A DNA stretch of 62,598 nt, filler included, from Dimargaris cristalligena (lineage: Eukaryota): NCBI GenBank assembly GCA_003614675.1. It is 26 parts of 26 records of this genome, joined end to end, with 100 filler letters (N's around TTAATTAATTAA, not from the genome) between each part and the next. Parts side by side here need not be neighbours in the genome. Positions count along the whole stretch, not along the records: positions 1 to 2,355 come from ML004247.1; positions 2,456 to 4,810 come from ML004248.1; positions 4,911 to 7,263 come from ML004249.1; positions 7,364 to 9,714 come from ML004250.1; positions 9,815 to 12,162 come from ML004251.1; positions 12,263 to 14,604 come from ML004252.1; positions 14,705 to 17,046 come from ML004253.1; positions 17,147 to 19,487 come from ML004254.1; 18 more parts are not named here. The stretch is one strand, 5' to 3'. This document shows positions 1 to 62,598 of this stretch, piece after piece (the stretch's first letter is position 1; the number at the start of each line of letters is the position of its first letter). Below the pieces are notes generated by a model, which saw only the letters and a program-made list of their open reading frames with translations, did not search any database and was not told where the DNA came from. The translations under genes and the position numbers were made by a program.

Positions 1-486
1 ACGACCATAGTTTAGCCAGTAGGTCAAGTTTTTTCCCTATTTTTTAGGTTTTTTTATGACCTACGATTATTGCAGTATTACTCTTAGTTATAGTTATGTA
101 GTTTGGTCATTTTTTATATATATACCTTAGTAGCGTCCCCTCAGTTCAAGGGACAAGTTAGTTTCGAGATAAATGAATACATATCTGTTTTAACTTCACT
201 GGACAAGTTAGTTTCGAGATAAACGAATAAATATCTGTTTTAACTTCACCAGACGATACCGACGACGCGAGACGACGACATACGACGCGATGGCCGACCA
301 GAACACCAGCGGCGATTTCCCTAAGGCCACCTCGGTCTCAACCCCCCCGAACCCAGCAAAGCCCAACGTTCCGCATTACATGACAAAATATGGCGAGCCG
401 TCAAGTGGAAAGAAACCGGAGATTCCCCCTCCTGCCAACTCTCCCAAAGGCACGCCAGCGGAGTCCCTCAAATTGTTGGCAACACA
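1..486 (+). mobile_element. Repeat family A (~1.1 kb LTR-like element), 3' part ending GGCAACACA; internal 50-bp tandem duplication (151-200/201-250)
   Basis: Aligns by eye with 19641-20235 (+), 23593-24349 (-) and 25958-26693 (-). In the 23593 and 25958 copies homology stops at the same ...GCAACACA end. This copy keeps CpGs that the others have lost. Confidence 0.8.
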
Positions 487-526
487 ACAAACAAGGTGGC
501 AGAAATGGTTGATAAATCATGTCTAA
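290..526 (+). CDS. Family-A-encoded ORF (SGDFPKATSVSTP...YMTKYG...KLLAT) reading out of the element end; function unknown, possibly a Gag N-terminus
   Basis: The same ~65-codon peptide is open in three copies (290+, 23517-23837-, 25933-26169-); C-termini differ beyond the element boundary. Confidence 0.4.
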   Translation: MADQNTSGDFPKATSVSTPPNPAKPNVPHYMTKYGEPSSGKKPEIPPPANSPKGTPAESLKLLATQQTRWQKWLINHV

Positions 527-1469
527 GCGGTCGGGTGGACTAGCAAAAAATGATAATGGCGTATTAGTAAGACCTGATATTTGAGTGGGTACCCCAATGG
601 GTAGACGCTAGCTTTCGTTTCTTCTCATGATTACATCACCTTTTACATGCAGAAAAAGAAGCTATGAACTCGTTAATACCATGCAAATAGGATTCATATA
701 ATCACCAGTAATTAGATAAAAAAAAAGGCATTGGTAATCTGTCAACAAGAACTGCAATAGCAATTTGCAGTATGGGGTATAAATTCTGTCAAATTAGGCA
801 TTATCAATTTATTTGTAGGCGAAACAAACAGTTGCTGATGGTAGTAGGTATATGCTACTAATAATCTACCATGTCAATCCTAGAGGTCCTACAGATATAT
901 CCTATGCATATACTTTGGTGTATATTGGGTGTTTTCCTACTCTCCATTATATGCCTTGCCCCCATATGGTATCCCTGCACTAGTGCAACTGCCTTCTATA
1001 TGGGGGTGCCGTCTTTTGTGGTCAAAAAATGCTAATCATAGGAATCCAATATCTAAATAAACGCCCTATTAAGTAGACTTAAGTGTGGTACCTAAGTTGT
1101 TAGCCAATTAACTAAATGTATAATGTAATTTATATCCTGTAAAATAGGCTGAATGAATTATGGGGAATTGGGTACCACAGGCCCACCTCCTAAATAAGCA
1201 TAGCATAGGCCAGCATCCTAGTTAATGGAATAATAGCCTGAACCAGGAAAGAATACAACCTGGCATAGTTAGACTAATGTCACAAAGGGCTTTATATAAG
1301 ATATAATATATTAGACACAGTATCTGGAATTCTTGGACTAACTGGTTAGGGTCATTCAATATTATATCAATTAATGGCAAGATAAGCATTTGAAAAAAAT
1401 GTGTAGTTGTCCCAAATATTAATTGGAGTTAGGATAGGAAGGTAGCTGATGTGATACTCATGAATAGGG

Positions 1470-2043
1470 TGTCACCTGGGTTAACCACTCTTAGTCCATC
1501 AAGAGTCCTAAGAATAGGCTTCTAACAGTAGGTGGGGCTTAGGCTTGGCCAAGCAGGCTACTAGTATTAGGTACAGGTATGGTACTAACTAATAAAGGCT
1601 AAGTGCAGGTATAGGTAAGGGATATACAGTCAGTACACTTACTAGTTAGTATATGGGGGAGTAAGTGTATATAGAATTTATTGGAGGTAAACTAGGGGTA
1701 GGAATAAGCTAAGGAATCTAACCAGTCCCAATGGAGCCCAGTTATATATACACAGGGATAACTCTCGAGGGAGGCCCTAGGGGAAGGATACTACTATGAC
1801 TATAGTATAGGTAAATAGGCCAACCAGACAGCCACAGGTATCTGGAAGACTCTAATAGTAACTAGAAGAGTCTTTAGATCAGCACTTGAGTGATTAGTAT
1901 AAAGAGGTGGAGTCTGGAAGGGGAAAGGTTATATATTATAGGATGATCCCATAGTACTGGGGGTAACCATGGGAAGGTTAATATGGCCTATTAGGGTCAG
2001 ATGTCTATGCTAACTAGATTAAGGTAGATTAGATAGTCCAACA
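1470..2043 (+). mobile_element. Repeat family B solo LTR (~570 bp, TGTCRCCC...GGGCRACA type termini), heavily mutated
   Basis: TG...CA ends; homologous to 7101, 20749, 27086, 33761, 48808 and 57128 copies. Confidence 0.8.
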
Positions 2044-2073
2044 GAGATAACTATTCAAATAAGTGATACTAGA

Positions 2074-2176
2074 TATTGGACCATCTAATATTCCTTAATC
2101 TGGACATCTTAGTGTCCATCCCCATTAGGCCTTATAGCACCATATTAACCTTCCCATAGTCACCCCCAATACTATG
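2074..2176 (-). mobile_element. Family B LTR fragment, tail-to-tail with the previous copy, interrupted by family C
   Basis: Reverse complement of the family B 3' end; cut at 2177 by TGTAAAGAAC. Confidence 0.7.
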
Positions 2177-2355
2177 TGTAAAGAACTGAACTCAAATCCT
2201 TAAAAACTGAACTTTATTCAAAAAGATAGGTGATAAAAGGGAAAGTTGATGATAGACTTGCTGTTCCAAGAGGTGGTAGTAAGTGGGAGTATTTATACTC
2301 GAAAGAGGAAGCCTAAATGAAAAGATGGATGGATAATAGAGAAAGGGAGAGAAGG
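2177..2355 (-). mobile_element. Repeat family C, young LTR 3' end (...AATAAA...GTTCTTTACA)
   Basis: Near-identical to 9550-9714, 26694-26775, 48475-48544 and 55539-55608. TATAAATA and AATAAA lie on the minus strand; every copy is at a contig end. Confidence 0.75.
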
Positions 2356-2455
2356 NNNNNNNNNNNNNNNNNNNNNNNNNNNNNNNNNNNNNNNNNNNNT
2401 TAATTAATTAANNNNNNNNNNNNNNNNNNNNNNNNNNNNNNNNNNNNNNNNNNNN
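2356..2455. other. Artificial contig-join spacer (N44-TTAATTAATTAA-N44); first of 25 identical spacers dividing the window into 26 unrelated contigs
   Basis: Identical 100-nt N-padded linker with stops in all six frames recurs every ~2.4 kb (next at 4811-4910, 7264-7363 ... last at 60214-60313). Confidence 0.99.
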
Positions 2456-2465
2456 AATACTGGCA

Positions 2466-2471
2466 TATAAA
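2466..2471 (+). promoter_or_regulatory. Putative TATA box of the tandem-repeat protein gene
   Basis: TATAAA about 135 nt upstream of the ATG at 2601. Confidence 0.4.
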
Positions 2472-2600
2472 TACGCGTCTCTTGCCCCACCCAAGGTACA
2501 CCATCTTCTTGAGTATCATCAAGTTACTACCAAGTCATACTTTCCCCTTATCATTATAATTTCAACAATTTTATTTCAGTTATTCCAACTCCTGTCCACC

Positions 2601-4344
2601 ATGTTCAGCCATATCCAATGCATTGCCGTAAGTATTGTCTATTTATGTTTGAATTCTTATTAATATTATATCACTCTATTGTTAAATCATTACCAATAAT
2701 TTATTATTAGTATATTTTACTAACAGTAGCTTTAAATCTATTTCATATTGGACTTTTTGAATCTAGATGATGTATTTCGGGTACATGGCCTCTCTTATCG
2801 CTACCTGGCTAATTAACCAAATCAGCCAGGCCAACGAGACCATTGAGCCTGCCACTGAGGAGCCCTTGGCCCCACAGTTACTCCCTGTCCCCGAGGCCCC
2901 ACTCGTGAAGAATGCGCCTTTCAAATCAACTGAAGATGGTAACAAGCTGCTGGTCCCCCGACTAAACGAGACTAGTCCCCCCATGAATCCCTGCTGTACT
3001 GAACAGGCGACACCAACCACCGACGAACCCTTGTCCCCAGAGCTACTCCCGGCTCCGCTTCAAATCCAGACCGTTGTACCGACTAGTCCGTCGAGCAGTT
3101 CTTACCATTCCCAGCAGTCGGCCCCCTCCACCGTGGGTGTGAACAACCTGCTGGAAAAACCCCTGACTCCCAACCAGACCCGAGATGCTGAACTGTCAAG
3201 CCCACTGAACACCCCTCCCCATCCTGAACAAACGGCCCAAACTGCTGTGGATGTGAACAACTTGCTGGAGAAACTGCCGGTCCCCAATCAAACCCGGGCT
3301 ACTGCACCTCCCAGCCCACCTCCCAGCCCCCGCCGCCCCAAACAAACACGCCCCTCTACCGTGGATGCGAATACCCGGTTGAAAAAACCCTCAGTCCCCC
3401 GCCAAACTCGGGCTGCTGCATCACCCAGCCCACCCAACAGTCCCTGCCGCCCTGAACAAGCCGTTCAAACCACCGTGGATGCGAATATCCGGCTGAAGAA
3501 GCCGCCGGTCCCCCGCCTAAGCCGGGCTGCCACAACACTCAGCCCACCTCCCAGCCCCTGCCATCCCAATCAAGCCGTCCAAACCACTGTGGGTGCGAAT
3601 ATCTGGTTGAAAAAACCCCCGGTCCCTCGCCTAAGCCGGGCTGCCGTACTGCCCAGCCTGCCGAAGAGTCCCCGCCACCTCGAACAAGCAGCCCAAGCCA
3701 CCGTAGATGCAAACAACCGGTTGAAAAAGCCCCCGGTCCCCCGCCTAAGCCGGGCTGCCGTACCGCCCAGCCCACCGAAGAGCCTCTGCGGCCCAGAGCA
3801 AGCAAGCCCCTCCACCGCGGATGTGAATAGCCGAGTGAAGACACCACCGGTTCCCCGCCTAAGCCGAGCTACTGCACCACCCAGCCCACCTAACAGTCCC
3901 CGCCGCCTCGAACAAGCAGCCCAAACCGCCATGGATGCAAACAGCCGAGTGAAGACACCACCGGTCCCCCGCCCAACCCGGGCTAGTTCGCCGGCGCAGC
4001 GTCACACTGCCGGACAAGAAACTCCGGCAAATGTTGGAAGGCGAGGCAGTGTAACCAAGCAACCTCTACCCCAGCCAATGCGGACCGTTGCATCTCCCAC
4101 CAGAAACTATGCCAGTTCGACTCGGGCATCCAATTTAATGGCACGTAAGGTACTACCGTCGTCGGGCAAGAATCCTATGCCTACCGCTCCGCCGAGTGGT
4201 GCGTACATTGGGATTTCTGGTTACCCACTCCCTCCGGTTATCCCGGTGATTTACGGTGGAGGGACCGTAGAGTATAAGCCCACCGGGGTTTTGGATGACG
4301 CGGATACACCCTTTAACTGCGGGGTCGCCATCGCGGCATGTTAA
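2601..4344 (+). CDS. Pro/Ser/Arg-rich protein with 38-aa tandem repeats and hydrophobic N-terminus; exons 2601-2627 and 2767-4344 (534 aa)
   Basis: ACCATG start, GTAAGT donor at 2628, TACTAAC branch point at 2718-2724 and TAG acceptor at 2766, giving a phase-0 join to the 525-aa ORF. Confidence 0.75.
3124..3995 (+). repeat. Coding minisatellite, ~7.6 x 114 bp (38 aa; consensus QTTVDANxRLKKPPVPRLSRAAxPPSPPxSPRRPEQAx)
   Basis: Repeats directly visible in the DNA and the translation. Confidence 0.9.
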
Positions 4345-4910
4345 CTTGAATTGCTCTTATAGTCGTGAATCTTGGATCATATTTATTATCGCTCGTAATG
4401 CTCGTCGGACGAACTGGTTACTTTTAGGGGGTGGTCTCTGGCCAAGACCGCCTTCTGAGGGTTTCCCTTTCTTTTGACCGGGCTTACGCTTATTTATTGA
4501 TTTTTTGCCGAATTACTTAGCTCTTGAAATGCCGCCCATTTGATCTGGAATTTCTTGGAACGTGGTCTCTGGCCAGGACTGCCTTCTGAGATTTTCCCTT
4601 CATTTGATTGCGCATCTAAGCTAGCTTGCACCTGCTGGCTATATTTGAATTTGACCGGAACCATTGCTATACCCTCCATTTTCAACGGGATTTTCTCAAA
4701 CGGTCTTGACATTGCATACGGCACTTTTCCAGCCCCGCCTCCCTTACCGGTGGCTAATATCGCTACTTAACATTTTTTGTAAATTGCAAATAGCTCCTAC
4801 TTTTCGTGCCNNNNNNNNNNNNNNNNNNNNNNNNNNNNNNNNNNNNNNNNNNNNTTAATTAATTAANNNNNNNNNNNNNNNNNNNNNNNNNNNNNNNNNN
4901 NNNNNNNNNN

Positions 4911-5990
4911 CGGCGGGTTTGGGCGAGTGGGGTAGAGAGGGTAGGGACAGGCCGAAAGTGGCGCAGAGGGTATCCCAGTCATGGTAAATGCGATCAATGC
5001 GTGCATCCGAGCAGCTTAAATTAACAGTAGGTAGAGTTGGGGGGGCTATTGCTAGCCTGGGACGGACCATCCACTCCGCTGTGGGTAACGTAAAGGGCAG
5101 CCAAATGGCGAGCTGAGTTGGGCAGCTCCGACGGACCGGCGCCCGCGCCTGGGGGGCTGGATAGATGCACGGAATCATCTGTCCTATCAGTGGGCTGGAG
5201 GGACGCTAAAAATGTAGCAAACCCGGCCATGTAAGGGTATAGAAACTCGCCGTATACCGCCGGGAATATACCTTTAGCCCCATCCCGAAGGCACCGGGCA
5301 GCTGACGGCCGTTGTTTGGGATTGCTATAGATCATGCCTTAAATAAGGGTTCGAACGGGCCATGGCGGATTTTAGCCAATGCCGGGCCGGGGTCGTATTC
5401 ACCCCCCTTATACTGGAGTAGCTGGGCTAAGGTGAATATTGATCTCCCTTCGAGGAATAGTTCAGCAATAACACAGTCTAGTGCAAAAATATCCATGGCA
5501 GGCCGGAGACTCGAGCGACGATTGGCAAATATGAAGAAGGGCGATTAGAGATCGTTTCCCCCACCACCCCGCCGAATATAGTCGCCTAAATCCCCGGTAC
5601 TTCCGGTCACAAACCATTCTGAAGCCAGATAACAAGTACGGCGGGCGGACGTGTCGAAAAAGGACGAAAAAATGGCAGGGTTGTCCTCGGGAAGCCAGGT
5701 GGGTTTATAAGGCACAAAGTCGCATAGGTAAGCCCAATTCCAGCCCGATATGAGCATACTTTTGCATTTAATGTCGCCGTGCCAGGTATATGGCGCGGTC
5801 CGTTTCAACCGTGAGCAGATACGAGAGGACCCCGGGAAACTTCATAAGAGCTTCATGGTATTCCTTGACGGTGTGTACGGCCCCCGACACATCCATGCAC
5901 AACTCGGGCTTGGCGAAGAGTTTGAACACTGTAAGTCACTTTTTGGGGTGCCGACAGCAGCTTGTTTCCATGAACTGACCATTACCTAAA
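4911..5990 (-). pseudogene. VPS15: VPS15/PIK3R4 kinase-domain pseudogene (stops, frameshift, internal deletion), truncated by the contig end
   Basis: Motifs LGNGQFM...FKLFAKPE...[60 protein letters not shown] and MDIFALDCVIAELFLEG. In-frame stops near 5935 and 5545, frameshift near 5340. Confidence 0.85.
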
Positions 5991-7100
5991 CTAAGGGAAT
6001 GTACCTAGTGGCTGGACATGGGTCTAGTGGTCGGTATTAGGTAAAGGGACGGGTCTTTACTGCCTAGCCAGTCATTGGTGGAACAAGGGCTGGGTGTCGC
6101 ACCATGCTTTACTATAAGAGTCGAAGCAAGAACTTAAACTGACAGACCATTGAGGTATTGGTAGCGCTTACACAGTCAAGTCGGGGTAACACAATAGGGA
6201 AACAGGGTCTATTCGATCAGGGCATACCCCCACAGGGGATAAAGATACCTACTTCTTCTAGTGCTGAATGTCGCCCTCCAGTTCGGCGACCAGTCCACCA
6301 GTCCCAATGGCCGTGGATCCGCTTGAGGTGGACGCTAATTCTGTGGAATAAGGCTGACCCATATGGCCTGGGCCAGTGAATGCCGGCTTTCAAACAACGG
6401 GATATATAATAATTAATAGAGAGTAAGTGTAAGCGGAGGGGGGGAGTAAAGCGAGCTGGGACAATAGTAAGAAATGGACCAGTTGCAGATGAGACGGACC
6501 GGAGTTAAATGTCCCTTACAATATACAATGTGGTAGACAAGCAGTATAAAAGCGGCTGAGATAGACTGGAAAAATTATATATAATAACGAAGTGACGGTA
6601 GATTAGCAACGAGGTCAGTAGAAATGCAAAGGCCGCATTCAACCCCTTCATTGGCCGCCCCTCACATCTAATTAACAAACTGAGCCAAGTTAAGGCAACT
6701 CGCCCAATGTCTACTAAAGTAACTAATAATCCAACTGGCCCATGTTTTATTACTTGGAGTTCTAAGAAAAACGACAGTAATAGTGTTTCTTTTAGATACT
6801 ACATCTGCCACTTCACGATTATTCCTTGCACTGGGGCCGATGCTATTAGGTTGATAACCCAGTTTCATCCTTGACTGTATATACTTGTGTAATGCCCCGC
6901 CCCGGGGATCCGGGAGGGGTGATGGTTTGCCTGCCAGGTTGAGAAGATCCGGGGCGAGACACGGAAGTCGGCCCAGACATTCGTAAATTTGGGGATTCAG
7001 GCCGGGAGGGCGACAGTGATGTCAAAGTCTCTTGCGGAGAGACCGATCGATTGCGACTGGAGTGAAACATATTACGAATTATTGGTAACGTGGTAAGGGG

Positions 7101-7263
7101 TGTTGCCCGAGTTAACCACTCTTAGTCCGTCAGGAGTCTCGGGGGTAGGCTTCTAACAGTAGGCGGGGCGTTGGACACAGCCAAGCGGGCTACTAGTGTT
7201 AGGGGTGGTGACAAGACTAACCGAATAAAGCAAGCGTAGGACGTAGGCGAGGTCCGTGCACTA
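7101..7263 (+). mobile_element. Family B LTR 5' part, CpG-rich (least mutated) copy
   Basis: TGTTGCCCGAGTTAACCACTCTTAGTCCGTC... aligns with the 1470 copy but retains CpGs. Confidence 0.8.
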
Positions 7264-7363
7264 NNNNNNNNNNNNNNNNNNNNNNNNNNNNNNNNNNNNN
7301 NNNNNNNTTAATTAATTAANNNNNNNNNNNNNNNNNNNNNNNNNNNNNNNNNNNNNNNNNNNN

Positions 7364-8550
7364 GTTCGAAGTAGGAGGTGTGCGAGATAATGAACTTAAC
7401 GCAGTGTACGCTGGAGCAAGAGGCATTGTAAGCGAGCCACTTCCACAGTGGCCCGAATCAGGGGAGGTATAGCCGGCCGGATTGTAGCATTAGTGATCCC
7501 CATTGAGCTAGGTACTGGAGGACTGGGTAGTAATTTGCACAAGCGGAGGGCCAAATCAAAGTGGACCAGGGCCTCTGGGAACTCGCTCAAATTCTGGAAT
7601 ACCCAACCCAACAGCCAGTGGATAGACACGGCCAAGGGTGAGGGCAAATTCGGCTCTGCCTTAGGCTCCACTAATTCCAGGGTGCACTGGAGTGCCCACT
7701 GGGCCGTATTGTACCATCCGTCATGGAAGTAAGCCTCACCCAGTCCCTCCCAAGCCACTACTCCCGTGTTGCTCCCACCCTTGGGGGCTGAGGACTCGGT
7801 ATTTTTGGAAGTACTAGACATAGTTTTCATAGCCTGTTGGAAGGCCATAATAGCCTTTGACTATTGGCCAGTCTGGTGCAAATAGTCCATTGCAATGAAC
7901 CGGCAGGACCAGGGATTTACCTGCATGACCATTTGGGTAACACAGGCTACTAGAGTCCACTGGTGCTCAGCCACATACAACTGGATCAACTACTAGGTGG
8001 TGTCACTGTTGTTCCGGGGATTGAGTTCAAAAGCCCATTGGTAGCATTTGAGGGCCCACTAGACCAGAGCCAGGGCCGGGTGATTGGAATTCGCCTGGGC
8101 TTCCCATTTGTAGAACCAACCTGACCAAAAGAAGGCCATATCTAGCTGGGGATTAAGGTAGGTGGCTTGCAACCAGGCCTTGAGGGTTAGGAGCTTGTCA
8201 CTCTGGTAAGTCCTGCCCTGATCCCAATAGATGTATCCAAGCTGGAAATAATACTCTGTGGTGCGGGGCTGAAGGGTGATGGCACATTTGATCAACCCCT
8301 TGGCCTCTTCCCAGGCCTGGTTTTGGAAATGGACCTACCTGAGTTTGTCTAGGGCCAAATGATTATCTGAATTCTACTCTGTGATGGTTTGTAGTAGTGC
8401 AACTAATTAGGCAAACTGGCCCTGGGAGTTTAGGACCATGGCGAGTCCCAGTTGTGCCAGCAGGGAGTCGGAGTTTAGGGCCAGCACAACCTTGTACACC
8501 TATTGGGCCTTGGGTAAATAGCAGGCACTGAGGGCCTAGTAGGAATTGGC
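7364..8550 (-). pseudogene. SKI3: SKI3/TTC37 (superkiller TPR protein) pseudogene fragment
   Basis: TPR motifs YFQLGYIYW, WALKCYQWAFELNP and AWEGLGEAYFHDGWYNTAQWAL match Ski3 with R-to-W changes. Many in-frame TAG stops; 5' side cut by a copia LTR at 8551. Confidence 0.8.
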
Positions 8551-8740
8551 TGTTGGAAATATAAATTCAAAGGTAAATGCAAGTACCTTTAATTGCAACT
8601 ATAAAGATTTAAAGAAGAGAGAAAGAACTACAAGTGATAAGGCTAAATGCCCGCAGTAGGTTTTATTGAGTAGGATAATAGCAGTTTTAATGATTAGGAT
8701 GAAGTCCCGGGTAAAGAAGGATATGGGTAAAGTTCAATAT
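8551..8740 (-). mobile_element. Copia-type LTR (family D); inner boundary approximate
   Basis: Reverse complement of the 3' part of the LTR at 56466-56725 (terminus TGTTGGAAAT). Confidence 0.7.
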
Positions 8741-9549
8741 AACTATATAATAATTTGGATGAAAGTTCCAATTAGTGTAGTGGTACTATTTTTTTATTGA
8801 AATGGAAGATAGGTACATTGATGGGACTTTTTTTAAAAACAAGGGATGAATAATCACTAACCCTATAATAAATCTATGAATAATGACTTAGGAAAGCCCA
8901 AAAAAAAACTATACTATGTAAATTGATGTTTGGCAACCAGACTAGGTGGTAAATTAGCTTTCTTTAACTACTTTCCACTATTTTTCAATAATTTTAAGCT
9001 ACTTTTTACTAATTTTTAAAAGATTATTCCTATCCTAAATTAAATTATAATAAACCCTAACTTTCTTTTATATATAATCTTACAGTTAGTATATAGAACT
9101 GTGTTTTATTAATTAAACTACCCTTCCAATACTTTAAAATTTCTTACTAATCCATAAAAATACAAATAACCACCAATCCTACCAAACCTTTGAGCTTCTA
9201 AGATTACCCGTGCCCCCTTTCCTTTGGCAATTCATCACCAAACTAATAATTCTAAATAATGAATACACACAATCTACACTGGCTGCATCATAAATTAAGT
9301 AAACCCTTTTCACAGCAGAAAACTGGCCAATGAGGGGCTATGCTTAAGAAATTTTCTGAGTTATCTAGGAATCTGGTAGGGGAAGATGACCTTTTTGATC
9401 TCTTTTCTTCTTTTTTAATGAAAACCAGCTCTGGGAAGGCCCTGTTTGCTAGGTTAGTTAGGGTATCCCCTTTTTTTAATATTATTTTATCTATAGTAGA
9501 CTACTTCTAATCTGCCAAATACTATAATAAGGTAGTTTGGTCTTCCCTC

Positions 9550-9714
9550 TGTAAAGAACTGAACTCAAATCCTTGAAAACTGAACTTTATTTGAAAAAAT
9601 AGATAATAAAAGGGAAAGGTGATAATAGACTTGCTGTTCCAAGAGGTGGCAGCAAGGGGGAGTATTTATACTCAAAAGAGGAAGCCTAAATGAAAAGATA
9701 GATGAATAGATCGG
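9550..9714 (-). mobile_element. Family C LTR end
   Basis: Near-identical to 2177-2355. Confidence 0.75.
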
Positions 9715-10483
9715 NNNNNNNNNNNNNNNNNNNNNNNNNNNNNNNNNNNNNNNNNNNNTTAATTAATTAANNNNNNNNNNNNNNNNNNNNNNNNNNNNNN
9801 NNNNNNNNNNNNNNGCCTGTTACTAAGTATGAATACTATTGGGGTTAAGGAGGCCATGTATTACTAGTATAGGTAGTGTGGCTGTATTGATAGGGCCAAT
9901 ATTTTACAGAAGCTTTTATTAAGTAAGCCCCAGCCATGGCGGTTGCTGGTCAGAAACAAATACGATTTCTAGACTCATAAAGCAGAGTCGGAATACTGCC
10001 GAGCCATACTAGCTACCTACAGCTCAGCTTATGTACTCTTATTCCCGATGCCCCCTCCGGGGTTACAGGATATGGAAACCCGGGTGGGGGATACTATTAG
10101 TGTAGAGACTGCCCAGTTTTATTTATAAATTGGTAGGACTTTATAGGGAGCCATCAAAGATTTAAAAGATGAGTAAAAAAACACACATTGCCAAGTAGGG
10201 AAGGCTATCAAGTAAGACCTGGCTGATTGATTCTAATAGCCAACTACTTTACAAAATAAAGTACACCTTGCTTGGTCGAGGACTAAAAAAAAGGGGGAGA
10301 TCGTGGTTTATCACATTGAACGGAGTTACTTTCATGGACCAAACTACTCGAAATCGCAGTTCTTGGCCACGCCAAACTGACTGCAGCATTCATTTCTGAG
10401 GATAATTGCAGCGTGGTAAGATGTCGTCGGGAAAATTGGACTAACGGCAACGGCGTCACTGTGGTTGATTCTCAATATGGACC

Positions 10484-10900
10484 TCAAAAACCTTGGAACC
10501 CATCTTGGCGAGCAAATTGATCATAATCATCACCCAGGGCATCCTGGTGAGCTACCGAGCCTTTGCCATAGTTAAAAGATTTTTGGCGAGTAATTTCATG
10601 ATAACGGGGATAGGTGGGTTGGTCGTCGTTCTGGTCCTTCTTTTTCCAATCGGTGAATTCGTCGCTGCCTTTGTTTTTATAGCAAATAACCGGGGATGAA
10701 ATTCGATTATTATTGTCATTCTCGTTGAAGCTGGTGCCAAATTGACTAGTGGTCGGAGTATTCATATATCCATGATAAGCGCGACGCACTAAACGTGGGG
10801 CAGAGAGGGCATCCGCCTGGGCCGGCATATCGCCATTGGCAACGGCACAGAAAGCGGCGATAGCCACGAAAAGGGCATGGGTGGAAAGAGGGGAAAGCAT
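10484..10900 (-). CDS. Small secreted protein (138 aa) with signal peptide and Kex2-like LVRR site; candidate effector
   Basis: ATG at 10900; hydrophobic MLSPLSTHALFVAIAAFCAVANG; RR dibasic site; hydrophilic mature region; intact CpG-rich coding sequence. Confidence 0.7.
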   Translation of the reverse strand: MLSPLSTHALFVAIAAFCAVANGDMPAQADALSAPRLVRRAYHGYMNTPTTSQFGTSFNENDNNNRISSPVICYKNKGSDEFTDWKKKDQNDDQPTYPRYHEITRQKSFNYGKGSVAHQDALGDDYDQFARQDGFQGF

Positions 10901-11201
10901 TGTCAATTGGAATGAATTTCAGGATGTTACAGCCGAGTGGAGGGGGTAGCCAAAAGTGGTCAGCCTGGAGCCAAGGTTCGAAAGAGGAGGTGGATTCGAT
11001 TTGAGACGAGATGAAATAGGTAAAGAGTCAGAGAGTATCAGAAGTTCTCTAGATAAATCTGAAACCAAGGATAAGGTGACCACAAAACTCGATTTAAACT
11101 CGGCGGGTTAAATCGAATAGGAGGGAAGGTGTGTATGTACAAGATGTAGACGGGGAGGATATGTGGAAAAGATGAGGGGGCAGATGCTGGGCTTTTATAT
11201 C

Positions 11202-11203
<2 letters not shown>

Positions 11204-11232
<29 letters not shown>
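11204..11232 (+). repeat. (GA)n microsatellite next to a minus-strand TATAAAA upstream of the secreted-protein gene; second (GA)n at ~11344-11360
   Basis: Directly visible. Confidence 0.9.
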
Positions 11233-14200
11233 GCTGCAGTGGGGGACCGTCCTCTGTAGCCGCTCCAGCAGTATAGTCAAGGCTGTGACGTGAAGGTGAC
11301 CCAGCTCTCCAACAATAGTTCATTGGTTAGCGAGAGGCTAGAGGAGAGAGAGAGAGAGAGTCCTCCTAAGCAGCCCCGACTATTTTAGGATATCAGCCGC
11401 CCAGGTCAGATCCGGGAACGACATCTCGATTAGCCAGCACTATTGGGTGTCAACGGCTTAATGGTAGCATTTTGGCTATGGAGGAGGACTACTTCGACAT
11501 ATCTTTTCGGTTTGCTGGTCTATTATTCCGGCTATACTCGAATGGTTCATCCACGCGCTTACTTTGCCTGTTTGCCAATATTGAAGACAGGGGAATTGGT
11601 CCAGACACTAAGGGACCATGACCTAGAACGCCTCGGCGCAGTAGCTTGGTCTGGGTATAGTTCGGGGTCCTACCAAATTCCCCTATTATTTTCGAGCTTC
11701 GCTAAGCCGTTGGTTAGTAGGTATTCGGAAATGAACGGGAAGGGAAGAGGCATTACGGGGGAAGAGGTGGTTTGCTACTAAAGGTGGTATTGGGCCGTCA
11801 TCGATTAACCAACCGAGTCGATTATACTAGGAAGGCTCTCTTCACAAGTAGGAAATGTGGGGGGGGGAAACTAGTATTCCTCTCTAACCGCTATGCACTT
11901 TCTTCTGCTACCTTACGCTCCTTGCCTATTGCCACTTCACATTAGGATGGGTAATCCTACCTCTGTGTAGTTCAATTAATCTCTGGAGAGAAACAGGCTA
12001 GGATAACTGTACGGTTTATGACTCCGCCCTAAAAACCCCAATCAATTTCGGGTCATTAGGACCAACTATATAGTCTCTAGTAATTGTACTATTGAAGTAA
12101 GTCGTTAAACCAGTTTATTGTGCTAAACCATTTCAACCCAAGGAGTGCCCATCTTATAGAAGNNNNNNNNNNNNNNNNNNNNNNNNNNNNNNNNNNNNNN
12201 NNNNNNTTAATTAATTAANNNNNNNNNNNNNNNNNNNNNNNNNNNNNNNNNNNNNNNNNNNNTTATACCTCTGAAGTTGTGGTTGCCAAGGAAATGGTCC
12301 TTTTGAGCTTCCAAACAGGTATTTATATTACTTTGGTTTAAACTAGTTTTATTTTATTATAAAAAGTATTATATTTTTAAAGAATTTCATAGAGTGACTA
12401 ACCAGTTTGCCTGGAGAAGCCACCCTACCCTTTTTGATATATTTTGTTGTTCATTTTAGTGGCTTGACACCACTACACTGTGACACTGCTTATCATATTT
12501 TCTTACTGACCTCATGCCATACTGCCACTTGCACCTCACCTATTACTCATCCCACCATAAACATTGTTGATTTTATCCCCGCTCTGCTGACCATAGGCAC
12601 CTGCTTTACTAGCATCAGTACTTCTTTTCCCGAAGATACCAGCCCCAACTCATTTGAATTCAAATTCATTCATCTTCACCATTGTATGCCCATTTTGTGC
12701 AGGACTGTCCTAGCTACCCAAAAAGAAGTAGCTCAGATAGTGAAGATGCAAGTCAGGGCTCCTCGGGTCCAACCTCAGGGAGACAATACCTCCAAAAGAC
12801 TGGGTGATGCAGTTCATGTTGGTAGAACCCTTTATGACAAGATTCCGGAAGCTGCCCAGCCAGCAACCGGGAAAGTAACTACCATGCCTAGTCTGCCCAA
12901 ATATAGTGTTCCATCCATATTATCCAACACCCCACAATAATTAGAGATGTGTGAGGATTATGCTTGGCTGCAGCAGTTTATCCCATATCCAGCTAAGTGA
13001 CCAACCAAGTTGCAAATTCCATCACAGTCCAGGAACTTAGCAATGTTGACTTTTATTTCTGCCCATTACGCCAGTCCCTGGAGGCTATCAAGGGGGTCAC
13101 TATTCATTTGGCAGTGTATGCATGTGCTCCCTATAGTTTGACTGACTTTCTCAGTTCTTGTGTTTATTACCTGTTTCCACTCTAAAAATATTCACAACAT
13201 TGAGCAATATATTCTAGTATCATTCTGAGGTTTTTTTTTAAAAAAATAAACTTCAAAATCATTAATTTATTCTTCCCCTAATGAAGTTTTGAAGGAAGTT
13301 GTTAGTAAATACTTTTACTTTAAGTAGAAGAAGCCCATTTGATTCACTGCTTGACTGGGTATTCCATTGGCAGAGTTGGTATATTGTAGATTCCATAATA
13401 TCATTTAAATCAACTGTTTAGGGCATCATAGGGGAAATCCTAGCCAATACTACAATTTTTTACATCTAGGAAAATAATGCTCAGAGGACTGTCGAAACAA
13501 GGATGTAAGTGAGACTTTGTAGATGCCAATAAGCACAGACACCAATGCAAGGGCAGATTAACTAATAATAGAGTTATCAGGATATGATTGCTTAACCAAC
13601 TCATTAGTATAGGAATTGGTCCAATTTTATTCAGTCAACTATCTAAGAATAAGAATTCAAGGCTGACAAAGTAAATACTAAGTTACTCTACTTTAAGATG
13701 TTGGGGATACATGATCATTTGGACTACTGTCATCAAGTATTCTGACTTGGCTCTTACTCAAATACAATCCCATTCTATTACATAACACCTTTGCTATGGC
13801 AATAGCCACTGCCATAGTTAAGATTTAAGTGCAATCCTGGCTATCACTTGAAGGATATCTATGCCAAGAATTTACCATTGAACTGGAGCTTCTCTTAATT
13901 CTGAACATGATCTCCCTGACACAAAGGATATGGCTCTAAGTGTCATCCCCATGTCTGAATGCTTTCTCCAAAAATCTCAATACATACCCCCAGTTAGTGC
14001 TCCACTCTTAGATACCTATATATTAATATCCCCACTGTGGTTCTAATTAATAAGTCCCTGCCAGGACAACTCTCGGCATAATGTTCCAAGGAAGCCTACC
14101 ACATGTATTTCAGTACAAGACTAGAAGGGCTGACCGTGGTGCTAGGAGAAGCTCCATATCATCAAATTCAAACTTATATAGCAAAGTGTGACTAGCGGAT

Positions 14201-14704
14201 AGGATAGATCTAAACTAGTTTCAGCCAGTATAACATACAGCCTTATAGCTATTACACAGGGGGCTAAATCCTACTACATATGGGTGAAATTTGTCACATC
14301 CCTAATATTCGGAATGCATTCTGATGAAGTATCTCGATTCTGTATGTTATCCCAAATATCCTATATTATATACCATTTCTGGGAATTGTAAATTTCGTTT
14401 CGAAGGATAAACCAAATCCTCTAATTGCATACACCTTGATCCTACTTAGTAATCACTACTCCTACCCGTATACAGATTGGATGGTGGCGTGCAAAATTGC
14501 CTAATTGGGAATTGGATCTCCTGATAATATGTATGAAAAATACTCTTTCTGTTGTGCCAACGAAGTTCGAAAAGGGAAATAGATAATTAGCTTTATTTCA
14601 AGTANNNNNNNNNNNNNNNNNNNNNNNNNNNNNNNNNNNNNNNNNNNNTTAATTAATTAANNNNNNNNNNNNNNNNNNNNNNNNNNNNNNNNNNNNNNNN
14701 NNNN

Positions 14705-15400
14705 TCTCTGGGCATTGCATCGAAATATTTGCTAAATTGTGTAACATCTTGTCACTTTTGGTTTCTTCTTGCCAGAAAATTGAACCTTCCAAAATTAAAG
14801 AAAAAAGAAACTTGGAAAGCTGCCATAGTCAAAAACAGATCTAAAATTTGCGAGTCATGCGTCAAACTTAATAAAAACGTGAAAACGTTGACTTTGCTGA
14901 ATACGATTGAAAAGGCGCTTGAAAACAATAAAAATGTTGAAGAATATATTACAACGAGACAAAATGACAACGAGCTGATAATTAGTGAAAATGCTGACAT
15001 TGGAAAGAATGAAATCATCGAACAGAAAAGAAATTTGTGCCTTCGATGTCGAATAGAACATGTGAACGTTCATCATGATAACTTTCCCATTAGGTATTGG
15101 AAAGGAACTGAAAAGATCGAAAATCTCACTAAAACGAATGCAAAGGAAACATTCTGCATAGGAGATAAAGTGATATCTATATTGGACTCTCGTGCTAGAC
15201 AGTCCGAAGGATATTGGGGTAGAATGTCCCTTTATAATTTTCACGAAGTTCAAATGCTGGCGTACGCATACCACGGAAGTGATCAGCAACGGGAAAAGGC
15301 CATGGAAAAGCGAACGCAAAGACGGTGTGGTGTTAAACAAAATTACTCGGGAGGTTATCACTCGTACCCTTCTTTCGACATGTTGGATAGAAATTTCTGA
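14705..15400 (+). CDS. F-box-like N-terminus, split C4 zinc finger and XPA C-terminal-like DNA-binding domain; 5' truncated
   Basis: Frame open from the contig start (SLGIASKYLLNCVTSCHFW, F-box tail pattern); CESC...CLRC; LTKTNAKETFCIGD and WGRMSLYNFHEVQMLAYAYHGSDQQREKAMEKR resemble XPA ITKTEAKQEYLLKD and WGDMKLYL...VWGSQEALEEAKEVR. Confidence 0.65.
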   Translation, partial: SLGIASKYLLNCVTSCHFWFLLARKLNLPKLKKKETWKAAIVKNRSKICESCVKLNKNVKTLTLLNTIEKALENNKNVEEYITTRQNDNELIISENADIGKNEIIEQKRNLCLRCRIEHVNVHHDNFPIRYWKGTEKIENLTKTNAKETFCIGDKVISILDSRARQSEGYWGRMSLYNFHEVQMLAYAYHGSDQQREKAMEKRTQRRCGVKQNYSGGYHSYPSFDMLDRNF

Positions 15401-15718
15401 ATTATATCAATCTTTGAATTCACTTTTTTGTTTACCACATAAAGTGACTAAAAACATGTGGCATTATTCACCTTCGGTAGGAAAAAGAGTGATGTTGTAA
15501 GAGAAACCGAAAAATCGAAGGTAAATCTGTCAAAGACTGTCTATAAATACTACCGGACGGTGGATTTCACTGTTTTGATTTCGACTGCATTCTACATGCA
15601 ATAAACCAGACAAACCTGATCGAAATTTGATCTTTGTTTACTTGTTTAAATGTAAAAAACTTGTTTATCGATAAAAGATTAACCAGATTGGCTCAAAATA
15701 TGCATAAATAAACATAAA

Positions 15719-16156
15719 ATGTATCATATGATCAAAATTACAATAATTATGGACAAAGTCGATTTTGAATTTTTGGTTTCGAAGATGAAAAAGAATAGTA
15801 CACAGATTCCACTCAGCAAAAACACTCAAAAACATTACGTAAAACTACTCCAGAGGATGGCTCTGATTGGTGCTCTTCAGCATGCATTTGATGCCGAAAA
15901 ATGCTTGAAAATATGTTCTGATGGTGGTGTCTTCGAGGACGAACATAAAAATAAAATTGATGATTCAGTTTCTTGCGCAGGTTCTCGACCAAAAAGCACT
16001 CTTCATCATTACGCTATGGTACTAGTCAAACTGTTCTATGTCCTAAGACATGAAGATTTTAAAAATCTTTGGCCTGTACGGAACGACTTTTCTTTCGTCA
16101 CTGTCAATCAAGTGCTGAACTCTTACAGAGGTTTTCTCACTTCTGATAATTCATAA
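15719..16156 (+). CDS. Hypothetical protein resembling a tyrosine-recombinase N-terminal (SAM-like/core-binding) domain; start may be 15749
   Basis: Helical motifs LSKNTQKHYVKLLQRM and PKSTLHHYAMVLVKLF; no catalytic R-H-R-Y domain; intronless. Confidence 0.5.
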   Translation: MYHMIKITIIMDKVDFEFLVSKMKKNSTQIPLSKNTQKHYVKLLQRMALIGALQHAFDAEKCLKICSDGGVFEDEHKNKIDDSVSCAGSRPKSTLHHYAMVLVKLFYVLRHEDFKNLWPVRNDFSFVTVNQVLNSYRGFLTSDNS

Positions 16157-16258
16157 CTTATGATTGTCGAAGGTAATCAATTGACTACCAGTGAATCCGC
16201 TGGAATCATTTCTTATTCAATTCTGAATCTTAGGGTTAGAGTCATTTGTTGCGAAAAA

Positions 16259-17044
16259 TCACATTTGGTTGGTGCTCGATTCGTGGTATTTTTTAATATT
16301 TTGGATATGTCTGAATCCGATTCGTGCATTGATACCAATCGTACCATCCTTGCAAATCGGTTTCCACAACCAAGATTCACAGTATCTCTGAATAACTGAC
16401 GCTGCACGGTTCCTTATTTGTATTCTAAATCTCCATCTTCTTTGCAGTTTACGCAATATATTATATTTATCCATACAAAAGTCACCATGACTGGTTTCCA
16501 AATTCAATGTTTTCTTTACATATGTAATGTCCAAATTGTCCACATGAGTAATTTTACGAAAGTCGCAGTCCAGAGATATAAGGCATCTTGGAAGATTCTC
16601 AATCTTGGTGATATGATTGTATAGGCAATTAATCTGCTGCAAAGAAAACGGAAGATTTTCAAGCTTCCTGATTTGATTGCTGTCGCAAAAAAGAAATTCC
16701 AAATATTCTGGAAGATTCTCTAGCTTTGTGATTTGATTGTAAGAACACCTGATATACTTTAACAAAGGCACAGGTTCAACTTGTGCAAAGTGCTGTATTT
16801 GATTTCCACAGCAATTAAGACGCTGTAAAGAAGGCGGAAGATTCTCGATCTTTGTGAGTTGATTTGTTCGGCAGGAAAGTTTTTGGAGAGATCGTGGGAG
16901 ATTCTCAAGCTTCTTTATTCGATTGTTATCGCAATTAAGCGTAAGCAACGTGCTAGGCAGACATTCAAGTTTTTCGATTTGATTTCCGGCACAATCAAGA
17001 GTGTGTAAAACTCCGGGAAGGTTCTCGAGTTTCACGATTCGATT
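16259..17044 (-). CDS. Leucine-rich repeat protein with C-terminal IQ-like motifs; 5' truncated
   Basis: About 7 units of LENLPxxLxxLxCxxNQIxK; LRKLQRRWR and AASVIQRYC; tail WLWKPICKDGTIGINARIG; frame open to the contig end (NRIVKLENLP). Confidence 0.85.
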   Translation of the reverse strand, partial: NRIVKLENLPGVLHTLDCAGNQIEKLECLPSTLLTLNCDNNRIKKLENLPRSLQKLSCRTNQLTKIENLPPSLQRLNCCGNQIQHFAQVEPVPLLKYIRCSYNQITKLENLPEYLEFLFCDSNQIRKLENLPFSLQQINCLYNHITKIENLPRCLISLDCDFRKITHVDNLDITYVKKTLNLETSHGDFCMDKYNILRKLQRRWRFRIQIRNRAASVIQRYCESWLWKPICKDGTIGINARIGFRHIQNIKKYHESSTNQM

Positions 17045-18026
17045 TTNNNNNNNNNNNNNNNNNNNNNNNNNNNNNNNNNNNNNNNNNNNNTTAATTAATT
17101 AANNNNNNNNNNNNNNNNNNNNNNNNNNNNNNNNNNNNNNNNNNNNTGGCGATATTTTAGGCCGCCCTGGACCACAAACAGAGTGTCACGGATCTACTTT
17201 CGGAGTGGAATAGTCCCCGGAACCGGAAAGTCGCCCGTTTCCACCAAGGCCGATTCCAAATCAAAACGTAGTATGCGAGAGAGAAGTGAAGGTAGGGGGG
17301 GGGATACGCGTGTCCCCCCTTTTCACTGCTCGATCAACTCGCATATCTCTCTCTTAGAGACCCGAAATTTCCCTCCCCTGCCTTTTACGAGAGCCCCCTT
17401 GCAGACGGTTACTATATAATCAGAAATAAATGACCCCGTATGGCTTATTTGCACATGCTTAACCTGGATTAGAATAACGTGCTACTCGTTTATTAAATGT
17501 ACGTTGACTAGGGTCAGCATTGATAGACAGTGCAAAAAGCCGAGAAGTCAGTAATGGTACCGACAACAAAAAAAAATTGGAATGAGGATGAAAAAAGTAG
17601 GAGAAATGAAAGGCCGATTGAAAGAATCCCCCTAGGTAAGGTGCACACATAATAATATAAAGTACAAAACATCAAGCATAGCCATCGGGTGGAGGATTGT
17701 AAATAAAAAATCTATATACCCGACGCGGAAGTGCGTAGAGTTTGGGATTATCATTTTTCAGTTTTCCGGGCACCCTGGCTAGAGTATGAGCAGTCGAAAA
17801 AGAAATTGTTGAATGCGGAGTAGAAATAGAATATATATATATATATAAAAGTAGACGAACCAATGTCATGAAAATATAGTAAAGAAATCAAGTGGAGTGT
17901 CATCACGGATCCATTGATAGCAAAGTCGAAGAAAGATTTAGCACCGGATCAATCTTATAGTAGTGGTGAAGGGGGGGGAGAGTGGCACATAACGGACGAG
18001 GGAAACCAGTGGCAGTTGTATGATCT

Positions 18027-19487
18027 TCAAGGGCCAAGTAGTGGTCGACGTTCATTAGGGGAATTGGTTGTTGACGGAGTGAATCGGTTGGGCCGTGGCG
18101 AAGGCGACATGGCCGACGAGTGTCGGTTATGCCCTAGGCCAGTGGGTGTGGTACCGTACCGACTATTGTTCTGGCGTTCCCGGCGTCTAGCACTAGCGAT
18201 GGCATCGGTCTCTGCATTCAATTCTTCGTCTTCCTGACGGTGGTCCCGCCAGTGTTGGGAAGTACCCGCCCCGCCCCCACTCTGGGGACTCAGACAACCT
18301 CCGTTACCACTCGACGACGACCCGTGGCTATTGGACCCCCGTCGGCCGTCCGTTAGGGCCAGCGTACCGTGGCAGGCTTTGACCAGGAATACCGCGAAGC
18401 CCAGGATATAGAGGCCCAAAAAGACCCACTGGGCGTGGAAAAACAGGTTACTAAAAATGGGGAACTGGAGGGACAGCTGGTCCAGGAAGGCGGAGAGTAC
18501 GGTGGGCGTACATAGATTCGGCGGGGCCCGGGCGTCGCAGGGGACGATCAATTCGGGCTGGTTCGCGCAGTCCGCCAGGAGTGGGGGAGAGATGGACGTA
18601 GCCCCCATCATCAGTTGAGTAGTAGCCGCGGCAGAAAAGGGGGCGTCCGCCCCGGCGGTAGCATTGCAGTAGACTTGGCTGCCGTAGGTTAAGTAGTGGG
18701 GGGCGATATGGGTGGCCAAATTAAAGTTAATGGCCAGCACCCCGAACATGGTGAGGATGCCCAAGAAGAGCAGCGCCTGCGGAGCGGTGGCCCGGGGCCG
18801 GATGGGGTAGAATTGCACCAGACCTAACACCCCGATACCGCGGTAGATAATGGCCACGACGGTACAGAGGACCAAAAACCCGCTCAGGAGCAGCAGTCCC
18901 GCGGCATCAGCGGGGACCATCAGGTGATGTCCCCCGCCCCGCTCGCCCAGCCAGTGGAGGACCAGGGCCACGGGATTCGCCAGGATGGCCGATTCGAAAT
19001 AGTAGCCACAGTCGCTGCCGCAGACGGAATGCCGAATTTTGTCGAGGTTAGTCAAGGCAATGGACAGTACGACGGTCCAGCTCAGCGCAATCCCCGCACA
19101 GCCCAGTAGGACCTGCATCGGGCGGTAGAGCAACGTCGTCGCTAGAGAGGGGCACCACCCCTCGCCGTGACCCCCGCCGGCCCAGCCGCAATAGGGACTA
19201 GCGGGTCGGCAGGCCTCCAACTGGTCCAGAAGTTGGGTTTCCTGGCGCCGCAGTTCTTCGGACAGTTTCCGGTCGCGGGAACTAATGGGCACCCGGACAT
19301 TTTCGTAGCGTACGGTGATGGTGCGTTGCATCTGACGGTTAATTTCCAGGTCCCGTTCGAGCCGGTGGAGATTATGGCGGAGGGCGGCCGACGGGGTGGG
19401 TTGCACGCGGGTGAGGCTGAGCGGCAGCAGGGACAGGCCGAGACTGGTGTAACCGAGGTACACGCCCATGCCCAGGGTCAGTAAGAA
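18027..19487 (-). CDS. LMBRD1: LMBR1-family lysosomal cobalamin transporter (LMBRD1-like); 5' truncated
   Basis: LDKIRHSVCGSDCGY...NP, IRPRATAPQALL, APHYLTYGSQVYC and PCDARAPPNLCTPT motifs; multiple transmembrane segments. Confidence 0.85.
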   Translation of the reverse strand, partial: FLLTLGMGVYLGYTSLGLSLLPLSLTRVQPTPSAALRHNLHRLERDLEINRQMQRTITVRYENVRVPISSRDRKLSEELRRQETQLLDQLEACRPASPYCGWAGGGHGEGWCPSLATTLLYRPMQVLLGCAGIALSWTVVLSIALTNLDKIRHSVCGSDCGYYFESAILANPVALVLHWLGERGGGHHLMVPADAAGLLLLSGFLVLCTVVAIIYRGIGVLGLVQFYPIRPRATAPQALLFLGILTMFGVLAINFNLATHIAPHYLTYGSQVYCNATAGADAPFSAAATTQLMMGATSISPPLLADCANQPELIVPCDARAPPNLCTPTVLSAFLDQLSLQFPIFSNLFFHAQWVFLGLYILGFAVFLVKACHGTLALTDGRRGSNSHGSSSSGNGGCLSPQSGGGAGTSQHWRDHRQEDEELNAETDAIASARRRERQNNSRYGTTPTGLGHNRHSSAMSPSPRPNRFTPSTTNSPNERRPLLGP

Positions 19488-19587
19488 NNNNNNNNNNNNN
19501 NNNNNNNNNNNNNNNNNNNNNNNNNNNNNNNTTAATTAATTAANNNNNNNNNNNNNNNNNNNNNNNNNNNNNNNNNNNNNNNNNNNN

Positions 19588-19638
19588 AAAAATAGATAAA
19601 AAATAAAAGTAGGTAAAAAATGTGGTAAGTTCACCACA
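19588..19638 (+). repeat. Repeat family F terminus (AAAATAAAAGTAGGTAAAAAATGTGGTAAGTTCACCACA)
   Basis: Same string at ~29369-29407 and, reverse-complemented, from 31517; homology ends at ...ACCACA. Confidence 0.7.
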
Positions 19639-19640
19639 AC

Positions 19641-20235
19641 AGGTTTTTATGACCTATAATTATTACAGTTATCATCTTTAGCTATAATTATCTAGTTCAG
19701 TCAATTTCTTATATATACTCTAGCAGTATCCCCTCTGTTGAAGAGACAAGTTAATTTTGAGATAAATATTTGTGTGATATGTTATTTTTGATATAAGCCT
19801 CTATTACTCAGAATAATCATTGATATATACTTCACCAGATGACCCCAATAATTACCTTTTACGCAGTTTTACTTGATTATTATTATCACTATTCCTATTT
19901 TGTTTTATTATTTCATCTATTCAGTTCAAAGTTTTGGTATATCTAAGTACTAAATTGATTATAACATTTTTTTATAATGTTTTTATTTTATTTTTCTTAA
20001 CAACTAATAATATGAGATAATGATATCTAACAGAATGAATGACTAGAAAATCAGCAGTGACTTCCCCAAAGCCACCTTGGTCCCAACCCCCTCAAAACTA
20101 ATCAAGCCTAACCCCCTGTACTATATGACTAAGTAGGATGAACCATCCAGGGATAGTAAACTGGAGATTCCTACTCCTACTATCAACCCTCCCAAGGACA
20201 TTCCAGCAGAGCCCCTCAAAACATTGGTATTACAG
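19641..20235 (+). mobile_element. Family A, degenerate copy
   Basis: Aligns with 1-486; ORF broken by TAG stops. Confidence 0.75.
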
Positions 20236-20748
20236 CCATTGTATATCAAGGCATTTTTTGCCCTTTACTGGTGTAGACTGATTACCCATAGTCTAAAAGT
20301 AATTGCTGACCATCAGATGGCACCACCAATTTCCCCCAAGATATTAGCTTCCAACAAGGCTGTCACTGCCCCAGCTGGTACTGGCCTAATGTTGTCATCA
20401 TATATATTTTAGTGTGACAATAAGATACACCACAACACCCTTGACCCACCTGTTGTAATCTCAGCCTACCTTCAAGAATCACAACTTCCACTCACAATGG
20501 TGTAATTCCTAGTCCAATTGATCCACCAGGTCTCGACACTTCATATATTAGCAATCACGTGAGCTAATGTGATTCTCTTATAGCTCTGTGGGGAGTATTT
20601 CATTCACCCTCCATAACTGTGCCCCCCCCCTCTTCATTCTAATGAGTGCATCCTCCATTGAATAAAATAACTCAACTGGGGTAGTTATTTCTATTGCAGC
20701 TTTCTCTCTGAATTGTTTTGATTTTTACTGGTGATTCTATTTCGATTC

Positions 20749-21298
20749 TATTGCCCAGGTTATCCACTCTTAGTCTATCAAGAGTTCCAAAGGTAAACCT
20801 CTAATGGTAGTCAGGCTTAGGCTTAACCAAACAGCTACTAACATCAAGTATGGGGTGGTACTAACCCAATAAGGGCAAGTGTGGACACTATGTAAGGGAC
20901 ATGCAGCAGTGCACACTTACTGGTTAGTACAAGGGCAGGTGAGTGTATATAGAGTTTATTGAGTAAGCTGAGGGGGATAAGAATAAGCTAAGGACTGAAC
21001 CAGTCCCAGAGGCGCCCAGTTATTTATACATGGGGACTGTTTATAATGAGAGGTCCTTAAGAGAATGGGATGATTAGGTAAAGAGGTGGGGGACAGGGTC
21101 TTGGCTGAGGGCTTACTTCCGGAAGACTCCACTGGGAAAGGAGGAACTTTGTATTAGCCAGTGTAGTGTGGTGTGAGATGCATTAGGACCTGGCCATAGT
21201 GAGTTATATAGTTAAGGGAGGGGTAATATGGCATTATAAGGCCAGATAGGATGGGACAATCAGCTTTCCATATTTAAGATAGATTAGGTGGGCCAACA
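20749..21298 (+). mobile_element. Family B solo LTR with 5-bp TSD GATTC/GATTT
   Basis: TATTGCCC...GGGCCAACA; flanks 20744-20748 and 21299-21303. Confidence 0.8.
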
Positions 21299-23592
21299 GA
21301 TTTAATAAAGCTTGTGTTAATCATTAAATTTTACATTCCAACACTCCCAACAAAAAAGCACAGCCCGAAAAGCAAATATTGGTTACTGGCCCCATCGGCC
21401 TACTGGATGAAGCAAGGTATAAATTAGAAATGGATTTACATCACCTGGCAAACCTTATGTCTTAATAAAATACTATTTTAATAAACTTATATTTAAATTA
21501 CTCTACTAAATTCATCCCACTAGAAGCCCAACTCGACCCAAACGTAACAGTATCAAACGTGGTGAATAAGATATCTATACGGCACCAGGTGTAGCCATGA
21601 GAACACACTATGACACAATAATCGCTAATATGAGCTAGTCGCGCGAAATGGCCTTACCTTGACTAGGCCGAAGTGGGCGGAAAGACACAATGATATATAT
21701 TACAAATAGAATTTTTGTCGCTTGAAAGGTTTATTACACTTCCTATACTAGTGTGGCGATATACCTCAACGACACCAAAACAACAAAAAAAATGTAATTA
21801 AAAAATATACCTGGCAAAATAAAACTGGACCAATTTATGATCACATCAAACAAATGTTTCCAAATCGAACCACCAAGTATCATCGATGGTGATCGACTTT
21901 ACGTGAACACAAACTTGGGTANNNNNNNNNNNNNNNNNNNNNNNNNNNNNNNNNNNNNNNNNNNNTTAATTAATTAANNNNNNNNNNNNNNNNNNNNNNN
22001 NNNNNNNNNNNNNNNNNNNNNCAGCCGTTCATAGTTATATATATATTTCTCATTTCTTATAAACCTCGAATTAGCCGATTTACCTCGCACATTATTTTCA
22101 ACTCTCTTATTTTTCACTTAGTCTATTATTTTCATATTGCTCTATTTCTTTTTAGTAAATAAATTTGTAAAAAACCACAATGTCCTTCTCACCGCAAAGC
22201 ACTTCTACAACCCCACTGTTGGCCGCACTACAATCTGCCAATAACGAGGTCCCTGATAGTGGTTCGAACCTCCCGCCGAGTTTCCCGGCTTTTCCCCCTC
22301 ATGACGTAATCCCCGACCTAACCGGTCCACCGGGTCTCGACGCTACACATACAATATTGTTTTTATTGAAGCAATGGGCGGGTGCAATATCACAAACTTC
22401 GCAATTGTGGTGATAGGTGGAAAAATAATCAGCCGGGGTGGGTCATCAATGGGCAAAATGGATACCTGCTAAGGGTGATTATACTTCAAGTAGGTCTAAG
22501 TGGGAGGCAACCAGGATATGGTGCCATCCTAATAAACTTGAGAGTGGTGGGGGGGACCATCATTACCGTAGGAGGTTGGACAAGGGCCCTAACAGGTGTT
22601 AATATGAGGTAAAGTAGGACTGCAAAGGGAGTTATCTTGAGATGTTCAAATACGGTAGAAGGGGGGTTGGCAGCAAGTGATGCAATGCGACACAGAATAC
22701 TATATATTTCAAGGTACAGCTTCAAAGCCAATCGGGTCACTGATTGTCCTGGCCTAAACAATTACACCCAAAGAGACTGCAGCGGAGATAATGGCTTGGA
22801 GGAACGAAGTGGACTGCACAGTGTATACACTCGGGAGTATTTAACTAGGCATGGCTGAAGGTGAAACAGGTATAACAAATGGGCTGTGGCGGAAAACTTA
22901 GGTTGGAAAGGCCTGTGGAGTGGGTGAAGCTGGAGTATACGGCAATTAATATATTAATATTGCTATTAAGGGGCGGGTCACTGGTTTCTTGTATATTTCA
23001 GACATTCTACTGGGGGGAACCGGCAGCCCATTGTCAGTGTCTAAATACACATAGTAAGTCATAACGACCCTCTGCCTGATTTAAGAAATGACCAACAAAA
23101 GCACTATATGCTTGTGGCCCACTCTAACCCATGCAATGTCCTATTGGTAATGAAAAAGGCCATCCAGATAAGGCCTACTGGAACATTAGGTGGGCCCTGT
23201 CATGCCACGTCCACTAGCCCACATCAGTGGCTCTAGCAATGACCTTCGCCTTTGTACAAAAATATAAGTGGTTTTGTAGTGCCATCTGGAGGTCAGCACT
23301 TATCCCCAGACTATGGACAGCCAGTCCTCATTGTCAGAGGGCGGAATATGCCATGATATGCAATAGCGGTATCATTCCTGTCATTTACCCACAAAAAAAA
23401 ATATACTGCCTATACTGTAGCATATACAAAAAACTAACAAAATATTATTTATTTCTTTATACTCATGGTTTGTATTAAAAAAGTCTGCCATTCTTCCTTA
23501 CATTTAAAAGTCTGGCCTATTTTTCAGTATATTCCTTATCATTCCATCTTGTTCCATTCTTAACCCTTTTTCTACATCCCTTTCCTTGTATC

Positions 23593-24349
23593 TGTGTTGC
23601 CAACAATTTGATGTGCTCCGCTGGCATGCCTTTGGGAGAGTCGGCAGGAGGGGTAACCTCCGGTTTCTTTCCACTAGATGACTTGCCATACTTTGTCATG
23701 TAATGGGGAGTGTTGGACTTTGCTGGGTTTAAGGGGGTTGAGACCGAGGTGGCCTTGGGGAAGTCACCGCTGAGTTCCTGGTTGTCCATCGCGTTGTACA
23801 TCATTATCTCATGTTGTCGGCTGAAAAGAAAAGTCAAATAAACTTAAAACCGTTACAAGAAAACGTTATAGTCAAACGGTATAATCGAATTGGTACTCGG
23901 AGATACCACAAATTCAAACTAAGTAAATGAAAGTAAAATAAGTTAGAAGTAATGGCAATAAAATAACTGATAATAGTAAAACTGGGTGAAAGGTTAATTG
24001 CCGGTATCATCTGGTGAAGTTAAAATATATATTTATTTGTTTATCTTGAAACTAACTTGTCCCTTCAACTGAGGGGACACTACTAAGATATATATAGGAA
24101 AATGACCAAACTAAATAACTATAGCTAAGAGTAATGCTGCAATAATTGTAGGACATAAAAAAAACCTAAAGATAGGGGAAAAATTGACCTACTGGCTAAA
24201 CTATGGTTGTGAATAGGTTAAAAAAGGAAGCAAAATATAGAAATTGGAAGGTTGGAAGATACAGTCTTCTAGGTTCTCCTCCATGTTGGATATTGATAAA
24301 ACTGACAAAAAGGGAATTCATGCTAAGAAATTGTATGGCGTGATTCCCA
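23593..24349 (-). mobile_element. Family A 3' two-thirds, including the read-out ORF (23517-23837)
   Basis: Begins TGTGTTGCC on the + strand; aligns with the other family A copies. Confidence 0.8.
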
Positions 24350-24449
24350 NNNNNNNNNNNNNNNNNNNNNNNNNNNNNNNNNNNNNNNNNNNNTTAATTA
24401 ATTAANNNNNNNNNNNNNNNNNNNNNNNNNNNNNNNNNNNNNNNNNNNN

Positions 24450-24907
24450 GAAGGTTGGAAGACACAGTCTTCCCAGTCCTTCTTCATGTCGGATGTTGAT
24501 AAAAAAGGAATTCATGTTTAAGCAATTGTATGGTGTGACTCCAAGAAGAATTCCACCGGAGGCTGGTTATTCCCAAGCCCTACTCATAAAGGATCATCAT
24601 AGCATAAAAGTGGTAATATGAGGTGGTCAATTGTCATGGCTTTAAAATTATCATTGACTTTGACAACCTATAACTTCATCAATAATAGATGGAAAAGTAA
24701 ATGGAAGTATAATTTGGAAAGCTGAAGGAAAAGAGAATCAGCTAGCATAAAAAAATAAAATAACGTTAATGACCCCGGACCGTTCCCATGGAAATAACTT
24801 GTCAATCGTCCGGGGGCCTTGAATTCATCCAAAGTATGGCTACTTCTTGGATTAGTAATGTATACTGGAGCTTACATGGCCTCTGGCCGGCTGCCCACAG
24901 CAGCACA
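24450..24907 (-). mobile_element. Family A 5' part (element start TGTGCTGC at 24907)
   Basis: Reverse complement of 43103-43584; overlaps in sequence with the ends of the 23593 and 25958 copies. Confidence 0.8.
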
Positions 24908-25004
24908 GGTGGCAACATCAGATGGAAAATGTGGGACTCAGGTCATGGGCCTTGAGGTGTCCAACTAGTAGTTTGTCTTGGAGGTCCACTGCTTGACTAG
25001 TAGC

Positions 25005-25760
25005 TAAGTGGGACAGTCTGACAGTGTTGTTGTGGACATGGCTGGGGCAGTGGAGGACCATGAAGTCATATTCCTGAAGGGTTGGGTACTATTATTTGAG
25101 TTGGCTGGAGCAGGGTGTGGTTGATCAGAGCCACTGCAGAGGGGCATGGTCCATTTTAATGGTAAAGTGCTGGCCATATAAATAGGGTTAGAATTTTTTT
25201 AAAGCAAATAGGATGGCCAGGCATTTGCATTCAGTAACTGAATAGTTTTATTGCATAGAATCCAACTGTGCATTGGCATACACAACTATATGCTTATACC
25301 TTTCCTCCTCTTGTGTGAGTATGGTGCCCACACCAGTATTGGAAGCATTAGTCTGGATGATAAAGGGCTTGGTGAAGTCCAGATAACACAGGATTAGGTC
25401 ACTGGATAGGTATTTTTGTAGTTTATCAAATACTGCTTATTCTTTAATAATCCACATAAAGGGGGTGTCCTTCTCGGTCAGGCTGTGGAGGGCAGTGGAG
25501 CACATTATAAAGTTCTGGATGAACTAGTGATAGTATGATACTAGGCTGAGGAAACTCTGGATGTCCTTGACAGTAGTGGGAATTGAGATGTTTTTGATGG
25601 CCATGATTTTGTCAGGACTGGGCTGGATGCCATCACAGGCAATGACATGGCCTAGGGAGGGGGCTTGATAAGCTCTAAACAGGCATTTGCTGCATTTGAG
25701 CTGTAGCCCATATTTACAGAGTGTATCCAGTACTAGTTGCAGGTCCTTGCAGTGTTTGTT
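25005..25760 (-). pseudogene. Degenerate Ty3/gypsy pol fragment (RT C-terminus and RNase H)
   Basis: Translation LQLKCSKCLF...LGHVI...GIQPSPDKI...VKDIQSFLSLVSYY*...PFIIQTNASNTGVG...NYSVTECKCLAI...PYLYGQHFTIKMDH...LQEYDF, with stops. Confidence 0.9.
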
Positions 25761-25957
25761 GGTGGTGTAGCAAGGTGAAGTGTCCCCCTAATTGTCCCAG
25801 GTACAAACTATTAATATTTAATTATTATATTTATATACAAGGTATGAAGTGGCTTTTTTGTCTGGTATATCCAGTTTTTTTTCCTTCCCTTTTAACCCAT
25901 TCCATCTATATGAATTTTTCCTTTGATTTTATTTATATTTCTATTAGTAGATGTATG

Positions 25958-26693
25958 TGTGTTGCTAATGATTTGAGGGGCTCTGCTGGCATGCGTTTTG
26001 GAGAGTCGGCAGGAGGGGTAACCTCTAGTTTCTTTCCACTAGATGGCTTGCCATATTTTGTCATATAATACAGAGTGTTGGACTTTGCTGGGTTCGAGGG
26101 GGTTGAGACCAAGGTGGCCTTGGGGAAGTCACCGCTGAGTTCCTGGTCATCCATTGTGTTGTATGACATTGTCTCGTGTCATTAGTTGTTAAAGAAAATA
26201 TAAAATAAAAACATTATAAGAAAACATTATACTCAAATAGTGTAATCAATTTAGTACTCGGAGGTACCAAAACTTTGAACTGAATAAATAAAAATAAGTA
26301 AATCAGAGCAGTGGTAATGAAATAAATGGTAATAATAAAACTGGGTAAAAGGTTAATCGTCAGTATCATCTGGTGAAGTTAAAATAGATATTTATTCTGA
26401 GTAATAAAAACTTATCCTGAAAATAACTTGTCCCTTCAACTGAGGGGATGCTACTAAGGTATATATAAGAAATCAACCAAACTAAATGACTATAGCTAGG
26501 ATTAAAGCTATGATATTTGTAGGACATAAAAAACCTAAAGATAGGGGAAAAACTTACCTACTGGCTAAACTATAGTTGTGAATGGTTAAAAAGAAATAAA
26601 ATATAGAACTTGGAAGGTTGGAAGACACAGCCTTCCCAGACCTCCTTCATGTCGGATATTGATAAAACTGAGAAAAAAGGAATTCATGCTAAG
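25958..26693 (-). mobile_element. Family A 3' part, interrupted at 26694 by family C
   Basis: Aligns with 23593-24349. Confidence 0.8.
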
Positions 26694-26775
26694 TGTAAAG
26701 AACTGAACTCAAATCCTTGAAAACTGAACTTTATTTGAAAAGATAGATAATAAAAGGGAAAGGTGATAATAGACC
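26694..26775 (-). mobile_element. Family C LTR end nested in family A
   Basis: TGTAAAGAACTGAACTCAAATCC... matches the other copies. Confidence 0.75.
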
Positions 26776-26875
26776 NNNNNNNNNNNNNNNNNNNNNNNNN
26801 NNNNNNNNNNNNNNNNNNNTTAATTAATTAANNNNNNNNNNNNNNNNNNNNNNNNNNNNNNNNNNNNNNNNNNNN

Positions 26876-27080
26876 CTCAGTTGAGCAGGGCTTCCATGGG
26901 AATTGGAAGGCACTAAGATCACCTACGAGTAATTAGTGCGAACTCCGGGAGGCCTGGCCGGTTAAGGGGCTATCAATGATGTTCGGCCTGGTTAGGGCCG
27001 GGGGGTACACTATGGCGCTATACGGCCTGATATGACGGCGGTCATATCGGTTGGATTAGGACGGATTAGGAGGGGCGACA
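26876..27080 (+). mobile_element. Family B-related LTR 3' end, CpG-rich (...GGAGGGGCGACA)
   Basis: Matches the family B 3' terminus and retains CpGs. Confidence 0.65.
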
Positions 27081-27085
27081 GAGTA

Positions 27086-27665
27086 TATCAGCCCTCCTAA
27101 TCTAACTTAATCCAGACTTAATGATTGTCCATCCTCATTAGGCCTTATAGTACCATATTAACCCTCCCATAGTTACCCCCAGTACTATAGGATCACCATC
27201 TAGTATATAACCCTTCTCCTTCCAGCCCCAATGCTTTATACCAAAACACTCAACCTGCTGATCCAAGACTCTTCTGGTTCCCATGAGAGTTTTCCAGATA
27301 CAAAGCCACCCAGTTGGATTCTTTATCTAGCTATACCTTAGTCTTAGTAGTATTTTCCTTGGGACCTCCCTCTGGAGCTGTCCCCATGTATATATAACTG
27401 GGCCCTACTGGGACTGGTTTGATTCTTTAGCTTATTCATATCCCCTAGTTTACTCCAATAAACTCTATATATACTCACCCCCTCATCTAACCAGTAAGTG
27501 TGCCTGTTGCACGTCCCTTGCATTTACCTGTAGTTGTCCTTTATTGGTTAGCACCATGCCCCCACCCTAATACTAGTAGCCCACTTGGTCATCTAAGCCC
27601 CATCTACCATTAGAAGCCTATCCTTAGGACTCTTGACAGATTATGAGTGGTGAACCTGGGTGACA
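27086..27665 (-). mobile_element. Family B solo LTR; degenerate TSD GAGTA/GGGCA; 5 bp from the previous LTR end
   Basis: TATCAGCCC...GGGTGACA; reverse complement of the 1470 copy. Confidence 0.8.
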
Positions 27666-29300
27666 GGGCATAAAAGTACCAGTAATATATTGGCTAAAGG
27701 ATGGTAAATGAGTAGGTCCCCTATGCCTAGGGTCTACAGGTGGCAATAGGTCCATATCATCAGGCTGGAGTGATGAGTTTCTATTTTGATTGTCCATTGA
27801 GCTTTCTGTTGACCACTTTACCTGATGATATATGGACTAAGCTGTCAGTGGATGAAGACTGGGCCCAGCCCTGGCACATAACCAACAGCCAGATAAGTGT
27901 ATAGCAAGCCATCAGATCGGTTGTCAAAACCTTAAGTGCAGAGGGCAAGGCAAATGTATAAAGAGGTGAAAAAGAGTATTTCTTTAATATATTGCTCCCA
28001 GTGGGTCACTCCGGAGAGTGCGCTGCAATATTTTGTGTGGTAAAGAAGGTGGATAATTTAAAACTACATACCTTTGTCATTGCTGCTTACAAAGATTGCT
28101 GGAATAAAAGATGAACACAGATAAATCTGAAGATATCTAAAGGGGACAGTGGTGGAGGTGGGCCACCTTGGTTATATAGCATTGTACTTCAGCAGTTTTG
28201 CTGTTTATGCCCCCAACCAGCCCGGCTTTGGTTTCCCTTTGAGTGCAATACCATAGTGCTAGATGGCTTTATCTGGGATTTGGGAGTCTTGAGGGTCCCA
28301 CAGGTACTTCCCCCGTCACCCATTGCCCACCCACTCTTGCCCTATGTATTAGTTTGGAAGGACCATTACAATGTTTTCAACCGAGAGTTGCTGATAATCA
28401 TGGTGGGTAAACGTTTACCTCGTATAGTAAAGTTCCCTTGGAGCCATTTACAATCGTGTTGCAGCGATCTGACTTTCATTTTTAGCATAAGCTACAGAGT
28501 GATAGACATAGCTGTTGGTTGGCATTATTGCTATTAATATATTTCGACTGACACCGTGGCAGCATGTCTATTTCATGGCCGTTTTCACCAAACCAAAGTT
28601 GGTCCCGTTCTAACCTCTAATATATAATATTGACTCTGAGAGATATGTTTCTACTGAACAGGCCGAATACCTTGAAAGTCTAAGTACCAAGTATATAACT
28701 GTCGAGTGAGTTTGTCTTTGAGCCATAATATGAAATTATAGATACCAATTTATATTTAATGGACCTCTAATTGGGTGTCGTGCTTAATAATCTATAGGAT
28801 TAAAACCGACTAACTATGAAGGACTAGGCACCATCATCACCTAGTTCTATAAGTGAGGCGCGGGAATTTGGCCTTGTTGAAGGTTCAGTGTCCTTCAGCC
28901 ATTCCCGCCACTCGATTCACATATTCCACATATCACCATTATATACCCGTCTATTATTAGGTATCATTTATATTACTATCTAGTAGCGTCTTCTAGCATC
29001 TTCTATGCTGGTTCGACGCCTTTACCATTAGTATGCTCGGCTATATAAAGCCGAGCCAATTCCTATAGTTATTCTTGAGTTAATTACCTTTTATTCTATA
29101 CCCCCCTTTTATAGTTAACTCGATCTATTTGATATCTCCTTTATTATTATCTATAAAGCGCCCTTCGCATCAACTGCTTGTGTGTTATCTCTTGTAAACT
29201 NNNNNNNNNNNNNNNNNNNNNNNNNNNNNNNNNNNNNNNNNNNNTTAATTAATTAANNNNNNNNNNNNNNNNNNNNNNNNNNNNNNNNNNNNNNNNNNNN

Positions 29301-29895
29301 ACTCATCAGGGGCAGGGGCTCATTCACTTGTCAGGGGCATACTTCCGATAAGTGCAAAAAATGGATTAAAAATAAAAGTAGGTAAAAAATGTGGTAAGTT
29401 CACCACAGTAGCTAACCCCTCTAATCTCTATGTGGCAACTCCAAATAGATATAGGACTACCAGGAATGTGGTATCCAGTAAGGTACTACAATGAGATGTA
29501 GAGTACAGGGTGTGGTAATAAAGTGAAAACATTCTATTTTTCTGTTAAAAATTGAGCCTTATTTTATAACTATATGGAAGACACTTAAAAAATCACAGCA
29601 CTTCCTACAGAGAGCACACCTGTACCATAAGTTGAAATGAAGGATCAGAGGGGAGTGTACTCCCTGGATCTGTTGCTTGTATAATAGAATTGTGCAAGAT
29701 AATATATACTGCTACTAACAGGTCTTAGCTCTAGTCGAATCCTGCTAAAGGCCTTATTATGATCCCTTGCATTTCCCATAGACATACTTAGTACTGTGAT
29801 GATTTAATTCTTAACCTGGCTAAGGCATATAAAGTACCACCACTACTCTTCACAGTTCATCTGAAGACTCTCATAGACCCCAATAAAGACCTTAC
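29301..29895 (+). repeat. Left arm of a 595-bp inverted repeat
   Basis: Reverse complement of 31029-31623. Differences seen only in the outer ~30 nt and one A/G change (29529 vs 31395). Confidence 0.95.
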
Positions 29896-30063
29896 AGTGC
29901 TACTGTTACTATATATATATTCAATCCTCCAGAATTGTTGCTGTGTATACATACCCACCCAAACTACACTCTGTTCATTCCTTAGCTGACATATCTAGCC
30001 TATCCTAATAAACTCCTATATGCCCACCCCTGGTTAGCACTTGTACTCTAGGGATCTACTAAT

Positions 30064-30197
30064 GGGTTAAATTCGACCCGGCTATATAATACTGTAAATG
30101 CTGTGCATGAGAAAGTGGGCGGAATATTCATTTTTTACCAGCAATATTTGCCTCATTCAAAGGATTTTTCATTATGCAGCTTAGTAAAGCCTCTCCC
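30064..30197 (+). mobile_element. MITE family E (~135 bp; GGGWGAARTTC...GAAYYTCWCCC type TIRs, ATAT flanks)
   Basis: Homologous to 30347-30482 (inverted), 35998-36133 and 51147-51281. Confidence 0.65.
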
Positions 30198-30346
30198 ATA
30201 TTGATATTCCACCCTTTGCTATCCTGTAGCTATAAGTACTGGTTAAAATTACTCATGGTGCCGTGCCCTTGGGAAACCTACCACCACTGTGGGCACTGAT
30301 TCAATGTTGAAATGTTAAATCACCAGGACTCATGCTATTAGTATAT

Positions 30347-30482
30347 GGGAGTAGTTCAACAAGGCTGGATAACGAAAAATCCATTTGATGAGGCAAATAC
30401 TACTGGTTGAAAATAAACATCCCACTGATTTTCCCATACACATATCGGTTAAAACCTTATACAGCCGAGCTGAATTTCACCC
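30347..30482 (-). mobile_element. MITE family E, inverted copy
   Basis: ATAT-GGGAG...CACCC-ATAT; internal sequence aligns with the 35998 copy. Confidence 0.7.
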
Positions 30483-30849
30483 ATATTGAGCCTATCTAAC
30501 AATCTGCCAATGTTAATGGTTGTTATACAACACTGATTCAGTGAATATTTATCTAGCAAAATGCAAATACAATTGTAATAATAGTAGATATATATAACAC
30601 CATAATACGGAGGTATTTAATTGGATTTTCTCGGTCCTTAATACTAAAATAAGCTCACCAAATAAACTTGATAAGGAATGATACAAGGAAATGGGTCAAT
30701 AGTAGATATCGCCAAGAAACGCGTATTTTGCCCAAGAAACTAGCCGAAAGGAATTCTCTAGAACTGATCCTGTCCAATTGAGAATGGGTGGGAGGATCCA
30801 TTGGTGGATATATATATATATATGTATAAACGGACACTATGATCGTCAT

Positions 30850-30989
30850 TTAATCTCGAGCCGCCACGTCGATGTTTTTGAGTTTAAGAAATACGTCACA
30901 GCCGTAACCCTCAAGGGACACAAGATCGAGGGACCCACCAAAATAGCGGGCGTAGATGCGAGCCATGGGTAAACCGTAACCGAGACCCG
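30850..30989 (-). CDS. Last exon of a pyruvate dehydrogenase kinase/BCKD kinase family gene; upstream intron cut by the inverted-repeat arm
   Basis: Too short for the ORF track. Translates (A)[45 protein letters not shown], the PDK G-box C-terminus, after a polypyrimidine tract and AG acceptor. Confidence 0.85.
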
Positions 30990-31028
30990 CTTCAAAAAAA
31001 CGTAAAAGACAATAGATGCATAGTGGAG

Positions 31029-31623
31029 GTAAGGTCTTTATTGGGGTCTATGAGAGTCTTCAGATGAACTGTGAAGAGTAGTGGTGGTACTTTATATGCC
31101 TTAGCCAGGTTAAGAATTAAATCATCACAGTACTAAGTATGTCTATGGGAAATGCAAGGGATCATAATAAGGCCTTTAGCAGGATTCGACTAGAGCTAAG
31201 ACCTGTTAGTAGCAGTATATATTATCTTGCACAATTCTATTATACAAGCAACAGATCCAGGGAGTACACTCCCCTCTGATCCTTCATTTCAACTTATGGT
31301 ACAGGTGTGCTCTCTGTAGGAAGTGCTGTGATTTTTTAAGTGTCTTCCATATAGTTATAAAATAAGGCTCAATTTTTAACAGAAAAATAGAATGCTTTCA
31401 CTTTATTACCACACCCTGTACTCTACATCTCATTGTAGTACCTTACTGGATACCACATTCCTGGTAGTCCTATATCTATTTGGAGTTGCCACATAGAGAT
31501 TAGAGGGGTTAGCTACTGTGGTGAACTTACCACATTTTTTACCTACTTTTATTTTTAATCCATTTTTTGCACTTATCGGAAGTATGCCCCTGACCAGTGA
31601 TGATACCCCTGCCCCTGATGAGA
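31029..31623 (-). repeat. Right arm of the 595-bp inverted repeat
   Basis: Reverse complement of 29301-29895. Confidence 0.95.
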
Positions 31624-31875
31624 NNNNNNNNNNNNNNNNNNNNNNNNNNNNNNNNNNNNNNNNNNNNTTAATTAATTAANNNNNNNNNNNNNNNNNNNNN
31701 NNNNNNNNNNNNNNNNNNNNNNNTAAAACATCTCTTTTTTCATTCTTCTGAACTGTACCGGCAGTTTTGCCTACAGTTGTTTTAGTTATTTCAAAGGTTC
31801 AATTTTACTATCTCTTTGATTATAAGGCATTCACACCTATTATTGTATAGTTGCTCTGCCATACCACTACAGTCT

Positions 31876-33677
31876 TGTTGTGCAACAGTGGGAAAATAGT
31901 GAAAATTAAAGTTTAAACAGTAATAAACATATAGCAAAAGTCAGCAAAAGAATCAGTTATCTCAAAGGCAAGAAACAGGGTGTCCAAAGTCTGGTTTATT
32001 AAAGGTGGGTGATTACCCCTTATTTATATGTCAGGAAATAAATCAAGGGGTTAGGGTATTCAGTGGTAGCAGAAAGCAGTAGTTGGTCTTGAAACCATTG
32101 TTGGAAAAACCACTAGTGGTCCTGGGTTACTTGATGTTATTGGCTGGGAATATTGGGGAAATCAGTGGCATCGCTGGTTTTGATTGAGTTCTGAATGAGT
32201 TTGTTCTAATAAACTCAGTGGCTTAGCTGCTGGGGGAGTTATGGGGATATTTGGTACTTGAGGGTTGGGGATTCCTGTAGGATAACTGGGGGAATCACCA
32301 GACTGGTCCTGAGGATGTCCTGGTGACCTGGGCCTAGGAATATGTACCACCAAAGTTTGTGGTTCTTAAGGAGGCAGCACAACAATCTGTTATGGCTGGA
32401 CTGGGATGACCCTAGTGGCCCTATTAATGTAGTGACTAAACTTTCTCTAGTCTTGGACCTTCCCTATAAAAGAGGATGAGCCCTAAGAGTTTCACCATTC
32501 CTTTAGTATTCAAACCCTTATTTTCAGTATATTTTTGCTATTCATTTTCTGGCCAGAATTACAAACTTTATGACTACATACCCCATGTATACAGTAGTCC
32601 TTTATTAATATAACCATATAATCACAGTAGTAATAATCCATATATATAACTATGCTGTTCCCCACAGGGTGAATGGGGATTCCTCTCTGGACCTTGATTT
32701 TTCCTATATCTTTTAGGTAATCACTATTAGCAGTTATATTGGTATTTACCTATGACTATTATTATAATTATATCCATTACTATTACTTGAAATAAATCCA
32801 ATTATCTCTATTACTATATTAAGCTATTAACAGCACAACAGTCTGTTATGGTCAGTCCAATATGGGCTTAGGATATCCACATTGGTTCACAGACTTCCCA
32901 AGTTTGGGATAACTCATCCCAACCTTGGAAATCAGTAAAAGCATATTAGTATTTGCAAAAACCATTATTAATGAATCATTACTCTTTTAATTATTCAAGT
33001 CTGATTATCAACCTGATTATTACTTGTTTAGTTCTTATATTTTGACCTTGGATTTCTCATGACTTAAGTACAGTCTTGGCTATCAATAGCTTATCAATTC
33101 AGTGATTATTCATTCTGGCATGGACAAAACTATTGTCCATTTATAACCATGATATATATAGCTGACATCAGCATGAAAAGGGAGACAGCAGATTCAAGCC
33201 ACATCTTATCTCCTTTTCTATATTCTCCTAAAACCTAAAAACATTAGTATTATATTAGCAACTTCAATTATTATCATATTTACCAGGATTACTGTTAAAC
33301 TACTTTTTAAATCACTGATTACTTGATTAAGCCACATTTTTCACAACATGTCCTGTGTGGTATTTGGTAATAAGGCTAGATAATTGATGGAAATCAGAGG
33401 TAAAGAATTTATTAGGAAAAATGAGGAAGGTGAAACTGGTTACTGAATTCAAGTAGGTGCAAAGTTGCTGGTATTTATATAGCTAGGAACTGGTGATAAA
33501 TATAGCCATTCCTGATTAGGATCAGAGGTTATCTATATTTAGGATTAATTAGCTTGTTGAATAATAGTAACTTGTGGTAAATTGCAAATAGGTCATAAAT
33601 TGTGAACTGATGGCAAATAGTGAGCTTGTGGTTGTGATGATGAACCGGCAGTGGGATGAGCCTGTGATTTTATCACA
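31876..33677. mobile_element. Array of four abutting TG...CA LTR-like units (31876-32384, 32388-32840, 32844-33348, 33354-33677)
   Basis: Unit 1 has a perfect TGTTGTGC/GCACAACA terminal repeat; units 2 and 3 start TGTTATGG and end CACAACA; spacers are ATC, GTC and TGTCC; both outer flanks contain GTCT. Confidence 0.5.
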
Positions 33678-33760
33678 GTCTGGAAATTGGCTTATTGACA
33701 TATTCTATTATGGTTTTTCTAGGGGGTGAATGTATTTTTTCAAATTTTTTATATCAAAGC

Positions 33761-34025
33761 TGTCAGTCCTCCTAATCTGACCTAATCCAGACTTAATGAT
33801 TATCCACCCTTATTAGGCCTTATAGTACCATATCAACCCTCCCATAGTTACCCCTGGTACTCTGAGACCATTATTCAGTATATAATCCTTCTCCTTCCTG
33901 CCCCAATGCTTTGCACAAAAACACTCAACCTACTAATCCAAAGACTCTTCTAGTTCCCATGAGAGTCTTCCAGATGTGAAGCCATCCAGTCAGATCCTAT
34001 ATCTACCTATACCTTAGTCTTAGTA
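33761..34025 (-). mobile_element. Family B LTR, truncated by the contig end
   Basis: TGTCAGTCCTCCTAATCT... aligns with the 27086 copy. Confidence 0.8.
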
Positions 34026-34406
34026 NNNNNNNNNNNNNNNNNNNNNNNNNNNNNNNNNNNNNNNNNNNNTTAATTAATTAANNNNNNNNNNNNNNNNNNN
34101 NNNNNNNNNNNNNNNNNNNNNNNNNAGCACCTTGCTAGGATCTTTGGGTGGCTCCTATTAGTTTGTGGTGGTACAACCATACAACCAAGAGATATATTGG
34201 TAGGAACATGAGTATATAAAGGGATTTTGCGATATAAGATACAAGGTCGATTAGGCTAAGTACAAACTTGGCAAGGGGAAATGGCAGGCAATCTGTTGGA
34301 CAATATGGCCCAAGGGGAGAATCGAGTACCCGGATATGTCATTGTCTGTGATTCAAAGAGGGCGGTGGTTATTTAGGACAGAATTGTCTGTTGGCGGTTA
34401 ACTTAC

Positions 34407-34619
34407 CCAATAAGGGGGAACCTCGCCGGGGTCGGTGGAGCAGGCTAGGTAAAAGTTGTAACATAATAAGCCGAGCAGAATGTTGAATCCGCCTAGGATG
34501 GCCATGCACTCTAGAGTAAAACCACCCAAAAACTTCCAGAAGATGAATATCTGGGTGGTTAAGCCGATGAAGGCGATGAGTAGGCAGACGCCAATGACCA
34601 CTAGGGGCCCCAGCTTCAT
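34407..34619 (-). CDS. PFA4: Exon 1 of a DHHC palmitoyltransferase (PFA4/ZDHHC6-like)
   Basis: MKLGPLVVIGVCLLIAFIGLTTQIFIF...FNILLGLLCYNFYLACSTDPGEVPPYW followed by a GTAAGT donor at 34406. Confidence 0.75.
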
Positions 34620-35997
34620 AGTGGGGAACTGGAAGGGGAAGGCGTAGAGGGGTTGTGAAGGTGTGTTCCGAATCGGGCTAGTCACAAGCGGATAGTGTGA
34701 ATGAAACAGAAGAAAAAGGGGGCTGGCTAATGTGGATGGGAGGGAGAGTAAGGAATTTTCGGTCGAATCGCTGGGTAGATTGATACACTTTGGCAAAATA
34801 GGCCAAGGGATAAATAATACGTAAGGAGGATTACGGTTCGCTACATGCGAAGTGGATGCTAAAATTGACCGGTTGGCTTTGGCAGCCTAAGGAAAAAGAC
34901 ACACACTACTGCTTTAGTGATGCATAGAGTGAGGGGTTGGTAACAGCGGGTCCTTAGAAAGTAAGAGGGTGTGTGTAGTGGTGGTGGGTATTCCGTAGAG
35001 AACTGTACGAAACACTCGGCGAGTAGAATATTAGCAGGAGTTGCTTGCTGGTTGAGTAGGAGAAGGATTAGAAAAGGGGGAGTCACTATTAGTGGTCGAG
35101 GAAAAAGAGAAATTAGGAGAAGAAGCTGGAAAGGGGAAGGACACCCGTTGGTATTTAAGAGTAAGACTTTTCACCAGTGTCCGGGTTCTGTAGTTCGAGG
35201 TTGATTGTTCGGCCTTGATGAGCAGCAGAAAACTTGGGTGGTTGAACAATGGCGTGGACCAATGCGGGCGAATAGAGCCGCGGGGCATTGGAGGATGAAT
35301 GTAATTGTATGCTGTATGCAACTAGCGGAAGGTATCAGAAAAACTACCACTGACTGAGTAAACGTGCGATTACTAAGCGGAAAGATGTACAACAAGATGG
35401 AATATACCCGACCTTTGCTATATTTATATTTTTAAGCATGCCCAGCCGTAGGGGAAATTAGCCTTCAGATCCACAAATTGCTTTAATAAGAAGCTCCCCG
35501 GAAATTAGATAGTGCTGGCACGTTGGCTTCACGAATCAATAGAGGCGATCGTTGTGGTTAAATTTGGACCTTCGCCGAGCACCAAACTGACAGTAAACCC
35601 ATCTTGACGCCAGGGCAAAGGGTGTGTAATTAATTAGGCTGAAGCACCCATAGGGGAGGAAGAACCAGGCGGCTGCCCACTACTAGTCCTATTTGGAAAA
35701 GGAATTCGTGAAGAAATAGTCCAGTTTGGGACAATCATGGATATAGTGAAGGAACGGCTGGTTATTTTATTTAGAAACGCAAGCCGCTCGTGGATGTATA
35801 GTAAGTAAGCAGTGCCGTCGGTATTTTTATTATTGAGTGTAATGAGCCAACTGAGGCCTACTTACAGGGGATGTGTGTGGGCCACACTTGCCATTCGATT
35901 GGGAGAGGTGTCGGCTTGGACCAATATGGGCAGTTCTAAGGAGAGACAGTGCACGGGGGGGATAGGTACTTCTATATATCTGTATACAAATGCATAT

Positions 35998-36133
35998 GGG
36001 AGAAATTCAAACCAGCTGTATAAGGTTTTACATAATACGTGTATGGGCGAATATATGTGAGAATAACTTTTAACCAGTAATATTGGCCTCATCCAATGGA
36101 TTTTTCATTATACAGCCTGAATGAACTTCTCCC
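35998..36133 (+). mobile_element. MITE family E, best-preserved copy
   Basis: ATAT-GGGAGAAATTCA...TGAACTTCTCCC-ATAT. Confidence 0.75.
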
Positions 36134-36527
36134 ATATATAGATGGATGTATATATATATATTCTTACTTATAAATATGTGAGGGGGGGCCTGACGATAGA
36201 AAAGCAGGGGGGTCGCCCAATCAATGTACGCGCCGTCCCGTACAAAGCTCGTGTCATTTGGAGTGTAGCACGTTAAGGCAGGCGTCTCAGTGGAGAGCCG
36301 AATCGGATGAACACGCCAAGGACTAGTAGTCATCGAACCTTTGGCCCTGGGCCCTGAATCGTCAAAGAATAACACCACGCATGAACCCCGGGGTGATATG
36401 ATAAAAATCCCCCTGATTGGTCCACGCNNNNNNNNNNNNNNNNNNNNNNNNNNNNNNNNNNNNNNNNNNNNTTAATTAATTAANNNNNNNNNNNNNNNNN
36501 NNNNNNNNNNNNNNNNNNNNNNNNNNN

Positions 36528-38417
36528 TTCTACGCGAACGGGCGCCAGCGATACGGCATTGCAACGGGGATTCCGGGGAAGCGGGACTACTGGCCAAGCA
36601 ATGCGTCGCCAAAGACTCTGGACGACCTCCTGAAGATCAAGGGTGAGCTCACCATCAGCCATTGCTTCCGTGTGTCGTCACCCAGCGCAGCAAAGCGTTT
36701 CATCGACAGTATCCGCAAGTACCACGAAGGCCAGCGCTTCGATGTGCGCCAGCTGCTCGCGGCGACCCTGCGCGGGACTGATATGGACGCCAAGCCAGGG
36801 CGCCAGAACAAAACGCGCCTGAAGGCCGCCGAAGAGGCGAACACACGCGCCGGCAAGGTCGAAATGCTTGAGGAGATCTACGGCTTCTACAACTTCACCG
36901 TCATTGCGTACTCGCCCGTGTTCGAGGAAACGCCGGCCTCGAAGGGTCTTGCCGGCGAGCAGGCCTACAAGAAAGCCGTGGCGACACACAACGCCGTGGA
37001 AGACGTTCTGCGCGCAGCCCAGTTCATACCGGTGCGCGAGACTCTGCACGCCATGTCGGCGTTTGCGACCACCATTCCGGGTATGTGGCGCGAGTGCGCG
37101 CGCTGGGCGTTTCTCGACACCGAAGCCGTTTCCCGCTTGCTGCCGCTGCGCGGCGTCTCGCGCGGCTCAATGTTCAATGCGCATCTGTCCAAGCAGATGC
37201 GCACACGGATTCCGGCGCTGGCGGCGTTTACCACCGAATACGGTACGCCTTTCTGGTTTACCGCCTACCTGATGGACCTTGGCCACATGCTCATCTGTGG
37301 CCGCTCGGGCTTCGGCAAGACCATCTTCATGTTGCTGTGCGCGACACTGTTCCGGAAATATCCGAACGCGCGGCTGATCGGCTTCGACATGAATTTGTCG
37401 ATGCGCATTCCGACTGTCCTGCAGGGTGGGCGCTATCTGCAATTTGCGGCCGATGCCAACACCGTGGCCGAAGAGGAGCGGGCAACCTGCAATCCCTATG
37501 TCCTGCTGGGTCATCTCCGCCATCTCAAGTTCCTAGTCGACTGGACCGTGCTGCTGGCCAGCCAGCGAGGCTATCGGCCCACCACGGACGATCGAAAAGC
37601 CATCGAGAAGGCGATACGCGCAGCTGCTACGCGCGACCCTCAATTCTGGCGTCTGCGGTTCGTGCACGCCTCCCTGCCCAATGGCCCGCTGAAAAACGAG
37701 CTTGACCAGTGGGTGGGCGAGGCGGTCGACGCGCTCTACTTCGATAACGAACAAGACGGTTTCGACGACACGCAGTGGACCTCGATTGCAACGGACAAGA
37801 TCCTCAAGGATCACGCCGTTGCGCGCCCGTTCCTCTCCTACGCGACCTACCGTATTCAGGACGAAATCGAGCAACGCCGGTTGCGCGGGGTCATCGCGCC
37901 AACCGTCGTCATGCTCCCGGAAATCTGGTCGCTGCTCGATGACAACCAGTTCGCCAAGCAGATCGGTGAATGGATCGTGACCATGCGCAAGCTGCTCGGT
38001 TGCGTTTGGATGGACGCACAGACCCCCGAACAAGTCGCCAACTCACCGATTTGGCCCGCCATCCGCGACAACGTTCTGATCCGCGTCTTCGTGCCCGTCA
38101 AGGATTTCAAGCCGGATACCAAGAAGGCCTACGAGGAAAAGTTTGGTCTCACGCAGACCCAGCAGGACGCGATCAAGAAGCTCAAGGCCAAGCGCGACTA
38201 CTTCATTACCGAGGACGGCGGGATCTCCCGCAGCGTCTCAGTTCCCCTGCCTCCGCGCACGGAGGCCATCCTGCGCTCCGAACTGCAGGCGCAGATCCTC
38301 TTCGATCGGCATATGCGTTCCGGTGAGCCGGACTGGAAGGAGCGCTACATCGAGGAGGCCACTGCACAGATCGAAGCCGACAAACTCAACCTAGACGATG
38401 AGGACCGCCATGCATAA
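36528..38417 (+). CDS. virB4: Bacterial type IV secretion ATPase VirB4/TrbE-like; 5' truncated
   Basis: Frame open from the contig start; T.YGTPFWF...LGHMLICGRSGFGKT (Walker A), FDMNLSM, NPY, EIWSLL...WIVTMRK and KRDYF motifs; GC-rich bacterial codon usage. Confidence 0.85.
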   Translation, partial: FYANGRQRYGIATGIPGKRDYWPSNASPKTLDDLLKIKGELTISHCFRVSSPSAAKRFIDSIRKYHEGQRFDVRQLLAATLRGTDMDAKPGRQNKTRLKAAEEANTRAGKVEMLEEIYGFYNFTVIAYSPVFEETPASKGLAGEQAYKKAVATHNAVEDVLRAAQFIPVRETLHAMSAFATTIPGMWRECARWAFLDTEAVSRLLPLRGVSRGSMFNAHLSKQMRTRIPALAAFTTEYGTPFWFTAYLMDLGHMLICGRSGFGKTIFMLLCATLFRKYPNARLIGFDMNLSMRIPTVLQGGRYLQFAADANTVAEEERATCNPYVLLGHLRHLKFLVDWTVLLASQRGYRPTTDDRKAIEKAIRAAATRDPQFWRLRFVHASLPNGPLKNELDQWVGEAVDALYFDNEQDGFDDTQWTSIATDKILKDHAVARPFLSYATYRIQDEIEQRRLRGVIAPTVVMLPEIWSLLDDNQFAKQIGEWIVTMRKLLGCVWMDAQTPEQVANSPIWPAIRDNVLIRVFVPVKDFKPDTKKAYEEKFGLTQTQQDAIKKLKAKRDYFITEDGGISRSVSVPLPPRTEAILRSELQAQILFDRHMRSGEPDWKERYIEEATAQIEADKLNLDDEDRHA

Positions 38418-38790
38418 GACCTTCATTCGCAATGACATCGAGGTGCGCGTATTTGCTGCCCCCAAGGCACTCGAACCCGAAACCCGGAAGCAGTACGAAG
38501 AACTCAGCTTGACCTCCGCTGAGGTGAATGCAGTCAAGGCCTCGCGTATTGCCCGCACGGCGAAGCGCGCGGCCGCAGCGCTCGCGCTCTGCACGTCAGC
38601 TTCGGCATTCGCCGGCAGCGTGGCTGGCTTCGGCGGCGCGACCGAGATTACGCAGTTGCTCAACAACGCCGAACTGGTGTCCTCGGTTGCCCAGCAAGCC
38701 CAGATGGTCGAGCAGAACATCCAGGCGCAAATCACCCGGCTGCAAAACCTCGCCCAGGTGCCGGGCGAGCTCATCAACGAGCCCACTTGC
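38410..38790 (+). CDS. trbJ: Conjugal transfer protein TrbJ/VirB5-like; 3' truncated
   Basis: GAGGA RBS before the ATG at 38410, overlapping the end of virB4; signal-like AAAALALCTSASAFA; GGATEITQLLNNAELV motif. An alternative GTG start is possible at 38524. Confidence 0.7.
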
Positions 38791-39969
38791 GCAGGAAATA
38801 GGCGTTGTTGTCGGCGGTCGGGGTGAANNNNNNNNNNNNNNNNNNNNNNNNNNNNNNNNNNNNNNNNNNNNTTAATTAATTAANNNNNNNNNNNNNNNNN
38901 NNNNNNNNNNNNNNNNNNNNNNNNNNNTTAACCCGGCCGAGTTTGCTGTACCTGGCCAAGTTTCCTTGATTGACCGCTTCAGTCCCTTGTTTTGGGACCA
39001 GTATTGCATTGCTTCGACTTGGGTTCTTCCTTTGCTTTGTATTCCCGCTTGTCTGTTTCAACCACGCCTCCAATACCAGTCTTAAGGACCGGGGCGATTG
39101 CCAGTGCCACCCCTATTGCACCACTGCCCGCCCCAGCCCCAGCACCAACACCAGAGGCAGTCTCAGCTCCCTTGGCCGGCTCTGGGCCCGAAAACCCCGA
39201 TGCTAATGAACCCCCTGCCCCACTACAAACATAATAGAGTTCCGGGTTATTCGTAGTGTTTAGTATGCCATATATAATCTCACCTATTACCCTGTTCAAC
39301 TGTGCAGCCCCCCCTCTTCCTCATCTTCATGTATGCCCCATTATTAATATAAAACTCAACCTTATTTTCAACCTGCTTAATGCATCCATACTTACTACTA
39401 CATCAACCTCATTTATTTATATTATACATATTATACGTATATACTATATTCGCAGCTCGTTTCATATATTATTTCACCAGACTCGATTACGTATATGTTA
39501 TAAATGCCACATTATCTGTTCGATATAGTTGTATTTTAAATACCGGCCCAGCGCCTAAGTAGAACGCGATGTATCCCGCCTATAGGTGTGTTAGTATCCC
39601 TACCGGCTTTATTTTCCTTCCCCTTCATGGTGAATTTCTGGCTGTATTTCATTACAATATTACTGTGTTTTTCTAAATAAAAGATGGCAGGTCATTTAAC
39701 TAGGCACTACATTAGCCCGAATTTCGCACTTTGACTCTTTCGACGATTGGAGGTGTGATTGGGTATTGGGCGGGTTTTGGTGCTGTTAAATGTTTAATGA
39801 TAAATGGAGAAAACTTAGCAGGGGTGGCTGCTGGTGCGTATGATAATAATATAAATGCAAAATCGGGGGAAATGAAAAGGACGGCTGGTCTAATGCAGGA
39901 CCATTAGCCTGGAAATCGAATGATAAAATCAGGTAATTGGGTGACAATATGAGATCGATTCTTCGGTCA

Positions 39970-40524
39970 TTAGTCGTACATGTAAATTCGGGAGGCGATG
40001 TCGCCCACAATCCAGTCCATGCCTTCCAAAAGATTTTCGCCCGTTACGGCACTACAGGGCAAAACGGACCAGTGGTGGGTGGTAATATCGCGCAGCCGCA
40101 ACCGGTCGATGATTTCGGCGGTACTCAACGCCCCTTGAATGTCCTGTTTATTAGCCAGTACCAGCAACGACGCCCCCGCGAGTTTCTCTTCCTTTAACAG
40201 CCCGGCCAGTTCCTGGTGACAGTCCGGCAAACGGAGGTGGTCCACGGCGTCCACGACCCAGACTAACCCATCAGTTTGTTCGAAATAATTCCGCCAGTAC
40301 GACCGGAGGGACTTTTGCCCGCCAATGTCCCAGACATTGAGCTTGTAGGCCCCGTGGACGAGGGTCTTGATGTTAAACCCTAAAGTAGGGGAAATGGTGT
40401 CAATGGGCTCGCCGTTGATCTTCTTGAGAATCGTGGTTTTGCCCGCATTGTCGAGCCCGAGCATCAGGATGCGCATCTCCTTCTCCTTCTGGCGGTTCTT
40501 GCGGAGTATCGTGAGTAGACCCAT
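39970..40524 (-). CDS. ARL2: ADP-ribosylation factor-like GTPase 2 (184 aa, intronless)
   Basis: [53 protein letters not shown] and NKQD; the real start is the ATG at 40524. Confidence 0.95.
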
Positions 40525-43102
40525 GGTGCCGCGGGGGAGGGTGATTGTAAAAGCTATGTCGGTGGTTAATGGTATAGCCCGATAAAATAAAATACAAAGA
40601 AAGGAGATGACGTTTATGACAAGGTGGGGATTGACTACCCGAGTTAGTATGGTATGGAATGGCACATGGGGGGATTAGCTAAACCCCGGGAACGTCCATT
40701 GGAAGGTGCGGTCCAATTCGGCCCATTTGGAAAAGTATGCCAAAAAATAATAATGACTGGGTCACACTGGGCGGAGTTTCATACATTACATATTGTACTG
40801 GTAAGTAAGTAGTCGGTGGGTCTGACGCGGCCTTTGGTCCAGTTGATTTACGGGGGGTTTCTGCTTACGCGACCCGATTTTCCGGTTGGAGCACCAGCGG
40901 AGTCACCCGCTAGTATATAAATATAAGGAAAACACCAATTTTTAAGTAGGGCCCAATCTAGCTTGAAATGGTCAAGTATTCACCGCCCGTTGGGGTTAAC
41001 TAAACCGGGGCTAAGTATCGCCGGCTGTGGTAATTTGTCTTTTACAGCGAAATAGAATTTTAAAGATCCCGTACCTCGCTACCCAGGGATTCCAAGCAAA
41101 ACAAAAGGGTAGCAACACTGCAACCGCCAGGCGAGGCGGAACACCCAACTATAGAGCGACTAGGACATCCGGCCAATGAAATCGTCCNNNNNNNNNNNNN
41201 NNNNNNNNNNNNNNNNNNNNNNNNNNNNNNNTTAATTAATTAANNNNNNNNNNNNNNNNNNNNNNNNNNNNNNNNNNNNNNNNNNNNATTCTGCTATCAT
41301 GAGATCATTCATATTAGCCACTTATATTTCACCCCACAGAAAATTACAGTTCAATAAAACTAACCACCTAGAGGCACCTGCCATCCTCTAGCTACTTTCT
41401 TTCCTTTCTTCCAGTTTTATTTCCTTTAAGTCCTTGGTATTCTAACAGTTAAATGCTTAGCTGGATGTGTCACTCTTTTGCAGTCACCCGCTAAATGCAC
41501 CATGTCTGAGCATTAATTGGCTAGGTTCCAGTGGGAGGAACAGAAGTGACGACCAACTGAGGAGAAGAGTCCATCACTTATGGATGTAATTTTTAAAAGA
41601 CATGGTGGCAATGAGGTTGCATAGGTGGAATGGCCCCGAAGGGATAGAAATGCCTTAGACTGTCTCTCTGCTTATACTGTTACTAGAGAGAGAGGCCGTT
41701 AGAAATACAATTGAGCATGAATTCTTGGAATGGGTACCTTAAACCCCCAGGTGTGGCAACCATACCAAAGGCAACTATTACCTAGCCATGGCTGTAATCT
41801 CCAAAAACACTCAGTGAAACAATGATGCATCCATCAGAATTTCCTGGGGTATAATTTTTTTGTATATCCTTTGTCATACCCGTAGCATAGGATCCAACTA
41901 CATAATAGAGAGTTCCAACCGATCCATCATCACTGAAAAAAAATGTTTTATGGTCAGCACCACCACTCATGAATTCATTAGTGTGCAGCATTTTAGTATA
42001 TTCCATTCAGCAGCAATTGAATGAGTGCGTATTCATTATTATATGAAAGCATGGTGCGCGGGGCCATATTAAACCGGTGACTAGTGCATGGTTTAGCTAC
42101 TAGCACTTTGATATAGTTCCAGTATTTGGGTTAAAACCCGGCATGATCCCAATCAATAATAACTGCACTATGACCATTGTGGACTATAATGCTACGTTGG
42201 GCTAGATCACCATGGGTTAAAACAATGCTAAATCAGTAGGTAAAAACTGTCAAACGAAAGTTTGGGATTCATCACTTAAAATACCTAGGGGGATAGATAT
42301 AGAAGCTGTGACGTTTCACGTTTCACGTTACATATCTAATATATAATCAATTATTGATGTATCTGTCTGCATTGCTTCTATAATTATTCAACAGTCCGAG
42401 TCATTACTGCCTTACATTCTTATGTGGTATCCTGGCTTTACTCCAACACACCATAATTACACTTCGGCCTAACAACTACACCAACCTTTTATAAAGAATG
42501 TCCTCAGTGGACGTGTAATAAAAACAGGCATTATCATTCCCAACAACCTGTACCATCAAACTTACAATTACTGTACTTGTTTACTAGCTTTTATCCATCT
42601 TACTTACACACCTCAAATAAACCTTTATCTTAACACCAACATTGGCTTTGAATGATGTGGGGTTACTTATTACTTCCTATATTGTTACAACATAGGCTAT
42701 CCAGCGCTACAGCATCAACAGTATCCCACCTACAAGGGTGACGCCACCAATACCCGAAACAATTCCCACTATAGGTTTACCCTACTGGCGTACATCAAAA
42801 AAATCACACTCGCCTTTATTTGTTGCCAACTCCATCTTTATCTTATTTGGCCATTTAGCATAACTATTATACTTAACGACCTAAGCGAGCCTTCCAAGTA
42901 CACATAGATAACTAGCGGAAATCCCACTGCTCTTTGGAAGGGGTCAATTGCTGCCTTCTCGCATTCTACCGTTCGGTCTTCCGTTCCCCATTTTGTTACC
43001 CTCTTCTGCAGCTTTAGATTTGCCCTCTGGGGTCGTGGAAGATGGCAGGTTTGCAGAGTTGGAGGAGACCGGGGCGTGGGTAGATGTGGCCATGGTGGTG
43101 GA

Positions 43103-43584
43103 TGTGCTGCCGTGGGCAGCTGGCCAGAGGCCGCGTAAGCCCCAGTACACATTACTAATCCAAGAAGTAACCATACTTTGGATGAATTCAAGGTCCCCGG
43201 ATGATTGACAAGTTATTTCCATGGGAACGGTCCGGGGTCATTAATGTAATTTTATTTTTTTATGCTAGCTGATTCTCTTTTGCTTCAGCTTTCCAAATCA
43301 TACTTCCATTTGCCTTTCCGTCCATTATTGACGAAGTTATAGGTCATCAAAGTCAATGACAATTTTAAAACTATGCTGATTGACCACCTCATATTACCAC
43401 TTTTATACTATGGATGATCCTTTATGAACAGGGCTTGGGAATAACCAGCCTCCAGTGGATTCCTTCTTGGAACCACACCATACATCTTCTTAGCATGAAT
43501 TCCTTTTTTCTTAGTTTTATCAATATCCAACATGAAGGAGGTCTGGGAAGGCTGTATCTTCCAACCTTCCAAGTTCTATATTTT
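43103..43584 (+). mobile_element. Family A 5' part (starts TGTGCTGCC)
   Basis: Reverse complement of 24450-24907; the shared boundary defines the element start. Confidence 0.8.
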
Positions 43585-45062
43585 NNNNNNNNNNNNNNNN
43601 NNNNNNNNNNNNNNNNNNNNNNNNNNNNTTAATTAATTAANNNNNNNNNNNNNNNNNNNNNNNNNNNNNNNNNNNNNNNNNNNNTGAAAAGAGTCGCCGT
43701 GGTCCGGCATCTGCCCCCCCCTTCTATTTTCCAGTTCGGCACCGGGCGGTCCATTAAAGTCGAGGGTGCTTACTTCTGGTAAGGGCCTGGCCTCCTGAGC
43801 GGCGTTTGGTGCAATTTCCGCAGACCATCCCTACTATTACCTCCGCTGAGTGGTCCTGTCGACCCGCGGCTGGTTTTACCACTCCGCCATCCGATTGCAT
43901 TTTCACGGGGCACGCCGACTAGTCCAATCCATATGGTTCGGCGCAGGTGTTGGTTGAACGAGGGTGCAATGCTAGCCCAACGGGGCTTGAGTGGCCGACA
44001 CTCTTCGCGAAAAGGCCGCTTTCCGTTCGGCATGGCCACTGGTGGTGGTATTGTTTGCATGGCCGTATCCAGCGGTGCCCTGGTGTCGGTCGACATTTAA
44101 CGGGAAGTCAGGGGCTACCACTTTCGGTGGTCGCAGCCAGGAAACCCCGTTGTTGAAGGTAAGGAAGGGCGGCAATAGCACTGACCACGAGCGAGGGTTA
44201 CACCCCCACTTGGTTCAGGCAACACGGACCACTCTCTTCCTCGTGCCACTACGCCTACTTAGTGGTCAGCGGACTATAGCGCTAAGTCGCACCAACCTCC
44301 TCGCCGCCGCGGATCCATACCAGCCGTGTGATTTGGCCCACTGCCTCTCACCGGCTAACCAATCCATAGAATCTCGCCATCCACCCGTTGGTGGGCCTCG
44401 GCTACCACATCTTCAACACCAAACCCCTATTTCAGCGCCAGCGTGTCCCTTCCCGAAAGCAGCGTCCGCCCAACTGGGCCTGTTGTTGTTTTTTATATAG
44501 TTTATTTTGCTCCACCTAGGCGGTCCTCGAATGGGGGCCTACCCGTGCTAGAGCCCACCCACCGCGCTACGTCTGTCTCTGTTGCCTCCCATTTCAATTA
44601 ATTACCCTCCTGTCACTATATCGTTTCCCTTTTCAATTTCCCGCATTTGACCGGCGCACTGTCATCCGACTTTAATACCAACCCTTCGGCAATCCTGTCC
44701 CCTCCCGTCGCTTGCATGGGCGTGTCCTTGGCCCTGCTATTTTAATCGTTTCAACGGCAAGCCCGCATCTCTCGTTCAGCCCCATGTCCCTGTATTTTAT
44801 TCAACCGTGATTCATTCTGTTACCTCCATTATTCGAATACCCTACCGTTACTATATTTGCTTCCCCAATTATCCACGGCTAATAGGCTATGCCCCGTACA
44901 ACCCGGAGCCTCATCCCCGTCCGTGTCCACTCTAAATGACAGTTTACTAAAGTAGGCTGCTTAAGAATTCGGATAGCTGCCCCTTTGCCTATTTAACCCT
45001 CCTCCCACCCCATACGCCAGGCCGTTTTTTGCATCTCAGCCTTATTCCAATTATCATTCGCC

Positions 45063-45981
45063 ATGGACCCCGAGTTTCCTCCCGATGGCTCTCATCCGGT
45101 CCCGTCCACCAAAGCCTCTAGCTGTGTCAACGACCAGGCGGGCAGCAGTTTTTGCTCAATCCGGCAAATCGTCTATGTGTCCATCATTGGCGTCTATTCC
45201 CTGGTGTTCCTGGTCACCACCGTACTGTTTTATCTTCGCGGCAAATACATTCGCGACATCAAACTGCGGTCCATCCGCCTGACTCTCCTCCAGGCTGCCA
45301 TGGGCTACGTGCTAACCATGGGCATCCTACTCGCCTCCCAAGACCGCCGCCAGGTTCCCTGTTATGTGTACCTTTGGGGCCTCCATATTGGGTACTACCT
45401 TTGGAACACCATGCTAATTTGCCGCACCCTCCAGTTTATCGTCAAGGCCCGCATGAGCGAAGATCGCATGTTATGGGTGGTCAACCTGGCCCAGGGCGAA
45501 CGGCTGTGCGACTGTGCTAGTCAGCCCCGGGGCCGACCCGCCCTCGGCCCCTTGCTACGGAAGTTGGTTACCCCCATCCGCCCGCTACGCCAAACCACTA
45601 CGCCCACCCCCACACCGGCGGGCCGGCTACCCGGTCGCAATGGCCCATCTGATCCTGCCCTAGCTCCCTCTGACCTGTTTCTTTGTCGGCACCGGTGTCG
45701 GGCCCTGAACCGCCTGCTCAAGTATGTGTTCCTCGGCGGTCTTGTGCTACTCCTGGCCTACTGCCTCACTATTCAACTGTCTAACGCCCGTTTTCGAGCC
45801 AGTCCACCGGTGATTAGCTGCCACGGAACCTTCTCCTACTATACCCCCCTGTTGGGTATGTTGGCCCTGGATATGTTGGTGGTCTACCCCGTGGCGGCCT
45901 ACCTGCTCTGGTATGTCGCGGACGCCTACCGTATCCGCAGCGAGCTGGTGAAGTCCATCCTGTTTTCCCCTGTTTGTCTGC
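45063..45981 (+). CDS. Multi-pass membrane protein, 7TM-RGS (GprK-like) receptor N-terminal part; 3' truncated
   Basis: TM1-IKLRS-TM2-PCYVYLW-TM3...YVADAYRIRSEL pattern typical of 7TM-RGS proteins; the RGS domain itself is not visible. Confidence 0.6.
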
Positions 45982-47540
45982 NNNNNNNNNNNNNNNNNNN
46001 NNNNNNNNNNNNNNNNNNNNNNNNNTTAATTAATTAANNNNNNNNNNNNNNNNNNNNNNNNNNNNNNNNNNNNNNNNNNNNGGGCCGGTTACTTTCTAGA
46101 CCTAAATACATTTTTAATCTGTATAGGGGTGATAAGGTATTAAGATAAAATAGATATAGCAACATTAGTTAGAATCAATTATATATTCGAAAGAGGCCAT
46201 TGTACATATACTTCTGACGCATTGGGAATATAGAATTGGCCGTGGTGGTAAAGGGGACAAGGTTCATTATAACTCCTTGGAAACAAGCAGCCACCGCCCC
46301 AATTATCCTTTCACCTCCACCCTTTCATTAACTGTAGTATCAGTATGAATTATTCCAGCAGCCAAATGACAGTGTAATGGTCGCCAATTGAGCAGTTTAT
46401 AAAGGGTGAATGGCTACACCAGTAATGCAGATATAAATATAAATAATATAATGAACTTACCTTTTGTAAAACCCAATATATGGGTTTTACGATTGGGGCC
46501 TTGGGATCGGCCGTAGGGTAATCCCTACTGGGCCGATCCTTGCCCTTAATTAGTAAAAATTTATTCAAAGTCATATTTATGATATATATGACTTTAAATC
46601 TATATTCGAAAGCTTTAGGCAAGGAGAGCTGGTGCATTTATATATCTACGGGGGTACTCCAACTGACCTATCAAAAACACGTGTATTGGGCGGGGAATAG
46701 GGGTTTCCCTTACAGGAAAAAAAGAATTAATGAGGCCATTGGTGAAGCGAATTTTTAACATTGGCTGGTATAACAGTATTGGATAGTTGGGTTTTCCTTG
46801 TATTGTGTCTTCCCTTCCAATTTCAATCCAATTCAATCGCAAGTGCCACTGGTATTGTGGTTTTACATATCCTAATAGCAGGCCCCGACCTTTTCCTTGA
46901 AGGTGGGGTGACTCTTTCACCAACAATAGTACTTCCCATTCACTTGGAGAAGCATTCATTCCATGAATAATAATACTTTTCCCTGTAGTAGCCAAGAACA
47001 ATTTGGCTATTCTCATTGATATCCCCTGCTCGCTTAAAACAAGGTACATCAGCATTGTCCTATTTGTCCATTGTCAATATGACCTTATATTCCCGATAAC
47101 TGGCCCTATTTCCCACATATTCTGCACTCGAATTGTCTAGCTAGATATGGCACCCTTATTTCCCACCCTGTATGTCTTGTTAATGTCTAAGTGTAATGAC
47201 AATGCCACTATTCCTTCAAGGTATGGCTCCACGAAGCCGAATTCAGTTGGATTAGTGGTCACCACAGGTAAAAATAATGTATCATTAAACCAAATAGTGA
47301 TTTATTTATCATGAAGACTAGAATATTCCTTAATGTAGATGTATGTAAATATTTTTTAGATCCATTTTGTGCATACAGGCACCAAACCTAGGGGTACTCT
47401 TTCGTATCAATGTGGAATGCCATCATAGATTTATAAATTCCTATTGAAAGGTGCTACAAACATACCTTGTATATAAATATAATAATTTAATAATAATAGT
47501 CTATACCTGTGGCAATTAAGGGGACACTCCACCTTGCCAC

Positions 47541-47639
47541 ACCAGGGGGAGATTATGGGAAGTTACATATGACACTGTATGGCCTAGTCAGGATGGATGA
47601 TCACTACACCTGGATTAAGTTAGATGAGAAGGGCCAACA
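47541..47639 (+). mobile_element. Family B LTR 3' fragment
   Basis: Aligns with 49292-49390; ends GGGCCAACA. Confidence 0.65.
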
Positions 47640-48234
47640 GCATGTTAAACATGATATGTTCAGAAGGATTTGGGGTCAGTTGTGATGTGGCTGATAAGAT
47701 CCGGTGTACATTTTATATCAGAAGATTAATCAACTAATGTTTCATGATTAGTATCTATGGGCTAAACGCTCTAGGCCAATAAAACGAGTGATGGACAGAG
47801 GGAGAGAGGCCTGGGTAAATGTTAGGTCATTCCCATCCTGATCCAGCCCACTTGTTCTCATCAATCATTATTACCCGGCCGTTGTAAGCCATAAGGTATT
47901 TATAGGCGCTCGACTCCGCTCACCCTATTCCCAACCTACCCTCACTTCTTTTATTAATTATTTCTTCAAAGGAGGTACAATATGCCTATTGGGTATTTGG
48001 TTGGCGTTGTACAACTGGGCAATCGCTCCATTATTTGATTTTGCTGCCGTATATTCAACTCTGACCCACATTGTATATATCCTAGGCGCGAATTAGCAAT
48101 CTGCGCTATCCATTTTTAAATACCTCCCTTATTAATTATTACATTGCGGCTCTAGAGTGCATTTATTAAATTCAATAGCCTGATTTGGTTTGTTGTTAAA
48201 TACCACTGACTTCTCGGTCTCCTAAAATATCTAG

Positions 48235-48374
48235 TACTATTCCTATTCATCCAACACGGCCGCCAACGCACCCCCCGCAACCGCCCGCATAACCCCCCTG
48301 CCTTGGCGGCAAATAACGGTCCTGATGCTGTTCCGAATCAGCGAGCCCATCAGCTTCACCGTCCTCTTTCTCTT
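48235..48374 (+). CDS. N-terminal fragment of an MFS transporter (ZIFL/YCR023C-like); truncated
   Basis: Translates ...ITPLPWRQITVLMLFRISEPISFTVLFL, matching the TPLP..Q......EP..FT family motif; start not resolved. Confidence 0.55.
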
Positions 48375-48474
48375 NNNNNNNNNNNNNNNNNNNNNNNNNN
48401 NNNNNNNNNNNNNNNNNNTTAATTAATTAANNNNNNNNNNNNNNNNNNNNNNNNNNNNNNNNNNNNNNNNNNNN

Positions 48475-48544
48475 CTTTTCCCTTTTATTATCTATCTTTT
48501 CAAATAAAGTTCAGTTTTCAAGGATTTGAGTTCAGTTCTTTACA
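48475..48544 (+). mobile_element. Family C LTR end, nested in a family B fragment (48545-48598)
   Basis: ...AATAAAGTTCAGTTTTCAAGGATTTGAGTTCAGTTCTTTACA. Confidence 0.75.
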
Positions 48545-48807
48545 GATGGGCTGGGACAATCAGTATTCCCATATTAGGAAGGATTAGGTGGGCTGATATA
48601 TAACCTCAGATAAGAGTGAGTAGGGGACCACATATGATTGTTAAACTTAGTAGATGGCTATAATCTACCCTGGTCTACTGTTAGTACTTATAAGGTTATG
48701 GTCTCAGGAATATTGGTAAGATCTGGGGAAGCAGGACTAATGCAGTGACCTGGGTTGGCCCCTGCTCTGGCTATAAATATAATATTATCTTAATTATTAT
48801 TTTTATC

Positions 48808-49390
48808 TATTACCTGGGTTAACTACTCTTAGTCCATCAAGAGTCTTAGGGATAGGCTTCTAATAGTAGGTAGGGCTTAGGCTCAGCTAAGTAGGCTACT
48901 CGTATCAGGTATAGGTATAGTATTAATCAAAAAAGGCATAGGCAATTAGGTATATAAGGGACATGCAGTAGGAATACTTACTAGTCAGTATAAGGGGGTA
49001 AGCATAAATAAAGTTTATTGAGGTAAACTAGGGGATAAGAATAAGTTAAGGAATCTAACAAGTCCCAAGGGGACCTAATTATATATATGTAGGGGGGCAG
49101 CTCCAGAGGGAGGCCCCAATAGGACTTACTACTAGACTAATAATATGATGAATAAACCAACTAGATGGCCATGAGGACCTGGAAGACTCTAATAGTAACT
49201 GGAAGAGTCTTTAGATCAGCAATGGATTAATTAATATGAAGAGGTGGAGTCTGGAAGGGGGAGGGTTTTATAATATAGAAGGATCCTATAGTACCAGGGG
49301 TGACTATGGGAAGTTATATATAGCACTATATGGCCTAGTTGGGATGGATGATTACTACACCTGGATTAAGTCAGATTAATAGGTCCAACA
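48808..49390 (+). mobile_element. Family B solo LTR, very TpA-rich copy
   Basis: TATTACCTGGG...GGTCCAACA. Confidence 0.8.
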
Positions 49391-50151
49391 TAGCTAAAGA
49401 GCTAGTTAAAATAAATAGGGCAGAGCTTAAAAGGACAGGGCTTATAATTATATTATAGGGTTAGTACAATTATAAGTATAAATATAACCCCACCTACTAT
49501 GCTGGTACTCAATTGAGTATTAGCACTAGCCCTACCCTTTCTGGGTATGCCCCCTCCCCATTACAATAAAGATTAAGTCTCTTTGGCTTATATTGGTGGC
49601 AATGGATGAGTGGATGATATAGGAGGGGAAGGTTATATCCGTCCCCTAAAGGTCACGTGACCTGAATATGATGGGCCACCTTTATGGATTTTACCCTATA
49701 TAGTTAGGTTGAACTTCACCCACATGTATCAAATAGAACAGAAAGGGAACCTCCAAGATCCATAGAGGGGAGTGGGGGGCACTGTATAAGTCTATTACCA
49801 GTCCTAGGCCGGGTATTATAGTTATCCCAATGCTATTCTTACTAGCCAATATAGTGTATTCTATATATAGAAGGGTCTACCACTAAATAGCCCAGCGCCT
49901 ACTAAGGATAGTCAATATGACCGTAACAATAGTATAAAAATCGGACATGTCCGCCCCCATGTTATCGACACCCACTTCAACAGATATTCTATACTCACTC
50001 TTATTCTCATTCGCATCCCCACTGCCACCCCAAATACTATTACTTTCACTATTACACTACTTTAACTATCCTTGTATTACACTGATAAACCATTTGATTA
50101 CTAGCTTATTCTAACCCCACTCTACACCAGCCCAATTCACAGCTATCCATC

Positions 50152-50505
50152 ATGCGCTTCGTTATCCCCACCATGTTTGCCCTGATCGCATCTGCGACCA
50201 TGTCCCTAGTTCTCGCCTATCCACTGCCCAATGGCTCAGGCCACCATTATACTGAAGCAACCATCACCCATCTAGTGCATTGGGCCACTAAAATTGGGGG
50301 CATCCACAAGACACCCCCACCCCAAAAAGCCATATGTGTCAAGTCGGGTAACACGAAAGAGCTAATTGCCAAGTTCGGTGGAGGAAAGGTGAAAGAGCCA
50401 CTGCCAGAGAAAAAGCTGGGTTTTGTCAAAACCCGGGTTGGAATACATAACACAGTAGATGAGAAAAACAGCGGGAAATCCCTTCAACCGAAACAAGTAT
50501 ACTAA
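50152..50505 (+). CDS. Small secreted Lys-rich protein (117 aa); candidate effector
   Basis: Signal peptide MRFVIPTMFALIASATMSLVLA-YP; TATAAAA at 49933; AATAAA downstream; intronless. Confidence 0.7.
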   Translation: MRFVIPTMFALIASATMSLVLAYPLPNGSGHHYTEATITHLVHWATKIGGIHKTPPPQKAICVKSGNTKELIAKFGGGKVKEPLPEKKLGFVKTRVGIHNTVDEKNSGKSLQPKQVY

Positions 50506-50608
50506 GCAATGTAGATAACCTTATAATTTTTGAACTAAAAGCCGCCATCTATTCTTCAATAAACAATTACTCAGGTTGGTCCCCAAGGGCCATCTTAATG
50601 GAATTTCT

Positions 50609-50766
50609 TGTTGGAAATATAAGTTTGATGGTAAACGCAAGTGCCTTCAGATATAACTAAAACAATTCAAAGAAGAGAGAAAGAACTGCAAGGGGCAAAG
50701 CTAGATGCCCACGGTTGGTTTTATTGAATTGGATAATAGCAGTAATAACGATTAGGACGAAGTTCC
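50609..50766 (-). mobile_element. Copia LTR family D end
   Basis: TGTTGGAAATATAAG... homologous to the 8551 copy and to 56466-56725. Confidence 0.75.
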
Positions 50767-51146
50767 NNNNNNNNNNNNNNNNNNNNNNNNNNNNNNNNNN
50801 NNNNNNNNNNTTAATTAATTAANNNNNNNNNNNNNNNNNNNNNNNNNNNNNNNNNNNNNNNNNNNNTGAATGTCTAAGTGACATTCATACTGTTTTGCAT
50901 TTTAGGGGCACTGGTTAAGATAATGCAATTATATTTGCTCTTCCTGATTATTGCTATATTGTGCTATTAATGACTTATCCAGCTTGGTAGTTGATTACTC
51001 ATGACTATATCATGGCCCCTTACGCCATAGTCTAGTAGTCTTGCTGTTCATGTAACTTTTAATTTATATGTTTGTTTTGAGCTATTCACATACATACAAT
51101 CAATCATAAATATTCCATTTTTCTGGTTCCCATCAATGTACAATAT

Positions 51147-51281
51147 GGGTGAAATTCGGCGCAGCTGTAAAAGGGTTAAAATAATATGTATATATGATAA
51201 TAGGTGGGATACTCATTTTGACCAGTAATATATACCTTATCCGTCGGATTTTTTGCTAAACGGTCTGGATGAACCTCTCCC
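51147..51281 (+). mobile_element. MITE family E
   Basis: ATAT-GGGTGAAATTC...GAACCTCTCCC-ATAT. Confidence 0.7.
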
Positions 51282-53275
51282 ATATAATGGAAGCCAAGCT
51301 AGCAAGGATGTTTCATTACGCACTCCCATTTACGCTATTCCCCTGAAGATATCTAGCTGTGGCAGGTCGTATTGGATAAATAGCATCAGTGGTTTTTAAA
51401 CTAAAGCTGAATAACTACCTTGACAAGGTATATGCCCTCCCCCTTTTCCCTTGGATCTATCATAAGCGAGAATTACTTAAAATTGCTAACACTTTCATTC
51501 AATAGTTTAATCAAATGAACCAGGAATGAATTAACCATTTCATATTTTAGAAGTGAATTGAAGCAGATATTAAATTATCGGACAGGCTTAATTGTATAGT
51601 CGGGTGGGATTCTATCATCGATTTCATCCCTGCCAATCTGCCAGTGGATATAGTTTTTTGGGGGATATACTATTAGGCAAATAAAACTACAAATAGCAAA
51701 AGGAAACAGCTAGAGGACGGCGGGTGGCTCTAAGTGCTTAATTATATTAAATGAAAAATATAGTTCCGGGACTTGGGCATCCTGGGGGATTCGGCGTATT
51801 CCCGCCGAATTCAGGAGAACAGGAACCAAGTAGGGTGCTTGGTAACAAAATACTGCTCCTTCGGGGATGTAGGCCAAGAAAACGGGGATAATGGCGAATA
51901 CCCTGACTCTTTCAGAGAGACAGAGTGAAGACGGGATGATCGGGAAATATGTACTTTTTATGAGGATTACATTTTCGATAAACGATCTTTAATAAATCGA
52001 CAAAGTCGAATCAATAATTACGGACTAGGGAAGATCCGGCTATTTACAAATTTGCCCTTATGGACTCATTATCCTAGAAATCGGTGGACGATTACTATGA
52101 ATATATTTTTTTCGAAAACATTTCGTAGAATAATCCCCTAAAATAATCGGGAGCGAATTGTCGCAACGAAAAATATACCCGCATTCTGAATCGTACTTGG
52201 GGCCACGCTTGCACTTCGCAAGTTGGGGAATAAAATTGGTGGGTTTACACACGCCGGGCATCAGAACTTGCTATAACATCGCCGGAGGTTTCCTTGCGGC
52301 TACCAACAGTGGCTCTTCGACATTGGCGGCCTCTGCCTTTGCATTAGATTCGGTATCGGAGGTTACTTTCCACCTACGGATTCAGATGCGACGATTGCTT
52401 CTTTCCCTAGACCAGTGGCAATGCCTCAGTCGCCACAACATGAATATTTTGGAAATGATGATTTGCGATATAATCAATTAATTACAGACTTCCCCAAATC
52501 CTACGTTTTTTTAGTAGTGTACTTGCACTGGTCCGCCAGCGGAAACGAATTCAGGCTCAGCATCCATGACCAAATGGCTATTCCCGCCAGGATCGGGCAA
52601 AGCCACTGCTTAGATACCAATGGGTGGAAGGGATGTGCGATGGTTGGCATGGCCTGCCGAAGGCGGACACCTTCAGGGGTTGTGCGTGGATGGGAGTGGG
52701 GAATAAAAAGTCTTTACCGCTTTGGTTTCCACTGTCCTCTAGGAAGCTTTGCTGTTGTTCGTGACATGCACCACGGCCTGGATTAATCACAAGGCCAACC
52801 GGGTCGATTCTGGTTCTATGCTTATTGAATTCTCTAACAATTGACGTCAGAACCCCACTAACGGCTCATTCAATCCGATGATTCCTAGTGCTGCGGCAGT
52901 CCGCAGCTGAATCCGCCATACGTTCGACCTTCGGCCTTTTTCAATGGCCATGCATAGTTTGCTGTTATCACCGCAACCACAATTGCTGTATAAATACCAG
53001 CAGCTTTCTTGGTCAATTAGGAATAATAAATATTTTCATACTATACCTTCTCCTAGTATACTTCCTGATTAAATTGATTAGGTCTATTTTCCAGATCCAT
53101 TGTGCTTCTTTTTGTTTCGTTTCTAACGCTTATCTTCTATATATTATTTTACATTACCNNNNNNNNNNNNNNNNNNNNNNNNNNNNNNNNNNNNNNNNNN
53201 NNTTAATTAATTAANNNNNNNNNNNNNNNNNNNNNNNNNNNNNNNNNNNNNNNNNNNNACGGCCGCACCCATTAG

Positions 53276-54763
53276 TATACTCTCAAACCAACGCTTGCCG
53301 AAGTGAAGACCATTCTGGCGGAAACCGGCGCTAATGTTGTCCCGATCTACCAGGAAATTCCGTCCGATCTCCTCACGCCGGTATCGGCATACCTAAAGAT
53401 TGCCCAGGGCAGTGACTACTCGTTTCTCTTCGAGACCGTCGCCGAGAAGGAGGTCACCGGCCAGTACTCGTTCCTGGGGGCCCAGCCCTATGAAGTCATC
53501 CGGACCGGTCCCCAGGAGGCCCGGGCGGTGGATCCCTTGGTGGATGTGGAATCGCGCCTTTCCCAGATTAAGTACGCCTCGGTGCCCGGTCTGCCCACCT
53601 TCACGGGCGGGGCCGTGGGTTACATTTCCTTCGATTGCATTAAGTACTTTGAGCCCACTACCGCGGTTGATCTGAAGGATAACCTGGGTATTCCCGAAAG
53701 CGTCTTTATGCTGGTGGACCAATTGGTGATTTTCGACCACCGATTCAATTTAATCAAGGTGGTGGCCCATATTCGGACCGATACCGATTCCCAAAGCAGC
53801 GTGGATCAGCTCTACCAGGAGGCCCAGGCCCGCATCCAGGCCACCATCGCGTTGCTTAACACCGCCGAGGTACCCTTGCCTCCGCAGGGCCCCATCCGCT
53901 TAGGCCAGGAAGGTACTTCCAATATCGGTCAGGCCGGCTACGAGGGCATCGTGGAGGAGCTCAAGAAGAACATTATACAGGGGGACATTTTCCAGGCCGT
54001 ACCTTCCCAACGAGTGGCCCGCCCCACTGACTTGCACCCGTTCAATGCCTACCGCTACATGCGGACCATCAACCCGGTGCCCTATATGTTCTATCTTCAT
54101 ATCAAGGATTTCCAAGTCGTCGGAGCTTCTCCTGAAATGCTGGTGCGCGTCCATGACCGCATTGCGTACACCCACCCCATTGCGGGAACCCGCAAACGGG
54201 GGGCCACCCCGGCGGAAGACCAGGCCCTCGCCGACGACCTACTGGCCGATACCAAGGAGTGCGCCGAGCATGTGATGCTGGTCGATCTCGGTCGTAACGA
54301 CGTCAATCGGGTGTGCAAGCCCGAAACGGTGAAAGTGGACTCGTTGATGAAAATCGAACGGTACAGCCACGTCATGCACATTGTGAGCAAAGTGAGCGGT
54401 GAACTGCGGCCCGACCAGACGGGCTTCGATGCCTTCCGTTCCATTTTCCCCGCGGGTACCGTGAGCGGCGCCCCGAAAGTCCGGGCTGTGCAGCTGATCA
54501 GTCAGTACGAAGGAGAAAAGCGGGGCATTTACGCCGGCGCCGTCGGCCATTTCGGCTTCTCCGGCGATTTGGATACCTGTATCGCTATCCGGTCCATGCT
54601 ATTCAAGGATGGCGTGGCCTACCTCCAGGCCGGCGGCGGAATCGTCTACGACTCGGTGCCCTTGACGGAATGGGAGGAAACCCTCAATAAAATGCGATCC
54701 AGTATCAAGACCATCGAAGGTGCCGAACTTTACCATCACCAACTGCAGCAACAACGGCAATAA
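53276..54763 (+). CDS. TRP2: Anthranilate synthase component I; main exon (first exon is off the contig)
   Basis: DLLTPVSAYLK, GDIFQAVPSQR, GASPE, PIAGTRKRG, EHVMLVDLGRND and FPAGTVSGAPK motifs; CATTAG acceptor at 53275 followed by YTLKPTLAEVK. Confidence 0.95.
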   Translation, partial: YTLKPTLAEVKTILAETGANVVPIYQEIPSDLLTPVSAYLKIAQGSDYSFLFETVAEKEVTGQYSFLGAQPYEVIRTGPQEARAVDPLVDVESRLSQIKYASVPGLPTFTGGAVGYISFDCIKYFEPTTAVDLKDNLGIPESVFMLVDQLVIFDHRFNLIKVVAHIRTDTDSQSSVDQLYQEAQARIQATIALLNTAEVPLPPQGPIRLGQEGTSNIGQAGYEGIVEELKKNIIQGDIFQAVPSQRVARPTDLHPFNAYRYMRTINPVPYMFYLHIKDFQVVGASPEMLVRVHDRIAYTHPIAGTRKRGATPAEDQALADDLLADTKECAEHVMLVDLGRNDVNRVCKPETVKVDSLMKIERYSHVMHIVSKVSGELRPDQTGFDAFRSIFPAGTVSGAPKVRAVQLISQYEGEKRGIYAGAVGHFGFSGDLDTCIAIRSMLFKDGVAYLQAGGGIVYDSVPLTEWEETLNKMRSSIKTIEGAELYHHQLQQQRQ

Positions 54764-55538
54764 TAGTGGCCATTGCAATTGGCTACCAAAATTTACCTAT
54801 CGGCTCTTGATTTTTGATTTATTTCGCTTTTTTTTTTAAAAAAAAAACAACAACTATATTTATATCTATTATTACCAAACATGAGGTAGGAATTGTCGGT
54901 GCGGATTGGCTGTTGAGTTCAAAAACGAAATCGATCATTCGTATCCGCCTTTGACATCATTTGGGAATGACCACCTCCTTCCATACGCTATAACAGTTTG
55001 ACTAAATTTAGCTGAAAAGCCACCCATTCTTCTTCGTTCTTTTTTATAATATAAAATTATATTTAAAACACGTCCCAATTAGAGGCCGTGGATTATAATC
55101 ATTCCGTCTGCTGGGTGATCCGCCCGTCTAAGTCGCTTTGACCATTTTCCAAGCCGGCACCCCGTTTTTTCCACCATAGATGCGTATACATTTGACACAA
55201 GGGGGTGCTAAATGGGGGCGGTCTGCTAATGTGGGGCCATCTTACCAATAGCCCCTTGGTTTAAACATCCGCTGGGCCCGTGTAGATTTCAGTAATTGCA
55301 TGCGGTAGTATATAACGGCAGCCCCATTTCATCATTTGTTGAATCGTATGGCTGGCTGCTGGGATGCCACCTGGCCACGGGATTACGGCTAAACCGATAA
55401 GAATGCCATGGCGGGGGTATTCAAGCGGACTTAGAATGNNNNNNNNNNNNNNNNNNNNNNNNNNNNNNNNNNNNNNNNNNNNTTAATTAATTAANNNNNN
55501 NNNNNNNNNNNNNNNNNNNNNNNNNNNNNNNNNNNNNN

Positions 55539-55608
55539 CCTTTCCCTTTTATTATCTATCTTTTCAAATAAAGTTCAGTTTTCAAGGATTTGAGTTCAGT
55601 TCTTTACA
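55539..55608 (+). mobile_element. Family C LTR end nested in copia pol
   Basis: Matches the 48475-48544 copy. Confidence 0.75.
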
Positions 55609-56445
55609 CTAGGAATCCATGTTACCCAAGAGGACGTCAAAGGTGGTAAGCAAATTTGTTTATACCAACAAAAATATATAGATAACTTGTTAGTTAATTA
55701 TTCTATGATTGACTGTAACCCAGCTAAAACCCCCATAGAAACAGGGTGTAAACTGGTTGCTGCCACCTCTGATCTTGATACAGAGGACATCCCTTTTGCC
55801 AACTTAATTGGAAGCCTCATGTACCTAGCAAACTCAACAAGGCCTGACATTGCCTACACCATCAATAGGTTAAGTACATTTAACTTTAGGTCAGCCTCTG
55901 AGCACTGGCAAGCTGCAAAACATGTCTTATGGTACCTAAAAGGAATGAAAAACAGTGGACTTACCTTTAAAAAAGGTGACAAACTGTGACTAGAAGGAGC
56001 CACTGATAGTGACTGGGCAAACAGCCCCACTGACAGGAAGTCAATCACCAGGTACATTTTTGTTTTGGCCAGTTCACTAATTAGTTGGGCATCAAAGAAA
56101 CAAAAGATCATTGCCACATCCACTGCTGAAGCCAAGTACATCACCCTATCTGAAGCCATTAAAGAAGCAATCTAGTTAAAGGCATCACTGGAATTCCTGG
56201 GTGAAACCATGCCTACAGTGACCATTGATTGTGACAACACAGCTAGCATTGCCATGGCAACCAATCCGGGAAACCATAATTGAACCAAACATATAGATAT
56301 TCATTACCACTTTATTCATGACTATATTGAAAAAGGAGTAGTAAAATTAAACAAGGTAGTGAGCGAAAAACAAAGGGTGGACTTCCTAACTAAAGCCCTT
56401 AGTTTACCAGCCTTTTCTCACTGTTTTCAGCTCTTTGGATGGGAT
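55609..56445 (+). pseudogene. Degenerate Ty1/copia pol (RT C-terminus and RNase H)
   Basis: IGSLMYLANSTRPDIAY, TDSDWA...DRKSIT, ATSTAEAKY, TKHIDIHYHF and DFLTKAL motifs, with in-frame stops. Confidence 0.93.
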
Positions 56446-56465
56446 AATAATAAATGAAAGGGGAA

Positions 56466-56725
56466 TGTTGGAAATTCATTTCCCCCGTCCCACTGATTCC
56501 ATCTCTGTGATTGGCCCATCCTATACTCAGGACTATTTTCTAGCCATTACTATATCATTCTACACCTTGGACTTTGTTCTAATCATTATTAATGCTATTA
56601 TACAATTCAATAAAACCAACCACAGGCATCTAGCCTTACCCCTTGTAGTTCTTTCTCTCTTCTTTGAATCTTTTCAGTTGTATATGAAGGCACTTGTATT
56701 TACCATTCAATCTATATTTCCAACA
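56466..56725 (+). mobile_element. Copia 3' LTR (family D, 260 bp) preceded by a polypurine tract
   Basis: Polypurine tract at 56456-56465; perfect 10-bp terminal repeat TGTTGGAAAT/ATTTCCAACA. Confidence 0.88.
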
Positions 56726-57127
56726 TGATGTGACTCTACTGGGTTGTTGGGCACCAGACCATGATGAGGAAGCCAGTCAGAACAACCAGTCCATAAGTGA
56801 GAAAGGGTACAGCAGGGGTAGTAAAGGAGATTATTCAGTCAGTGACATGATATGAAAATGCTTGGAGCATAATATTACCAGAGGAATACAAGTAAATGAA
56901 TTATAACCAAGAAAAATACTTCATTCATATCAAAATATACATAATCAAATACTGTCATTACTTTACAATTTTGCTCTTTGATGGCCTTGTTAGGAAAATA
57001 ATCAATTAATAACTTACATTTTAAAGAAGAATTTATTTAGGAATAATAATTTAGCAAAGTATGCAAAATGATGTTGACTAGTTTGCTCCTCTGAACTTAG
57101 GAGCATAATTGATGTGTTTAAATATCC

Positions 57128-57677
57128 TATTGGCCTGCCTAATCCTTCCTAAATATGGAACACTGATCACCCTATCCAATTACCTTATAGCACCATATTA
57201 CCCCTCCCTCAACTATATAACCCACTATGACCAGGTCCCAATGCTTCTTACACTATACTCCACTGGCTGATCCAATGACCCTCCTCTCTCAGTGAGAGTC
57301 TTCCAAAAGCAAGCCCACCTAGTCGAAATTCTAACCCTCACCTCTTCTACTAGTCATCCCATTCCCTTAGGGACCCCTCACTATGAGCAGTCCCCATGTA
57401 TAAATAACTGGGCCCCTCTGGGACTGGTTCAGTTCCTTAGCTTATTTCTTACCCCCATAGTTTACCTTAATAAACTCCTTATATGCTCACCCATTGTATT
57501 AGCCAGTAAGTGTGCCCACTGCATGTCCCTTGCATTAGCCTACACTCATCCTTTATTGGTTAGTACTGATCCCTCCCTAATACTAGTAGCCTGCTTGGCT
57601 AAGCCTAAGCCCCACCTACCATTAGAAGCCTATCCTCGAGACTCTTGATGGACTAAGAGTGGTTAACCTGGGTGACA
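57128..57677 (-). mobile_element. Family B solo LTR with perfect 5-bp TSD TATCC
   Basis: TATCC at 57123-57127 and 57678-57682. Confidence 0.88.
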
Positions 57678-58187
57678 TATCCGAACAGTAATACTATTGA
57701 TAAATGGTTTTGTCAATGCCCATGTGGCCTCTAGCAACAAGTTCGCCAGCATTGATCATTATCTACCTTCGCTTTTCATCTTGGCATTGGGTACGCGTTT
57801 CAATATACAGGGAGAATTAGCGGTCGATNNNNNNNNNNNNNNNNNNNNNNNNNNNNNNNNNNNNNNNNNNNNTTAATTAATTAANNNNNNNNNNNNNNNN
57901 NNNNNNNNNNNNNNNNNNNNNNNNNNNNGGATGCAGTTCTTGGGTTCGAGGTGGTTTTTATTTATATTTGATCTTGGAAGGTAAGCGGCGGAGTCGGCTT
58001 CCTCCGTTTGCCCAGTAAACGGTTCAGGTGATGGAGGTGGAGGTAGTGGACGAGTAATTTTTTTCATAAACCCTTAATATCTCCCACCCAACTGGCATGG
58101 GGGGGCCGGCTTTTCTTATGAAAGAAAGAGACCTACTGGGTAATATGCAAATGCTGTTGGTGTCTACTGTCTAGTGGAGGGAGGGGA

Positions 58188-59363
58188 TTACTGCGAACCC
58201 AGGTGCTCCGCCTCAAACTCAGTCATGTAGTCCACCAAAGTCCGTACGGACTCAAGAGGCAGGGCGTTATATAGCGATACACGAATGCCACCCACCGAGC
58301 GATGCCCTTTGAGCTGGAGCATGCCAAGGGCCTGGGCGCCCTTGAGAAAGGTCTCCTCCAGGTCGGGCTGAGTCAGATTGATTACCACATTCATGCGAGA
58401 GCGGTAGGGCTCGGCCACGGGACAGAGATAGAGGCGGGAGCGGGCCAGAGCGGTGTTCAATAGAGCGCATTTAGCCCGGCTTTGCTCGGCCATGCCGGCT
58501 ACGCCACCCTGTTCCTGGATCCAGTCGTAGACGAGGCCGCACATGTAGATGGCAAAGGTCGGCGGGGTGTTGTATAAGGAGTTGTTCGCCTGGGCGACCT
58601 GATAGTCGAGCATAATGGGGAACGGAGTAAAGGTGCTGGGGTCGGCGTGGGCTAGGAGGTCGTTTCGGATAACGACGAACGTAACCCCGGCCGGACCCAT
58701 GTTCTTCTGGGCCCCGGCATAGACAATGCCAAATTTGGAGACGTCCACGGGACGGGACATGATATTAGACGACATGTCACAGACCAGGATGGTGTCGGGG
58801 TGAACCGTGGGCACGTGGTCCCACTCGACGCCATGCACGGTTTCATTGTCGCAGTAGTAGACATAGGCGGCGTCACGGCCGTCGGGGCCACTAAACTGCC
58901 ACTCGGAGCGCGGGGGAATGCCGGTGTAGGTGTGGTGAGTCGCGGCGGATTTGGCGGCGTCAAACACAATGTTGACGGAGGCACCTAGGTGGGCGGCTTC
59001 CTGGGCGGCTTTTTTGGACCAGGTGCCGGTGACGAGGTAATCAACGGGGATAGGCGAGGCGCCGGGTGGGAAGCGCTCGCGGATCACGCGGGCGGCCATG
59101 AGATTGTACCACACAGCGGCGAACTGAGTGGTTGCGCCACCCTGCAGAAAGAGGATGCTGTAGTTGTCTGGGATGGCGAGCAGGGCGCGGGCATTGGCCT
59201 CGGCCTGGCGAATGGTGCGGTCGAAGGGGGCTGAGCGATGCGACACCTCTAGAATGGACATGCCCGTGTCGGCAAAGTTGAGAAACTCGTGCTGGGCGCG
59301 GGCCAGAACGGAGGCGGGCAGCACGCTGGGGCCAGCGCCGAAGTTGTGGACGGATTGCGACAT
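58188..59363 (-). CDS. SER1: Phosphoserine aminotransferase (391 aa, intronless)
   Basis: HNFGAGPSVLP, EVSHRS, LQGGATTQF, NETVHGVE, DMSSN, AGAQKNMGPAG, YNTPP and GHRSVGGIRVSLYNA motifs. Confidence 0.97.
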   Translation of the reverse strand: MSQSVHNFGAGPSVLPASVLARAQHEFLNFADTGMSILEVSHRSAPFDRTIRQAEANARALLAIPDNYSILFLQGGATTQFAAVWYNLMAARVIRERFPPGASPIPVDYLVTGTWSKKAAQEAAHLGASVNIVFDAAKSAATHHTYTGIPPRSEWQFSGPDGRDAAYVYYCDNETVHGVEWDHVPTVHPDTILVCDMSSNIMSRPVDVSKFGIVYAGAQKNMGPAGVTFVVIRNDLLAHADPSTFTPFPIMLDYQVAQANNSLYNTPPTFAIYMCGLVYDWIQEQGGVAGMAEQSRAKCALLNTALARSRLYLCPVAEPYRSRMNVVINLTQPDLEETFLKGAQALGMLQLKGHRSVGGIRVSLYNALPLESVRTLVDYMTEFEAEHLGSQ

Positions 59364-60313
59364 GGGGGAATGGACGACGGGCCGACGTGAGGAAGAATAT
59401 GCAATGAGCAGTGGGAAAGAATAGAACGAGCAAGCGAGCGGGTGGTTGGTAGGGAGAAAGGGGGGGGGGGGGTTCCAGATATTACAGCGCTGGTTTCAAT
59501 TCAGGGGTTAGGGCTAGAGAGTCTACAAATGTGTGTCATTAATATTGGCAACCAGCTGTGCTCTATATTTGGTAATACCCTCTCTTCCCTTCACCTCTTA
59601 AGAACAGTAGTAGTGCACCCCCTTTTTTTTCTCGGTAGCCCAAACGGACCAATATTGGGGCTGGCTACATTTGGCCAGGGCCACTTTCGATGTTAGTAGT
59701 ATAGCCAATCGCTGCGGTTGTCCCCCCGGTACTACTTACTCTATTATAATCACTTTGGATATATAATACATAACCCCAGCGCTCCGCTGATGCGGTTCTA
59801 GCTAATTAACCAACTGGCCAACTAACCAACCAATAATTCAAATTAGTTGCACCTGATCAGCGCTGGCGGGCGGTGTAAGTGGTCAGCGACTCTGATTGGG
59901 ACTAAGGGCCGACTAACGCAAGTCACACGGTACATTAGTGTTGACGAAGGGAGTTTCCTCGGGCTCAAGGAATGTCAACGACGGCGCAGACGGAGCCATG
60001 TGAAAACCACCCAGATAGGGCAATCCCCGCTAATAATAATGGGCAGAGTGAGGGCCGCACATGAAAGAAGCGCACCCAACCTTGGCTGTATGCGCTTATC
60101 CTCTGGCACATATACCCCGCCCAGTCCCGAAACCCTCGGCCTTATATATGGAACTGCCCGGCCACATTGCTTACTTATTCCCTGTTCCCTCCCCCTTTGC
60201 TCCATAACTCCCCNNNNNNNNNNNNNNNNNNNNNNNNNNNNNNNNNNNNNNNNNNNNTTAATTAATTAANNNNNNNNNNNNNNNNNNNNNNNNNNNNNNN
60301 NNNNNNNNNNNNN

Positions 60314-62247
60314 GAGGAGGAGGAGGAGAGTGAGGAGGGCGAGGAGGGCGATGCATGGTTGCGCGTGCAATGGAGTAAGGCACGCCAGCGAGGCGCCTCC
60401 TTCTCGACCATCCTACTCGAGGATATGGCCGGACACATTAAGCGCAAGTTCAGCTTCGCCCGCTCCACCATGACTGAACTGGAGATGAGCCCGTTGGATC
60501 ATGCCACACAAGAGGGCGAGGAGCATCCACTCGTTGTGGTGTTGCAGGTATGTGCACAACTAGCATCAGTCAATCAATGATGGCTAGACATATGAATGAT
60601 GATGATGGGCATGATTAGGCATTGCCTACACTTCTCGTGGCCGTGGTGGGACTTGTACTGGCTGGCTGGCTACTCGATGTGGTGCAGGCAGGTAGAGAGC
60701 GATCGAATGAGCGTGGCATCATGCGTTACTGATAGAGGGGGGGGGCATGCATTAGCACTGGACAGTATTCACAAATATCACACAACTATTTATTATGGTG
60801 CCCGTACTGCTGGGGCTCAAGGGAAATCTCGAGATGAACTTGGCCTCGCGTATGTCGACAGCGGTAAGCATCAACTACCACCGCATGCTTTTGGTGGGCA
60901 TGCATAACAAGTGACATGACTATGCTCGATATAGGCGAACCTCGGCGATCTCGACGTGCCCCGATCGCAGCGTCTCCTTGTGTGGGGCAATCTAGCCTTG
61001 CTGCAACTACAAGCACTTAGCGTGTCCTGCTTAGCCGGCCTACTCTCGGTCATCATGGGCCTCGTGACATCGGGCAATGGCCATGCCTTCTCCTATCATC
61101 GTAGTATGCTTGTCATTACATCGGCGATGATATGTGCGGCATTGAGCAGTGCACTACTCGGTCTATGCATGTGTGTGCTATGCATTGTTTGTCGACGACG
61201 CGGCATCAATCCAGATAATGTGGCCACACCCATTGCCGCTAGCTTTGGCGATCTCATTACACTCGCGGTACTTGCCATCACGAGCCATCTACTCTATCCC
61301 ATGCAAGGTACGCTCGTCTTAGTAGTAGTAGTAGTAGTGATTATTTGTCTTTGGCTAAGAAACTATCTGCGCGCCCGCCAAAAGATACGCCACTGCCGAC
61401 CGTGCTCTTTGTGATTATGGTGTGCTCGCTGCCAGCATGGTTCTGGCTGATCCGCAAGAATGAACTCGTGCGCGACACCATGCTCGATGGCTGGGTGCCC
61501 ATCCTACTGGCCATGGCGATATCAAGGTAGGATGCAATACATTATAATGGTTGTTTAGTAATGGCTAAGCGATGCATGCATAGTCTGGCGGGTCTGGTGC
61601 TCGAGCGCTACATCGACCGATATGCAGGCATGGCCGTGCTCGTGCCCGTACTCAATGGTAAGCATCGTGCGAAGCAGCCATCCTACGTGCCACCAATCAT
61701 GCCTGCCTGCCTACTTGTGATGATGATCAGGCGTCTCGGGCAATCTTTGCTGTGTGTTTGCCTCGCGTATCTCGACCGCCCTACACGCTCGACGATCCGA
61801 GAACTACTGGACGATAGGCATCGTGCTATGGCTGCTTAACCTGCCTGTGCAATGGCCATTCCTCGGCGTCGTCTATGCCTTCCGTCTAGGCCATGGCAGT
61901 GTGACAGTGGGCATGTTCCTGCTCTACACGCTCGCCTCGATGCTACTCGTAAGTTGCAGGTGCGTCGGCATGCTTCTCTAGCTAACGATCACCTATGGGC
62001 AGGTGGCCGCCCTCCTAGTGGCGTCGCATTGGATTGTACTCGCACTCTGGCGTCGAAGTCTCGATCCCGATAATTACGCGCTGCCCTACATGTAAGCAGC
62101 AAGCAAGCATACGCACTTGTCTAAGCGATACTGATGGTCCTATGCTTATGGTCGACTAGCACGGCCATTGGCGATGTGGCAGGCACCAGCCTACTTGTAC
62201 TCGTATTCTTTATTCTCTATGGTAGCAGCACCTCCACCGCCACCTAA
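60314..62247 (+). CDS. SLC41A/MgtE-type magnesium transporter; 5' truncated; exons 60314-60547, 60619-60687, 60756-60863, 60935-61307, 61385-61526, 61584-61657, 61731-61948, 62003-62091, 62160-62247
   Basis: Spliced translation gives [48 protein letters not shown]...ASRISTALH and [16 protein letters not shown]; exon phases are consistent. Confidence 0.9.
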
Positions 62248-62598
62248 TGATAGCGGTGATGGGATTGTCGCGTGCCATGCCATTGCGTCAAAAGGGGAGC
62301 ACATGATCGTATAGAGAGAATGCCACGTCAGCACGATCCTCCCTAATAAGCTAGGCATTCATTGTGGACAATGGATATTGGTAATAAACACGTCCAATGA
62401 CGCGCGCATTACGATGTAGCATGTACTGGCTATATATACATTCTATATATATACACATCTAGTCACATGTCGTGCGTAGTAGAAACGCGTGTGTGCTCTC
62501 GCTTGCTGCATGGACAGGTATACACATGGCAAATGGCATGCTGATCCGCACAGCAATGTGCTCGACGCAAATGATCCAATCATGCAAGTAGGCTCTTT

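Follow-up and report, generated by a model that had tools for sequence, protein, structure and literature searches.

Which process erodes the repeats of Dimargaris cristalligena, and does CpA>TpA change in fungal repeats necessarily point to RIP? These questions arise from a window of 62,598 nucleotides (the whole stretch of DNA that was analysed), for which a first-pass annotation had reported RIP-like CpG and CpA hypermutation in repeats of an apparently non-Dikarya fungus, and proposed either a homology-dependent mutator or a CpG and CpA methylation/deamination defence. The window is made of 26 small contigs joined by N spacers, and since its coordinates cover 26 unlinked contigs, the interval 1470-57677 represents no single locus. 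The non-Dikarya placement is borne out by TRP2, which matches Dimargaris and Dispira at 76% and the next at no more than 64% among the matches listed (Dimargaritales, Zoopagomycota). The assembly is fragmented, with contig ends duplicated and inverted, and the public sequencing runs listed comprise five DNA holders from two studies and no RNA holder.

Repeats and genes of the window

Family B is a 585-bp LTR with TGT...ACA termini and 5-bp target duplications, exact in 5 of 41 copies and matching at four or more of five positions in 12 of 41. The possibility that it is a MITE whose ends are long inverted repeats was discarded in view of these termini and duplications, the reverse matches being a second fragment in the query. 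The copy at 7101 is indeed CpG-rich as annotated (11 CpG), but it belongs to a younger subfamily, of which it has just the first 163 bp; the old copies of the window hold 1-2 CpG per 550-590 bp (o/e 0.04-0.08). The literal examples given earlier are all present, GGCGGGG, AAGCGGG, AACCACT and GCCAAG in 7101 corresponding to GGTAGGG, AAGTAGG, AACTACT and GCTAAG in 48808. Transition damage in family A, gypsy, copia and "SKI3" was also recovered, but the last three names come from motifs recognised by eye: the copia-like ORF tested at 55612..56500 has no Pfam match, and the Pfam TPR matches of the "SKI3" piece, which has at least six related copies in all, are sub-threshold.

Table 1. Positions of repeats and genes along the window.
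Feature	Position	Strand	Remarks
Family B LTR	1470..2046	+	old, full-length (TGT...ACA), 1 CpG left
Family B LTR	7101..7263	+	young subfamily, 5' part, cut by contig end
Family B LTR	20751..21298	+	old, diverged
Family B LTR	27097..27665	-	old, missing from the first-pass list
Family B LTR	48808..49393	+	old, high CpA load (0.46), 5' terminus TAT
Family B LTR	57119..57677	-	old
Family B 3' fragment	33761..34025	-	0 CpG; host contig CpG o/e 0.04
Family A repeat	1..486	-	partly decayed, CpG-richest of the family A copies compared
Family A repeat	19644..20235	-	heavily decayed
Family A repeat	23587..24349	+	intermediate decay
Family A repeat	25952..26693	+	intermediate decay
Gypsy-like RT/RNase H	24950..25900	-	broken, many stops, 1 CpG/951 bp
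Copia-like RT/RNase H	55612..56500	+	broken, CpG o/e 0.11
TPR gene duplicate ("SKI3")	7364..8530	-	broken, CpG and CpA decayed
Family D repeat end	9550..9714	+	CpG-poor
Family D, further pieces	2177-2335, 26694-26774, 48477-48544, 55539-55608
Family C MITE-like repeat	35990..36137	.	145-bp, control family
Family C, further copies	30061-30201, 30343-30489, 51145-51285
TRP2	53276..54763	+	intact, CpG-rich control gene and host marker
SER1	58188..59400	-	intact, CpG-rich control gene
ARL2-like Arf GTPase exon	39970..40530	-	CpG-rich control
Membrane-protein gene piece ("LMBRD1")	18027..19487	-	no Pfam match; CpG-rich control

Spectrum, location and tempo of the decay

The decay signature is real: in old family B copies CpG is nearly all gone (25 of 1624 CpG-type sites kept in 44 copies genome-wide), together with about a third of CpA. 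Once CpG columns are removed, CpA>TpA changes amount to 324/1122 (44 copies, 28 sites), against 152/2647 for CpC and 189/2999 for CpT (pooled 341/5646), a fivefold difference (per-site Mann-Whitney p = 3e-15), and nearest-neighbour triplets give 220/880 for CpA versus 201/4621 for CpC/CpT. The TGT>TAT change noted earlier at the LTR terminus of several copies occurs in 18 of 44 old copies (TGT in 21), with ATA in 26 and ACA in 16 at the 3' end, while TGT is found in 30 of 30 young copies. That the CpA signal stems from ancestral CpG sites now lost to view is ruled out by the removal of 40 CpG-type column pairs, by the termini and by the triplets, and the CpA excess over CpC/CpT persists after correction for CpG decay. 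The same order is seen in family A (CpA 142/1145, CpC/CpT 175/3229) and in the private changes of the TPR copy of the window relative to two other copies (CpG 20/42, CpA 11/139, CpC 0/200, CpT 1/138). In family A and in old family B, CpG loss stands some 40-50-fold above background, CpC, CpT and T>C staying at background, and the combined CpG and CpA effect is far above chance genome-wide.

A one-step CG>TA mechanism is unnecessary, the doubles observed (0.30) matching two sequential steps (0.23-0.29 expected). No CHG/CWG or CAC/CAG preference was detected (CAN p = 0.25; CCG 2/176, CTG 31/1073), nor any for TpCpG, either in young family B (TCG 8/149, ACG 41/226) or in family A (TCG 382/980, ACG 238/497); tile-wise CG triplet contexts gave p = 0.06, with ACG highest. 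Standard RIP indices (substrate index 0.72-1.12 on old family B) are uninformative, because CpG decay replenishes CpA and TpG.

The effect is restricted to CpG-depleted domains. CpG-poor tiles have a CpA/CpY ratio of 3.65 (2.75 for family D in such tiles), and the TPR duplicates have one of 6.5 where they are poor in CpG but 1.65 (p = 0.14) where they are rich in it, and no CpA excess was found in non-LTR repeats lying in CpG-intact DNA (28/754 vs 46/1108, ratio 0.89) or in family C in CpG-intact neighbourhoods. TRP2, SER1, ARL2 and LMBRD1 are CpG-rich, as first described (o/e 0.92-1.02), and no effect is seen in 174,361 bases lying outside both repeats and ORFs; judged by composition only, this unique DNA lacks the repeat spectrum (CpA o/e 0.98, TpA 1.05, versus 0.62 and 1.48 in a simulation with a genome-wide fivefold CpA rate). 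Within 200 bp of the insertion, flank CpG o/e is 0.04-0.13 for old LTRs and 0.51-0.66 for young ones, and CpG loss extends 300-500 bp beyond old insertions, young ones having no such spread. Insertion preference for CpG-poor DNA is disfavoured as the cause, young flanks being near normal (9 unique of 31). The damage is not found in repeats within CpG-intact DNA, and it spills into the non-repeated flanks of old insertions.

CpG changes first and CpA more slowly, and the accumulation is gradual and strand-mixed. The per-cytosine CpG:CpA dose ratio is 5.9 in partly decayed family A, 6.1 in old family B and 7.1 in young family B. CpA changes are not significantly in excess in these young copies (8/512 against 14/1682, p = 0.2), so that the last ratio stands on 10 events. 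Family A forms a continuous decay series, from 24/35 CpG kept down to 0/46, and young family B LTRs, 91-98% identical, are lightly mutated (0-6 CpG changes per copy, mean 3.1, variance 2.2, below the mean), with both strands changed in 19 of 27 copies having at least two CpG changes. Binomial partition detected no strand coordination (old CpG p = 0.55, old CpA p = 0.85, young p = 0.29). In old copies, where CpG erasure is complete at a private background divergence of no more than about 2-3%, the CpA load varies from 0.08 to 0.57, beyond binomial noise (p = 3e-5), and follows neither that divergence (rho 0.10) nor flank CpG (rho 0.04).

Enzymes and possible mechanisms

What could write such a pattern? 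A DNMT1/Masc2-type gene (G000:C729) encodes RFD, BAH and methylase domains, its C-terminal part being cut by the contig end, and full-length relatives have the same domains; its nearest solved structures are DNMT1 (E 9e-39), entry 9baq, which we take to be Neurospora DIM-2, scoring E 2e-16. The second locus found is DNMT2-like. Candidates retrieved with PF00145 (2/2), TIGR00675 (3/3) and a DNMT1 query (2/2) all belong to these two loci and none is RID/Masc1 or DIM-2, which, the assembly being fragmented, does not prove their absence. A DNMT5 search gave 14 SNF2 matches, the longest frame of which (C315, the sole one inspected) resembles a Rad54/ATRX-type helicase by eye. TET/JBP searches gave no match, and no TDG/Mug-like glycosylase was seen among two UDG-family matches, a slight point in favour of the explanation given next.

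The explanation that we consider probable, from the footprint and the gene content, is that a DNMT1-type enzyme methylates repeat domains, foremost at CG and then at CA, and that deamination there goes unrepaired. Long repeats, meaning LTR retrotransposons and the DNA adjoining them, would acquire domain-wide cytosine methylation from the host's DNMT1/Masc2-type methyltransferase, with a strong effect at CpG, about one sixth of it at CpA, and little at CpC or CpT; 5-methylcytosines would then deaminate passively, T:G mismatches being poorly repaired, and a copy would wear like a clock, at CpG first, on either strand, then at CpA/TpG. CpG decay would yield new CpA/TpG, changed in turn, hence CG>TA. 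The methylated domain would overhang the repeat edge by some 300-500 bp, and CpA would still be changed once CpGs are gone, so that targeting is probably chromatin-guided instead of CpG-templated. The footprint looks more like DNA-methylation wear than classical ascomycete RIP, and the methylation/deamination half of the original inference fits a decay that is CpG-dominant, symmetric, gradual and domain-restricted.

Some points speak against this explanation: methylation in mammals raises mutation 10-15-fold, a factor that the CpG loss seen here exceeds, and the heterogeneity of CpA load between old copies could mean episodic attack. CpA mutations in Zymoseptoria have been argued to arise otherwise than by passive deamination (PMC8016269).

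Alternatively, the DNMT1-type enzyme or a partner might itself convert C to T in heterochromatic repeats, vegetatively, at CpG and CpA with preference for CpG first and without RID, an idea that we consider rather unlikely. It would suit the very high CpG dose relative to background, the full CpG erasure at so low a private divergence, a CpA load unrelated to the age proxy, and CpA damage continuing after CpG exhaustion (29% seen), and it has a precedent in the Dim2-dependent mitotic CpA mutator of Zymoseptoria (PMC8016269). However, no processivity is apparent, changes being Poisson-like and strand-mixed, Zymoseptoria spares the CpG that Dimargaris mainly targets, and no DIM-2-class gene was found in the fragmented assembly. 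The full version, in which a single DNMT1-type enzyme, free of RID and DIM-2, finds long repeats de novo, acts past CpG loss and actively converts CpG and CpA to T during growth, seems rather unlikely; if true, such a mutator would offer a present-day model of the state ancestral to CpA-directed RIP.

True RIP, i.e., premeiotic, homology-pairing-dependent mutation of duplicates, ancient or recurrent and superimposed on ordinary CpG decay, appears quite improbable. In Pezizomycotina, RIP is burst-like and strand-coordinated within a copy. CpA, its hallmark, is clearly enriched here, any strand bias in old copies would fade over many rounds, the escape of the 145-bp MITE is expected below a threshold of about 400 bp (PMC3318451), leakage into flanks is known (PMC4014442), and RIP can also proceed through DIM-2 along a heterochromatin pathway (10.1101/115501). 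Yet at every age CpG outpaces CpA about sixfold, the highly similar young LTRs carry few, strand-mixed changes, the four old family B copies in same-contig pairs are not harder hit (CpA load 0.08, 0.23, 0.23 and 0.37 vs a median of 0.30), and no RID-like match was found in the fragmented assembly; the duplicated CpG-rich TPR part is largely spared, although MITE escape fits the length threshold and flank damage fits leakage. The homology-dependent mutator proposed at first finds little favour with CpG as main target, gradual accumulation on mixed strands, damaged flanks, lightly changed young LTRs and neither RID nor DIM-2 found.

Heterochromatin that replicates late or is poorly repaired might mutate in this way without methylation, or reverse transcriptase or a deaminase might edit the cDNA of retrotransposons; either is very improbable. 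The effect does follow CpG-poor domains, but strands are equal, with CpC, CpT and T>C at background. Integrase requires the TG...CA termini of LTRs, which are mutated here, so the damage must postdate integration, and flanks and non-retrotransposed gene duplicates are damaged too. An amplification, sequencing or alignment artefact, which the duplicated and inverted contig ends might suggest, is scarcely credible for a context-specific, age-graded effect that two ways of counting recover across four repeat families, with genes and non-repeat DNA unaffected.

Comparison with known systems

In one survey, CpA signatures are described as always accompanied by RID/Masc1 (PMC4352252), and a kingdom-wide k-mer screen concludes that CpA-type RIP-like signatures do not occur outside a few classes of ascomycetes (PMC12543289). 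An alignment-based CpA signature in Zoopagomycota, with a DNMT1-type enzyme alone found, breaks the CpA-RID link; the CpA part of the decay is unusual for a fungus of this kind, and CpA>TpA in repeats is therefore not diagnostic of RIP. If DNMT1-type methylation with deamination is at work, a fungal DNMT1 should produce CpA methylation that can be measured, and a path leading from passive decay of methylated DNA to RIP becomes directly testable; should methylomes show plain CG and CA methylation, this would be a modest extension of known biology. The result bears on the index-based RIP calls in Entomophthorales, made from composite dinucleotide indices in windows (PMC11105155): there too a RIP-like signal occurs in Zoopagomycota with DNMT candidates that are no clear orthologues of RID, but in another subphylum, and the available part of that report gives no alignment-based spectrum. 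The open-access literature yielded no report of a CpG and CpA spectrum in Dimargaritales or Kickxellomycotina, and Bigelowiella hypermutation, which targets T/A>C/G at TpA, was set aside as not comparable.

With Neurospora crassa and other Pezizomycotina (RID; DIM-2/DIM-5 branch, 10.1101/115501), Dimargaris shares CpA>TpA change, the sparing of short repeats and the reaching of flanks, but it differs by CpG changing first, gradual and strand-mixed accumulation, persistence of young copies, RID/DIM-2 not being found, and its non-Dikarya position. In Zymoseptoria tritici, the Dim2-dependent mitotic mutator is reported to spare CpG, with more than 98% of C>T at CpA (PMC8016269); CpA>TpA in methylated repeat regions without a need for sex is a shared trait, as far as the footprint tells for Dimargaris, whose decay is however CpG-dominated and whose enzyme is DNMT1-like, not Dim2. 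Tuber melanosporum TEs have the same target order, CpG predominant and CpA secondary (PMC4352252), but this ascomycete carries RID/Masc1 and Dim2 classes, neither found in Dimargaris. Fungi with only Dnmt1 class IIA/Masc2 (Microbotryum, Puccinia, Melampsora) are described as having a CpG signature of TE decay (PMC4352252), and Dimargaris resembles them in CpG>TpG as main repeat signature and in a DNMT1/Masc2-type enzyme with RFD and BAH, but adds a strong CpA signature to their CpG only, and lacks the Pucciniomycotina-type TpCpG preference.

Finally, Phycomyces blakesleeanus has TE methylation in CG and CHH, with DNMT1 and DIM2, and Linderina pennispora has 5mC in repeats (PMC11258239). Phycomyces differs by its DIM2, and the accessible part of that report concerns methylation and gives no mutation spectrum; the likeness lies in early-diverging fungi with repeat-restricted 5mC, LTRs being more methylated than DNA elements (PMC11258239). 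By analogy, 5mC of this type is the likely source of the Dimargaris footprint.

CpG and CpA decay in the repeats of a Dimargaritales genome

The window joins 26 contigs of about 2.3 kb each, with N/TTAATTAA spacers between them, from an assembly of 30.65 Mb in 2220 contigs, so that the span over which the first-pass annotation described RIP-like CpG and CpA hypermutation of repeats, in an apparently non-Dikarya fungus, consists of unlinked pieces. The host indeed belongs to the Dimargaritales (Zoopagomycota), a placement by similarity and not by tree: TRP2 of the window is 76% identical to those of Dimargaris verticillata and Dispira simplex, with none of the other fungal matches listed above 64% across the full length, and the only five matches of the host DNMT1 (44–45%) all lie in Dimargaris, Dispira or Tieghemiomyces.

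The family B repeat, an LTR of 585 bp, ends in TGT...ACA and is flanked by a 5-bp target duplication, exact in 5 of 41 copies and matching at four or more positions in 12. Its candidate copies run into the hundreds (634 and 967 by two genome searches, 40 scored in each). The four sequence examples quoted initially were all found. In 44 full-length decayed copies (old B) from the window and sampled loci, chosen by likeness to a decayed copy (those on C38 and C157 have their 5' part in common), 40 CpG-type column pairs read CG 25, TG 578, CA 527, TA 494 and other 93 times (total 1717), and C>T changes outside these columns affect CpA at 324/1122, CpC at 152/2647 and CpT at 189/2999. Polarity is given independently of the column rule by the LTR termini (TAT 18 vs TGT 21 and ATA 26 vs ACA 16 in old B, TGT in all 30 copies of the CpG-richer young B). 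When only changes private to one copy are scored, against its two nearest neighbours, the C>T rate at CpA over that at CpC plus CpT (CpA/CpY) is 5.75 in old B and 5.76 in family A, a second repeat family, and a TPR gene duplicate in the window, previously read as SKI3, is changed at 20/42 CpG, 11/139 CpA, 0/200 CpC and 1/138 CpT. The CpG and CpA decay of this non-Dikarya fungus is real, and confined to repeat domains.

Restriction to CpG-depleted domains

Along the four largest contigs (200 kb), CpG o/e is mostly about 0.6–1.1, values under 0.45 being confined to a small number of 1-kb bins that lie on or next to repeats. Composition o/e of non-repeat, non-ORF DNA (174,361 bases) is 0.75 for CpG, 0.98 for CpA and 1.05 for TpA, while a simulated fivefold CpA rate genome-wide would give 0.62 for CpA and 1.48 for TpA. 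In this DNA, from G000:C1–C4, TpA is undepleted and CpG slightly low even at a distance from known repeats, perhaps a trace left by ancient repeats that have decayed.

Among the 623 tiles of 200 bp with two relatives in 794 kb of non-redundant sequence, CpA/CpY falls with rising local CpG o/e: 3.65 in the 340 tiles under 0.25, 2.8 in the 141 intermediate tiles and 1.79 in the 142 tiles, young LTRs among them, that reach at least 0.6. Non-LTR repeats in CpG-intact DNA show no CpA excess (0.89; 28/754 vs 46/1108, p 0.72, 67 tiles), and family C, a 145-bp MITE-like repeat with 1070 candidates, has a ratio of 0.74 in such DNA and CpA changed at 8/31 in three CpG-poor tiles. The CpA excess therefore tracks the CpG-depleted domain and not repetition as such, and repeat-free DNA, as judged from its composition, appears unaffected.

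CpG loss reaches beyond the repeats themselves. Around 43 old B copies, 32 flanks with less than 5% known repeat, unique in the sense of lacking a match in the 794-kb sample, have CpG o/e of 0.12, 0.04 and 0.13 inside 200 bp, 0.28 at 200–300 bp, 0.44 at 300–500 bp and 0.67–0.77 farther away; values are 0.51–0.66 inside 300 bp of young insertions (9/31 flanks) and 0.62–0.86 beside family C.

Features of the window and related loci
Position	Observation	Reading
2767-4344 (+)	Pro-rich frame, 525 aa; tandem 114-bp (38-aa) repeats; CpG-rich; no Pfam match	
7364-9714; G000:C2120, C2147, C1668, C1551, C1437, C193	TPR gene, at least 6 partial copies, three 100% alike across 2.1 kb; CpG declines in a gradient toward the repeat-adjoining end	No intact original among copies located
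14705-17046	AT-rich, gene-dense, CpG-intact contig (CpG o/e 1.04, TpA 0.57); LRR gene, weak XPA-like match; one ORF with relatives on G000:C1619, C1547	Possibly, with C1619, C1547 and C2211, giant-virus DNA escaped from decay; PMC13533422 reports a capsid match in a Dimargaris genome
L179 (G000:C2211)	UNG; ORF primase-helicase-like by eye	As preceding row
29302-29895, 31029-31622	Inverted 594-bp pair, 99% identical, at two ends of one contig; CpG-erased (2 CpG)	Amplification/assembly artefact or recent palindromic duplication
35990-36137	Family C, ends ATATGGG...CCCATAT; many of the 1070 places 95-99% alike; in gene-rich DNA	
36528-38827	Bacterial contig, GC 61%; trbE/virB4- and trbJ-like conjugation genes, under curated cut-offs	Probably contaminant or associated bacterium
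L042 1400-2200, L043 1400-2400, L045	Small gene family with multiple copies that are 73-77% alike; CpG-rich cores, CpG-poor surroundings; no Pfam match	

Tempo, enzymes and mechanism

Decay is gradual. In the 5' 160–260 bp of 30 young B copies, 95/405 CpG are lost. Each copy carries 0–6 such losses (mean 3.1, variance 2.2), and 19 of the 27 copies having at least two hits are changed on both strands. Family A (29 copies, after removal of 4 near-duplicates from 33) forms a continuous series from 24/35 to 0/46 CpG kept, CpA hits and doubles increasing late. The CpG:CpA ratio of per-cytosine hit rates (dose) is 5.9 in the 14 least-decayed family A copies, 6.1 in old B and 7.1 in young B, the last based on 10 events with a CpA excess over CpC/CpT that is not significant (p 0.2). 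Strand partition is consistent with a binomial, without coordination (in old copies p 0.55 for CpG and 0.85 for CpA, in young copies 0.29), and CG>TA doubles (0.30) come close to the 0.23–0.29 expected if a CpA-type step follows CG>TG/CA. No TpCpG, CHG or CAN preference was found; CpA changes slightly favour a purine on the 5' side (p 0.02).

Profile searches (PF00145, 2/2 candidates; TIGR00675, 3/3) and the full-length Dimargaris DNMT1 as query (2/2) all lead only to contigs G000:C729 and C715. The C729 product carries RFD, BAH and methylase domains, the contig ending inside the catalytic domain, and its nearest solved chains are DNMT1/MET1-type (E 9e-39); entry 9baq, which we take to be DIM-2, ranks lower (E 2e-16). 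C715 looks DNMT2-like from its motifs. No TET/JBP match was found, the two matches to the UDG family, one a host exon resembling UNG and the other a virus-like UNG, do not look TDG-like by eye, and the one SNF2 match read, of 14, is not DNMT5 by eye; these absences are weak because the assembly is incomplete.

We consider it fairly likely that the DNMT1-type enzyme methylates domains of long repeats, heavily at CG and lightly at CA, and that deamination there would be poorly repaired. A methyltransferase acting itself as a vegetative mutator seems unlikely, and has several observations on its side. The CpA load of old B copies (0.08–0.57) exceeds binomial variation (p 3e-5), and tracks neither flank CpG (rho 0.04) nor private background divergence (rho 0.10, a proxy of only 4–45 events per copy). 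At CpA the damage amounts to 29% despite erased CpG, and we infer that it is more than collateral of CpG maintenance. The CpG dose is about 40–50 times background, the comparable mammalian figure being 10–15 times. Together, these three points keep an active mutator in play. True premeiotic RIP is improbable: the likeness first proposed holds in part, as cytosines at CpA are lost and the repeats die, but the preferred target, burst pattern and enzyme of RIP were not recovered. A methylation-free bias is very improbable, and an artefact scarcely credible.

Relation to known systems

Published accounts describe RIP-like CpA signatures as limited to ascomycete classes (PMC12543289), and as found only with RID, Masc2-only genomes showing CpG changes only and Tuber CpG first and CpA second (PMC4352252). 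The Dim2-dependent mitotic CpA mutation of Zymoseptoria spares CpG (PMC8016269), Phycomyces TEs carry CG and CHH 5mC and Linderina 5mC in repeats (PMC11258239), and RIP was called from indices in Entomophthorales (PMC11105155); further sources are PMC3318451, PMC4014442, PMC7862722, PMC8298701, 10.1101/115501 and 10.64898/2026.01.13.699255. The portions of the literature searched hold no report of this CpG plus CpA spectrum in Dimargaritales, a lineage that supplements S13–S14 of PMC12543289 may include. The decay is probably not RIP, and represents a new, presumably methylation-linked form of repeat decay. It has in common with Neurospora-type RIP the loss of C at CpA in repeats, and differs from it in preferred target, burst pattern and enzyme.

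Follow-up and report, generated by a model that had tools for sequence, protein, structure and literature searches.

A compositionally foreign contig in a Dimargaritales-like fungal assembly: a probable fragment of a Nucleocytoviricota-like virus or associated element

Among the contigs of a fungal assembly we identified one, at 14705-17046 of the 62,598-nucleotide stretch of DNA analysed here (the window, filler included), that is foreign to the assembly, judged by composition, and for which a Nucleocytoviricota-like virus, or an element associated with one, is the probable source. More specifically, we infer, at a probability of about one half, that it is a fragment of a large dsDNA virus of eukaryotes, of the Nucleocytoviricota kind, present in the material that yielded the sequence of this Dimargaritales-like fungus. 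Its genes look foreign, and one of them comes from a family found elsewhere beside giant-virus capsid and replication genes, which points to a large DNA virus or a related element as the probable origin. Such a virus may be free, persistent or recently integrated, and the genes captured here would be accessory rather than core. The features of the contig are as follows.

14705-17046, no strand assigned: whole contig, 2342 bp, flanked by N spacers; a compositional outlier among the window's contigs
14705-15400, plus strand: ORF1, 231 codons and a TGA stop; its 5′ end lies off the contig, and the frame is open from the first base
15038-15379, plus strand: putative, degenerate DNA-binding domain of the XPA/Rad14 kind in ORF1 (query residues 111-224 of 230)
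15416-15573, no strand assigned: high-copy stretch in the ORF1-ORF2 spacer, marked by depth, loose ends and fold
15466-15480 and 15550-15565, no strand assigned: imperfect inverted arms in that spacer, enclosing about 70 nt
15749-16156, plus strand: ORF2, 135 codons, with an ATG that matches the starts of its relatives and a TAA stop
16259-17046, minus strand: ORF3, 262 codons and a TGA stop, with a match to LRR_4; its N-terminus lies off the contig
16505-17046 (boundary approximate), minus strand: LRR region of ORF3, at least 8 repeats of 20 residues
16301-16465, minus strand: conserved C-terminal module of ORF3 (residues 194-248, alignment A1)

Composition and coding of the contig

The window consists of 26 unlinked short contigs joined by N. 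All 26 pieces, 14705-17046 included, have spacers of the form N44-TTAATTAATTAA-N44 on both sides, so contigs placed next to this one in the window have no physical linkage to it. That the assembly is fungal, as originally predicted, is borne out by another window contig, whose anthranilate synthase is 76% identical to the proteins of Dimargaritales fungi; by this sequence similarity, the assembly appears closest to that order.

With a GC content of 36.1%, a CpG o/e of 1.04 and a TpA o/e of 0.57, the contig is AT-rich and free of CpG depletion, in agreement with the original prediction, and is thereby set apart from the 14 other window contigs with a GC content of 43% or less, in which CpG o/e ranges from 0.04 to 0.87 and TpA o/e from 0.91 to 1.30. 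None of the 25 remaining contigs matches its composition, nor did blastn or tblastx detect any similarity between it and them. The latter result agrees with the earlier statement that no host repeat family is present, although that statement holds with a restriction, since the sequencing runs contain parts of the contig in multiple copies (see below). The contig marks non-host DNA in a public fungal assembly, which bears on claims about gene content and horizontal transfer drawn from that assembly.

The same composition argues against the view that the contig is what remains of an old viral integration, fixed in the chromosomes of the fungus itself. The AT-rich DNA of this fungus is strongly CpG-depleted, and an old insert should therefore show a like erosion; the contig is undepleted, and all three of its frames are intact. 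Endogenised giant-virus genes are indeed reported from early-diverging fungi (Myers et al. 2026, PMC13533422), and four runs of organism A, all differing in sample code, contain the contig DNA, but it is absent from two of the three runs of organism B, an absence that partial genomes could explain. On balance, we consider an old fixed remnant improbable.

As originally predicted, the three ORFs are tightly packed and intronless: their uninterrupted frames, in the standard code, make up 80.7% of the contig, and the spacer between the convergent ORF2 and ORF3 measures 102 bp. At the composition of the contig, an open frame of 261 codons has a chance of about 3e-9. This layout bears on a further alternative, in which the contig is nuclear DNA from a different cellular eukaryote, for instance a co-cultured host fungus or a protist, whose genes were possibly acquired via old viral transfers. 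We regard this origin as unlikely; 81% intronless coding and so short a convergent spacer would be unusual for a nuclear genome.

The original prediction that no hallmark gene is present also stands. The contig carries no MCP, PolB, A32 ATPase, VLTF3 or D5 gene, its three ORFs being an LRR protein, a core-binding (CB)-domain-like protein and an XPA-like orphan, and Pfam revealed on it no double jelly-roll MCP, penton protein, packaging ATPase or protease. Since the contig is only 2.3 kb long, the lack of a hallmark gene is compatible with a viral origin. Rfam and tRNA scans of the contig returned no match, and the fold of the convergent spacer (16150-16265) is unremarkable, with a z of -1.76. 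The mimivirus-type promoter octamer, scanned for in the window, was rejected as evidence: both of its copies in the contig lie within ORFs, and its count in the window (7 versus 3.9 expected) was reached in 10 of 100 shuffles.

The LRR protein ORF3 and its giant-virus company

ORF3 matches Pfam LRR_4 with an E-value of 1e-16 and 61 bits (cut-off 27), its direct repeats being spaced at 60 nt with a consensus of about LENLPxxLxxLxCxxNQIxK. Behind the repeats lies a C-terminal module in which a basic helix is followed by an invariant IQ and then by CxxWLWxPxCKDGxxGI; Y194, Q201, R203, I218, Q219 and W225 are invariant in all 12 sequences of alignment A1. No Pfam model matches this module. The original prediction included a protein combining LRRs with an IQ motif, to which ORF3 corresponds: the LRR half is confirmed, by the LRR_4 match and at least eight repeats, whereas the IQ half is not, in that the dipeptide is invariant but Pfam IQ (PF00612) gives no match in ORF3 at E ≤ 1. 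Conservation is limited to the dipeptide and the basic residues ahead of it.

Judging from this architecture, ORF3 may act as a protein–protein interaction scaffold, the LRR solenoid of which would bind a host or viral target while the basic/IQ-like/Trp-Cys module would dock to a constant partner. Multi-copy LRR families are familiar from large DNA viruses, as exemplified by the FNIP/FGxxFN LRR proteins described for CroV (PMC9525666); ORF3 differs from these in its 20-residue unit, which lacks FGxxFN, and in the C-terminal module, IQ...WLWxPxCKDG, that follows it.

We found 76 relatives of ORF3 among 391 candidates, almost all of them metagenomic and several also with Pfam FNIP matches. A named organism is recorded for only three of the 76, and two of these three are generic LRR matches. 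Although the collection searched includes the annotated proteomes of many fungi and protists, none of the 76 relatives is a protein of a named cellular eukaryote bearing the C-terminal module, which counts against a nuclear origin of the contig in another eukaryote.

One relative is deposited under the label Alphaproteobacteria MAG, and, together with an AT-rich composition without CpG depletion, which fits many bacteria, it might point to an intracellular bacterium with eukaryote-like effector genes (LRR, F-box). The MAG contig in question, however, is just 2.2 kb long and places an ankyrin-repeat ORF beside the LRR gene. Moreover, a scan of 185,579 prokaryote species, one genome per species, for the C-terminal motif produced three pattern matches and no relatives, and no Shine-Dalgarno-like sequence was seen ahead of the ORF2 start. 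XPA/Rad14, which ORF1 resembles, is a eukaryotic repair family. We therefore hold a bacterial source to be highly improbable.

The company kept by the ORF3 family is that of giant viruses. Although a scan with the single ORF3 protein found no relatives in IMG/VR, the family scan of that database returned 23 loci, eight of them named GVMAG; since IMG/VR is restricted to contigs already called viral, matches there are biased, and the metagenome scan, which gave 193 relatives with 74 loci kept, is the less biased test. The contigs bearing these relatives reach 719 kb. An HMM of the C-terminal module recognized 57 ORFs in 37 of the 99 fetched loci. In the fetched flanks of ORF3 relatives an NCLDV MCP occurs at six loci (L001, L011, L015, L022, L033 and L034), and at L022 it directly adjoins the ORF3 relative. 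Pfam matches tallied over 73 flanking ORFs include Capsid_N, mRNA capping methyltransferase, RNR and YqaJ, and a second tally over 50 ORFs contains Capsid_NCLDV, Capsid_N, P9_TM (twice), DNA_pol_B, D5_N and EsV_1_7_cys. The presence of NCLDV core genes beside the family again argues against the nuclear genome of a cellular eukaryote.

This association holds for one gene out of three, ORF3. A tblastn search covering 974 kb of giant-virus-like flanks found no relatives of ORF1 or ORF2 at E ≤ 0.01, and HMM and phmmer searches of the same 974 kb with both proteins yielded nothing at a significant E. The giant-virus origin originally proposed for the contig is supported in part: the ORF3 family occurs on giant-virus MAG contigs of IMG/VR and, on metagenome contigs without a classification, beside genes for NCLDV MCP, minor capsid P9, PolB, D5 and EsV-1-7, while ORF1 and ORF2 remain unlinked to it.

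Two putative DNA-binding proteins, ORF1 and ORF2

When ORF1 was compared with PDB sequences by phmmer, residues 111-224 aligned with residues 5-130 of the 131-residue Rad14 (5g32) at an E of 0.0018, a match that is weak and of low identity but near-full-length over the domain; a second Rad14 chain matched at an E of 0.1. ORF1 thus resembles nearly the entire minimal DNA-binding domain of XPA/Rad14, and differs from it in lacking the second Cys pair and a Pfam XPA match and in its other N-terminal context. The first CxxC of the zinc finger is kept (CLRC), whereas the second Cys pair of Rad14 faces YWKG, so that ORF1 has no four-cysteine finger. No Pfam family, XPA included, matches ORF1, none of 176 word-sharing candidates proved homologous, and a single-protein scan of IMG/VR found no relatives; a single-sequence AlphaFold model has a pLDDT of 36 and no usable fold. 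From its sequence, ORF1 appears to be an orphan protein that ends in a degenerate XPA/Rad14-like DNA-binding domain. Affinity to a eukaryotic repair family would suit a cellular eukaryote as the source of the contig.

The F-box-like domain originally predicted was not confirmed in ORF1. Neither PF00646 nor PF12937 matches at E ≤ 1, and the only leads to an F-box are Atlas scores of 0.80 to clusters in which 15-69% of the members have one. The part of ORF1 expected to hold an F-box is removed by the contig end, and the XPA/Rad14-like domain may possibly have stood behind an F-box-type adaptor lost there.

ORF2 is predicted to fold as an all-helical protein (AlphaFold pLDDT 78.5, pTM 0.73). An alternative upstream ATG at 15719 would extend it to 145 codons. 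In VIA-align, integrase N-domains and Ndc10 domain 1 (D1) make up most of the top 23 rows for the model, its leading rows having Z scores of 5.2-7.4, although a Z below 8 is within reach of unrelated helical models. The model aligns over 82-99 residues with Ndc10 domain 1 and with the core-binding domains of recombinases (XerA, lambda Int and phage integrases), and Atlas scores of 0.94-0.98 link ORF2 to CB-domain and Phage_int_SAM clusters. Fold comparison and language-model neighbours thus lend support to the original prediction of a recombinase N-domain-like protein.

Foldseek of the model against PDB and BFVD gave nothing at E ≤ 0.001, ORF2 itself has no Pfam or PDB sequence match, and Pfam on alignment A4 returned nothing below an E of 0.037. 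No IMG/VR relatives were found with ORF2, with alignment A4 or with the single relatives P0086-P0088. Two candidates were discarded: a designer PPR protein, matched by the A4 profile among PDB sequences, was judged spurious, with no passing stretches, and a match to a 3857-residue protein of Paulinella micropora (E 1.5e-21) resolved into 11 weak repeats, scoring 1-11 bits apiece, of a repetitive protein. True relatives number five in 1.84 billion representatives, the only named ones being two hypothetical proteins of one chytrid assembly; their place in a fungal assembly would be in line with a cellular eukaryotic origin of the contig.

Unlike tyrosine recombinases, ORF2 has no R-H-R-Y catalytic domain: the protein is only 135-145 residues long, and a convergent gene follows it. 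We interpret it, on the basis of the modelled fold, as a protein resembling a stand-alone tyrosine-recombinase core-binding (SAM-like) domain. It would be a small DNA-binding protein unable to cut DNA, and could, speculatively, bind sites that are repeated in the DNA, for instance the high-copy inverted-repeat element immediately upstream.

ORF2 may also point to a different kind of virus. Its best Atlas neighbours (0.98 and 0.97) are clusters of ~130-residue proteins, whose few recorded members are viruses, most commonly Preplasmiviricota (virophage/polinton-like) and not Nucleocytoviricota, although Atlas rows are leads that come without any alignment, and only four members have a recorded taxon. 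Together with the recombinase core-binding-like fold predicted for ORF2, this suggests that the contig might derive from a smaller, Preplasmiviricota-like dsDNA element of eukaryotes, or from a mobile element of another type, with several diverged copies that may be integrated. In its favour, polinton-like integrases are reported on fungal MCP contigs (PMC13533422). Against it, the contig lacks a capsid, ATPase, protease or integrase catalytic domain, and the ORF3 family occurs beside NCLDV-type MCP, PolB and D5, on contigs of up to 719 kb. We consider a smaller element of this kind doubtful; the copies described below speak in its favour.

Copies of the contig, sequencing runs and the fungal setting

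Parts of the contig are present in many copies. In run X1 the summed contig depth is 1695-2633 over the stretch 15416-15573 of the ORF1-ORF2 spacer, compared with 141 over 14705-15257. Many loose ends fall at 15441-15556 in runs X1, X2 and X3, and the stretch folds at -35.1 kcal/mol with a z of -2.57. In X1, one Logan contig reaches 277 nt past the left end of our contig. Copies that are 85-99% alike occur within the same runs and represent diverged extra copies of the contig DNA; by identity band, the X1 pieces number 17 at 99% and above, three at 95-99%, two at 90-95% and six under 90%. A joint 16114>15307 recurs with an identical 10-letter filler in three runs of two studies. Diverged copies within single runs, the recurrent joint and the short high-copy spacer element are what a virophage- or polinton-like element could leave behind, and multi-copy gene families with a small inverted-repeat element also resemble eukaryotic repeats, as a cellular eukaryotic genome might contain.

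The contig DNA was found in runs labelled as three organisms from three studies; no RNA runs are listed among those that contain it. Its presence in the four separately coded runs of organism A counts towards a viral origin, whereas its spread over three organism labels and its absence from two runs of organism B count against it and would be equally compatible with contamination or with a co-cultured organism common to the cultures. A co-cultured eukaryote shared between the cultures would explain this spread if the contig were cellular.

If, as we favour, the contig comes from a Nucleocytoviricota-like virus or an associated element, it probably belongs to an already known kind, giant-virus-type DNA in early-diverging fungal assemblies. 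Giant-virus contigs in early-diverging fungi, including Mycodnaviridae, have been described (PMC13533422), and the contig shares with them gene-dense, virus-like DNA of deviant composition in a non-Dikarya assembly. The single non-zoosporic MCP match reported there comes from a Dimargaris species; Dimargaritales are also the group to which the fungal contigs of our window are closest. The contigs described in that paper, however, are defined by MCP and other core genes and extend up to 350 kb, whereas ours measures 2.3 kb and has no core gene; LRR and F-box have zero occurrences in that paper.

Records of giant viruses in fungi are recent and come almost exclusively from zoosporic lineages; a mycoparasite of the Zoopagomycota with a virus-like element would extend the host range, or else indicate a virus of a co-cultured organism. 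Two protein families are newly defined by our analysis: a widespread C-terminal module of giant-virus LRR proteins, for which we found no Pfam match, and, on the strength of modelling, a small putative family of stand-alone recombinase core-binding-domain proteins.

Taken as a whole, the observations allow a tentative composite picture, which we put forward as rather unlikely in all its parts together. A non-zoosporic mycoparasitic fungus of the Dimargaritales kind would harbour a persistent giant virus or satellite, occurring as several diverged copies and under more than one organism label, with gene families new to described viruses. These would comprise an adaptor with a zinc-less XPA-like domain, a duplicated family consisting of the core-binding domain only and acting on a short high-copy inverted-repeat element, and an LRR family whose unnamed C-terminal module is widespread in environmental giant viruses.

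A separate contig of distinct composition

The window consists of 26 pieces of 2180-2355 bp, ordered by length and separated by spacers of the form N44-TTAATTAATTAA-N44, and positions 14705-17046 are exactly one of them, a complete contig of 2342 bp. Because it is a whole separate piece, physical linkage to its neighbours in the window cannot be read from its placement. Sequence similarity marks the assembly itself as fungal: another piece carries an intact anthranilate synthase (53276-54760) that shares 76% identity with its counterparts in Dimargaris verticillata and Dispira simplex, as against about 60-64% with those of other early-diverging fungi.

The contig has a GC content of 36.1%, a CpG observed/expected ratio of 1.04 and a TpA ratio of 0.57, compared with 0.04-0.87 and 0.91-1.30, respectively, in the 14 other pieces with GC of at most 43%. 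It is also an outlier in trinucleotide distance (the nearest window piece lies at 0.32) and has no blastn or tblastx match to the other 25 pieces. Three ORFs cover 80.7% of it:

14705-15400, plus strand: ORF1, open at the contig start, TGA stop
15719/15749-16156, plus strand: ORF2, two candidate starts, TAA stop
16259-17046, minus strand: ORF3, N-terminus beyond the contig end, TGA stop

The spacers measure 348 bp between ORF1 and ORF2, counted to the ORF2 start at 15749, and 102 bp between the convergent ORF2 and ORF3, and the chance expectation of a 261-codon open frame at this composition is about 3e-9. On these figures, the earlier description of the contig as compositionally distinct and tightly packed with genes was correct.

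Two further observations concern the remaining pieces. In the fungus's own AT-rich contigs (GC at most 43%, n = 14; for example, 31724-34025 and 55539-57828), CpG is strongly depleted, with ratios of 0.04-0.55 in 13 of the 14, TpA is normal or raised and long ORFs are lacking, a pattern as expected for repeats that would have been eroded by C-to-T change at CpG. Contig 36528-38827 (61% GC, CpG ratio 1.23, TpA ratio 0.48) carries a 629-codon open frame that extends past the start of the contig and matches no Pfam family; this piece is possibly further non-host DNA and might come from a bacterium.

ORF3 and the genomic company of its family

ORF3 matches Pfam LRR_4 at 1e-16. Its DNA has a periodicity of 60 nt and its repeats are therefore 20 residues long, with a unit of about LENLPxxLxxLxCxxNQIxK present at least eight times on the contig. 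Past the repeats, an alignment of 12 sequences revealed a C-terminal module, YNxIKxLQRRxRxR...AAxxIQxxCxNWLWxPxCKDGTxGI, in which Y194, Q201, R203, I218, Q219 and W225 are invariant. This module matched no Pfam family, and no IQ match was found at E <= 1; the predicted LRR plus IQ architecture is thus half right, the LRR part being secure and the IQ being conserved yet unrecognized by the Pfam model at that threshold.

Homologues of ORF3 (76 proteins from 391 candidates, identity up to 52%) are nearly all metagenomic. Only three of the 76 bear an organism name, namely one protein labelled 'Alphaproteobacteria MAG' and two animal proteins with generic LRR matches. The first of these lies on a 2.2-kb contig (L092), where its neighbour is an ankyrin-repeat ORF, and was probably assigned to the wrong bin.

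Scanning IMG/VR with the ORF3 alignment returned 24 relatives in 23 loci, eight of them named GVMAG, on contigs of up to 719 kb. In tblastn with two capsid proteins, major capsid protein (MCP) genes flank the ORF3 relatives in six loci (L001, L011, L015, L022, L033 and L034), immediately adjoining the relative in L022. In the full record of L011, a Capsid_NCLDV match (9e-38) lies roughly 2 kb away from the LRR gene; that of L003 contains none. L003 and L005 are one 31-kb IMG/VR contig with three copies of the gene combining LRR and C-terminal module. Among 73 of the 88 listed ORFs near ORF3 relatives in six viral loci (L011 left out), Pfam matches included Capsid_N, mRNA capping methyltransferase, ribonucleotide reductase and YqaJ.

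Because IMG/VR holds only contigs already called viral, the metagenome scan carries more weight. It yielded 193 relatives, with 74 loci kept, and in six of these loci the matches (50 of the 71 listed ORFs, L068 and L049 being set aside because they duplicate a contig already covered) included Capsid_NCLDV, Capsid_N, P9_TM (two), DNA_pol_B, D5_N and EsV_1_7_cys. An HMM of the C-terminal module recovered 57 ORFs in 37 of 99 loci, some of which are one contig stored in two collections. Among prokaryotes (185,579 species, one genome each), a scan with a single pattern from the C-terminal motif gave three pattern matches and no relatives; that the contig derives from a bacterium is highly improbable. 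From the GVMAG loci, the flanking MCP, PolB and D5 genes and the absence of relatives in the prokaryote scan, we infer that the ORF3 family is a giant-virus-associated one.

The contig is most likely a piece of a Nucleocytoviricota-like virus that bears accessory genes, a reading to which we assign a probability of about one half. The original prediction of a giant virus finds its main support in the ORF3 family. ORF1 and ORF2 lack relatives in the 974 kb of retrieved ORF3-family loci and, in scans with both ORFs and the ORF2 relatives, in IMG/VR. No hallmark gene lies in 14705-17046, and because core genes define a giant-virus genome fragment, the contig cannot be filed as one. Zoosporic fungi with giant-virus contigs and proviruses are the subject of Myers et al. 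2026 (PMC13533422), who report a single capsid hit outside that group, in Dimargaris cristalligena; the text of the paper mentions neither LRR nor F-box. Repeat-protein expansions are established in giant viruses, as the FGxxFN LRR proteins of CroV illustrate (PMC9525666); the ORF3 repeat is of another type.

ORF2 and ORF1

A full HMMER search with ORF2 gave six matches in 1.84 billion representatives. One, a 3857-residue Paulinella model, was rejected as spurious, its 11 matches being weak and located in a repetitive protein; five true relatives are left. Two, both hypothetical proteins, are from the chytrid Blyttiomyces helicus (P0085 and P0089; 44% and 39% identity) on contigs of 4.0 and 4.7 kb, and the other three, unnamed and 118-134 residues long, come from assemblies of metagenomes or runs. 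The chytrid gene models, the sole named relatives, come from another early-diverging fungal assembly, have long, low-complexity C-terminal extensions and may be of fungal or viral origin.

ORF2 had no match in Pfam or PDB sequence searches. Its AlphaFold model (six-row alignment; pLDDT 78.5, pTM 0.73) is confident and all-helical, and had no Foldseek match in PDB or BFVD at E <= 0.001. An exhaustive VIA-align search placed Ndc10 domain 1 at the top (Z 7.4, rmsd 2.8, 85 residues aligned), followed by XerA (7.3), phage Brujita integrase (6.7), an isolated integrase N-domain (6.6), the lambda integrase core-binding domain (5.9 and 5.2) and many more integrase N-domains; for a helical model such Z values are intermediate, and the rows are consistent with each other. 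Independently, the Atlas of protein language-model neighbours, whose rows are leads rather than alignments, placed ORF2 at 0.94-0.98 beside clusters named core-binding domain or carrying Phage_int_SAM. The two best clusters contain proteins of about 130 residues, and the few members with a recorded taxon are viruses, Preplasmiviricota most often. The integrase N-domain rows and the Atlas values support the expectation of a recombinase N-domain-like protein, and the modelled ORF2 is most plausibly a core-binding domain by itself; as it lacks a catalytic domain, it is not a recombinase.

For ORF1, neither a Pfam family nor, among 176 candidates, a homologue was found. Among PDB sequences, its residues 111-224 match almost the full DNA-binding domain of Rad14, the XPA homologue of yeast, at E 0.0018 (0.1 for a second Rad14 construct); the first CxxC is retained and the second cysteine pair is absent. 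The F-box proposed for ORF1 was not confirmed, its basis being some 25 residues where the N-terminus is cut off, together with Atlas leads of 0.80. Another Atlas lead of 0.80 points to a cluster recorded mostly as Nucleocytoviricota.

Copies of the contig in sequencing runs

The contig is wholly or partly present in six runs from three studies: four of organism A under four separate sample codes (contig shares 0.97, 0.85, 0.78 and 0.39), one of organism B (0.82, with next to none in two other B runs) and one of organism C (0.18, in a version 95-99% alike). Overlapping error-free pieces back the contig path in run X1 and, independently of it, in X3. That the contig turns up under three organism labels agrees with a virus or an organism common to several cultures, and argues against an old, species-fixed insert. 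An old endogenous remnant is quite improbable.

Organism A runs also contain extra copies 85-99% alike, ORF2-like pieces among them (e.g. 46 differences in 382 nt); across the identity bands 99+, 95-99, 90-95 and under 90, the pieces number 17/3/2/6 in X1 and 22/9/7/10 in X2. Summed depth in X1 is 141 over the 5' part of ORF1, about 550-790 over 15574-16205 (most of ORF2) and 1695-2633, or 12-19 times the ORF1 value, over 15416-15573. In X1, X2 and X3 (two studies), position 16114 is joined back to 15307 through an identical 10-letter filler. Together with the extra copies, the raised depth and this joint over 15307-16114 suggest that the ORF2 unit has been duplicated, in tandem or at dispersed sites.

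These run data fit the paralogue arrays of a large virus. They fit a cellular genome equally well, and the contig could belong to a co-cultured cellular organism, which we regard as rather unlikely; they fit a multi-copy integrated element no less, and a Preplasmiviricota-like or other mobile element is unlikely as well, slightly more so.

The deepest interval corresponds to a feature of the ORF1-ORF2 spacer:

15416-15573: short high-copy element with imperfect inverted arms at 15466-15480 and 15550-15565

Its predicted fold has a z of -2.57, many alternative flanks (loose ends) surround it in three runs, and in X2 a 33-letter palindromic insert replaces 15513-15514. It looks like a miniature inverted-repeat element.
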